In this document: positions 1-53,445 of the stretch, one piece after another
Numbering within the stretch: position 1 is the first letter of the stretch
How the letters are laid out: every line of letters begins with the position of its first letter
Origin: Eledone cirrhosa
Taxonomy: Eukaryota
Reading direction: 5' to 3'
Assembly: GCA_964016885.1 (NCBI GenBank)
Contig: CAXHJY010001341.1
Coordinates: forward strand, 1-53,445
Length of the DNA: 53,445 nt
The notes under the pieces: model-generated
Seen by the model: only the letters and a program-made list of their open reading frames with translations
Told to the model about the DNA's origin: nothing
Databases searched by the model: none
Made by a program: the position numbers and the translations under genes

Positions 1-3000
1 TGTTGGTTCTGTTGTTGTTGGTAGTGTTGGTTCTGTTGTTGTTGGTAGTGTTGGTTCTGTTGTTGTTGGTAGTGTTGGTTCTGTTGTTGTTGGTAGTGTT
101 GGTTCTGTTGTTGTTGTTGGTAGTGTTGGTTCTGTTGTTGTTGGTAGTGTTGGTTCTGTTGTTGTTGTTGGTAGTGTTGGTTCTGTCGTTGTTTTTAGTG
201 TTGGTTCTGTTGTTGTTGGTAGTGTTGGTTCTGTTGTTGTTGGTAGTGTTGGTTCTGTTGTTGTTGGTAGTGTTAGTTCTGTTGTTGTTGGTAGTGTTGG
301 TTCTGCTGTTGTTGTTGATAGTGTTGGTTCTGTTGTTGTTGGTAGTGTTGGTTCTGTTGTTGTTGGTAGTGTTGGTTCTGTTGTTGTTGGTAGTGTTGGT
401 TCTGTTGTTGTTGTTGGTAGTGTTGGTTCTGTTGTTGTTGGTAGTGTAGGTTCTGTTGTTGTTGTTGGTAGTGTTGGTTCTGTTGTTGTTGGTAGTGTTG
501 GTTCTGTTGTTGTTGGTAGTGTTGGTTCTGTTGTTGTTGTTGTTGGTAGTGTTGGTTCTGTTGTTGTTGGTAGTGTTGGTTCTGTTGTTGTTGGTAGTGT
601 TGGTTCTGTTGTTGTTGGTAGTAATGGTTCTATTGTTGTTGGTAGTGTTGGTTCTGTTGTTGTTGTTGGTAGTGTTGGTTCTGTTGTTGTTGGTAGTGTT
701 GGTTCTGTTGTTGTTGTTGGTAGTGTTGGTTCTGTTGTTGTTGGTAGTGTTGGTTCTGTTGTTGTTGTTGGTAGTGTTTGTTCTGTTGTTGTAGGTAGTG
801 TTGGTTCTGTTGTTGTTGGTAGTGTAGGTTCTGTTGTTGTTGATAGTGTTGGTTCTGTTGTTGTTGGTAGTGTTGGTTCTGTTGTTGGTAGTATACGTTC
901 TGTTGTTGTTGTTGGTAGTGTTGGTTCTGTTGTTGTTGGTAGTGTAGGTTCTGTTGTTGTTGTTGGTAGTGTTGGTTCTGTTGTTGTTGGTAGTGTAGGT
1001 TCTGTTGTTGTTGGTAGGATTGGTTCTGTTGTTGTTGGTAGTGTTGGTTCTGTTGTTTGTAGTGTTGGTTCTGTTGTTGTTGGTAGTGTAGGTTCTATTG
1101 TTGTTGTTGGTAGTGTTGGTTCTGTTGTTGTTGGTAGTGTTGGCTCTGTTGTTGTTGGTAGTGTTGGTTCTGTTGTTGTTGGTAGTGTTGGTTCTGTTGT
1201 TGTTGTTGGTAGTGTTGGTTCTGTTGTTGTTGGTAGTGTAGGTTCTGTTGTTTTTGTTGGTAGTGTTGGTTCTGTTGTTGTTGGTAGTGTTGGTTCTGTT
1301 GTTGTTGGTAGTGTTGGTTCTGTTGTTGTTGTTGGTAGTGTTGGTTCGGTTGTTGTTGGTAGTGTTGGTTCTGTTGTTGTTGGTAGTGTTGGTTCTGTTG
1401 TTGTTGTTGGTAGTGTTGGTTCGGTTGTTGTTGGTAGTGTTGGTTCTGTTGTTGTTGGTAGTGTTGGTTCTGTTGTTGTTGTTGGTAGTGTTGGTTCTGT
1501 TGTTGTTGGGAGTGTTGGTTCTGTTGTTGTTGGTAGTGTAGGTTCTGTTGTTGTTGTTGGTAGTGTTGGTTCTGTTGTTGTTGGTAGTGTTGGTTCTGTT
1601 GTTGTTGTTGATAGTGTTGGTTCTGTTGTTGTTGGTAGTGTTGGTTCTGTTGTTGTTGGTAGTGTAGGTTCTGTTGTTGTTGGTAGTGTTGGTTCTGTTG
1701 TTGTTGGTAGTGTTGGTTCTGTTGTTGTTGGTAGTGCTGCCTCTGTTGTTGGTGTTGGTAGTGTTGGTTCTGTTGTTGTTGGTAGTGTTGGTTCTGTTGT
1801 TGTTGGTAGTGTTGGTTCTGTTGTTGTTGGTAGTGTTGGTTCTGTTGTTGTTGGTAGTGTAGGTTCTGTTGTTGTTGTTGGTAGTGTTGGTTCTGTTGTT
1901 GTTGGTAGTGTAGGTTCTGTTGTTGTTGTTGGTAGTGTTGGTTCTGTTGTTGTTGGTAGTGTTGGTTCTGTTGTTGTTGGTAGTGTAGGTTCTGTTGTTG
2001 TTGGTAGTGTAGGTTCTGTTGTTGTTTTTGGTAGTGTTGGTTCTGTTGTTGTTGGTAGTGTTGGTTCTGTTGTTGTTGGTAGTGTTGGTTCTGTTGTTGT
2101 TGGTAGTGTTGGTTCTGTTGTTGTTGGTAGTGTTGGTTCTGTTGTTGTTGTTGGTAGTGTTGGTTCTGTTGTTGTTGGTAGTGTTGGTTCTGTTGTTGTT
2201 GTTGGTAGTGTTGGTTCTGTCGTTGTTTTTAGTGTTGGTTCTGTTGTTGTTGGTAGTGTTGGTTCTGTTGTTGTTGGTAGTGTTGGTTCTGTTGTTGTTG
2301 GTAGTGTTGGTTCTGTTGTTGTTGGTAGTGTTGGTTCTGCTGTTGTTGTTGATAGTGTTGGTTCTGTTGTTGTTGGTAGTGTTGGTTCTGTTGTTGTTGG
2401 TAGTGTTGGTTCTGTTGTTGTTGGTAGTGTTGGTTCTGTTGTTGTTATTGGTAGTGTTGGTTCTGTTGTTGTTGGTAGTGTAGGTTCTGTTGTTGTTGTT
2501 GGTAGTGTTGGTTCTGTTGTTGTTGGTAGTGTTGGTTCTGTTGTTGTTGGTAGTGTTGGTTCTGTTGTTGTTGTTGTTGGTAGTGTTGGTTCTGTTGTTG
2601 TTGGTAGTGTTGGTTCTGTTGTTGTTGGTAGTGTTGGTTCTGTTGTTGTTGGTAGTGATGGTTCTATTGTTGTTGGTAGTGTTGGTTCTGTTGTTGTTGT
2701 TGGTAGTGTTGGTTCTGTTGTTGTTGGTAGTGTTGGTTCTGTTGTTGTTGTTGGTAGTGTTGGTTCTGTTGTTGTTGGTAGTGTTGGTTCTGTTGTTGTT
2801 GTTGGTAGTGTTTGTTCTGTTGTTGTAGGTAGTGTTGGTTCTGTTGTTGTTGGTAGTGTAGGTTCTGTTGTTGTTGATAGTGTTGGTTCTGTTGTTGTTG
2901 GTAGTGTTGGTTCTGTTGTTGGTAGCATACGTTCTGTTGTTGTTGTTGGTAGTGTTGGTTCTGTTGTTGTTGGTAGTGTAGGTTCTGTTGTTGTTGTTGG

Positions 3001-3960
3001 TAGTGTTGGTTCTGTTGTTGTTGGTAGTGTAGGTTCTGTTGTTGTTGGTAGGATTGGTTCTGTTGTTGTTGGTAGTGTTGGTTCTGTTGTTTGTAGTGTT
3101 GGTTCTGTTGTTGTTGGTAGTGTAGGTTCTATTGTTGTTGTTGGTAGTGTTGGTTCTGTTGTTGTTGGTAGTGTTGGTTCTGTTGTTGTTGGTAGTGTTG
3201 GTTCTGTTGTTGTTGGTAGTGTTGGTTCTGTTGTTGTTGGTAGTGTTGGTTCTGTTGTTGTTGTTGGTAGTGTTGGTTCTGTTGTTGTTGGTAGTGTAGG
3301 TTCTGTTGTTTTTGTTGGTAGTGTTGGTTCTGTTGTTGTTGGTAGTGTTGGTTCTGTTGTTGTTGGTAGTGTTGGTTCTGTTGTTGTTGTTGGTAGTGTT
3401 GGTTCGGTTGTTGTTGGTAGTGTTGGTTCTGTTGTTGTTGGTAGTGTTGGTTCTGTTGTTGTTGTTGGTAGTGTTGGTTCGGTTGTTGTTGGTAGTGTTG
3501 GTTCTGTTGTTGTTGGTAGTGTTGGTTCTGTTGTTGTTGTTGGTAGTGTTGGTTCTGTTGTTGTTGGGAGTGTTGGTTCTGTTGTTGTTGGTAGTGTAGG
3601 TTCTGTTGTTGTTGTTGGTAGTGTTGGTTCTGTTGTTGTTGGTAGTGTTGGTTCTGTTGTTGTTGGTAGTGTTGGTTCTGTTGTTGTTGTTGATAGTGTT
3701 GGTTCTGTTGTTGTTGGTAGTGTTGGTTCTGTTGTTGTTGGTAGTGTAGGTTCTGTTGTTGTTGGTAGTGTTGGTTCTGTTGTTGTTGGTAGTATTGGTT
3801 CTGTTGTTGTTGGTAGTGCTGCCTCTGTTGTTGGTGTTGGTAGTGTTGGTTCTGTTGTTGTTGGTAGTGTTGGTTCTGTTGTTGTTGGTAGTGTTGGTTC
3901 TGTTGTTGTTGGTAGTGTTGGTTCTGTTGTTGTTGGTAGTGTAGGTTCTGTTGTTGTTGT
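1..3960. repeat. Higher-order tandem duplication, period ~2034-2082 bp
   Basis: Rare variants recur at offset 2034 (gtcgttgttttt, c at 187/2221; tatacg/catacg at 892/2926). ORF-track pairs 456/2490, 1248/3306, 1674/3756. Boundaries approximate. Confidence 0.85.
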
Positions 3961-6900
3961 TGGTAGTGTTGGTTCTGTGGTTGCTGGTAGTGTTGGTTCT
4001 GTTGTTGTTGGTAGTGTAGGTTCTGTTGTTGTTGTTGGTAGTGTTGGTTCTGTTGTTGTTGGTAGTGTTGGTTCTGTTGTTGTTGTTGATATTTTAGGTT
4101 CTGTTGTTGTTGTTGGTAGTGTTGGTTCTATTGTTGTTTTTGGTAGTGTTGGTTCTGTTGTTGTTGGTAGTGTAGGTTCTGTGGTTGTTGGTAGTGTTGG
4201 TTCTGTGGTTGTTGGTAGTGTTGGTTCTCTTGTGGTTGGTATTGTAGGTTCTGTTGTTGTTGTTGGTAGTGTTGGTTCTGTTGTTGTTGGTAGTGTATGT
4301 TCTGTTGTTGTTGTTGTTAGTGTAGGTTCTGTTGTTGTTGGTAGTGTTGGTTCTGTTGTTGTTGGTAGTGTTGTTTCTGTTGTTGGTGGTAGTGTTGGCT
4401 CTGTTGTTGTTGTTGGTAGTGTTGGTTCTGTTGTTGTGGGTAGTGTTGGTTCTGTTGTTGTTGGTAGTGTAGGTACTGTGGCTGTTGTTGGTAGTGTTGG
4501 TTCTGTTGTTGTTGGTAGTGTTGGTTCTGTTGTTGTTGGTAGTGTAGGTTCTGTTGTTGTTGGTAGTGTTGGTTCTGTTTCTGTCGGTAGTGTAAGTTCT
4601 GTTGTTGTTGTTGGTAGTGTTGGTTCTGTTGTTGTTGGTAGTGTTGGTTCTGTTGTTGTTGTTGGTAGTGTTGGTTCTGTTGTTGTTTTTAGTGTTGGTT
4701 CTGTTGTTGTTGGTAGTGTTGGTTCTGTTGTTGTTGGTAGTGTTGGTTCTGTTGTTGTTGGTAGTGTTGGTTCTGTTGTTGTTGGTAGTGTTGGTTCTGC
4801 TGTTGTTGTTGGTAGTGTTGGTTCTGTTGTTGTTGGTAGTGTTGGTTCTGTTGTTGTTGGTAGTGTTGGTTCTGTTGTTGTTGGTAGTGTTGGTTCTGTT
4901 GTTGTTGTTGGTAGTGTTGGTTCTGTTGTTGTTGGTAGTGTAGGTTCTGTTGTTGTTGTTGGTAGTGTTGGTTCTGTTGTTGTTGGTAGTGTTGGTTCTG
5001 TTGTTGTTGGTAGTGTTGGTTCTGTTGTTGTTGTTGTTGTTGGTAGTGTTGGTTCTGTTGTTGTTGGTAGTGTTGGTTCTGTTGTTGTTGGTAGTGTTGG
5101 TTCTGTTGTTGTTGGTAGTGATGGTTCTATTGTTGTTGGTAGTGTTGGTTCTGTTGTTGTTGTTGGTAGTGTTGGTTCTGTTGTTGTTGGTAGTGTTGGT
5201 TCTGTTGTTGTTGTTGGTAGTGTTTGTTCTGTTGTTGTAGGTAGTGTTGGTTCTGTTGTTGTTGGTAGTGTAGGTTCTGTTGTTGTTGATAGTGTTGGTT
5301 CTGTTGATGTTGGTAGTGTTGGTTCTGTTGTTGGTAGTATAAGTTGTGTTGTTGTTGTTGGTAGTGTTGGTTCTGTTGTTGTTGGTAGTGTAGGTTCTGT
5401 TGTTGTTATTGGTAGTGTTGGTTCTGTTGTTGTTGGTAGTGTAGGTTCTGTTGTTGTTGGTAGGATTGGTTCTGTTGTTGTTGGTAGTGTTGGTTCTGTT
5501 GTTGGTAGTGTTGGTTCTGTTGTTGTTGGTAGTGTAGGTTCTATTGTTGTTGTTGGTAGTGTTGGTTCTGTTGTTGTTGGTAGTGTTGGTTCTGTTGTTG
5601 TTGGTAGTGTTGGTTCTGTTGTTGTTGGTAGTGTTGGTTCTGTTGTTGTTGTTTGTAGTGTTGGTTCTGTTGTTGTTGGTAGTGTAGGTTCTATTGTTGT
5701 TGTTGGTAGTGTTGGTTCTGTTGTTGTTGGTAGTGTTGGTTCTGTTGTTGTTGGTAGTGTTGGTTCTGTTGTTGTTGGTAGTGTTGGTTCTGTTGTTGTT
5801 GTTGGTAGTGTTGGTTCTGTTGTTGTTGGTAGTGTAGGTTCTGTTGTTTTTGTTGGTAGTGTTGGTTCTGTTGTTGTTGGTAGTGTTGGTTCTGTTGTTG
5901 TTGGTAGTGTTGGTTCTGTTGTTATTGTTGGTAGTGTTGGTTCGGTTGTTGTTGGTAGTGTTGGTTCTGTTGTTGTTGGTAGTGTTGGTTCTGTTGTTGT
6001 TGGTAGTGTTGGTTCTGTTGTTGTTGTTTGTAGTGTTGGTTCTGTTGTTGTTGGTAGTGTAGGTTCTATTGTTGTTGTTGGTAGAGTTGGTTCTGTTGTT
6101 GTTGGTAGTGTAGGTTCTGTTGTTGTTGGTAGTGTTGGTTCTGTTGTTGTTGTTGGTAGTGTTGGTTCGGTTGTTGTTGGTAGTGTTGGTTCTGTTGTTG
6201 TTGGTAGTGTAGGTTCTATTGTTGTTGTTGGTAGTGTTGGTTCTGTTGTTTGTAGTGTTGGTTCTGTTGTTGTTGGTAGTGTAGGTTCTATTGTTGTTGT
6301 TGGTAGTGTTGGTTCTGTGGTTGTTGGTAGTGTTGGTTCTGTTGTTGTTGGTAGTGTAGGTTCTGTTGTTGTTGTTGGTAGTGTTGGTTCTGTTGTTGTT
6401 GGTAGTGTAGGTTCTGTTGTTGTTGTTGTTAGTGTAGGTTCTGTTGTTGTTGGTAGTGTTGGTTCTGTTGTTGTTGGTAGTGTTGGTTCTGTTGTTGGTG
6501 GTAGTGTTGGCTCTGTTGTTGTTGTTGGTAGTGTTGGTTCTGTTGTTGTTGGTAGTGTTGGTTCTGTTGTTGTTGGTAGTGTAGGTTCTGTGTCTGTTGT
6601 TGGTAGTGTTGGTTCTGTTGTTGTTGGTAGTGTTGGTTCTATTGTTGTTGGTAGTGTAGGTTCTGTTGTTGTTGTTGGTAGTGTTGGTTCTGTTGTTGTT
6701 GGTAGTGTAGGTTCTGTTGTTGTTGGTAGTGTTGGTTCTGTTTCTGTCGGTAGTGTAGGTTCTGTTGTTGTTGTTGGTAGTGTTGGTTCTGTTGTTGTTG
6801 GTAGTGTTGGTTCTGTTGTTGTTGGTAGTGTAGGTTCTGTTGTTGTTGGTAGTGTAGGTTCTGTTGTTGTTTTTGGTAGTGTTGGTTCTGTTGTTGTTGG

Positions 6901-9900
6901 TAGTGTTGGTTCTGTTGTTGTTGGTAGTGTTGGTTCTGTTGTTGTTGGTAGTGTTGGTTCTGTTGTTGTTGGTAGTGTTGGTTCTGTTGTTGTTGTTGGT
7001 AGTGTTGGTTCTGTTGTTGTTGGTAGTGTTGGTTCTGTTGTTGTTGTTGGTAGTGTTGGTTCTGTTGTTGTTCTTAGTGTTGGTTCTGTTGTTGTTGGTA
7101 GTGTTGGTTCTGTTGTTGTTGGTAGTGTTGGTTCTGTTGTTGTTGGTAGTGTTGGTTCTGTTGTTGTTGGTAGTGTTGGTTCTGCTGTTGTTGTTGGTAG
7201 TGTTGGTTCTGTTGTTGTTGGTAGTGTTGGTTCTGTTGTTGTTGGTAGTGTTGGTTCTGTTGTTGTTGGTGGTGTTGGTTCTGTTGTTGTTGTTGGTAGT
7301 GTTGGTTCTGTTGTTGTTGGTAGTGTAGGTTCTGTTGTTGTTGTTGGTAGTGTTGGTTCTGTTGTTGTTGGTAGTGTTGGTTCTGTTGTTGTTGGTAGTG
7401 TTGGTTCTGTTGTTGTTGTTGTTGGTAGTATTGGTTCTGTTGTTGTTGGTAGTGTTGGTTCTGTTGTTGTTGGTAGTGTTGGTTCTGTTGTTGTTGGTAG
7501 TGATGGTTCTATTGTTGTTGGTAGTGTTGGTTCTGTTGTTGTTGTTGGTAGTGTTGGTTCTGTTGTTGTTGGTAGTGTTGTTTCTGTTGTTGTTGTTGGT
7601 AGTGTTTGTTCTGTTGTTGTAGGTAGTGTTGGTTCTGTTGTTGTTGGTAGTGTAGGTTCTGTTGTTGTTGATAGTGTTGGTTCTGTTGTTGTTGGTAGTG
7701 TTGGTTCTGTTGTTGGTAGTATACGTTGTGTTGTTGTTGTTGGTAGTGTTGGTTCTGTTGTTGTTGGTAGTGTAGGTTCTGTTGTTGTTGTTGGTAGTGT
7801 TGGTTCTGTTGTTGTTGGTAGTGTTGGTTCTGTTGTTGTTGGTAGTGTTGGTTCTGTTGTTGTTGGTAGTGTTGGTTCTGTTGTTGTTGTTGGTAGTGTT
7901 GGTTCTGTTGTTGTTGGTAGTGTAGGTTCTGTTGTTTTTGTTGGTAGTGTTGGTTCTGTTGTTGTTGGTAGTGTTGGTTCTGTTGTTGTTGGTAGTGTTG
8001 GTTCTGTTGTTGTTGTTGGTAGTGTTGGTTCGGTTGTTGTTGGTAGTGTTGGTTCTGTTGTTGTTGGTAGTGTTGGTTCTGTTGTTGTTGTTGGTAGTGT
8101 TGGTTCGGTTGTTGTTGGTAGTGTTGGTTCTGTTGTTGTTGGTAGTGTTGGTTCTGTTGTTGTTGGTAGTGTTGGTTCTGTTGTTGTTGGTAGTGTAGGT
8201 TCTGTTGTTGTTGGTAGTGTTGGTTCTGTTGTTGTTGTTGGTAGTGTTGGTTCGGTTGTTGTTGGTAGTGTTGGTTCTGTTGTTGTTGGTAGTGTTGGTT
8301 CTGTTGTTGTTGGTAGTGTTGGTTCTGTTGTTGTTGGTAGTGTAGGTTCTGTTGTTGTTGGTAGTGTTTGTTCTGTTGTTGTTGCTAGTGTTGGTCCTGT
8401 TGTTGTTGGTAGTGTAGGTTCTGTTGTTGTTGTTGGTAGTGTTGGTTCTGTTGTTGTTGGTAGTGTAGGTTCCGTTGTTGTTGATAGTGTTGGTTCTGTT
8501 GTTGTTGGTAGTGTTGGTTCTGTTGTTGGTAGTATACGTTGTGTTGTTGTTGTTGGTAGTGTTGGTTCTGTTGTTGTTGGTAGTGTAGGTTCTGTTGTTG
8601 TTGTTGGTAGTGTTGGTTCTGTTGTTGTTGGTAGTGTAGGTTCTGTTGTTGTTGGTAGTGTTGGTTCTGTTGTTGTTGGTAGTGTAGGTTCTGTTGTTTT
8701 AGTTGGTAGTGTTGGTTCTGTTGTTGTTGGTAGTGTTGGTTCTGTTGTTGTTGGTAGTGTTGGTTCTGTTGTTGTTGTTGGTAGTGTTGGTTCGGTTGTT
8801 GTTGGTAGTGTTGGTTCTGTTGTTGTTGGTAGTGTTGGTTCTGTTGTTGTTGGTAGTGTTGGTTCTGTTGTTGTTGGTAGTGTAGGTTCTGTTGTTGTTG
8901 GTAGTGTTGGTTCTGTTGTTGTTGTTGGTAGTGTTGGTGCGGTTGTTGTTGGTAGTGTTGGTTCTGTTGTTGTTGGTAGTGTTGGTTCTGTTGTTGTTGG
9001 TAGTGTCGGTTCTGTTGTTGTTGGTAGTGTTGGTTCTGTTGTTGTTGTTGGTAGTGTTGGTTCGGTTGTTGTTGGTAGTGTTGGTTCTGTTGTTGTTGGT
9101 AGTGTTGGTTCTGTTGTTGTTGGTAGTGTTGGTTCTGTTGTTGTTGGTAGTGTTGGTTCTGTTGTTGTTGGTAGTGTTGGTTCTGTTGTTGTTGTTGGTA
9201 GTGTTGGTCCGGTTGTTGTTGGTAGTGTTGGTTCTGTTGTTGTTGGTAGTGTTGGTTCTGTTGTTGTTGGTAGTGTTGGTTCTGTTGTTGTTGTTGGTAG
9301 TGTTGGTTCGGTTGTTGTTGGTAGTGTTGGTTCTGTTGTTGTTGGTAGTGTTGGTTCTGTTGTTGTTGGTAGTGTTGGTTCGGTTGTTGTTGGTAGTGTA
9401 GGTTCTGTTGTTGTTGGTAGTGTTGGTTCTGTTGTTGTTGTTGGTAGTGTTGGTTTGGTTGTTGTTGGTAGTGTTGGTTCTGTTGTTGTTGGTAGTGTTG
9501 GTTCTGTTGTTGTTGGTAGTGTCGGTTCTGTTGTTGTTGGTAGTGTTGGTTCTGTTGTTGTTGTTGGTAGTGTTGGTTCGGTTGTTGTAGGTAGTGTTGG
9601 TTCTGTTGTTGTTGGTAGTGTTGGTTCTGTTGTTGTTGGTAGTGTTGGTTCTGTTGTTGTTGGTAGTGTAGGTTCTGTTGTTGTTGGTAGTGTTGGTTCT
9701 GTTGTTGTTGTTGGTAGTGTTGGTTCGGTTGTTGTTGGTAGTGTTGGTTCTGTTGTTGTTGGTAGTGTTGGTTCTGTTGTTGTTGGTAGTGTTGGTTCTG
9801 TTGTTGTTGGTAGTGTTGGTTCTGTTGTTGTTGGTAGTGTTGGTTCTGTTGTTGTTGGTAGTGTAGGTTCTGTTGTTGTTGTTGGTAGTGTTGGTTCTGT

Positions 9901-12900
9901 TGTTGTTGGTAGTGTTGGTTCTGTTGTTGTTGGTAGTGTTGGTTCTGTTGTTGTTGTTGGTAGTGTTGGTTCGGTTGTTGTTGGTAGTGTTGGTTCTGTT
10001 GTTGTTGGTAGTGTTGGTTCTGTTGTTGTTGTTGGTAGTGTTGGTTCGGTTGTTGTTGGTAGTGTTGGTTCTGTTGTTGTTGGTAGTGTTGGTTCTGTTG
10101 TTGTTGGTAGTGTTGGTTCTGTTGTTGTTGGTAGTGTAGGTTCTGTTGTTGTTGGTAGTGTTGGTTCTGTTGTTGTTGTTGGTAGTGTTGGTTCGGTTGT
10201 TGTTGGTAGTGTTGGTTCTGTTGCTGTTGGTAGTGTTGGTTCTGTTGTTGTTGGTAGTGTTGGTTCTGTTGTTGTTGGTAGTGTAGGTTCTGTTGTTGTT
10301 GGTAGTGTTGGTTCTGTTGTTGTTGGTAGTGTTGGTCCTGTTGTTGTTGGTAGTGTAGGTTCTGTTGTTGTTGTTGGTAGTATTGGTTCTGTTGTTGTTG
10401 GTAGTGTAGGTTCTGTTGTTGTTGATAGTGTTGGTTCTGTTGTTGTTGGTAGTGTTGGTTCTGTTGTTGGTAGTATACGTTGTGTTGTTGTTGTTGGTAG
10501 TGTTGGTTCTGTTGTTGTTGGTAGTGTAGGTTCTGTTGTTGTTGTTGGTAGTGTTGGTTCTGTTGTTGTTGGTAGTGTAGGTTCTGTTGTTGTTGGTAGG
10601 ATTGGTTCTGTTGCTGTTGGTAGTGTTGGTTCTGTTGTTGGTAGTGTTGGTTCTGTTGTTGTTGGTAGTGTAGGTTCTATTGTTGTTGTTGGTAGTGTTG
10701 TTTCTGTTGTTGTTGGTAGTGTTGGTTCTGTTGTTGTTGGTAGTGTTGGTTCTGTTGTTGTTGGTAGTGTTGGTTCTGTTGTTGTTGTTGGTAGTGTTGG
10801 TTCTGTTGTTGTTGGTAGTGTAGGTTCTGTTGTTTTAGTTGGTAGTGTTGGTTCTGTTGTTGTTGGTAGTGTTGGTTCTGTTGTTGTTGGTAGTGTTGGT
10901 TCTGTTGTTGTTGTTGGTAGTGTTGGTTCGGTTGTTGTTGGTAGTGTTGGTTCTGTTGTTGTTGGTAGTGTTGGTTCTGTTGTTGTTGGTAGTGTTGGTT
11001 CTGTTGTTGTTGGTAGTGTAGGTTCTGTTGTTGTTGGTAGTGTTGGTTCTGTTGTTGTTGTTGGTAGTGTTGGTGCGGTTGTTGTTGGTAGTGTTGGTTC
11101 TGTTGTTGTTGGTAGTGTTGGTTCTGTTGTTGTTGGTAGTGTCGGTTCTGTTGTTGTTGGTAGTGTTGGTTCTGTTGTTGTTGTTGGTAGTGTTGGTTCG
11201 GTTGTTGTTGGTAGTGTTGGTTCTGTTGTTGTTGGTAGTGTTGGTTCTGTTGTTGTTGGTAGTGTTGGTTCTGTTGTTGTTGGTAGTGTTGGTTCTGTTG
11301 TTGTTGGTAGTGTTGGTTCTGTTGTTGTTGTTGGTAGTGTTGGTTCGGTTGTTGTTGGTAGTGTTGGTTCTGTTGTTGTTGGTAGTGTTGGTTCTGTTGT
11401 TGTTGGTAGTGTTGGTTCTGTTGTTGTTGTTGGTAGTGTTGGTTCGGTTGTTGTTGGTAGTGTTTGTTCTGTTGTTGTTGGTAGTGTTGGTTCTGTTGTT
11501 GTTGGTAGTGTTGGTTCGGTTGTTGTTGGTAGTGTAGGTTCTGTTGTTGTTGGTAGTGTTGGTTCTGTTGTTGTTGTTGGTAGTGTTGGTTTGGTTGTTG
11601 TTGGTAGTGTTGGTTCTGTTGTTGTTGGTAGTGTTGGTTCTGTTGTTGTTGGTAGTGTCGGTTCTGTTGTTGTTGGTAGTGTTGGTTCTGTTGTTGTTGT
11701 TGGTAGTGTTGGTTCGGTTGTTGTTGGTAGTGTTGGTTCTGTTGTTGTTGGTAGTGTTGGTTCTGTTGCTGTTGGTAGTGTTGGTTCTGTTGTTGTTGGT
11801 AGTGTAGGTTCTGTTGTTGTTGGTAGTGTTGGTTCTGTTGTTGTTGTTGGTAGTGTTGGTTCGGTTGTTGTTGGTAGTGTTGGTTCTGTTGTTGTTGGTA
11901 GTGTTGGTTCTGTTGTTGTTGGTAGTGTTGGTTCTGTTGTTGTTGGTAGTGTTGGTTCTGTTGTTGTTGGTAGTGTTGGTTCTGTTGTTGTTGGTAGTGT
12001 AGGTTCTGTTGTTGTTGTTGGTAGTGTTGGTTCTGTTGTTGTTGGTAGTGTAGGTTCTGTTGTTGTTGTTGGTAGTGTTGGTTCTTTTGTTGTTGGTAGT
12101 GTAGGTTCTGTTGTTGTTGGTAGTGTTGGTTTTGTTGTTGTTGGTAGTGTTGGTTCTGTTGTTGTTGGTAGTGTAGGTTCTGTTGTTGTTGTTGGTAGTG
12201 TTGGTTCTGTTGTTGTTGGTAGTGTAGGTTCTGTTGTTGTTGTTGGTAGTGTTGGTTCTTTTGTTGTTGGTAGTGTAGGTTCTGTTGTTGTTGGTAGTGT
12301 TGGTTCTGTTGTTGTTGGTAGTGTTGGTCCTGTTGTTGTTGGTAGTGTAGGTTCTGTTGTTGTTGTTGGTAGTGTTGGTTCTGTTGTTGTTGGTAGTGTA
12401 GGTTCTGTTGTTGTTGTTGGTAGTGTTGGTTCTTTTGTTGTTGGTAGTGTAGGTTCTGTTGTTGTTGGTAGTGTTGGTTTTGTTGTTGTTGGTAGTGTTG
12501 GTTCTGATGTTGTTGGTAATGTTGGTTCTGTTGTTGTTGGTAGTGTTGGTTCTGCTGTTGTTGTTGGTAGTGTTGGTTCTGTTGTTGTTGTTGGTAGTGT
12601 TGGTTCCGTTGTTGTTGGTAGTGTTGGTTCTGTTGTTGTTGGTAGTGTAGGTTCTGTTGTTGTTGTTGGTAGTGTTGGTTCTGTTGTTGTTTGTAGTGTT
12701 GGTTCTGTTGTTGTTGGTAGTGTTGGTTCTGTTGTTGTTGTTGGTAGTGTAGGTTCTGTTGTTGTTGGTAGTGTTGGTTCTGTTGTTGTTGGTAGTGTTG
12801 GTTCTGTTGTTGTTGGTAGTGCTGCCTCTGTTGTTGGTGTTGGTAGTGTTGGTTCTGTTGTTGTTGGTAGTGTTGGTTCTGTTGTTGTTGGTAGTGTTGG

Positions 12901-15900
12901 TTCTGTTGTTGTTGGTAGTGTTGGTTCTGTTGTTGTTGGTAGTGTAGGTTCTGTTGTTGTTGTTGGTAGTGTTGGCTCTGTGGTTGTTGGTAGTGTTGGT
13001 TCTGTTGTTGTTGGTAGTGTAGGTTCTGTTGTTGTTGTTGGTAGTGTTGGTTCTGTTGTTGTTGGTAGTGTTGGTTCTGTTGTTGTTGTTGATATTTTAG
13101 GTTCTGTTGTTGTTGTTGGTAGTGTTGGTTCTGTTGTTGTTGTTGGTAGTGTTGGTTCTGTTTTTGTTGGTAGTGTAGGTTCTGTGGTTGTTGTTGGTAG
13201 TGTAGGTTCTGTTGTTGTTGGTAGTGTTGGTTCTGTGGTTGTTGGTAGTGTTGGTTCTGTTGTTGTTGGTAGTGTTGGTTCTGTTGTTGTTGTTGGTAGT
13301 GTTGGTTCGGTTGTTGTTGGTAGTGTTGGTTCTGTTGTTGTTGGTAGTGTTGGTTCTGTTGTTGTTGGTAGTGTTGGTTCTGCTGTTGTTGTTGGTAGTG
13401 TTGGTTCTGTTGTTGTTGTTGGTAGTGTTGGTTCTGTTGTTGTTGGGAGTGTTGGTTCTGTTGTTGTTGGTAGTGTAGTTTCTGTTGTTGTTGTTGGTAG
13501 TGTTGGTTCTGTTGTTGTTGGTAGTGTTGGTTCTGTTGTTGTTGGTAGTGTTGGTTCTGTTGTTGTTGTTGGTAGTGTTGGTTCTGTTGTTGTTGGTAGT
13601 GTAGGTTCTGTTGTTGTTGGTAGTGTTGGTTCTGTTGTTGTTGGTAGTTTTGGTTCTGTTGTTGTTGGTAGTGCTGCCTCTGTTGTTGGTGTTGGTAGTG
13701 TTGGTTCTGTTGTTGTTGGTAGTGTTGGTTCTGTTGTTGTTGGTAGTGTTGGTTCTGTTGTTGTTGGTAGTGTAGGTTCTGTTGTTGTTGTTGGTAGTGT
13801 TGGTTCTGTTGTTGTTGGTAGTGTAGGTTCTGTTGTTGTTGTTGGTAGTGTTGGTTCTGTTGTTGTTGGTAGTGTTGGTTCTGTTGTTGTTGTTGATATT
13901 TTAGGTTCTGTTGTTGTTGTTGGTAGTGTTGGTTCTGTTGTTGTTTTTGGTAGTGTTGGTTCTGTTGTTGTTGGTAGTGTAGGTTCTGTGGTTGTTGTTG
14001 GTAGTGTAGGTTCTGTTGTTGTTGGTAGTATTGGTTCTGTGGTTGTTGGTAGTGTTGGTTCTGTTGTTGTTGGTAGTGTAGGTTCTGTTGTTGTTGTTGG
14101 TAGTGTTGGTTCTGTTGTTGTTGGTAGTGTAGGTTCTGTTGTTGTTGTTAGTGTAGGTTCTGTTGTTGTTGGTAGTGTTGGTTCTGTTGTTGGTGGTAGT
14201 GTTGGCTCTGTTGTTGTTGTTGGTAGTGTTGTTTCTGTTGTTGTTGGTAGTGTTGGTTCTGTTGTTGTTGGTAGTGTAGGTTCTGTGGCTGTTGTTGGTA
14301 GTGTTGGTTCTGTTGCTGGTGGTAGTGTTGGTTCTATTGTTGTTGGTAGTGTAGGTTCTGTTGTTGTTGTTGGTAGTGTTGGTTCTGTTGTTGTTGGTAG
14401 TGTAGGTTCTGTTGTTGTTGGTAGTGTTGGTTCTCTTTCTGTCGGTAGTGTAGGTTCTGTTGTTGTTGTTGGTAGTGTTGGTTCTGTTGTTGTTGGTAGT
14501 GTTGGTTCTGTTGTTGTTGGTAGTGTAGGTTCTGTTGTTGTTGGTAGTGTAGGTTCTGTTGTTGTTTTTGGTAGTGTTGGTTCTGTTGTTGTTGGTAGTG
14601 TTGGTTCTGTTGTTGTTGGTAGTGTTGGTTCTGTTGTTGTTGGTAGTGTTGGTTCTGTTGTTGTTGGTAGTGTTGGTTTTGTTGTTGTTGTTGGTAGTGT
14701 TGGTTCTGTTGTTGTTTGTAGTGTTGGTTCTGTTGTTGTTGTTGGTAGTGTTGGTTCTGTTGTTGTTTTTAGTGTTGGTTCTGTTGTTGTTGGTAGTTTG
14801 GTTTCTGTTGTTGTTGGCAGTGTTGGTTCTGTTGTTGTTGGTAGTGTTGGTTCTGTTGTTGTTGGTAGTGTTGGTTCTGCTGTTGTTGTTGGTAGTGTTG
14901 GTTCTGTTGTTGTTGGTAGTGTTGGTTCTGTTGTTGTTGGTAGTGTTGGTTCTGTTGTTGTTGGTAGTGTTGGTTCTGTTGCTGTTGTTGGTAGTGTTGG
15001 TTCTGTTGTTGTTGGTAGTGTAGGTTCTGTTGTTGTTGTTGGTAGTGTTGGTTCTGTTGTTGTTGGTAGTGTTGGTTCTGTTGTTGTTGGTAGTGTTGGT
15101 TCTGTTGTTGTTGTTGTTGGTAGTGTTGGTTCTGTTGTTGTTGGTAGTGTTGGTTCTGTTGTTGTTGGTAGTGTTGGTTCTGTTGTTGTTGGTAGTGATG
15201 GTTCTATTGTTGTTGGTAGTGTTGGTTCTGTTGTTGTTGTTGGTTGTGTTGGTTCTGTTGTTGTTGGTAGTGTTGGTTCTGTTGTTGTTGTTGGTAGTGT
15301 TTGTTCTGTTGTTGTAGGTAGTGTTGGTTCTGTTGTTGTTGGTAGTGTAGGTTCTGTTGTTGTTGATAGTGTTGGTTCTGTTGTTGTTGGTAGTGTTGGT
15401 TCTGTTGTTGGTAGTATACGTTCTGTTGTTGTTGTTGGTAGTGTTGGTTCTGTTGTTGTTGGTAGTGTAGGTTCTGTTGTTGTTGGTAGTGTTGGTTCTG
15501 TTGTTGTTGGTAGTGTAGGTTCTGTTGTTGTTGGTAGGATTGGTTCTGTTGTTGTTGGTAGTGTTGGTTCTGTTGTTGGTAGTGTTGGTTCTGTTGTTGT
15601 TGGTAGTTTAGGTTCTATTGTTGTTGTTGGTAGTGTTGGTTCTGTTGTTGTTGGTAGTGTTGGTTCTGTTGTTGTTGGTAGTGTTGGTTCTGTTGTTGTT
15701 GGTAGTGTTGGTTCTGTTGTTGTTGTTGGTAGTGTTGGTTCTGTTGTTGTTGGTAGTGTAGGTTCTGTTGTTTTTGTTGGTAGTGTTGGTTCTGTTGTTG
15801 ATGGTAGTGTTGGTTCTGTTGTTGTTGGTAGTGTTGGTTCTGTTGTTGTTGTTGGTAGTGTTGGTTCTGTTGTTGTTGGTAGTGTTGGTTCTGTTGTTGT

Positions 15901-18900
15901 TGGTAGTGTTGGTTCTGTTGTTGTTGGTAGTGTTGGTTCTGTTGCTGTTGTTGGTAGTGTTGGTTCTGTTGTTGTTGGTAGTGTAGGTTCTGTTGTTGTT
16001 GTTGGTAGTGTTGGTTCTGTTGTTGTTGGTAGTGTTGGTTCTGTTGTTGTTGGTAGTGTTGGTTCTGTTGTTGTTGTTGTTGGTAGTGTTGGTTCTGTTG
16101 TTGTTGGTAGTGTTGGTTCTGTTGTTGTTGGTAGTGTTGGTTCTGTTGTTGTTGGTAGTGATGGTTCTATTGTTGTTGGTAGTGTTGGTTCTGTTGTTGT
16201 TGTTGGTTGTGTTGGTTCTGTTGTTGTTGGTAGTGTTGGTTCTGTTGTTGTTGTTGGTAGTGTTTGTTCTGTTGTTGTAGGTAGTGTTGGTTCTGTTGTT
16301 GTTGGTAGTGTAGGTTCTGTTGTTGTTGATAGTGTTGGTTCTGTTGTTGTTGGTAGTGTTGGTTCTGTTGTTGGTAGTATACGTTCTGTTGTTGTTGTTG
16401 GTAGTGTTGGTTCTGTTGTTGTTGGTAGTGTAGGTTCTGTTGTTGTTGGTAGTGTTGGTTCTGTTGTTGTTGGTAGTGTAGGTTCTGTTGTTGTTGGTAG
16501 GATTGGTTCTGTTGTTGTTGGTAGTGTTGGTTCTGTTGTTGGTAGTGTTGGTTCTGTTGTTGTTGGTAGTTTAGGTTCTATTGTTGTTGTTGGTAGTGTT
16601 GGTTCTGTTGTTGTTGGTAGTGTTGGTTCTGTTGTTGTTGGTAGTGTTGGTTCTGTTGTTGTTGGTAGTGTTGGTTCTGTTGTTGTTGTTGGTAGTGTTG
16701 GTTCTGTTGTTGTTGGTAGTGTAGGTTCTGTTGTTTTTGTTGGTAGTGTTGGTTCTGTTGTTGATGGTAGTGTTGGTTCTGTTGTTGTTGGTAGTGTTGG
16801 TTCTGTTGTTGTTGTTGGTAGTGTTGGTTCGGTTGTTGTTGGTAGTGTTGGTTCTGTTGTTGTTGGTAGTGTTGGTTCTGTTGTTGTTGTTGGTAGTGTT
16901 GGTTCGGTTGTTGTTGGTAGTGTTGGTTCTGTTGTTGTTGGTAGTGTTGGTTCTGTTGTTGTTGGTAGTGTTGGTTCTGTTGTTGTTGGTAGTGTAGGTT
17001 CTGTTGTTGTTGGTAGTGTTGGTTCTGTTGTTGTTGTTGTTCGTGTTGGTTCGGTTTTTGTTGGTAGTGTTGGTTCTGTTGTTGTTGGTAGTGTTGGTTC
17101 TGTTGTTGTTGGTAGTGTTGGTTCTGTTGTTGTTGGTAGTGTAGGTTCTGTTTTTGTTGGTAGTGTTGGTTCTGTTGTTGTTGGTAGTGTTGGTCCTGTT
17201 GTTGTTGGTAGTGTAGGTTCTGATGTTGTTGTTGGTAGTGTTGGTTCTGTTGTTGTTGGTAGTGTAGGTTCTGTTGTTGTTGTTGGTAGTGTTGGTTCTT
17301 TTGTTGTTGGTAGTGTAGGTTCTGTTGTTGTTGGTAGTGTTGGTTTTGTTGTTGTTGCTAGTGTTGGTTCTGTTGTTGTTGGTAGTGTTGGTTCTGTTGT
17401 TGTTGGTAGTGTTGGTTCTGTTGTTGTTGTTGGTAGTGTTGGTTCGGTTGTTGTTGGTAGTGTTGGTTCTGTTGTTGTTGGTAGTGTTGGTTCTGTTGTT
17501 GTTGGTAGTGTTGGTTCTGTTGTTGTTGGTAGTGTAGGTTCTGTTGTTGTTGGTAGTGTTGGTTCTGTTGTTGTTGTTGGTAGTGTTGGTTCGGTTGTTG
17601 TTGGTAGTGTTGGTTCTGTTGTTGTTGGTAGTGTTGGTTCTGTTGTTGTTGGTAGTGTTGGTTCTGTTGTTGTTGGTAGTGTAGGTTCTGTTGTTGTTGG
17701 TAGTGTTGGTTCTGTTGTTGTTGGTAGTGTTGGTCCTGTTGTTGTTGGTAGTGTAGGTTCTGTTGTTGTTGTTGGTAGTGTTGGTTCTGTTGTTGTTGGT
17801 AGTGTAGGTTCTGTTGTTGTTGTTGGTAGTGTTGGTTCTTTTGTTGTTGGTAGTGTAGGTTCTGTTGTTGTTGGTAGTGTTGGTTTTGTTGTTGTTGGTA
17901 GTGTTGGTTCTGTTGTTGTTGGTAATGTTGGTTCTGTTGTTGTTGGTAGTGTTGGTTCTGCTGTTGTTGTTGGTAGTGTTGGTTCTGTTGTTGTTGTTGG
18001 TAGTGTTGGTTCTGTTGTTGTTGGTAGTGTTGGTTCTGTTGTTGTTGGTAGTGTAGGTTCTGTTGTTGTTGTTGGTAGTGTTGGTTCTGTTGTTGTTGGT
18101 AGTGTTGGTTCTGTTGTTGTTGGTAGTGTTGGTTCTGTTGTTGTTGTTGGTAGTGTAGGTTCTGTTGTTGTTGGTAGTGTTGGTTCTGTTGTTGTTGGTA
18201 GTGTTGGTTCTGTTGTTGTTGGTAGTGCTGCCTCTGTTGTTGGTGTTGGTAGTGTTGGTTCTGTTGTTGTTGGTAGTGTTGGTTCTGTTGTTGTTGGTAG
18301 TGTTGGTTCTGTTGTTGTTGGTAGTGTTGGTTCTGTTGTTGTTGGTAGTGCTGCCTCTGTTGTTGGTGTTGGTAGTGTTGGTTCTGTTGTTGTTGGTAGT
18401 GTTGGTTCTGTTGTTGTTGGTAGTGTTGGTTCTGTTGTTGTTGGTAGTGTAGGTTCTGTTGTTGTTGTTGGTAGTGTTGGTTCTGTGGTTGTTGGTAGTG
18501 TTGGTTCTGTTGTTGTTGGTAGTGTAGGTTCTGTTGTTGTTGTTGGTAGTGTTGGTTCTGTTGTTGTTGGTAGTGTTGGTTCTGTTGTTGTTGTTGATAT
18601 TTTAGGTTCTGTTGTTGTTGTTGGTAGTGTTGGTTCTGTTGTTGTTTTTGGTAGTGTTGGTTCTGTTGTTGTTGGTAGTGTAGGTTCTGTGGTTGTTGTT
18701 GGTAGTGTAGGTTCTGTTGACGTTGGTAGTATTGGTTCTGTGGTTGTTGGTAGTGTTGGTTCTGTTGTTGTTGGTAGTGTAGGTTCTGTTGTTGTTGTTG
18801 GTAGTGTTGGTTCTGTTGTTGTTGGTAGTGTAGGTTCTGTTGTTGTTGTTAGTGTAGGTTCTGTTGTTGTTGGTAGTGTTGGTTCTGTTGTTGGTGGTAG

Positions 18901-21900
18901 TGTTGGCTCTGTTGTTGTTGTTGGTAGTGTTGGTTCTGTTGTTGTTGGTAGTGTTGGTTCTGTTGTTGTTGGTAGTGTAGGTTCTGTGGCTGTTGTTGGT
19001 AGTGTTGGTTCTGTTGTTGTTGGTAGTGTTGGTTCTATTGTTGTTGGTAGTGTAGGTTCTGTTGTTGTTGTTGGTAGTGTTGGTTCTGTTGTTGTTGGTA
19101 GTGTAGGTTCTGTTGTTGTTGGTAGTGTTGGTTCTCTTTCTGTCGGTAGTGTAGGTTCTGTTGTTGTTGTTGGTAGTGTTGGTTCTGTTGTTGTTGGTAG
19201 TGTTGGTTCTGTTGTTGTTGGTAGTGTAGGTTCTGTTGTTGTTGGTAGTGTAGGTTCTGTTGTTGTTTTTGGTAGTGTTGGTTCTGTTGTTGTTGGTAGT
19301 GTTGGTTCTGTTGTTGTTGGTAGTGTTGGTTCTGTTGTTGTTGGTAGTGTTGGTTCTGTTGTTGTTGGTAGTGTTGGTTTTGTTGTTGTTGTTGGTAGTG
19401 TTGGTTCTGTTGTTGTTTGTAGTGTTGGTTCTGTTGTTGTTGTTGGTAGTGTTGGTTCTGTTGTTGTTTTTAGTGTTGGTTCTGTTGTTGTTGGTAGTTT
19501 GGTTTCTGTTTTTGTTGGCAGTGTTGGTTCTGTTGTTGTTGGTAGTGTTGGTTCTGTTGTTGTTGGTAGTGTTGGCTCTGCTGTTGTTGTTGGTAGTGTT
19601 GGTTCTGTTGTTGTTGGTAGTGTTGGTTCTGTTGTTGTTGGTAGTGTTGGTTCTGTTGTTGTTGGTAGTGTTGGTTCTGTTGTTGTTGTTGGTAGTGTTG
19701 GTTCTGTTGTTGTTGGTAGTGTAGGTTCTGTTGTTGTTGTTGGTAGTGTTGGTTCTGTTGTTGTTGGTAGTGTTGGTTCTGTTGTTGTTGGTAGTGTTGG
19801 TTCTGTTGTTGTTGTTGTTGGTAGTGTTGGTTCTGTTGTTGTTGGTAGTGTTGTTTCTGTTGTTGTTGGTAGTGTTGGTTCTGTTGTTGTTGGTAGTGAT
19901 GGTTCTATTGTTGTTGGTAGTGTTGGTTCTGTTGTTGTTGTTGGTTGTGTTGGTTCTGTTGTTGTTGGTAGTGTTGGTTCTGTTGTTGTTGTTGGTAGTG
20001 TTTGTTCTGTTGTTGTAGGTAGTGTTGGTTCTGTTGTTGTTGGTAGTGTAGGTTCTGTTGTTGTTGATAGTGTTGGTTCTGTTGTTGTTGGTAGTGTTGG
20101 TTCTGTTGTTGGTAGTTTACGTTCTGTTGTTGTTGTTGGTAGTGTTGGTTCTGTTGTTGTTGGTAGTGTAGGTTCTGTTGTTGTTGGTAGGATTGGTTCT
20201 GTTGTTTTTGGTAGTGTTGGTTCTGTTGTTGGTAGTGTTGGTTCTGTTGTTGTTGGTAGTTTAGGTTCTATTGTTGTTGTTGGTAGTGTTGGTTCTGTTG
20301 TTGTTGGTAGTGTTGGTTCTGTTGTTGTTGGTAGTGTTGGTTCTGTTGTTGTTTGTAGTGTTGGTTCTGTTGTTGTTGTTGGTAGTGTTGGTTCTGTTGT
20401 TGTTGGTAGTGTAGGTTCTGTTGTTTTTGTTGGTAGTGTTGGTTCTGTTGTTGTTGGTAGTGTTGGTTCTGTTGTTGTTGGTAGTGTTGGTTCTGTTGTT
20501 GTTGTTGGTAGTGTTGGTTCGGTTGTTGTTGGTAGTGTTGGTTCTGTTGTTGTTGGTAGTGTTGGTTCTGTTGTTGTTGTTGGTAGTGTTGGTTCTGTTG
20601 TTGTTGGTAGTGTTGGTTCTGTTGTTGTTGGTAGTGTTGGTTCTGTTGTTGTTGGTAGTGTTTGTTCTGTTGTTGGTAGTGTAGGTTCTGTTGTTGTTGG
20701 TAGTGTTGGTTCTGTTGTTGTTGTTGTTCGTGTTGGTTCGGTTTTTGTTGGTAGTGTTGGTTCTGTTGTTGTTGGTAGTGTTGGTTCTGTTGTTGTTGGT
20801 AGTGTTGGTTCTGTTGTTGTTGGTAGTGTAGGTTCTGTTTTTGTTGGTAGTGTTGGTTCTGTTGTTGTTGGTAGTGTTGGTCCTGTTGTTGTTGTTAGTG
20901 TAGGTTCTGATGTTGTTGTTGGTAGTGTTGGTTCTGTTGTTGTTGGTAGTGTAGGTTCTGTTGTTGTTGTTGGTAGTGTTGGTTCTTTTGTTGTTGGTAG
21001 TGTAGGTTCTGTTGTTGTTGGTAGTGTTGGTTTTGTTGTTGTTGCTAGTGTTGGTTCTGTTGTTGTTGGTAGTGTTGGTTCTGTTGTTGTTGGTAGTGTT
21101 GATTCTGCTGTTGTTGTTGGTAGTGTTGGTTCTGTTGTTGTTGTTGGTAGTGTTGGTTCTGTTGTTGTTGGTAGTGTTGCTTCTGTTTTTGTTGGTAGTG
21201 TAGGTTCTGTTGTTGTTGTTGGTAGTGTTGGTTCTGTTGTTGTTGGTAGTGTTGGTTCTGTTGTTGTTGGTAGTGTTGGTTCTGTTGTTGTTGTTGTTGT
21301 TGATAGTGTTGCTTCTGTTGTTGTTGGTAGTGTTGGTTCTGTTGTTGTTGGTAGTGTAGGTTCTGTTGTTGTTGGTAGTGTTGGTTCTGTTGTTGTTGGG
21401 AGTGTTGGTTCTGTTGTTGTTGGTAGTGCTGCATCTGTTGTTGGTGTTGGTAGTGTTGGTTCTGTTGTTGTTGGTAGTGTTGGTTCTGTTGTTGTTGGTA
21501 GTGTTGGTTCTGTTGTTGTTGGTAGTGTTGGTTCTGTTGTTGTTGTTGGTAGTGTTGGTTCTGTGGTTGTTGGTAGTGTTGGTTCTGTTGTTGTTGGTAG
21601 TGTTGGTTCTGTTGTTGTTGGTAGCGTAGGTTCTGTTGTTGTTGTTGTTAGTGTTGGTTCTGTGGTTGTTGGTAGTGTTGGTTCTGTTGTTGTTGGTAGT
21701 GTAGATTCTGTTGTTATTGTTGGTAGTGTTGGTTCTGTTGTTGTTGGTAGTGTTGGTTCTGTTGTTGTTGTTGATATTTTAGGTTCTGTTGTTGTTGTTG
21801 GTAGTGTTGGTTCTGTTGTTGTTGTTGGTAGTGTTGGTTCTGTTGTTGTTGGTAGTGTAGGTTCTGTGGTTGTTGTTGGTAGTGTAGGTTCTGTTGTTGT

Positions 21901-24900
21901 TGGTAGTGTTGGTTCTGTGGTTGTTGGTAGTGTTGGTTCTGTTGTTGTTGGTAGTGTAGGTTCTGTTGTTGTTGTTGGTAGTGTTGGTTCTGTGGTTGTT
22001 GGTAGTGTTGGTTCTGTTGTTGTTGGTAGTGTTGGTTCTGTTGTTGTTGGTAGTGTTGGTTCTGTTGTTGTTGTTGGTAGTGTTGGTTCTGTGGTTGTTG
22101 GTAGTGTTGGTTCTGTTGTTGTTGGTAGTGTTGGTTCTGTTGTTGTTGGTAGCGTAGGTTCTGTTGTTGTTGTTGGTAGTGTTGGTTCTGTGGTTGTTGG
22201 TAGTGTTGGTTCTGTTGTTGTTGGTAGTGTAGATTCTGTTGTTGTTGTTGGTAGTGTTGGTTCTGTTGTTGTTGGTAGTGTTGGTTCTGTTGTTGTTGTT
22301 GTTGATATTTTAGGTTCTCTTGTTGTTGTTGTTAGTGTTGGTTCTGTTGTTGTTGTTGGTAGTGTTGGTTCTGTTGTTGTTGGTAGTGTAGGTTCTGTGG
22401 TTGTTGTTGGTAGTGTAGGTTCTGTTGTTTTTGGTAGTGTTGGTTCTGTGGTTGTTGGTAGTGTTGGTTCTGTTGTTGTTGGTAGTGTAGGTTCTGTTGT
22501 TGTTGTTGGTAGTGTTGGTTCTGTTGTTGTTGGTAGTGTAGGTTCTGTTGTTGTTGTTATTAGTGTAGGTTCTGTTGTTGTTGGTAGTGTTGGTTCTGTT
22601 GTTGTTGGTAGTGTTGGTTCTGTTGTTGGTGGTAGTGTTGGCTCTGTTGTTGTTGTTGGTAGTGTTGGTTCTGTTGTTGTTGGTAGTGTTGGTTCTGTTG
22701 TTGTTGGTAGTGTAGGTTCTGTGGCTGTTGTTGGTAGTGTTGGTTCTGTTGTTGTTGGTAGTGTTGGTTCTATTGTTGTTGGTAGTGTAGGTTCTGTTGT
22801 TGTTGTTGGTAGTGTTGGTTCTGTTGTTGTTGGTAGTGTTGGTTCTGTTGTTGTTGTTGGTAGTTTAGGTTCTGTTGTTGTTGGTAGTGTTGGTTCTGTT
22901 GTTGTTGGTAGTGTTGGTTCTGTTGTTGTTGGTAGTGTTGGTTCTGTTGTTGTTGTTGGTAGTGTAGGTTCTGTTGTTGTTGTTGGTAGTGTTGGTTCTG
23001 TTGTTGTTGGTAGTGTTGGTTCTGTTGTTGTTGTTGGTAGTGTAGGTTCTGTTGTTGTTGGTAGTGTTGGTTCTGTTGTTGTTGGTAGTGTTGGTTCTGT
23101 TGTTGTTGGTAGTGTTGGTTTTGTTGTTGTTGTTGGTAGTTTAGGTCCTGTTGTTGTTGGTAGTGTTGGTTCTGTTGTTGTTGTTGGTAGTTTAGGTTCT
23201 GTTGTTGTTGGTAGTGTAGGTTCTGTTGTTGTTGTTGGTAGTGTAGGTTCTGTTGTTGTTGGTAGTGTTGGTTCTGTTGTTGTTGGTAGTGTTGGTTCTG
23301 TTGTTGTTGTTGGTAGTTTAGGTTCTCTTGTTATTGGTCGTGTTGGTTCTGTTGTTGTTGTTGGTAGTGTTGGTTCTCTTGTTGTTGGTCGTGTTGGTTC
23401 TGTTGTTGTTGTTGGTAGTGTTGGTTCTGTTGTTGTTGGTCGTGTTGGTTCTGTTGTTGTTGGTAGTGTAGGTTCTGTTGTTGTTGTTGGTAGTGTTGGT
23501 TCAGTTGTTGTTGGTAGTGTTGGTTCTGTTGTTGTTGTTGGTAGTGTAGGTTCTGTTGTTGTTGTTGGTAGTGTTGGTTCTGTTGTTGTTGGTCGTGTTG
23601 GTTCTGTTTTTGTTGGTAGTGTTGGTTCTGTTATTGTTGTTGGTAGTGTTGGTTCTGTTGTTGTTGGTACTGTTGGTTCTGTTGTTGTTGGTAGTGTAGG
23701 TTCTGTTGTTGTTGTTGGTAGTGTTGGGTCTGTTGTTGTTGGTAGTGTTGGTTCTGTTGTTGTTGATGGTAGTGTTAGTTCTGTTGTTGTTGGTAGTGTA
23801 GGTTCTGTTGTTGTTGGTAGTGTTGGTTCTGTTGTTGTTGTTGGTAGTGTTGGTTCTGTTGTTGTTGGTAGTGTTGGTTCTGTTGTTGTTGGTAGTGTTG
23901 GTTCTGTTATAGTTGGTAGTGTTGGTTCTGTTGTTGTTGTTGGTAGTGTTGGTTCAGTTGTTGTTGGTAGTGTTGGTTCTCTTGTTGTTGTTGGTAGTGT
24001 AGGTTCTGTTGTTGTTGTTGGTAGTGTTGGTTCTGTTGTTGTTGGTAGTGTTGGTTCTGTTGTTGTTGTTGGTAGTTTAGGTTCTGTTGTTGTTGCTCGT
24101 GTTGGTTCTGTTGTTGTTGGTAGTGTAGGTTCTGTTGTTGTTGGTAGTGTTGGTTCTGTTGTTGTTGGTAGTGTAGGTTCTGTTGTTGTTGGTAGTGTTG
24201 GTTCTGTTGTTGTTGTTGGTAGTTTAGGTTCTGTTGTTGTTGGTAGTGTAGGTTCTGTTGTTGTTGTTGGTAGTGTTGGTTCTGTTGTTGTTGTTGGTAG
24301 TTTAGGTTCTGTTGTTGTTGGTCGTGTTGGTTCTGTTGTTATTGGTAGTGTAGGTTCTGTTGTTGTTGTTGGTAGTGTTGGTTCTGTTGTTGTTGGTAGT
24401 GTTGGTTCTGTTGTTGGTGTTGGTATTGTTGGTTCTGTTGTTGTTGGTAGTGTAGGTTCTGTTGTTGTTGGTAGTGTTGGTTCTGTTGTTGTTGGTAGTG
24501 TTGGTTCTGTTGTTGTTGGTAGTGTAGGTTCTGTTGTTGTTGGTAGTGTTGGTTCAGTTGTTTTTGGTAGTGTTGGTTCTGTTGTTGTTGTTGGTAGTGT
24601 AGGTTCTGTTGTTGTTGTTGGTAGTGTTGGTTTTGTTGTTGTTGGTAGTGTTGGTTCTGTTGTTGTTGGTAGTGTTGGTTCTGTTGTTGTTGATAGTGTT
24701 GGTTCTGTTGTTGTTGGTAGTGTTGGTTCTGTTGTTTTTATTGGTAGTGTTGGTTCTGTTGTTGTTGGTAGTGTTGGTTCTGTTGTTGTTGGTAGTGTTG
24801 GTTCTGTTGTTGTTGGTAGTGTTGGTTCTGTTGTTGTTGGTAGTGTTGGTCCTGTTGTTTTTGTTGGTAGTGTTGGTTCTGTTGTTGTTGGTAGTGTTGG

Positions 24901-27900
24901 TTCTGTTGTTGTTGGTAGTGTTGGTACTGTTGTTGTTGATAGTGTTGGTTCTGTTGTTGTTGGTAGTGTTGGTTCTGTTGTTGTTGGTAGTGTTGGTTCT
25001 GTTGTTGTTGGTAGTGTTGGTTCTGTTGTTGTTGGTAGTGTTGGTTCTGTTGTTGTTGATAGTGTTGGTTCTGTTGTTGTTGGTAGTGTTGGTTCTGTTG
25101 TTGTTGGTAGTGTTGGTTCTGTTGTTGTTGGTAGTGTTGGTTCTGTTGTTGTTGGTAGTGTTGGTTCTGTTGTTGTTGGTAGTGTTGGTTCTGTTGTTGT
25201 TGGTAGTGTTGGTTCTGTTGTTGTTGGTAGTGTTGGTTCTGTTGTTGTTGGTAGTGTTGGTTCTGTTGTTGTTGGTAGTGTTGGTTCTGTTGTTGTTGGT
25301 AGTGTTGGTTCTGTTGTTGTTGGTAGTGTTGGTTCTGTTGTTGTTGGTAGTGTTGGTTCTGTTGTTGTTGGTAGTGTTGGTTCTGTTGTTGTTGGTAGTG
25401 TTGGTTCTGTTGTTGTTGGTAGTGTTGGTTCTGTTGTTGTTGGTAGTGTTGGTTCTGTTGTTGTTGGTAGTGTTGGTTCTGTTGTTGTTGGTAGTGTTGG
25501 TTCTATTGTTGTTGGTAGTGTTGGTTCTGTTGTTGTTGGTAGTGTTGGTTCTGTTGTTGTTGGTAGTGTTGGTTCTGTTGTTGTTGGTAGTGTTGGTTCT
25601 GTTGTTGTTGGTAGTGTTGGTTCTGTTGTTGTTGGTAGTGTTGGTCCTGTTGTTTTTGTTGGTAGTGTTGGTTCTGTTGTTGTTGGTAGTGTTGGTTCTG
25701 TTGTTGTTGGTGATGGTAGTGTTGGTTCTGTTGTTGTTGGTAGTGTTGGTCCTGTTGTTTTTGTTGGTAGTGTTGGTTCTGTTGTTGTTGGTAGTGTTGG
25801 TTCTGTTGTTGTTGATAGTGTTGGTTCTGTTGTTGTTGGTAGTGTTGGTCCTGTTGTTTTTGTTGGTAGTGTTGGTTCTGTTGTTGTTGGTAGTGTTGGT
25901 TCTGTTGTTGTTGGTGTTGGTAGTGTTGGTTCTGTTGTTGTTGGTAGTGTTGGTCCTGTTGTTTTTGTTGGTAGTGTTGGTTCTGTTGTTGTTGGTAGTG
26001 TTGGTTCTGTTGTTGTTGGTGTTGGTAGTGTTGGTTCTGTTGTTGTTGGTAGTGTTGGTCCTGTTGTTTTTGTTGGTAGTGTTGGTTCTGTTGTTGTTGG
26101 TAGTGTTGGTTCTGTTGTTGTTGATAGTGTTGGTTCTGTTGTTGTTGGTAGTGTTGGTTCTGTTGTTGATGGTAGTGTTGGTTCTGTTGTTGTTGATAGT
26201 GTTGGTTCTGTTGTTGTTGGTAGTGTTGGTTCTGTTGTTGTTGGTAGTGTTGGTTCTGTTGTTGTTGATAGTGTTGGTTCTGTTGTTGTTGGTGTTGGTA
26301 GTGTTGGTTCTGTTGTTGTTGGTAGTGTTGATTTTGTTGTTGTTGGTAGCGTTGTTTCTGTTGTTGTTGGAAGTGTTGGTTCTGTTGTTGTTGTTGGTAG
26401 TGATGGTTCTATTGTTGTTGGTAGTGATGGTTCTATTGTTGTTGGTAGTGTCGGTTCTGTTGTTGTTGGTAGTGTTGGTTCTGTTGTTGTTGGTAGTGTT
26501 GGTTCTGTTGTTGTTGGTAGTGTAGGTTCTGTTGTTGTTGGTAGTGTTGGTTCTGTTGTTGTTGGTAGTGTTGGTTCTGTTGTTGTTGGCAGTGTTGGTT
26601 CTATTGTTGTTGGTAGTGTTGGTTCTGTTGTTGTTGGTAGTGTTGGTTCTGTTGTTGTTGGTAGTGTTGGTTCTATTGTTGTTGGTAGTGTTGGTTCTGT
26701 TGTTGTTGGTAGTGTAGGTTCTGTTGTTGTTGGTAGTGTTGGTTCTGTTGTTGTTGGTAGTGTAGGTTCTGTTGTTGTTGGTAGTGTTGGTTCTGTTGTT
26801 GTTGGTAGTGTTGGTTCTGTTGTTGTTGGTAGTGTTGGTTCTGTTGTTGTTGATAGTGTTGGTTCTGTTGTTGTTGGTAGTGTTGGTTCTGTTGTTGTTG
26901 GTAGTGTTGGTTCTGTTGTTGTTGATAGTGTTGGTTTTGTTGTTGTTGGTGTTGGTAGTGTTGGTTCTGTTGTTGTTGGTAGTGTTGATTTTGTTGTTGT
27001 TGGTAGCGTTGTTTCTGTTGTTGTTGGTAGTGTTGGTTCTGTTGTTGTTGTTGGTAGTGATGGTTCTATTGTTGTTGGTAGTGATGGTTCTATTGTTGTT
27101 GGTAGTGTCGGTTCTGTTGTTGTTGGTAGTGTTGGTTCTGTTGTTGTTGGTAGTGTTGGTTCTGTTGTTGTTGGTAGTGTAGGTTCTGTTGTTGTTGGTA
27201 GTGTTGGTTCTGTTGTTGTTGGTAGTGTTGGTTCTGTTGTTGTTGGTAGTGTTGGTTCTATTGTTGTTGGTAGTGTTGGTTCTGTTGTTGTTGGTAGTGT
27301 TGGTTCTGTTGTTGTTGGTAGTGTTGGTTCTATTGTTGTTGGTAGTGTTGGTTCTGTTGTTGTTGGTAGTGTAGGTTCTGTTGTTGTTGGTAGTGTTGGT
27401 TCTGTTGTTGTTGGTAGTGTAGGTTCTGTTGTTGTTGGTAGTGTTGGTTCTGTTGTTGTTGGTAGTGTTGGTTCTGTTGTTGTTGGTAGTGTTGGTTCTG
27501 TTGTTGGTAGTGTTGGTTCTGTTGTTGTTGGTAGTGTAGGTTCTGTTGTTGTTGGTAGTGTAGGTTCTGTTGTTGTTGGTAGCGTTGGTTCTGTTGTTGT
27601 TGTTGGTAGTTTAGGTTCTGTTGTTGTTGCTCGTGTTGGTTCTGTTGTTGTTGGTAGTGTTGGTTCTATTGTTGTTGGTAGTGATGGTTCTATTGTTGTT
27701 GGTAGTGTTGGTTCTGATGTTGTTGGTAGTGTAGGTTCTGTTGTTGTTGGTAGTGTTGGTTCTGTTGTTGTTGGTAGTGTTGGTTCTGTTGTTGTTGGTA
27801 GTGTTGGTTCTATTGTTGTTGGTAGTGTTGGTTCTGTTGTTGTTGGTAGTGCAGGTTCTGTTGTTGTTGGTAGTGTAGGTTCTGTTGTTGTTGGTAGTGT

Positions 27901-30900
27901 TGGTTCTGTTGTTGTAGTTGGTAGTTTAGGTTCTGTTGTTGCTCGTGTTGGTTCTGTTGTTGTTGGTAGTGTTGGTTCTATTGTTGTTGGTAGTGTTGGT
28001 TCTGTTGTTGTTGGTAGTGTTGGTTCTGTTGTTGTTGGTAGTGTTGGTTCTATTGTTGTTGGTAGTGTTGGTTCTATTGTTGTTGGTAGTGTTGGTTCTG
28101 TTGTTGTTGGTAGTGTTGGTTCTGTTGTTGTTGGTAGTGTTGGTTCTATTGTTGTTGGTAGTGTTGGTTCTGTTGTTGTTGGTAGTGTTGGTTCTGTTGT
28201 TGTTGGTAGTGTTGGTTCTGTTGTTGTTAGTAGTGTTGGTTCTGTTGTTGTTGGTAGTGTTGGTTCTGTTGTTGTTGTTAGTGTTGGTTCTATTGTTGTT
28301 GGTAGTGTTGGTTCTGTTGTTGTTGGTAGTGTTGGTTCTGTTGTTGTTGGTAGTGTTGGTTCTATTGTTGTTGGTAGTGTTGGTTCTGTTGTTGTTGGTA
28401 GTGTTGGTTCTATTGTTGTTGGTAGTGTTGGTTCTGTTGTTGTTGGTAGTGTTGGTTCTGTTGTTGTTGGTAATGTTGGTTCTGTTGTTGTTGGTAGTGT
28501 TGGTTCTGTTGTTGTTGGTAATGTTGGTTCTGTTGTTGTTGGTAGTGTTGGTTCTGTTGTTGTTGGTAATGTTTGTTCTGTTGTTGTTGTTGGTAGTGTT
28601 GGTAGTGTTGTTGTTGGTAATGTTGGTTCTGTTGTTGTTGGTAGTGTTGGTTCTGTTGTTGTTGTTGGTAGTGTTGGTAGTGTTGTTGTTGGTAGTGTTG
28701 GTTCTGTTGTTGTTGGTAGTGTTGGTTCTGTTGTTGTTGGTAATGTTGGTTCTGTTGTTGTTGGTAGTGTTGGTTCTGTTGTTGTTGGTAATGTTGGTTC
28801 TGTTGTTGTTGGTAGTGTTGGTTCTGTTGTTGTTGGTAATGTTGCTTCTGTTGTTGTTGGTAGCGTTGGTTCTGTTGTTGTTGATAGTGTTGGTTCTGTT
28901 GTTGTTGGTAGTGTTGGTTCTGTTGTTGTTGGTAGTGTTGGTTCTGTTGTTGTTGGTAGTGTTGGTTCTGTTGTTGTTGGTAGTGTTGGTTCTGTTGTTG
29001 TTAGTAGTGTTGGTTCTGTTGTTGTTGGTAGTGTTGGTTCTGTTGTTGTTGGTAGTGTTGGTTCTGTTGGTGTTGGTAGTGTTGGTTCAGTTGTTGTTGG
29101 TATTGTTGGTTCTGTTGTTGTTGGTAGTGTTCGTTCTGTTGTTGTTGGTATTGTTGGTTCTGTTGGTGTTGGTATTGTTGGTTCTGTTGTTGTTGGTAGT
29201 GTTGGTTCTCTTGTTGTTGGTAGTGTTGGTTCTGTTGTTGTTGGTAGTGTTGGTTCTGTTGTTGTTGGTAATGTTGGTTCTGTTGTTGTTGGTAGTGTAG
29301 TGGTTGTTGTTGGTAGTGTAGTAGTAGTTGTTGGTAGTGTAGTGGTTGTTGTTGGTAGTGTAGGGGTTGTTGTTGGTAGTGTAGTGGTTGTTGTTGGTAG
29401 TGTAGTAGTCGTTGTTGGTAGTGCAGTGATTGTTGTTGGTAGTCTAGTGGTTGTTGTTGGTTGTGTAGTGGTGGTTGTTGGTAGTGTAGTGGTGGCTGTT
29501 GGTAGTGTAGTGGTGGTTTTTGGTAGTGTAGTGGTGGTTGTTGGTAGTGTAGTGGTGGTTGTTGGTAGTGTAGTGATTGTTGTTGGTAGTGTAGTAGTTG
29601 TTGTTGGTAGTGTAGTGGTTGTTGGTATTGTAGTGGTTGTTGTTGGTAGTGTAGTTGTTGTTGATGGTAGTGTAGTCGTTGTTGTTGGTAGCGTAGTGGT
29701 TGTTGGTATTGTAGTGGTTGTTGTTGGTAGTGTAGTTGTTGTTGTTGGTAGTGTAGTGGTTGTTGTTGGTAGTGTAGTTGTTGTTGTTGGTTGTGTAGTG
29801 GTTGTTGTTGGTAGTGTAGTGGTTGTTGTTGGTAGTGTAGTGGTGGTTGTTGGTAGTGTAGTGGTTGTTGTTGGTAGTGTAGTAGTTGTTGTTGGTAGTG
29901 TAGTGGTTGTTGTTGGTAGTGTAGTTGTTGCTGGTAGTGTAGTGGTTGTCGTTGGAAGTGTAGTGGTTGTTGTTAGTAGTGTAGTGGTTGTTGTTGGTAG
30001 TGTAGCGGTTGTTGTTGGTAGTGTAGCGGTTGTAGTTGGTAGTGTAGCGGTTGTTGTTGGTAGTGTAGCGGTTGTTGTTGGTAGTGTAGTGGTTGTTGTT
30101 GGTAGTGTAGTGGTTGTTGTTGGTAGTGTAGCGGTTGTAGTTGGTAGTGTAGTGGTTGTTGTTGGTAGTGTAGTGGTTGTTGTTGGTAGTGTAGTGGTTG
30201 TTGTTGGTAGTGTAGTGGTTGTTGTTGGTAGTGTAGTGGTTGTTGTTTGTAGTGTAGTGGTGGTTGTTGGTAGTATAGTGGTTGTTGGTGGTAGTGTAGT
30301 GATTGTTGTTGGTAGTGTAGTGGTTGTTGTTGGTAGAGTAGTGGTTGTTGTTGGTAATGTTGATTCTGTTGTTGTTGGTAGTGTTGGTTCTGTTGTTGTT
30401 GGTAGTGTTGGTTCTGTTGTTGTTGGTAGTGTTGGTTCTGTTGTTGTTGGTAGTGTTGGTTCTGTTGTTGTTGGTAGTGTTGGTTCTGTTGTTGTTGGTA
30501 TTGTTGGTTCTGTTGTTGTTGGTATTGTTGGTTCTGTTGTTGTTGGTAGTGTTGGTTCTGTTGTTGTTGGTATTGTTGGTTCTGTTGTTGTTGGTAGTGT
30601 TGGTTCTGTTGTTGTTGGTAGTGTTGGTTCTGTTGTTGTTGGTTGTATTGGTTCTGTTGTTGTTGGTAGTGTTGGTTCTGTTGTTGTTGGTAGTGTTGGC
30701 TCTGTTGTTGTTGTTGGTAGTGTTGGTTCTGTCGTTGTTGGTAGTTTTGTTCCTGTTGTTGTTGGTAGTGTTGATTCTGTTGTTGTTGTTGGTAGTGTTG
30801 TTTCTGTTGTTGTTGGTAGTGTTGTTTCTGTTGTTGTTGGTAGTGTTGGTTCTGTTGTTGTTGGTATTGTTGGTTCTGTTATTGTTGTTAGTGTTGGTTC

Positions 30901-33900
30901 TGTTGTTGTTGGTATTGTTGGTTCTGTTGTTGTTGGTAGTGTTGGTTCTGTTGTTTTTGGTAGTGTTGGTTCTGTTGTTGTTGTTGGTAGTGTTGTTTCT
31001 GTTGTTGTTGGTAGTGTTGTTTCTGTTGTTGTTGGTAGTGTTGGTTCTGTTGTTGTAGGTGTTGTTGGTTCTGTTGTTGTCGGTAGTGTTGGTTCTGTTG
31101 ATGTTGGTATTGTTGGTTCTGTTGTTGTTGGTAGTGTTGGTTCTGTTGTTGTTGTTGGTAGTGTTGTTTCTGTTGTTGTTGGTAGTGTTGTTTCTGTTGT
31201 TGTTGGTAGTGTTTGTTCTGTTGTTGTTGGTAGTGTTGGTTCTGTTGTTGTTGGTAGTGTTGGTTCTGTTGTTGTTGGTAGTGTTGGTTCTGTTGTTGGT
31301 GGTAGTGTTGGTTCTGTTGTTGTTGTTGGTAGTGTTGGTTCTGTTGTTGTTGTTAGTGCTGGTTCTGTTGTTGTTGTTGGTAGTGTTGGTTCTGTTGTTG
31401 TTTGTAGTGTTGGTTCTGTTGTTGTTGGTAGTGTTGGTTCTGTTCTTGTTGTTGGTAGTGTTGGTTCTGTTGTTGTTTGTAGTCTTGGTTCTGTTGTTGT
31501 TGGTAGTGTTGTTTCTGTTGTTGTTGTTGGTAGTGTTGGTTCTGTTGTTGTTGTTGGTAGTGTAGTGGTTGTTGTTGGTAGTGTAGTTGTTGTTGTTGTA
31601 GGTAGTGTAGTGGTTGCTGGTAGTGTAGTGGTGGTTGTTGGTAGTGTAGTGGTGGTTGTTGGTAGTGTAGTGGTTGTTGTGGGTAGTGTAGTGGTTGTTG
31701 TTGGTAGTGTAGTGGTTGTTGTTGGTAGTGTAGTGGTTGTTGTTGGTAGTGTAGTGGTGGTTGTTGGTAGTGTAGTAGTTGTTGTTGGTAGTGTAGTAGT
31801 TGTTGTTGGTAGTGTAGTGGTGGTTGTTGGTAGTGTAGTGGTTGTTGTTGGTAGTGTAGTGATTGTTGTTGGTAGTGTAGTGGTTGTTGTTGGTAGTGTA
31901 GTGGTTGTTGTTGGTAGTGTAGTAGTGGTTGTTGATGGTAGTGTAGTGGTTGTTGGTAGTGTAGTGGTTGTTGTTGGTAGTGTAGTGGTTGTTGTTGTTA
32001 GTGTAGTGGTTGTTGTTGGTAGCGTAGTGGTTGCTGTTGGTAGTGTAGTGGTTGTTGTTGGTAGTGTAGTAGTGGTTGTTGTTGGTAGTGTAGTGGTTGT
32101 TGGTAGTGTAGTGGTTGTTGTTGGTAGTGTAGTGGTTGTTGTTGGTAGTGTAGTGGTGGTTGTTGGTTGTGTAGTGGTGGTTGTTAGTTGTGTAGTGTTT
32201 GTTGGTAGCGTAGTGGTTGTTGTTGGTTGTGTATTGTTTGTTGGTAGTGTAGTGGTTGTTGTTGGTTGTGTAGTGGTGGTTGTTTGTTGTGTAGTGTTTG
32301 TTGGTTGTGTAGTGGTTGTTGTTGGTTGTGTAGTGTTTGTTGGTAGTGTAGTGGTTGTTGTTGGTTGTGTAGTGGTGGTTGTTGGTTGTGTAGTGTTTGT
32401 TGGTAGTGTCGTGGTTGTTGCTGGTAGTGTAGTGGATGTTGTTGGTAGTGTAGTGGTGGTTGTTTGTTGTGTAGTGGTTGTTGTTGGTTGTGTAGTGTTA
32501 GTTCGTATTGTAGTGGTTGTTGTTGGTAGTGCAGTGGTGGTTGTTGCTAGTGTAGTGTTTGTTCGTATTGTAGTGGTTGTTGTTGGTTGTGTAGTGGTGG
32601 TTGTTTGTTGTGTAGTGTTTCTTGGTAGTGTAGTGGTTGTTGTTGGTAGTGTAGTGGTTGTTGTTGGTAGTGTAGTGGTGGTTGTTGGTAGTGTAGTGGT
32701 GGTTGCTGGTAGTGTAGTGGTGGTTGTTGATAGTGTAGTGGTTGTTGTTGGTAGTGTAGTGATTGTTGGTAGTGTAGTGGTTGTTGTTGGTAGTGTAGTG
32801 GTTGTTGTTGGTTGTGTAGTGGTGGTTGTTTGTTGTGTAGTGTTTGTCGGTAGTGTAGTGGTTGTTGTTGTTAGTGTAGTGGTTGTTGTTGGTAGTGTAG
32901 TGGTTGTTGTTGGTAGTGTAGCGGTGGTTGTTGGTAGTGTAGTGGTGGTTGCTGGTAGTGTAGTTGTGGTTGTTGGTAGTGTAGTGGTTGTTGTTGGTAG
33001 TATAGTGTTTGTTGGTAGTGTAGTGGTTGTTGTTGGTAGTGTAATGGTTGTTGTTGGTAGCGTAGTGGTGTTTGTTGGTAGTGTAGTGGTTGTTGTTGGT
33101 ATTGTAGTGGTGGTTGTTGGTAGTGTAATGGTGGTTATTGGTAGTGTAGTGGTTGTTGTTGGTAGTGTAGTGGTTGTTGTTGGTAGTGTAGTGGTGGTTG
33201 TTGCTAGTGTAGTGGTTGTTGTTGGTTGTGTAGTGGTGGTTGTTGGTTGTGTAGTGTTTGTTGGTAGTGTAGTGGTTGTTGTTGGTTGTGTAGTGGTGGT
33301 TGTTGGTAGTGTAGTGGTTGTTGTTGGTAGTGTAGTGGTTGTTGTTGGTTGTGTAGTGGTTGTTGCTGGTAGTGTAGTGGTTGTTGTTGGTAGTGTAGTG
33401 GTTGTTGTTGGTAGTGTAGTGGTGGTTGTTGTTAGTGTAGTGGTTGTTGTTGGTAGTGTAGTGGTTGTTGTTGGTTGTGTAGTGGTTGTTGCTGGTAGTG
33501 TAGTGTTTGTTGTTGGTAGTGTAGTGGTTGTTGTTGGTTGTGTAGTGGTTGTTGTTAATAGTGTAGCGGTGGTTGTTGTTGGTAGTGTAGTGGCTGTTGT
33601 TGGTTGTGTAGTGGTTGTTGCTGGTAGTGTAGTGGTTGTTGTTGGTAGTGTAGTGGTTGTTGTTGGTAGTGTAGTGTTTGTTGTTGGTAGTGTAGTGGTT
33701 GTTGCTGGTAGTGTAGTGGTTGTTGTTGGTATTGTAGTGGTTGTTGTTGGTAGTGTAGTGGTTGTTGTTAATAGTGTAGCGGTGGTTGTTGTTGGTAGTG
33801 TAGTGGTTGTTGTTGGTAGTGTAGTGGTTGTTGTTGGTTGTGTAGTGGTTTTTGCTGGTAGTGTAGTGGTTGTTGTTGGTAGTGTAGTGGTTGTTGTTGG

Positions 33901-36900
33901 TTGTGTAGTGGTTGTTGCTGGTAGTGTAGTGGTTGTTGTTGGTAGTGTAGTGGTTGTTGTTGGTAGTGTAGTGGTTGTTGTTGGTAGTGTAGTGGTTGTT
34001 GTTGGTAGTGTAGTGGTTGTTGTTGGTAGTGTAGTGGTGGTTGTTGTTGCTAGTATAGTGGTTGCTGTTGGTAGTGTAGTGGTTGTTGTTGGTAGTGTAG
34101 TGGTTGTTGTTGGTAGTGTAGTCGTGGTTGTTGTTGGTAGTGTAGTCGTTGTTGTTGGTAGTGTAGTGGTTGTTGGTAGTGTAGTGGTTGTTGTTGGTTG
34201 TGTAGTGGTGGTTGTTGGTAGTGTAGTGGTGGTTGTTGGTTGTGTAGTGTTTGTTGGTTGTGTAGTGGTTGTTGTTGGTTGTGTAGTGTTTATTGGTTGT
34301 GTAGTGTTTGTTGGTAGTGTAGTGGTTGTTGTTGGTTGTATAGTGGTGTTTGTTGGTTGTGTAGTGTTTGTTGGTAGTGTAGTGGTGGTTGTTGGTAGTG
34401 TAGTGGTTGTTGTTGGTAGTGTAGTGGTGGTTGTTGGTTGTGTAGTGGTGGTTGTTGGTTGTGTAGTGTTTGTTGGTAGTGTAGTGGTTGTTGTTGGTAG
34501 TGTAGTGGTTGTTGGTAGTATAGTGGTTGTTGTTGGTAGTGTAGTGGTTGTTGTTGGTAGTGTAGTGGTGGTTGTTGGTAGTGTAGTGGATGTTGTTGGT
34601 TGTGTAGTGGTGGTTGTTGGTTGTGTAGTGTTTGTTGTTGTTGGTTGTGTAGTGTTTGTTGGTAGAGTAGTGGTTGTTGTTGGTAGTGTAGTGGTTGTTG
34701 TTGGTAGTGTAGTGTTTGTTGGTAGTGTTGTGGTTGTTGTTGGTATTGTAGTGGTTGTTGTTGGTAGCGTAGTGGTTGTTGTTGATAGTGTAGCGGTGGT
34801 TGTTGTTGGTAGTGTAGTGGTTGTTGTTGGTTGTGTAGTGGTTGTTGCTGGTAGTGTAGTGGTTGTTGTTGGTAGTGTAGTGGTTGTTGTTGGTTGTGTA
34901 GTGGTGGTTGTTGGCTGTGTAGTGTTTGTTGTTTGTGTAGTGGTTGTTGTTGGTATTGTAGTGTTGGTAGTTGGTAGTGTTGTGGTGGTTGTTGTTGGTA
35001 GTGTAGTGGTTGTTGTTGGTAGTGTAGTGGTTGTTGGTAGTGTAGTGGTTGTTGTTGGTAGTGTAGTGGTTGTTGGTAGTGTAGTGGTTGTTGTTGGTAG
35101 TGTAGTGGTTGTTGTTGGTAGTGTAGTGGTTGTTGTTTGTAGTGTAGTGGTTGTTGTTGGTAGTATAGTGGTTGTTCTTGGTAGTGTAGCGGTTGTTGTT
35201 GGTAGTGTACTGGTTGTTGTTGGTAGTGTACTGGTTGTTGTTGGTAGTGTACTGGTTGTTGTTGGTAGTGTAGTGGTTGTTGCTGGTAGTGTAGTGGTTG
35301 TTGTTGGTAGTGCAGTGGTGGTTGTTGGTAGTGTAGTGGTGGTTGTTGGTAGTGTAGTGGTTGTTGTTGGTAGTGTAGTGGTTGTTGTTGGTTGTGTAGT
35401 GGTGGTTGTTGGTTGCGTAGTGTTTGTTGGTAGTGTAGTGGTTGTTGTTGGTAGTGTAGTGGTTGTTGTTGGTAGTGTAGTGGTTGATGTTGGTAGTGTA
35501 GTGGTTGTTGTTGGTAGTGTAGCGGTTGTTGTTGGTAGTGTAGTGGTTGTTGTTGGTAGTGTACTGGTTGTTGTTGGTTGTGTAGTTGTTGTTGTTGGTT
35601 GTGTAGTGTTTGTTGGTAGTGTAGTGGTTGTTGTTGGTAGTGTAGTGGTGATTGTTGGTAGTGTAGTGGTTGTTGTTGGTAGTGTAGTGGTTGTTGTTGG
35701 TTGTGTAGTGGTGGTTGTTGGTTGTGTAGTGTTTGTTGGTAGTGTAGTGGTTGTTGTTGGTAGTGTAGTGGTGGTTGTTGGTAGTGTAGTGATTGTTGTT
35801 GGTAGTTTAGTGGTTGTTGTTGGTAGTGTAGTGGTTGTGGTTGGTAGTGTAGTGTTTGTTGTTGGTAGTGTAGTGGTTATTGGTAGTGTAGTGGTTGTTG
35901 TTGGTAGTGTAGTGGTTGTTGTTGGTAGTGTAGTGGTGGTTGTTGGTAGTGTAGTCGTTGTTGTTGGTTGTGTAGTGGTGGTTGTTGGTAGTGTAGTGGT
36001 GGTTGTTGGTTGTGTAGTGTTTGTTGGTTGTGTAGTGGTTGGTGTTGGTTGTGTAGTGTTTATTGGTTGTGTAGTGTTTGTTGGTAGTGTAGTGGTTGTT
36101 GTTGGTTGTATAGTGGTGTTTGTTGGTTGTGTAGTGTTTGTTGGTAGTGTAGTGGTTGTTGTTGGTAGTGTAGTGGTTGTTGTTGGTAGTGTAGTTGTGG
36201 TTGTTGGTAGTGTAGTGGTTGTTGTTGGTATTGTAGTGGTTGTTGTTGGTAGTGTAGTGGTGGTTGTTGGTAGTGTAGTGGTTGTTGTTGGTAGTGTAGT
36301 GGTGGTTGTTGGTTGTGTAGTGGTGGTTGTTGGTTGTCTAGTGTTTGTTGGTAGTGTAGTGGTTGTTGTTGGTAGTGTAGTGGTTGTTGGTAGTGTAGTG
36401 GTTGTTGTTGGTAGTGTAGTGGTTGTTGTTGGTAGTGTAGTGGTGGTTGTTGGTAGTGTAGTGGTTGTTATTGGTTGTGTAGTGGTGGTTGTTGGTTGTG
36501 TAGTGTTTGTTGTTAGAGTAGTGGTTGTTGTTGGTAGTGTAGTGGTTGTTGTTGGTAGTGTAGTGTTTGTTGGTAGTGTAGTGGTTGTTGTTGGTAGTGT
36601 AGTGGTGGTTGTTGGTTGTGTAGTGTTTGTTGGAAGTGTAGTGGTTGTTGTTGGTAGTGTAGTGGTGATTGTTGGTAGTGTAGTGGTTGATGTTAGTAGT
36701 GTAGTGGTGGTTGTTGGTAGTGCAGTGGTGGTTGTTGGTGGTGTAGTGTTTGTTGGTAGTGTAGTGGTTGTTGTTGGTAGTATAGTGGTGGTTGTTGGTA
36801 GTGTAGTGGTTGATGTTGGTAGTGTAGTGGTGGTTGTTGGTAGTGTAGTGGTTGTTGTTGGTAGTGTAGTGGTTGTTGTTGGTAGTGTAGTGGTGGTTGT

Positions 36901-39900
36901 TGGTAGTGTAGTGGTTGTTGTTGGTATTGTAGTGGTGGTTGTTGGTAGTGAAGTGGTGGTTGTTGGTAGTCTTGTGGTTGTTGTTGGTAGTGTAGTGTTG
37001 GTTGTTGGATGTGTAGTGGTGGTTGTTGGTTGCATAGTGTTTGTTGGTAGTGTAGTGGTTGTTGTTGGTAGTGTAGTGGTTGTTGGTAGTGTAGTGGTTG
37101 TTGTTGGTAATGTAGTGGTGGTTGTTGGTAGTGTAGTGGTTGTTGTTGGTAGTGTAGTGGTTGTTGTTGGTATTGTAGTGGTGGTTGTTGGTAGTGTAAT
37201 GGTGGTTGTTGGTAGTGTAGTGGTTGTTGTTGGTAGTGTAGTGGTTGTTGTTGATAGTGTAGTGGTGGTTGTTGGTAGTGTAGTGGTTGTTGTTGGTTGT
37301 GTAGTGGTGGTTGTTGGTTGTGTAGTGTTTGTTGTTAGTGTAGTGGTTGTTGTTGGTATTGTAGTGTTGGTAGTTGGTAGTGTAGTGGTCGTTGTTGGTA
37401 GTGTAGTGGTTGTTGTTGGTAGTGTTAGTGTTGTAGTGGTTGTTGTTGGTAGTGTAGTGGTTGTTGTTGTTTGTGTAGTGGTTGTTGTTGTAGTGGAGTG
37501 GGTGTTGCTGTTGGTAGTGTAGTGGTTGTTGTTGGTAGTGTAGCGGTTGTTGTTGGTAGTGTAGTGGTTGTTGTTGGTAGTGTAGTGGTGGTTGTTGGTA
37601 ATGTAGTGGTTGTTGTTGGTAGTGTAGTGGTTGTTGTTGGTTGTGTAGTGGTTGTTGCTGGTAGTGTAGTGGTTGTTGTTGGTAGTGTAGTGGTGGTTGT
37701 TGGTAATGTAGTGGTTGTTGTTGGTAGTGTAGTGGTTGTTGTTGGTTGTGTAGTGGTTGTTGCTGGTAGTGTAGTGGTTGTTGTTGGTAGTGTAGTGGTG
37801 GTTGTTGGTAATGTAGTGGTTGTTGTTGGTAGTGTAGTGGTTGTTGTTGGTTGTGTAGTGGTGGTTGTTGGTAATGTAGTGGTTGTTGTTGGTAGTGTAG
37901 TGGTTGTTGTTGGTAGTGTAGTGGTGGTTGTTGGTAATGTAGTGGTTGTTGTTGGTAGTGTAGTGGTTGTTGTTGGTTGTGTATGTTGGTAATGTAGTGG
38001 TTGTTGTTGGTAGTGTAGTGGTTGTTGTTGGTTGTGTAGTGGTTGTTGCTGGTAGTGTAGTGGTTGTTGTTGGTTGTGTAGTGGTTGTTGCTGGTAGTGT
38101 AGTGGTTGTTGTTGGTTGTGTAGTGGTTGTTGTTGGTAGTGTAGTGGTTGTTGTTGGTAGTGTAGTGGTTGTTGTTGGTAGTGTAGTGGTTGTTGTTGAT
38201 AGTGTAGTGGTTGTTGTTGGTAGTGTAGTGGTTGTTGTTGGTTGTGTAGTGGTTGTTGCTGGTAGTGTAGTGGTTGTTGTTGGTAGTGTAGTGGTTGTTG
38301 TTGGTAGTGTAGTGGTTGTTGTTGGTAGTGTAGTGGTTGTTGTTGGTAGTGTAGTGGTTGTTGTTGGTAGTGTAGAGGTTGTTGTTGGTAGTGTAGTGGT
38401 TGTTGTTGGTAGTGTAGTGGTTGTTGTTGGTAGTGTAGTGGTTGTTGTTGGTAGTGTAGAGGTTGTTGTTGGTAGTGTAGTGGTTGTTGTTGGTAGTGTA
38501 GTGGTTGTTGTTGGTAGGTTAGTGGTTGTTGTTGGTAGTGTAGTGGTTGTTGTTGGTAGTGTAGTGGTTGTTGTTGGTAGTGTAGTGGTTGTTGTTGGTA
38601 GTGTAGAGGTTGTTGTTGGTAGTGTAGTGGTTGTTGTTGGTAGTGTAGTGGTTGTTGCTGGTAGTGTAGTGGTTGTTGTTTTTTGTGTAGTGGTTGTTGC
38701 TGGTAGTGTAGTGGTTGTTGTTGGTAGTGTAGTGGTTGTTGTTGGCAGTGTAGTGGTTGTTGTTAGTAGTGTAGTGGTTGTTGTTAGTAGTGTAGTAGTT
38801 GTTGTTGGTAGTGTAGTGGTTGTTGTTGGTTGTGTAGTGGTTGTTGCTGGTAGTGTAGTGGTTGTTGTTGGTAGTGTAGTGGTTGTTGTTGGTAGTGTAG
38901 TGGTTGTTGTTGGTAGTGTAGTGGTTGTTGTTGGTAGTGTAGTGGTTGTTGTTGGTAGTGTAGTGGTTGTTGTTGGTAGTGTAGTGGTTGTTGTTGGTAG
39001 TGTAGAGGTTGTTGTTGGTAGTGTAGTGGTTGTTGTTGGTAGTGTAGTGGTTGTTGCTGGTAGTGTAGTGGTTGTTGTTTGTTGTGTAGTGGTTGTTGCT
39101 GGTAGTGTAGTGGTTGTTGTTGGTAGTGTAGTGGTTGTTGTTAGTAGTGTAGTGGTTGTTGTTAGTAGTGTAGTGGTTGTTGTTGGTAGTGTAGTGGTTG
39201 TTGTTGGTTGTGTAGTGGTTGTTGCTGGTAGTGTAGTGGTTGTTGTTGGTAGTGTAGTGGTTGTTGTTGGTAGTGTAGTGGTTGTTGTTGGTAGTGTAGT
39301 GGTTGTTGTTGGTAGTGTAGTGGTTGTTGTTGGTAGTGTAGTGGTTGTTGTTGGTAGTGTAGTGGTTGTTGCTGGTAGTGTAGTGGTTGTTGTTTGTTGT
39401 GTAGTGGTTGTTGCTGGTAGTGTAGTGGTTGTTGTTGGTAGTGTAGTGGTTGTTGTTGGTAGTGTAGTGGTTGTTGTTAGTAGTGTAGTGGTTGTTGTTG
39501 GTAGTGTAGTGGTTGTTGTTGGTAGTGTAGTGGTTGTTGTTGGTAGTGTAGTGGTTGTTGTTGGTAGTGTAGAGGTTGTTGTTGGTAGTGTAGTGGTTGT
39601 TGTTGGTAGTGTAGTGGTTGTTGTTGGTAGTGTAGCGGTTGTTGTTGGTAGTGTAGTGGCTGTTGTTGGTAGTGTAGTGGTTGTTGTTGGTAGTGTAGTT
39701 GTTGTTGTTGATTGTGTAGTGGTTGTTGCTTGTAGTGTAGTGGTTGTTGTTGGTAGTGTAGTGGTTGTTGTTGGTAGTGTAGTGGTTGTTGTTGGTAGTG
39801 TAGTGGTTGTTGTTGGTAGTGTAGTGGCTGTTGTTGGTAGTGTAGTGGTTGTTGTTGGTAGTGTAGTGGTGGTTGTTGGTTGTGTAGTGGTTCTTGCTGG

Positions 39901-42900
39901 TAGTGTAGTGGTTGTTGTTGGTTGTGTAGTGGTTGTTGTTGGTAGTGTAGTGGTTGTTGTTGGTAGTGTAGTGGTTGTTGTTGGTAGTGTAGTGGTTGTT
40001 GTTGGTAGTGTAGTGGTTGTTGTTGGTAGTGTAGTGGTTGTTGTTGGTAGTGTAGTGGTTGTTGTTGGTAGTGTAGTGGTGGTTGTTGTTGGTAGTGTAG
40101 TGGTTGTTGTTGGTAGTGTAGTGGTTGTTGTTGGTAGTGTAGTGGTTGTTGTTGGTAGTGTAGTGGTTGTTGTTGGTAGTGTAGTGCGTGTTGTTGGTAG
40201 TGTAATGGTTGTTGTTGGTAGTGTAGTGGTGGTTGTTGTTGGTAGTGTAGTGGTTGTTGTTGGTAGTGTAGTGGTTGTTGTTGGTAGTGTAGTGGTTGTT
40301 GTTGGTAGTGTAGTGGTTGTTGTTGGTAGTGTAGTGGCTGTTGTTGGTAGGGTAGTGGTGGTTGTTGTTGGTAGTGTAGTGGTTGTTGTTGGTAGTGTAG
40401 CAGTGGTTGTTGTTGGTAGTGTAGTGGTTGTTGTTGTTTGTGTAGTGGTTGTTGTTGATAGTGGAGCGGTGGTTGCTGTTGGTAGTGTAGTGGTTGTTGT
40501 TGGTAGTGTAGCGGTTGTTGTTGGTAGTGTAGTGGTTGTTGTTGGTAGTGTAGTGGTGGTTGTTGGTAATGTAGTGGTTGTTGTTGGTAGTGTAGTGGTT
40601 GTTGTTGGTTGTGTAGTGGTTGTTGCTGGTAGTGTAGTGGTTGTTGTTGGTAGTGTAGTGGTGGTTGTTGGTAATGTAGTGGTTGTTGTTGGTAGTGTAG
40701 TGGTTGTTGTTGGTTGTGTAGTGGTTGTTGCTGGTAGTTTAGTGGTTGTTGTTGGTAGTGTAGTGGTGGTTGTTGGTAATGTAGTGGTTGTTGTTGGTAG
40801 TGTAGTGGTTGTTGTTGGTTGTGTAGTGGTGGTTGTTGGTAATGTAGTGGTTGTTGTTGGTAGTGTAGTGGTTGTTGTTGGTAGTGTAGTGGTGGTTGTT
40901 GGTAATGTAGTGGTTGTTGTTGGTAGTGTAGTGGTTGTTGTTGGTAGTGTAGTGGTTGTTGCTGGTAGTGTAGTGGTTGTTGTTGGTTGTGTAGTGGTTG
41001 TTGCTGGTAGTGTAGTGGTTGTTGTTGGTTGTGTAGTGGTTGTTGTTGGTAGTGTAGTGGTTGTTGTTGGTAGTGTAGTGGTTGTTGTTGGTAGTGTAGT
41101 GGTTGTTGTTGATAGTGTAGTGGTTGTTGTTGGTAGTGTAGTGGTTGTTGTTGGTTGTGTAGTGGTTGTTGCTGGTAGTGTAGTGGTTGTTGTTGGTAGT
41201 GTAGTGGTTGTTGTTGGTAGTGTAGTGGTTGTTGTTGGTAGTGTAGTGGTTGTTGTTGGTAGTGTAGTGGTTGTTGTTGGTAGTGTAGAGGTTGTTGTTG
41301 GTAGTGTAGTGGTTGTTGTTGGTAGTGTAGTGGTTGTTGTTGGTAGTGTATTGGTTGTTGTTGGTAGTGTAGTGGTTGTTGTTGGTAGTGTAGAGGTTGT
41401 TGTTGGTAGTGTAGTGGTTGTTGTTGGTAGTGTAGTGGTTGTTGTTGGTAGGTTAGTGGTTGTTGTTGGTAGTGTAGTGGTTGTTGTTGGTAGTGTAGTG
41501 GTTGTTGTTGGTAGTGTAGTGGTTGGTGTTGGTAGTGCAGTGGTTGTTGTTGGTAGTGTAGTGGTTGTTGTTGGTAGTGTAGTGGTGGTTGTTGGTAGTG
41601 TAGCGGTTGTTGTTGGTAGTGTAGTGGTTGTTGTTGGTTGTGTAGTGGTGGTTGTTGGTTGTGTAGTGTTTGTTGTTAGTGTAGTGGTTGTTGTTGGTAG
41701 TGTAGTAGTTGTTGTTGGTAGTGTAGTGGTTGTTGTTGGTTGTGTAGTGGTTGTTGCTGGTAGTGTAGTGGTTGTTGTTGGTAGTGTAGTGGTTGTTGTT
41801 GGTAGTGTAGTGGTTGTTGTTGGTAGTGTAGTGGTTGTTGTTGGTAGTGTAGTGGTTGTTGTTGGTAGTGTAGTGGTTGTTGTTGGTAGTGTAGTGGTTG
41901 TTGTTGGTAGTGTAGAGGTTGTTGTTGGTAGTGTAGTGGTTGTTGTTGGTAGTGTAGTGGTTGTTGCTGGTAGTGTAGTGGTTGTTGTTTGTTGTGTAGT
42001 GGTTGTTGCTGGTAGTGTAGTGGTTGTTGTTGGTAGTGTAGTGGTTGTTGTTAGTAGTGTAGTGGTTGTTGTTAGTAGTGTAGTGGTTGTTGTTGGTAGT
42101 GTAGTGGTTGTTGTTGGTTGTGTAGTGGTTGTTGCTGGTAGTGTAGTGGTTGTTGTTGGTAGTGTAGTGGTTGTTGTTGGTAGTGTAGTGGTTGTTGTTG
42201 GTAGTGTAGTGGTTGTTGTTGGTAGTGTAGTGGTTGTTGTTGGTAGTGTAGTGGTTGTTGTTGGTAGTGTAGTGGTTGTTGCTGGTAGTGTAGTGGTTGT
42301 TGTTTGTTGTGTAGTGGTTGTTGCTGGTAGTGTAGTGGTTGTTGTTGGTAGTGTAGTGGTTGTTGTTGGTAGTGTAGTGGTTGTTGTTAGTAGTGTAGTG
42401 GTTGTTGTTGGTAGTGTAGTGGTTGTTGTTGGTAGTGTAGTGGTTGTTGTTGGTAGTGTAGTGGTTGTTGTTGGTAGTGTAGAGGTTGTTGTTGGTAGTG
42501 TAGTGGTTGTTGTTGGTAGTGTAGTGGTTGTTGTTGGTAGTGTAGCGGTTGTTGTTGGTAGTGTAGTGGCTGTTGTTGGTAGTGTAGTGGTTGTTGTTGG
42601 TAGTGTAGTTGTTGTTGTTGATTGTGTAGTGGTTGTTGCTTGTAGTGTAGTGGTTGTTGTTGGTAGTGTAGTGGTTGTTGTTGGTAGTGTAGTGGTTGTT
42701 GTTGGTAGTGTAGTGGTTGTTGTTGGTAGTGTAGTGGCTGTTGTTGGTAGTGTAGTGGTTGTTGTTGGTAGTGTAGTGGTGGTTGTTGGTTGTGTAGTGG
42801 TTCTTGCTGGTAGTGTAGTGGTTGTTGTTGGTTGTGTAGTGGTTGTTGTTGGTAGTGTAGTGGTTGTTGTTGGTAGTGTAGTGGTTGTTGTTGGTAGTGT

Positions 42901-45900
42901 AGTGGTTGTTGTTGGTAGTGTAGTGGTTGTTGTTGGTAGTGTAGTGGTTGTTGTTGGTAGTGTAGTGGTTGTTGTTGGTAGTGTAGTGGTGGTTGTTGTT
43001 GGTAGTGTAGTGGTTGTTGTTGGTAGTGTAGTGGTTGTTGTTGGTAGTGTAGTGGTTGTTGTTGGTAGTGTAGTGGTTGTTGTTGGTAGTGTAGTGCGTG
43101 TTGTTGGTAGTGTAATGGTTGTTGTTGGTAGTGTAGTGGTGGTTGTTGTTGGTAGTGTAGTGGTTGTTGTTGGTAGTGTAGTGGTTGTTGTTGGTAGTGT
43201 AGTGGTTGTTGTTGGTAGTGTAGTGGTTGTTGTTGGTAGTGTAGTGGCTGTTGTTGGTAGGGTAGTGGTGGTTGTTGTTGGTAGTGTAGTGGTTGTTGTT
43301 GGTAGTGTAGTGGTGGTTGTTGTTGGTAGTGTAGTGGCTGTTGTTGGTAGTGTAGTGGTGGTTGTTGTTGGTAGTGTAGTGGTTGTTGTTGGTAGTGTAG
43401 TGGTTGTTGTTGGTATTGTAGTGGTTGTTGTTGGTAGTGTAGTGGTTGTTGTTGGTAGTGTAGTGGTTGTTGTTGGTAGTGTAGTAGTTGTTGTTGGTAG
43501 CGTAGTGGTTGTTGTTGGTTGTGTAGTGGTTGTTGTTGGTAGTGTAGTAGTTGTTGTTGGTAGTGTAGTGGTTGTTGTAGGTAGTGTAGTGGTTGTTGTT
43601 GGTAGTGTAGTGGTTGTTGTTGGTAGCGTAGTGGTTGTTGTTGGTTGTGTAGTGGTTGTTGTTGGTAGTGTAGTGGTTGTTGTTGGTAGTGTAGTGGTTG
43701 TTGGAAGTGTAGTGGTTGTTGTTGGTAGTGTAGTGGTTGTTGGTAGTGTAGTGGTTGTTGGTAGTGTAGTGGTTGTTGTTGGTAGTGTAGTGGTTGTTGG
43801 TAGTGTAGTGGTTCTTGTTGGTAGTGTAGTGGTTGTTGTTGGTAGTGTAGTGGTTGTTGGTAGTGTAGTGGTTGTTGTTGGTAGTGTAGAGGTTGTTGTT
43901 GGTAGTGTAGTGGTTGTTGTTGTTAGTGAAGTGGTTGTTGCTGGTAGTGTAGTGGTTGTTGTTTGTTGTGTAGTGGTTGTTGCTGGTAGTGTAGTGGTTG
44001 TTGTTGGTAGTGTAGTGGTTGTTGTTTGTAGTGTTCTGGTTGTTGTTGGTAGTGTAGTGGTTGTTGTTGGTAGTGTAGTGGTTGTTGTTGGTAGTGTAGT
44101 GGTTGTTGTTGGTAGTGTAGTGGTTGTTGTTGGTAGTGTAGAGGTTGTTGTTGGTAGTGTAGTGGTTGTTGTTGGTAGTGTAGTGGTTGTTGTTGGTAGT
44201 GTAGCGGTTGTTGTTGGTAGTGTAGTGGTTGTTGTTGGTAGTGTAGTGGTTGTTGTTGGTAGTGTAGAGGTTGTTGTTGGTAGTGTAGTGGTTGTTGTTG
44301 TTAGTGAAGTGGTTGTTGCTGGTAGTGTAGTGGTTGTTGTTTGTTGTGTAGTGGTTGTTGCTGGTAGTGTAGTGGTTGTTGTTGGTAGTGTAGTGGTTGT
44401 TGTTTGTAGTGTTCTGGTTGTTGTTGGTAGTGTAGTGGTTGTTGTTGGTAGTGTAGTGGTTGTTGTTGGTAGTGTAGTGGTTGTTGTTGGTAGTGTAGTG
44501 GTTGTTGTTGGTAGTGTAGAGGTTGTTGTTGGTAGTGTAGTGGTTGTTGTTGGTAGTGTAGTGGTTGTTGTTGGTAGTGTAGCGGTTGTTGTTGGTAGTG
44601 TAGTGGTTGTTGTTGGTAGTGTAGTGGTTGTTGTTGGTAGTGTAGTTGTTGTTGTTGATTGTGTAGTGGTTGTTGCTTGTAGTGTAGTGGTTGTTGTTGG
44701 TAGTGTAGTGGTTGTTGTTGGTAGTGTAGTGGTTGTTGTTGGTAGTGAAGTGGCTGTTGTTGGTAGTGTAGTGGTTGTTGTTGGTAGTGTAGTGGTTGTT
44801 GTTGGTAGTGTAGTGGTTGTTGTTGGTAGTGTAGTGGTTGTTGTTGGTAGTGTAGTGGTTGTTGTTGGTAGTGTAGTGGTGGTTGTTGTTGGTAGTGTAG
44901 TGGTTGTTGTTGGTAGTGTAGTGGTTGTTGTTGGTAGTGTAGTGGTTGTTGTTGGTAGTGTAGTGGTTGTTGTTGGTAGTGTAGTGCGTGTTGTTGGTAG
45001 TGTAATGGTTGTTGTTGGTAGTGTAGTGGTGGTTGTTGTTGGTAGTGTAGTGGTTGTTGTTGGTAGTGTAGTGGTTGTTGTTGGTAGTGTAGTGGTTGTT
45101 GTTGGTAGTGTAGTGGTTGTTGTAGGTAGGGTAGTGGTGGTTGTTGTTGGTAGTGTAGTGGTTGTTGTTGGTAGTGTAGTGGTGGTTGTTGTTGGTAGTG
45201 TAGTGGCTGTTGTTGGTAGTGTAGTGGTGGTTGTTGTTGGTAGTGTAGTGGTTGTTGTTGGTAGTGTAGTGGTTGTTGTTGGTAGTGTAGTGGTTGTTGT
45301 TGGTAGTGTAGTGGTTGTTGTTGGTAGTGTAGTGGTTGCTGTTGGTAGCGTAGTGGTTGTTGTTGGTTGTGTAGTGGTTGTTGTTGGTAGTGTAGTAGTT
45401 GTTGTTGGTAGTGTAGTGGTTGTTGTTGGTAATGTAGTGGTTGTTGTTGGTAGTGTAGTGGTTGTTGTTGGTAGCGTAGTGGTTGTTGTTGGTTGTGTAG
45501 TGGTTGTTGTTGGTAGTGTAGTGGTTGTTGTTGGTAGTGTAGTGGTTGTTGGAAGTGTAGTGGTTGTTGTTGGTAGTGTAGTGGTTGTTGGTAGTGTAGT
45601 GGTTGTTGGTAGTGTAGTGGTTGTTGTTGGTAGTGTAGTGGTTGTTGGTAGTGTAGTGGTTGTTGTTGGTAGTGTAGTGGTTGTTGTTGGTAGTGTAGTG
45701 GTTGTTGTTGGTAGTGTAGAGGTTGTTGTTGGTAGTGTAGTGGTTGTTGTTGTTAGTGAAGTGGTTGTTGCTGGTAGTGTAGTGGTTGTTGTTTGTTGTG
45801 TAGTGGTTGTTGCTGGTAGTGTAGTGGTTGTTGTTGGTAGTGTAGTGGTTGTTGTTTGTAGTGTTCTGGTTGTTGTTGGTAGTGTAGTGGTTGTTGTTGG

Positions 45901-48900
45901 TAGTGTAGTGGTTGTTGTTGGTAGTGTACTGGTTGTTGTTGGTAGTGTACTGGTTGTTGTTGGTAGTGTAGTGGTTGTTGTTCGTTGTGTAGTGGTTGTT
46001 GCTGGTAGTGTAGTGGTTGGTGTTGGTAGTGCAGTGGTTGTTGTTGGTAGTGTAGTGGTTGTTGTTGGTAGTGTAGTGGTGGTTGTTGGTAGTGCATTGG
46101 TTGTTGTTGGTAGTGTAGTGGTTGTTGTTGGTTGTGTAGTGGTGGTTGTTGGTTGTGTAGTGGTTGTTGGTAGTGTAGTGGTTGTTGTTGGTAGTGTAGT
46201 GGTTGTTGTTGGTAGTGTAGTGTTTGTTGTTGGTAGTGTAGTGGTTGTTGTTGGTAGTGTAGCGGTTGTTGTTGGTAGTGTAGTGGTTGTTGTTGGTTGT
46301 GTAGTGGTGGTTGTTGGTTGTGTAGTGTTTGTTGTTAGTGTAGTGGTTGTTGTTGGTAGTGTAGTGGTTGTTGTTGGTAGTGTAGTGTTTGTTGTTGGTA
46401 GTGTAGTGGTTGTTGTTGGTAGTGTAGCGGTTGTTGTTGGTAGTGTACTGGTTGTTGTTGGTAGTGTAGTGGTTGTTGTTGGTTGTGTAGTGGTTGATGC
46501 TGGTAGTGTAGTGGTTGTTGTTGGTAGTGTAGTGGTGGTTGTTGGTAGTGTAGTGGTGGTTGTTGGTAGTGTAGTGGTTGTTGTTGGTAGTGTAGTCGTT
46601 GTTGTTGGTTGTGTAGTGGTGGTTGTTGGTTGTGTAGTGTTTGTTGGTAGTGTAGTGGTTGTTGTTGGTTGTGTAGTGTTTGTTGCTGGTAGTGTAGTGG
46701 TTGTTGTTGGTAGTGTAGTGGTTGTTGTTGGTAGTGTAGTGGTTGTTGTTGGTTGTGTAGTTGTTGTTGTTGGTTGTGTAGTGTTTGTTGGTAGTGTAGT
46801 GGTTGTTGTTGGTAGTGTAGTGGTGGTTGTTGGTAGTGTAGTGGTTGTTGTTGATTGTGTAGTGGTTGTTGCTTGTAGTGTAGTGGTTGTTGTTGGTAGT
46901 GTAGTGGTTGTTGTTGGTAGTGTAGTGGTTGTTGTTGGTAGTGTAGTGGTTGTTGTTGGTAGTGTAGTGGCTGTTGTTGGTAGTGTAGTGGTTGTTGTTG
47001 GTAGTGTAGTGGTTGTTGTTGGTAGTGTAGTGGTTGTTGTTGTTAGTGAAGTGGTTGTTGCTGGTAGTGTAGTGGTTGTTGTTTGTTGTGTAGTGGTTGT
47101 TGCTGGTAGTGTAGTGGTTGTTGTTGGTAGTGTAGTGGTTGTTGTTTGTAGTGTTCTGGTTGTTGTTGGTAGTGTAGTGGTTGTTGTTGGTAGTGTAGTG
47201 GTTGTTGTTGGTAGTGTACTGGTTGTTGTTGGTAGTGTAGTGGTTGTTGTTCGTTGTGTAGTGGTTGTTGCTGGTAGTGTAGTGGTTGGTGTTGGTAGTG
47301 CAGTGGTTGTTGTTGGTAGTGTAGTGGTTGTTGTTGGTAGTGTAGTGGTGGTTGTTGGTAGTGCAGTGGTTGTTGTTGGTAGTGTAGTGGTTGTTGTTGG
47401 TTGTGTAGTGGTGGTTGTTGGTTGTGTAGTGTTTGTTGGTAGTGTAGTGGTTGTTGTTGGTAGTGTAGTGGTTGTTGTTGGTAGTGTAGTGTTTGTTGTT
47501 GGTAGTGTAGTGGTTGTTGTTGGTAGTGTAGCGGTTGTTGTTGGTAGTGTAGTGGTTGTTGTTGGTTGTGTAGTGGTGGTTGTTGGTTGTGTAGTGTTTG
47601 TTGTTAATGTAGTGGTTGTTGTTGGTAGTGTAGTGGTTGTTGTTGGTAGTGTAGTGTTTGTTGTTGGTAGTGTAGTGGTTGTTGTTGGTAGTGTAGCGGT
47701 TGTTGTTGGTAGTGTACTGGTTGTTGTTGGTAGTGTAGTGGTTGTTGTTGGTTGTGTAGTGGTTGATGCTGGTAGTGTAGTGGTTGTTGTTGGTAGTGTA
47801 GTGGTGGTTGTTGGTAGTGTAGTGGTGGTTGTTGGTAGTGTAGTGGTTGTTGTTGGTAGTGTAGTTGTTGTTGTTGGTTGTGTAGTGGTGGTTGTTGGTT
47901 GTGTAGTGTTTGTTGGTAGTGTAGTGGTTGTTGTTGGTTGTGTAGTGTTTGTTGCTGGTAGTGTAGTGGTTGTTGTTGGTAGTGTAGTGGTTGTTGTTGG
48001 TAGTGTAGTGGTTGTTGTTGGTTGTGTAGTTGTTGTTGTTGGTTGTGTAGTGTTTGTTGGTAGTGTAGTGGTTGTTGTTGGTAGTGTAGTGGTGGTTGTT
48101 GGTAGTGTAGTGGTTGTTGTTGGTAGTGTAGTGGTTGTTGTTGGTTGTGTAGTCGTGGTTGTTGGTTGTGTAATGTTTGTTGGTAGTGTAGTGGTTGTTG
48201 TTGGTAGTGTAGTGGTGGTTGTTGGTAGTGTAGTGGTTGTTGCTGGTAGTGTAGTGGTTGTTGTTGGTAGTGTAGTGGTTGTTGTTGGTAGTTTAGTGGT
48301 TGTTGTTGGTTGTGTAGTGGTTCTTGTTGGTAGTGTAGTGGTTGTTGTTGGTAGTGTAGTGGTTGTTGGTAGTGTAGTGGTTGTTGTTGGTAGTGTAGTG
48401 GTTGTTGGTAGTGTAGTGGTTGTTGTTGGTAGTGTAGTGGTGGTTGTTGGTAGTGTAGTGGTTGTTGTTGGTAGTGTAGTGGCTGTTGTTGGTAGTGTAG
48501 AGGTGGTTGTTGTTGGTAGTGTAGTGGTTGTTGTTGGTAGTGTAGTGGTTGTTGTTGGTAGTGTAGTGGTTGTTGTTGGTAGTGTAGTGGTTGTTGTTGG
48601 TAGTGTAGTGGTTGTTGTTGGTAGTGTAGAGGTTGTTGTTGGTAGTGTAGTGGTTGTTGTTGGTAGTGAAGTGGTTGTTGCTGGTAGTGTAGTGGTGGTT
48701 GTTGGTAGTGTAGTGGTTGTTGTTGGTAGTGTAGTGGCTGTTGTTGGTAGTGTAGTGGTGGTTGTTGTTGGTAGTGTAGTGGTTGTTGTTTGTAGTGTAG
48801 TGGTTGTTGTTGGTAGTGTAGTGGTTGTTGTTGGTAGTGTAGCGGTTGTTGTTGGTAGTGTACTGGTTGTTGTTGGTAGTGTACTGGTTGTTGTTGGTAG

Positions 48901-51900
48901 TGTAGTGGTTGTTGTTCGTTGTGTAGTGGTTGTTGCTGGTAGTGTAGTGGTTGGTGTTGGTAGTGCAGTGGTGGTTGTTGGTAGTGTAGTGGTGGTTGTT
49001 GGTAGTGCAGTGGTTGTTGTTGGTAGTGTAGTGGTTGTTGTTGGTTGTGTAGTGGTGGTTGTTGGTTGTGTAGTGTTTGTTGTTGGTAGTGTAGCGGTTG
49101 TTGTTGGTAGTGTAGTGTTTGTTGTTGGTAGTGTAGTGTTTGTTGTTGGTAGTGTAGTGGTGGTTGTTGTTGGTAGTGTAGTGGTTGTTGTTGGTAGTGT
49201 AGTGGTTGTTGTTGGTAGTGTAGTGGTTGTTGTTGGTAGTGTAGTGGTTGTTGTAGGTAGGGTAGTGGTGGTTGTTGTTGGTAGTGTAGTGGTTGTTGTT
49301 GGTAGTGTAGTGGTGGTTGTTGTTGGTAGTGTAGTGGCTGTTGTTGGTAGTGTAGTGGTGGTTGTTGTTGGTAGTGTAGTGGTTGTTGTTGGTAGTGTAG
49401 TGGTTGTTGTTGGTAGTGTAGTGGTTGTTGTTGGTAGTGTAGTGGTTGTTGTTGGTAGCGTAGTGGTTGTTGTTGGTTGTGTAGTGGTCGTTGTTGGTAG
49501 TGTAGTAGTTGTTGTTGGTAGTGTAGTGGTTGTTGTTTGTAATGTAGTGGTTGTTGTTGGTAGTGTAGTGGTTGTTGTTGGTAGCGTAGTGGTTGTTGTT
49601 GGTTGTGTAGTGGTTGTTGTTGGTAGTGTAGTGGTTGTTGTTGGTAGTGTAGTGGTTGTTGGAAGTGTAGTGGTTGTTGTTGGTAGTGTAGTGGTTGTTG
49701 GTAGTGTAGTGGTTGTTGGTAGTGTAGTGGTTGTTGTTGGTAGTGTAGTGGTTGTTGGTAGTGTAGTGGTTGTTGTTGGTAGTGTAGTGGTTGTTGTTGG
49801 TAGTGTAGTGGTTGTTGTTGGTAGTGTAGAGGTTGTTGTTGGTAGTGTAGTGGTTGTTGTTGTTAGTGAAGTGGTTGTTGTTGGTAGTGTAGTGGTTGTT
49901 GTTTGTTGTGTAGTGGTTGTTGCTGGTAGTGTAGTGGTTGTTGTTGGTAGTGTAGTGGTTGTTGTTTGTAGTGTTCTGGTAGTTGTTGGTAGTGTAGTGG
50001 TTGTTGTTGGTAGTGTAGTGGTTGTTGTTGGTAGTGTACTGGTTGTTGTTGGTAGTGTACTGGTTGTTGTTGGTAGTGTAGTGGTTGTTGTTCGTTGTGT
50101 AGTGGTTGTTGCTGGTAGTGTAGTGGTTGGTGTTGGTAGTGCAGTGGTTGTTGTTGGTAGTGTAGTGGTTGTTGTTGGTAGTGTAGTGGTGGTTGTTGGT
50201 AGTGCAGTGGTTGTTGTTGGTAGTGTAGTGGTTGTTGTTGGTTGTGTAGTGGTGGTTGTTGGTTGTGTAGTGTTTGTTGGTAGTGTAGTGGTTGTTGTTG
50301 GTAGTGTAGTGGTTGTTGTTGGTAGTGTAGTGTTTCTTGTTGGTAGTGTAGTGGTTGTTGTTGGTAGTGTAGCGGTTGTTGTTGGTAGTGTAGTGGTTGT
50401 TGTTGGTTGTGTAGTGGTGGTTGTTGGTTGTGTAGTGTTTGTTGTTAGTGTAGTGGTTGTTGTTGGTAGTGTAGTGGTTGTTGTTGGTAGTGTAGTGTTT
50501 GTTGTTGGTAGTGTAGTGGTTGTTGTTGGTAGTGTAGCGGTTGTTGTTGGTAGTGTACTGGTTGTTGTTGGTAGTGTAGTGGTTGTTGTTGGTTGTGTAG
50601 TGGTTGATGCTGGTAGTGTAGTGGTTGTTGTTGGTAGTGTAGTGGTGGTTGTTGGTAGTGTAGTGGTGGTTGTTGGTAGTGTAGTGGTTGTTGTTGGTAG
50701 TGTAGTTGTTGTTGTTGGTTGTGTAGTGGTGGTTGTTGGTTGTGTAGTGTTTGTTGGTAGTGTAGTGGTTGTTGTTGGTTGTGTAGTGGTTGTTGTTGGT
50801 AGTGTAGTGGTGGTTGTTGGTAGTGTAGTGGTTGTTGTTGATTGTGTAGTGGTTGTTGCTTGTAGTGTAGTGGTTGTTGTTGGTAGTGTAGTGGTTGTTG
50901 TTGGTAGTGTAGTGGTTGTTGTTGGTAGTGTAGTGGTTGTTGTTGGTAGTGTAGTGGCTGTTGTTGGTAGTGTAGTGGTTGTTGTTGGTAGTGTAGTGGT
51001 GGTTGTTGGTTGTGTAGTGGTTGTTGCTGGTAGTGTAGTGGTTGTTGTTGGTTGTGTAGTGGTTGTTGCTGGTAGTGTAGTGGTTGTTGTTGGTAGTGTA
51101 GTGGTTGTTGTTGGCTGTGTAGTGGTTGTTGTTGGTAGTGTAGTGGTTGTTGTTGGTAGTGTAGTGGTTGTTGTTGGTAGTGTAGTGGTTGTTGTTGGTA
51201 GTTTAGTGGTTGTTGTTGGTAGTGTAGTGGTGGTTGTTGTTGGTAGTGTAGTGGTTGTTGTTGGTAGTGTAGTGGTTGTTGTTGGTAGTGTAGTGGTTGT
51301 TGTTGGTAGTGTAGTGGTTGTTGTTGGTAGTGTAGTGCGTGTTGTTGGTAGTGTAATGGTTGTTGTTGGTAGTGTAGTGGTGGTTGTTGTTGGTAGTGTA
51401 GTGGTTGTTGTTGGTAGTGTAGTGGTTGTTGTTGGTAGTGTAGTGGTTGTTGTTGGTAGTGTAGTGGTTGCTGTTGGTAGGGTAGTTGTGGTTGTTGTTG
51501 GTAGTGTAGTGGTTGTTGTTGGTAGTGTAGTGGTGGTTGTTGTTGGTAGTGTAGTGGCTGTTGTTGGTAGTGTAGTGGTGGTTGTTGTTGGTAGTGTAGT
51601 GGTTGTTGTTGGTAGTGTAGTGGTTGTTGTTGGTAGTGTAGTGGTTGTTGTTGGTAGTGTAGTGGTTGTTGTTGGTAGTGTAGTGGTTGTTGTTGGTAGC
51701 GTAGTGGTTGTTGTTGGTTGTGTAGTGGTTGTTGTTGGTAGTGTAGTAGTTGTTGTTGGTAGTGTAGTGGTTGTTGTTGGTAATGTAGTGGTTGTTGTTG
51801 GTAGTGTAGTGGTTGTTGTTGGTAGCGTAGTGGTTGTTGTTGGTTGTGTAGTGGTTGTTGTTGGTAGTGTAGTGGTTGTTGTTGGTTGTGTAGTGGTTGT

Positions 51901-53445
51901 TGTTGGTAGTGTAGTGGTTGTTGTTGGTAGTGTAGTGGTTGTTGGTAGTGTAGTGGTTGTTGTTGGTAGTGTAGTGGTTGTTGTTGGTAGTGTAGTGGTT
52001 GTTGTTGGTAGTGTAGAGGTTGTTGTTGGTAGTGTAGTGGTTGTTGTTGTTAGTGAAGTGGTTGTTGCTGGTAGTGTAGTGGTTGTTGTTTGTTGTGTAG
52101 TGGTTGTTGCTGGTAGTGTAGTGGTTGTTGTTGGTAGTGTAGTGGTTGTTGTTTGTAGTGTTCTGGTTGTTGTTGGTAGTGTAGTGGTTGTTGTTGGTAG
52201 TGTAGTGGTTGTTGTTGGTAGTGTACTGGTTGTTGTTGGTAGTGTACTGGTTGTTGTTGGTAGTGTAGTGGTTGTTGTTCGTTGTGTAGTGGTTGTTGCT
52301 GGTAGTGTAGTGGTTGGTGTTGGTAGTGCAGTGGTTGTTGTTGGTAGTGTAGTGGTTGTTGTTGGTAGTGTAGTGGTGGTTGTTGGTAGTGTAGCGGTTG
52401 TTGTTGGTAGTGTAGTGGTTGTTGTTGGTTGTGTAGTGGTGGTTGTTGGTTGTGTAGTGTTTGTTGTTAGTGTAGTGGTTGTTGTTGGTAGTGTAGTGGT
52501 TGTTGTTGGTAGTGTAGTGTTTGTTGTTGGTAGTGTAGTGGTTGTTGTTGGTAGTGTAGCGGTTGTTGTTGGTAGTGTACTGGTTGTTGTTGGTAGTGTA
52601 GTGGTTGTTGTTGGTTGTGTAGTGGTTGATGCTGGTAGTGTAGTGGTTGTTGTTGGTAGTGTAGTGGTGGTTGTTGGTAGTGTAGTGGTGGTTGTTGGTA
52701 GTGTAGTGGTTGTTGTTGGTAGTGTAGTTGTTGTTGTTGGTTGTGTAGTGGTGGTTGTTGGTTGTGTAGTGTTTGTTGGTAGTGTAGTGGTTGTTGTTGG
52801 TTGTGTAGTGTTTGTTGCTGGTAGTGTAGTGGTTGTTGTTGGTAGTGTAGTGGTTGTTGTTGGTAGTGTAGTGGTTGTTGTTGGTTGTGTAGTTGTTGTT
52901 GTTGGTTGTGTAGTGTTTGTTGGTAGTGTAGTGCTTGTTGTTGGTAGTGTAGTGGTGGTTGTTGGTAGTGTAGTGGTTGTTGTTGGTAGTGTAGTGGTTG
53001 TTGTTGGTTGTGTAGTGGTGGTTGTTGGTTGTGTAATGTTTGTTGGTAGTGTAGTGGTTGTTGTTGGTAGTGTAGTGGTGGTTGTTGGTAGTGTAGTGGT
53101 TGTTGCTGGTAGTGTAGTGGTTGTTGTTGGTAGTGTAGTGGTTGTTGTTGGTAGTTTAGTGGTTGTTGTTGGTTGTGTAGTGGTTCTTGTTGGTAGTGTA
53201 GTGGTTGTTGTTGGTAGTGTAGTGGTTGTTGGTAGTGTAGTGGTTGTTGTTGGTAGTGTAGTGGTTGTTGGTAGTGTAGTGGTTGTTGTTGGTAGTGTAG
53301 TGGTGGTTGTTGGTAGTGTAGTGGTTGTTGTTTGTAGTGTAGTGGCTGTTGTTGGTAGTGTAGTGGGGGTTGTTGTTGGTAGTGTAGTGGTTGTTGTTGG
53401 TAGTGTAGTGGTTGTTGTTGGTAGTGTAGTGGTTGTTGTTGGTAG
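1..53445 (-). CDS. Partial CDS (internal fragment, open at both ends) of a giant Thr/Pro-rich mucin-like glycoprotein repeat domain, 17,815 codons
   Basis: The + strand triplets starting at positions 1 mod 3 (tgt/tgg/tag/ttc/agt/ggt) are the reverse complements of ACA/CCA/CTA/GAA/ACT/ACC = T/P/L/E/T/T. A minus-frame stop requires a TAx or CAx codon in the overlapping + frame; the supplied 11,181-aa + ORF shows no Y/H/Q, and by-eye reading of 1-3976 and 37491-53445 found no in-phase tta/cta/tca. Unit-length variants are multiples of 3 (18/21/24/27/30). In-frame ATGs at 37035 and 2928 are internal repeat variants. The mucin-like call rests on composition only. Confidence 0.8.
8650..12020. repeat. 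Higher-order duplication, offset 2136 bp
   Basis: ORF-track pairs 8703/10839, 8892/11028, 9408/11544, 9678/11814; shared variants ggtgcgg, gtcggt, ggtttgg. Boundaries approximate. Confidence 0.85.
13850..20200. repeat. Higher-order duplication, offset 4701 bp, with a nested 963-bp tandem duplication (~14900-16830)
   Basis: gatatttt at 13895/18596; tatacg/tttacg at 15415/20116; ORF pairs 14559/19260 and 15030/19731. Nested: tatacg at 15415/16378; ORF pairs 15030/15993 and 15768/16731. Confidence 0.85.
26190..27490. repeat. Higher-order tandem duplication, period 657 bp
   Basis: gatttt (a at 26331/26988), agcgttgtttct and the double gatggttctatt recur; ORF pair 26532/27189. Confidence 0.85.
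29291..30350 (-). repeat. Short type-B array: 21-bp unit (+ strand ggtagtgtagtggttgttgtt) encoding TTTTTLP; about 50 units
   Basis: ggttct is replaced by gtagtggtt from ~29296 to ~30350. Confidence 0.95.
30351..31560 (-). repeat. Short, more diverged type-A array (TEPTLPTT with TEPTIP and TETTLP variants); about 48-50 units
   Basis: ggttct units resume at ~30361 and end at ~31545; many ggtatt and gtttct variants. Confidence 0.95.
37440..43310. repeat. Higher-order tandem duplication, period ~2.91-2.97 kb
   Basis: gattgtg at 39711/42621, ttcttgctgg at 39891/42801 and gtgcgtg (c at 40187/43097) all at offset 2910; ggtaggttag ~38518/41452; agtggag ~37492/40460. Confidence 0.85.
37491..37983 (-). 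other. Out-of-phase segment bounded by compensating deletions (-1 at ~37490, -8 at ~37983); reads as NNNHYTT repeats in the continuous minus frame
   Basis: Repeat phase shifts by one base in lines 37501-37981 only. Compared with the paralogous copy at 40451 (gttgttgAtagtggag), an a is missing at ~37490; at 37983 gtggtggt is missing from gtgta[gtggtggt]tgttggtaat. Confidence 0.85.
43600..53445. repeat. Mosaic of higher-order duplications in the type-B array (offsets 378, ~1270-1290, 2187, 4110 bp)
   Basis: gttctggt (c at 44036, 44414, 45866, 47156, 49976, 52163); ggaagtg at 45553/49663; gatgc (a at 46497, 47766, 50607, 52629). Confidence 0.8.

Follow-up and report, generated by a model that had tools for sequence, protein, structure and literature searches.

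A 53-kb threonine-rich open frame of Eledone cirrhosa as the probable middle of a giant MUC4-like mucin exon

The window, which is the whole 53,445-bp stretch of Eledone cirrhosa DNA analysed here, is best read as the central part of a single giant coding exon in a mucin gene on contig C8, of MUC4-like type and with a product likely anchored in the membrane (rough probability 0.68). It comprises the entire unplaced contig C1368 of a genome of 2,996 Mb in 1,796 contigs. That it is a real coding mucin exon under selection can be held with high confidence. The kind of gene, a MUC4-like mucin, is known; its size is apparently unreported. A full-text literature search, the coverage of which leaves out most subscription journals, found no report of giant cephalopod mucin exons.

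Reading frame and repeat layout

Six-frame translation gives 0 stops in 17,815 codons for minus-strand frame 1, from one window edge to the other, as an earlier note on this DNA had claimed; the other five frames have 22 to 2,191 stops. The encoded product contains 10,094 Thr (56.7%), 3,363 Pro, 2,120 Leu, 1,196 Glu and 131 Ser, has a mass of 1.856 MDa, and includes no Cys, Trp or Phe anywhere in the 17,815 codons. The estimates in the note (about 10,000 Thr, about 1.8 MDa, no Cys) agree with these counts. The window is one tandem array throughout, with 21-bp TTTTTLP units followed by 24/27-bp TTTEPTLP units. The note gave the order (TTTTTLP, then TEPTLPTT) correctly but overlooked a register slip of ~160 codons. 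The features are listed below.

1..53445, minus strand: 17,815 codons without a stop, neither end closed, probably the middle of a giant phase 1-1 PTS exon
31543..53445, minus strand: block of 21-bp units, TTTTTLP with TTTTTQP and TNTTQP variants (aa 1-7,301)
38787..43310, no strand assigned: recent internal duplication with a 2,910-bp period; 1,614 bp are identical at 38,787 and 41,697
37489..37980, minus strand: compensated frame excursion, two indels ~490 bp apart, ~160 codons of YTTNNNH repeats, no stop
30364..31542, minus strand: first TEPTLPTT island (aa 7,302-7,694)
29281..30363, minus strand: TTTTTLP units resume (aa 7,695-8,055)
1..29280, minus strand: block of 24/27-bp units, TTTEPTLP and TTTTEPTLP (aa 8,056-17,815)

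At the frame excursion, either the frameshift is real and compensated or the consensus has two local errors; the sister copy of the excursion, at a distance of 2,910 bp, is nearly identical and keeps the register. The open frame of the window depends on the two indels (at ~37,980 and ~37,489) being both real or both errors. Pfam scans of window pieces, of the head of the array exon and of the spacer described below gave only a sub-threshold Cornifin match of the composition type.

Probable placement in the scaffold gap of C8

The same array is found on the 60.6-Mb contig C8, from ~46,257,400 to 46,337,200, where it is interrupted by a 200-N gap at 46,297,979-46,298,178; in the genome searches which located it, 40 of 1,360 and 39 of 943 candidates were scored. 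On the minus strand of C8, both the upstream half (U, 13,773 codons) and the downstream half (D, 13,529 codons) are open up to the gap. In U, ~790 non-repetitive Ser/Thr-rich residues come first; the remainder is TTTTTLP repeat, 33 kb before and 5 kb after a unique spacer of ~330 residues, which is at C8:46,304,200-46,303,200. D is TEPTLPTT over its first 34 kb and TTTTTLP over its last 6.5 kb. The switch from TTTTTLP to TEPTLPTT is missing from C8 at the gap. It is present in the window, in the same orientation.

The ends of the window resemble the sequences on either side of the gap. Rare 36-mers pair its first bins with the bin of U that ends at the gap, and its final bins with the first bins of D. 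The first kilobases of block 31543..53445 are closest to the C8 sequence immediately upstream of the gap, and the last kilobases of block 1..29280 have a ~2-kb higher-order repeat in common with the C8 sequence immediately downstream of it. There is no diagonal of rare 36-mers along U or D against the window, and there is no colinearity: chained exact matches of the window span at most 640 bp in U and 850 bp in D. Exact matches reach 302 bp between window and C8 and 1,614 bp within the window. Exact matches of at least 300 bp number one against D and none against U; simulated alleles of D with unit indels have 44, 26 and 13 such matches at 0.3, 0.5 and 1% divergence. One variant motif is found in the window only (5 of 5 matches); a second is found in the window (5 of 7) and in D near the gap (2 of 7).

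Since the window carries the missing repeat switch and is colinear with neither U nor D, it is probably the gap filler, that is, extra sequence that belongs in the C8 gap and would be additive to C8. It has no exact overlap with either gap edge, so more sequence may be missing there. An 824-bp dovetail between the window end and D was rejected, being an inexact overlap with equally good copies elsewhere; subtracting it and a similar one of 1.1 kb from the predicted protein leaves ~46,080 aa. Also rejected, as a copy of the gene, was a look-alike at C24:6.493 Mb; this is a short satellite which changes register at 41 of 43 steps.

The gene around the array

The array exon lies on the minus strand of C8. 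Its acceptor is a pyrimidine tract with AG at C8:46,339,499 (AG/TA, phase 1), and its donor is C/GTAAGT, with the exon end at C8:46,257,389, also in phase 1. A 58-nt coding exon with an ATG at 46,340,439 and a phase-1 GTAAGT donor is located 0.9 kb upstream. Read on into the opening codons of the array exon, it encodes a basic start, a hydrophobic core and a cleavage-like site of small residues (judged by eye), and is likely to specify a signal peptide. The predicted splice joints on the two sides of the array exon are 46,340,382-46,339,499 and 46,257,389-46,256,656.

Downstream of the array there are 27 exons with AG/GT borders and continuous phase (4,524 nt, 1,508 aa). They encode NIDO, AMOP-like, VWD (with GDPH) and C8-3 domains, ~15 EGF-type modules by our own count, and an unclassified juxtamembrane module. 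The Pfam scan took in 24 pieces of the locus. NIDO (PF06119) is over the cut-off in two exons (E 4e-8 and 7e-9), and C8-3_MUC4 (PF23263) is matched at E 4.5e-10. AMOP (PF03782) appears in the expected exon at E 0.03, with 14.9 bits against a cut-off of 25, and only the end of this region aligns with an AMOP-bearing protein. The VWD (PF00094) pieces, which include the GAFGDPH exon, have E 9e-4 and 1.5e-3; each is under the cut-off because the domain is split by introns. EGF-type families match in all ten candidate EGF exons scanned, and in seven of these they are over a cut-off. For five other pieces from downstream, Pfam had either no match or an isolated weak one.

A hydrophobic 21-mer followed by basic residues is encoded at C8:46,122,654-46,122,525, which is likely to be the transmembrane exon. 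Two short exons lead to it tentatively; the links use a weak donor and a 32-bp exon. The gene continues beyond this exon, and no last (tail) exon was found past it. With the window included, the array exon has 76.5% Pro/Thr/Ser over 45,117 codons, no Cys, and a position directly upstream of the NIDO exons. Traits of gel-forming mucins of the MUC2/5AC/5B type (VWD-C8-TIL assemblies at the N terminus, CysD inserts, a cystine knot at the C terminus) were not seen: there is no Cys in the exon, only the 58-nt coding exon precedes it, and a single VWD follows NIDO. The domain order suggests that the gene is likely a MUC4-like (NIDO-AMOP-VWD), membrane-anchored mucin. The PTS mucin domain proposed earlier is thereby linked to coding flanks (signal-like, NIDO, VWD, C8-3, EGF and TM exons). 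These flanks were to be sought in the flanking contig; they exist on C8, but the window itself has none and is linked to them through the scaffold gap.

No GT[AG]AG donor is found inside the 133 kb of repeat. AATAAA words occur nine times in the repeats, three each in U, window and D.

Relatives and conserved exon borders

The C8 exons are colinear with the Octopus bimaculoides mucin-like protein XP_052830075.1 at 59-91% identity (among rows of at least 55%, with array-internal matches left out); one later exon has 52% identity. Relatives in bivalves, gastropods and amphioxus have 25-30% identity. By homology, the host is an octopod-type cephalopod. At the sequence level, database proteins show both borders of the array exon to be conserved. 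The O. bimaculoides protein A0A0L8G4Q7 has a Thr-rich stretch ending in TTPFPRI, then one residue, then LLPFGSS, which is the junction predicted on C8. The UniParc entry P0005 begins at the array-exon acceptor and matches the head of the exon over 263 columns at 46% and over 432 columns at 39%. The mid-exon spacer (287 aa) has no relatives among 1.84 billion representatives; conservation of the array exon is therefore shown for its ends only.

The O. bimaculoides entries XP_052830075.1 and A0A0L8G4Q7 resemble the C8 gene in exon order and in the junction after the Thr-rich exon, and likely represent its ortholog. The models differ in that the Thr-rich exon is missing from them or represented by only 266 aa, and the visible repeat is not that of C8. 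Invertebrate mucin4-like proteins also have the NIDO-AMOP-VWD core, many EGF modules, and sometimes SEA and TM segments; sea anemone proteins are of this core type according to the available text of PMC9080433. Unlike the C8 gene, the database entries are of 1,012-3,071 aa (search range 979-3,115 aa) and none has a giant PTS exon. Mucin-4-like proteins, possible counterparts of the C8 product, are reported from the skin mucus of Octopus vulgaris (available parts of PMC11431876).

Selection on the frame

Composition alone makes stops rare in a sequence of this kind: the coding strand of the window has 7% T, and its antisense frame has only 22 stops and is open for 12,506 codons. Distinct point variants were therefore counted relative to the commoner word from which each derives, within the repeat parts only (head, spacer and shifted block left out) and with strand-symmetric rates. 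In the coding frame of window, U and D together, 0 new stops are observed against ~13 expected (Poisson ~2e-6), and in the window alone 0 against 5.5. Four control frames have 99/100, 36/28, 99/115 and 101/75 stops observed/expected; a fifth, antisense, has 0/2.0, which is too few chances to inform. The stop-depletion probabilities are approximate because array variants are not fully independent. The missense/synonymous ratio is 0.91-0.98, so that both types of change are equally tolerated; a mucin domain that depends on composition should behave in this way. The array also keeps its register: there are no switches among the 1,277 anchors of U or the 1,205 of D, and the two among the 1,748 of the window are those of the compensated pair. 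Many 3-kb bins have hundreds of 36-mers absent from every other bin.

The animal is heterozygous, with five variant sites in 2.2 kb of the array-exon head. Seven variant sites in the C8 head and a stretch of its paralog on C6, taken from Logan contigs, comprise two synonymous and five missense changes and no stops. Of the sequencing runs, X1-X3 are DNA (the intron is covered and there is no spliced joint), and X4-X6 are RAD-seq with almost no cover.

Size and comparison with known systems

C8 alone has 81,911 sequenced exon bases and a predicted protein of at least ~28,900 aa, the tail uncounted. With the window the exon would have 135,356 bp and 45,117 codons (4.69 MDa, 25,751 Thr), and the predicted protein ~46,700 aa, again without the tail. 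The exon is larger than the window which the note considered as a possible single exon: at least 81.9 kb on C8 alone, and probably ~135 kb with the window. The human yardstick of 10-22 kb used earlier is too small. In the accessible part of PMC13345508, MUC12 alleles reach 23,080 aa (with a size range of 55,233 bp, and said to hold the largest human exon) and MUC4 alleles reach 27,843 bp; 53 kb alone is therefore no record.

Human MUC4 has a signal, one large VNTR exon, NIDO, AMOP, VWD, EGF and TM segments, a short tail and GDPH (PMC5039420, PMC13345508, as far as the available text extends); cleavage at GDPH is mentioned in PMC8660890. The C8 gene shares the large exon, NIDO, VWD, EGF modules and GDPH, and has likely signal and TM segments and a weak AMOP match. 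MUC4 differs in its longest allele (27,843 bp versus at least 81.9 kb; PMC13345508), in having three EGF domains, in the partial sources, where the C8 gene has ~15, and in its repeat; that of C8 is of Thr/Pro/Leu/Glu with almost no Ser. The likeness is one of domain architecture. Human MUC12, as described in the same part of PMC13345508, is also a membrane mucin with a single, very large VNTR exon of extreme length variation, but its longest allele is about half the inferred C8 size and it is of the SEA type, not NIDO-AMOP-VWD. The spider glue gene AgSp1 (42,270 coding bp) likewise encodes a giant, repetitive, secreted glycoprotein and needed long reads to be resolved, but has two exons and unrelated terminal domains (available text of PMC6553539). 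In size class the predicted C8 protein is comparable with titin and with PKZILLA-1 (45,212 aa, a 136,071-nt transcript with 17 exons, ~25% larger than titin; 10.1101/2024.01.29.577497, in part). Those two are folded multidomain proteins with many exons and with RNA and peptide support; the C8 mucin, predicted from sequence, has nearly all its length in one disordered exon.

Proposed mechanism

If the window fills the C8 gap, the exon would be ~135 kb and the protein ~46,700 aa. The giant exon would be included whole in the mRNA, aided by repeats that lack a consensus donor. By analogy with known mucins, the chain would be expected to enter the ER and to be cut at GDPH, which would separate a mucin subunit from a membrane subunit, and many of its 25,751 Thr would receive GalNAc-type O-glycans. 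With a length of ~0.25 nm per residue in an extended mucin, the glycosylated chain would be a stretched bottlebrush on the scale of 10 micrometres, acidic in its TEPTLPTT core (~64 kb coding length) and neutral in the TTTTTLP at its ends. Such a bottlebrush could form a glycocalyx or be shed into mucus. Secretion, mucin and membrane subunits, dense O-glycosylation, and barrier and lubrication roles are all part of MUC4 biology as presented in the available text of PMC5039420 and PMC9080433. The exon would grow by unequal duplication of its 21/24/27-bp units and of higher-order blocks of 1.7-4.9 kb, while selection would remove stops and net frameshifts and would hardly constrain amino acids. 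It should be noted that the making of a protein longer than PKZILLA-1 is, on this sequence evidence, a little more doubtful than probable.

Alternative readings

The window could be coding mucin repeat from the other haplotype, which would then be strongly diverged, or could overlap the gap only in part; the exon would then be at least 81.9 kb and no allele would have the summed 135 kb. The window is unplaced and lacks exact overlap with the gap edges, the animal is heterozygous in the exon head, and alleles of mucin VNTRs can differ by tens of kb (available part of PMC13345508). Against this, neither half of C8 is colinear with the window, as the short chains and the allele simulation show, and the two variant motifs are confined to window and C8. 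The window also has 21.9 kb of TTTTTLP without a spacer, versus ~5 kb on C8 between spacer and gap, so that, whichever reading is taken, C8 lacks much of it. Haplotype or partial overlap is accordingly judged unlikely.

The gene may also be expressed mainly without the giant exon, or with part of it, the frame being kept by a minor or tissue-limited isoform; the record protein would then be rare or never made. Skipping would keep the frame because the array exon is phase 1-1, the RefSeq model XP_052830075.1 has no repeat exon (which may be an annotation gap), and each array part has three AATAAA words at which internal polyadenylation could occur. Human MUC4 is said to have a shortened splice form, MUC4/Y, without the repeat exon. 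This course is nonetheless distinctly unlikely: stops are depleted along the whole array, the window alone included, which requires translation through it; the repeats have no consensus donor; and A0A0L8G4Q7 joins a Thr-rich end to NIDO exons. A non-coding satellite, or a length due to assembly inflation on an (ACA)-rich strand that is simply stop-poor, is very improbable and already largely refuted. The low T content, the long antisense frame, the missense/synonymous ratio near 1 and exact internal duplicates of up to 1.6 kb are all compatible with it, but stop depletion is confined to one frame, the C24 satellite changes register as the array does not, and protein is conserved at both ends of the array exon. 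It is further opposed by the many bins with private 36-mers and by the C6 paralog described below, the frame of which is mostly unique, with 5.5 kb of it in one contig without indels in runs X1 and X2. The giant MUC4-like exon is thus the preferred reading.

Paralogs and implications

A genome search with NIDO gave 12 matches among 22 candidates, and one with the VWD exon 6 among 17. Upstream of the NIDO gene at C6:95.91 Mb there is a frame of 42,948 codons without a stop or an N. The candidate exon (95,772,572-95,901,322; 128,751 bp, gap-free, phase 1-1) precedes NIDO and a GDPH exon. It has 0 stops versus 1,271-4,357 in the other frames, and 75% of its 30-mers are unique; composition cannot account for such an open frame, nor could an ordinary intron be concealed in it. 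Its product has 17.5% Thr, 11.9% Ser, 859 N-glycosylation sequons and a mass of 4.72 MDa. In runs X1 and X2 (possibly from the source animal), 5.5 kb of the exon are found in one single-depth contig without indels. Pfam scans of 13 tiles of this frame gave only repeat- and coiled-coil-type matches, which are read as composition effects. On C4, a paralog has a Thr-rich exon of ~5.7 kb, also phase 1-1. Since a single mucin exon before NIDO is found on C8, C6 and C4, it is a family trait here, and in at least two genes this exon has grown to ~100 kb or more.

The floor sizes (81.9 kb on C8; 128.7 kb, gap-free, on C6) exceed the largest coding exons in the literature compared (MUC12 and AgSp1, in the parts available). 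With the window as gap filler, the C8 protein would be longer than PKZILLA-1 (45,212 aa in the available text). Only tentatively can it be proposed that octopods have MUC4-like 'gigamucins', with ~130-kb exons that are spliced whole and translated (a Thr bottlebrush of 46,700 aa and 4.9 MDa for C8; a mosaic mucin of 43,000-plus aa for C6). These would be the longest proteins and coding exons reported, and two independent expansions, one a pure VNTR (C8) and one mostly unique (C6), would have stopped near equal size. Such equality would hint that exon definition, mRNA export or ER translocation sets a ceiling. Limits of exon size, message handling and secretion are directly testable in one animal, with the 5.7-kb exon of the C4 paralog as a control. 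The C8 mucin would likely be a main polymer of the octopus glycocalyx or mucus. Cephalopod annotations drop ~97% of such genes.

No giant frame is found within 40 kb upstream of the NIDO matches on C7, C6:100.7 Mb, C21 and C4:259 Mb, or in the 100 kb that precede the tandem paralog (C8:46.02 Mb); in each case larger introns could hide one. Three NIDO matches are located on C28.

Other MUC4-like and NIDO genes

Among the record-size candidates, the cleaner one is arguably a putative exon on contig C6 of the genome assembly (G000):
G000:C6:95,772,572-95,901,322, plus strand, candidate exon of a second MUC4-like gene (loci L083-L092, L062-L064)
It runs for 128,751 bp (42,916 codons) without gap or stop, and is a mosaic of unique Thr/Ser/Ile-rich sequence and dozens of differing short arrays. 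Its predicted product has Cys in the initial 1,000 residues and, as judged by eye, furin-like basic motifs.

Further relatives lie on C8 and C4.
G000:C8:46,025,100-46,000,600, minus strand, NIDO-AMOP-like-VWD(GDPH)-EGF paralog (L048-L050)
G000:C4:350,251,8xx-350,246,0xx, minus strand, two MUC4-like genes in tandem (L109-L110)
The C8 paralog is a tandem copy, downstream of the giant gene at a distance of ~100 kb; its Thr-rich exon is apparently only short. The upstream C4 member has a Thr/Asp-rich repeat exon of ordinary size (5.7 kb, phase 1-1), which serves as a small natural control.

Additional NIDO genes are located as follows.
G000:C7:6,241,000-6,337,000, gene(s)
G000:C21:8,557,000, gene
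G000:C6:100,712,000, gene
G000:C4:259,021,000, gene
G000:C28:97.6-97.7 Mb, genes
No giant frame was found within 40 kb upstream at the first four locations (0/4).

Repeats and a frameshift pair

Two other repeats and one disturbance of frame were noted.
G000:C24:6,492,900-6,495,000, short satellite resembling the TTTTTLP unit (L043-L044)
G000:C8:46,347,800-46,352,760, 5-kb minisatellite (L019-L020)
Window 37,489-37,980, compensated frameshift pair
The C24 satellite is 81-89% like the 21-bp TTTTTLP unit, but at 41 of its 43 steps it does not stay in the triplet register. The minisatellite, 8 kb upstream of the giant gene's signal exon, is likely non-coding; all three plus frames are stop-free over 400-760 codons. 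The frameshift pair sits within a recent duplication of 2,910 bp and is either a local assembly error or a real event.

Follow-up and report, generated by a model that had tools for sequence, protein, structure and literature searches.

A 164-codon Asn/His/Tyr island in a mucin-type repeat of Eledone cirrhosa: most likely an assembly artifact, otherwise a very young neutral allele

One block of 164 codons in a long, uninterrupted mucin-type reading frame from Eledone cirrhosa departs from the Thr/Pro repeat around it and reads (NNNHYTT)n instead. This out-of-phase island (37492..37983 on the minus strand, residues 5155-5318 of the frame) is the shadow frame of the ordinary repeat, held between two private lesions, and not a remodeled domain. 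Our verdict is that an assembly artifact is most likely and that, otherwise, the island is a neutral allele, very young and of a type already known. Throughout, "the window" refers to the whole stretch of DNA that was analyzed, 53,445 nt (contig CAXHJY010001341.1 of assembly GCA_964016885.1).

The minus strand of the window is open from 1 to 53445, giving 17,815 codons with no stop and with both ends open. Thr accounts for 57% of these codons (10,094), Pro for 19% (3,363), Leu for 12% (2,120), and Glu for 7% (1,196). The mucin-type Thr/Pro repeat region occupies all of 1..53445, with no nonrepeat domain in the window, and has the hallmark of a mucin PTS domain, a single open frame filled by a long tandem repeat rich in Pro, Thr, and Ser. 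It is important to remember that "mucin" here denotes the PTS-type repeat only, and that the window contains the repeat alone, without flanks. The upstream part of the frame (31600..53445) is an LPTTTTT/QPTTTTT domain built of 874 units of 21 nt, and the downstream part (1..29300) is an LPTTTEPT domain of mostly 24- and 27-nt units.

This host frame looks coding, because the other two minus frames carry 115 and 35 stops, all unit-length variants in the window outside the island are triplets, and none of the 39 varying positions among 966 Glu positions has been converted to TAA. The plus strand also has long open frames, 2-37522 (12,506 codons) and 37964-53443 (5,160 codons), which break at the island; judging from their codons, they would be antisense shadows of the coding repeat. 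The preliminary description had placed plus-frame stops at 37520-37522 and 37990-37992 where the minus frame continues, and these positions are correct.

Between 37983 and 37491 the normal 21-nt LPTTTTT unit is offset by one base. A codon-phase hidden Markov model (HMM) run over the whole window finds two switches only, at 37983 and ~37496, at penalties of 9, 12, and 20; lowering the penalty to 6 adds two 7-nt blips (37372-37365 and 34969-34962). An AC-dinucleotide phase scan produced many short false switches and was rejected for phase calling in favor of the HMM.

The island comprises 61 Asn, 43 Thr, 27 His, 23 Tyr, 5 Ile, 4 Ser, and 1 Arg, with no Pro and no stop, which bears out the earlier report of an Asn/His/Tyr-rich NNNHYTT segment of ~164 residues that leaves the open reading frame unbroken. 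Asn thus makes up 37% of the island, His 16%, and Tyr 14%. All 23 Tyr of the entire 17,815-codon frame and 27 of its 29 His are found here; Ser plus Thr falls from 58% to 29%, and there are no N-glycosylation sequons. This NNNHYTT composition needs no special explanation, because ACN-rich codons read one base off yield it domain-wide: the same shifted frame taken from any other part of the 21-nt domain gives the identical peptide. Read in the Thr frame, the island consists of ordinary LPTTTTT/QPTTTTT units, and comparison with its paralogous copy revealed no sequence change or expansion private to the island between the two junctions.

The paralog is copy A (40380..43310) of a tandem duplication of ~2.9 kb in the window, whose copy B lies at 37430..40400. 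Copy A is in phase throughout, as had been claimed for ~40450-40950. The island lies at the 3' end of copy B, bordering an older and more heterogeneous part of the array, and both lesions are private to that copy. Read from their upstream ends, A and B do not differ across the first ~1.6 kb; a ~350-nt non-colinear patch follows, and then the colinear block of 855 nt that holds the island, in which there are 2 substitutions once the extra 55 nt described below are set aside. Since the lesions are confined to B and the copies are otherwise near-identical (about 2 substitutions in 2.5 kb), the island must be younger than a very recent duplication.

In the non-colinear patch (41696-41350 in A, 38786-38438 in B), an upstream block recurs in B with private changes, a pattern suggestive of conversion or unequal exchange later than the duplication. 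Read in the shifted frame, copy A would meet one stop, from an ACT-AAA variant at ~40740. We considered whether a stop had been removed from B and rejected this, as the context suggests that the variant is private to A.

The entry lesion is a perfect 55-nt tandem duplication (37929..38038, minus strand; 38038-37984 followed by 37983-37929) with a blunt junction at 37984/37983. It has no microhomology and can be placed in one way only, which sets it apart from a homopolymer-type lesion. It is the sole perfect tandem of nontriplet period between 8 and 199 nt in the window. It reads equally well as the duplication of a 63-nt trimer from which 8 nt were lost (+63-8). The preliminary description had given the two junctions as -8 and -1, net -9, and as the only nontriplet indels. 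That there are just two switches stands; the value of -8 is valid against the 21-nt unit only, and against the paralog the entry lesion is +55 nt, for a net change of +54 with the exit. The lesion lies at the one place in the 855-nt block where A and B differ in copy number, and it is out of phase although the array offers in-phase homology everywhere. Being blunt, out of phase, and on the sole copy-number difference, the entry lesion favors an error.

The exit lesion (37490..37503, minus strand) combines a 1-nt deletion at 37491/37490 with substitutions at 37499, 37502, and 37503, in agreement with the extra mismatches previously noticed in 37499-37504. An older relative of the exit unit (34768..34812, minus strand) matches, at 34800, the 18-nt core of copy A with 1 mismatch, and within the window the core of copy B has no other match within 1 mismatch. 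Words as short as 5-9 nt across the two junctions occur nowhere else in the window. All four exit changes are therefore derived in B, with A ancestral. That some of the mismatches might instead be private to A was considered and rejected on the evidence of the same unit at 34812.

Three of the four B-only changes remove bases diagnostic of A: two revert them to the array consensus, and the deleted base falls in a column where the A-type unit (T) and the consensus (C) differ. The fourth adjoins a reverted base. Such a mosaic at diagnostic columns is as expected of merged reads from competing repeat variants, and we take it as support for an error. The deletion is homopolymeric only against the consensus unit, and not against the ancestral A unit. 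With about 2 changes per 2,450 nt as the background rate, four within 14 nt have a Poisson probability of 7e-10 per site, uncorrected for scanning; being clustered they are not independent, which argues for one event rather than stepwise mutation.

Taken together, this anatomy, the direction of the changes, and the rates expected by chance (below) lead us to infer a technical cause. On the sequence alone, the island is probably a local consensus failure, in assembly or in polishing, within this extended coding repeat, and the real sequence of copy B would most likely be in phase and the same as copy A. The entry would reflect a 63-nt trimer, differing in copy number between the paralogs, of which either a part only (55 nt) was written or 8 nt were cut off. 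The exit would be a mosaic, one base short, into which reads from rare A-type units and from generic units had been merged. The two shifts would happen to cancel, and the near-stop-free shifted frame would leave the assembled frame open while giving NNNHYTT for 164 codons.

Failures of this sort have precedents. Polishing is reported to create false frameshifts in repeats (10.1101/2021.07.02.450803; PMC12212083; PMC6352337; PMC9712336), and described cases include Racon false frameshifts in CHM13 (10.1101/2021.07.02.450803), Drosophila Sgs1 (PMC6352337), and consensus frame errors in mucin domains (PMC9712336). Like the cases reported there, the island has frameshifts that are private to one assembly, clustered, and set in a long Thr-rich repeat, with rare diagnostic bases lost. 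It differs in that those errors are mostly 1-nt homopolymer slips, whereas one lesion here is a blunt +55/-8 event, and in being, so far, a putative error.

Several observations run counter to the artifact explanation. The window has no other phase switch in 53 kb despite 69 A-runs of 4-6 nt, a sign of a high-quality consensus, and classic homopolymer slips are seen at neither lesion. For HiFi assemblies of human genomes, independent calls are reported to back about 78% of the genes that carry frameshifts (PMC12212083). Further, when two random nontriplet indels were placed independently, the whole window stayed open in only 1.9% of trials; errors must therefore cluster, or else the window was chosen for its open frame. 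The window measures exactly 17,815 in-frame codons; such a fit would arise by chance 1 time in 9 and may point to a cut made by reading frame.

Whether natural selection or the choice of window supplied the long open frame, a compensated pair like this one, in size and in frame, is then the typical result. At 79% of positions in the 21-nt domain, the shifted frame runs for 490 nt without a stop. Among simulated pairs that left the window open, the median gap between indels was 812 nt, 35% of gaps were ≤500 nt, and 73% of pairs fell in the Asn/His/Tyr frame.

The spacing of the lesions also deserves mention. It is 493-502 nt under the -8 reading, and the coincidence with 500 is weaker under the +55 reading. 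The default window of Racon is 500 nt, with end trimming. Racon splices nonoverlapping windows, and accuracy is reported to rise with overlapping ones (PMC5411768); VeChat works with 500-bp windows (PMC9636371). Random compensating pairs bracket 500 nt in 0.5% of trials and any multiple of 500 in 1.5%, in what is a post hoc test. Other private variants do not fall significantly on a 500-nt grid: 5 of 86 lie within 10 nt (3.6 expected) and 12 within 20 nt (7.1 expected). Our search of the literature for deletions at window boundaries in Racon polishing returned none.

Of the two readings offered in the preliminary description, local consensus errors or a real island, the former is now the better supported, by lesions in one copy, changes at or beside diagnostic bases, and the copy-number site. 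That the island is real, with paired frameshifts switching a block of the mucin stalk into its shadow frame in one step and leaving it glycan-poor, His/Tyr-rich, and possibly self-associating, we regard as doubtful. Most of that probability belongs to a very recent, effectively neutral pair of compensating frameshifts in copy B, which we consider unlikely in its own right. Here, a single error-prone repair or template-switch event would have patched ~490 nt and left a scar at each end, with no truncated intermediate. Selection would have retained only the in-frame outcome, and a 164-residue patch without dense O-glycans would be tolerated in a stalk of >17,800 residues.

The sequence is clean elsewhere, the lesions are unlike homopolymer errors, and compensation is predicted under purifying selection, all of which speak for such a pair. 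The lesions are also close to where a recent duplication ends, and clustered changes near rearrangement junctions are familiar from work on copy-number variation. Real compensated pairs are known: 6 genes are of high confidence in PMC8935012, with pairs enriched in poorly conserved regions, and in PMC4914097 the human-mouse pairs judged likely real, each at least 30 bp, number 371. The exit changes count against it, since they fall on or beside diagnostic columns and toward the array consensus, which would be rare for random mutation; a conversion tract, in turn, would not produce the novel base and the gap. A stepwise route would pass through truncation at 36340 or 37427.

In kind, the island does resemble the compensatory pairs (pCFMs) of PMC8935012: its two nontriplet indels sum to a multiple of three (+55/-1 or -8/-1), the 164 codons between them have no stop, the ancestral in-phase state can be identified, and the region is weakly constrained. 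As reported there, 624 candidate genes were reduced to 27 seen in more than one species and then to the 6 of high confidence, whose pairs span 7-99 nt, and the indels taken were of 1-2 nt only. The high-confidence pairs were found in several species or transcripts, whereas the island spans 493 nt and is present in one copy of one assembly. Independent observation is what makes a pCFM pair credible, and the island is so far known from the one assembly.

If one lesion alone were real, the locus would carry a truncating allele and its open frame would be owed to a single chance error. Mucin repeats are indeed known to carry frameshift alleles, as for MUC1 in ADTKD (PMC12776774), and the entry and exit lesions differ in kind. 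This explanation would nevertheless need an error of the right size before the next stop, at 36340 if the entry only is real or at 37427 if the exit only is real, and we place it last among the readings considered. The MUC1 disease alleles reported in PMC12776774 truncate, whereas the frame of the island returns to the Thr repeat phase.

A further reading is that frame switching made a functional, selected Asn/His/Tyr island, acting in metal binding, in amyloid-like self-association, or as a protease-accessible gap. The composition given above would permit this (His, Tyr, and Asn abundant, no Pro, Ser plus Thr halved), and translation of a mucin repeat in a second frame has a reported precedent in MUC1-ARF (PMC5074479). 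Like MUC1-ARF and the MUC1 frameshift alleles, the island shows that a mucin tandem repeat in a second frame gives a long repeat peptide of different composition. MUC1-ARF, however, starts at its own AUG in an unchanged gene (PMC5074479), whereas the island depends on a shift in and out at the level of DNA. The peptide is moreover the automatic shadow frame of the repeat, and the island, younger than the A/B duplication, is unchanged and unexpanded. With a mechanical composition, no private changes, and no homolog carrying the island in the searches described next, the functional claim goes unsupported, and we consider it very improbable.

Searches of other proteins bear on the same point. No ortholog of the array was found when 8,000 candidates (644-2000 aa) were scored, which gave 18 matches. 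The motif NNNHY is present in 0 of these 18 and in 0 of the best 150 of 658 low-complexity matches, among which there was also no ortholog of the array. With the island alone as the query, there was no match at E≤0.001 among 1,819 candidates, in a weak search subject to composition bias. Full-text searches of the literature for EPTLPTT, LPTTTTTLP, TTEPTLP, and NNNHYTT found no mention. A search of sequencing runs with 33000-42999 listed 8, of which 5 shared a small fraction of its words (0.07-0.11, in no case half or more), and no RNA run was among those listed. The best match in the search of representatives was a "mucin-like protein" of Argonauta hians (P0082, GAB1599636.1; E 2e-59, 76% identity over the matched stretches), which, like the array, has a seven-residue (V/I)PTTTTT repeat with TNT variants. 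Unlike the array, it has Val for Leu, no EPT domain, a repeat of only ~790 aa, and no Asn/His/Tyr island; we would therefore call it a low-complexity look-alike and make no claim of orthology.

A Thr-rich and an Asn/His/Tyr-rich stretch occur together in 4 of the best 150 of the 658 matches, which could be taken in favor of a function. The look-alikes are nephronectin of Silurus meridionalis (P0005/P0019), zonadhesin of Trichonephila (P0197), a mucin-3A-like protein of Haliotis (P0185), and a protein of Lamellibrachia (P0010). In Haliotis, Lamellibrachia, and Trichonephila, the Asn/His/Tyr-rich stretches lie beside Thr repeats in single gene models. The catfish protein has an Asn/His-rich island of ~125 residues (~385-510) inside a Thr linker and then returns to the Thr frame. 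Judging by the peptide pattern, these stretches may likewise have arisen by frameshift, most clearly in the catfish and the spider, which return to the Thr repeat; the catfish island is probably the same kind of paired frameshift. Two gene models, both from one contig, carry it, and none of 62 other nephronectin clusters does (the record of the congener S. asotus is partial), which argues against a function. Islands of this type thus recur yet are private to single assemblies, and this fits errors or young alleles rather than a conserved function.

What is at stake differs with the outcome. If the island is an error, it illustrates that the shifted frame of Thr-rich coding repeats rarely has stops, so that a gene with paired consensus errors looks intact, and that false Asn/His/Tyr "domains" enter annotations, as may apply to the catfish nephronectin model. 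If it is real, a compensated frameshift of unusual length has been captured very soon after it arose, with new protein sequence made from a mucin repeat; its 493 nt would be about five times the 99-nt maximum among the high-confidence pairs of PMC8935012. In that event, the look-alikes of catfish, spider, abalone, and tubeworm would be independent cases of the same route, and the island would bear on whether the scarcity of frameshifts in exonic VNTRs reflects selection, a question raised in PMC12776774.

The more unusual item in the window is not the island but the uninterrupted PTS repeat frame of at least 53 kb. The mucin-domain exons of human MUC2, MUC5AC, and MUC5B are given as 8,994, 10,371, and 10,893 nt (PMC9712336), and the host repeat frame is about five times the length of those of MUC5AC and MUC5B (10.4 and 10.9 kb).

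The two repeat types interdigitate between 29300 and 31550, where an EPT block (~30350-31550) is followed by LPTTTTT units again (~29300-30350) and then by the main EPT domain. The array also has age layers: clusters of private variants number 17 upstream (16 kb), 37 in the middle (9.4 kb), and 34 downstream (28 kb). The upstream 16 kb has been homogenized by nested duplications with offsets of 1.3-6.3 kb, all multiples of three, and the island is located at the border between this upstream layer (37430-53445) and the middle layer (28000-37430).
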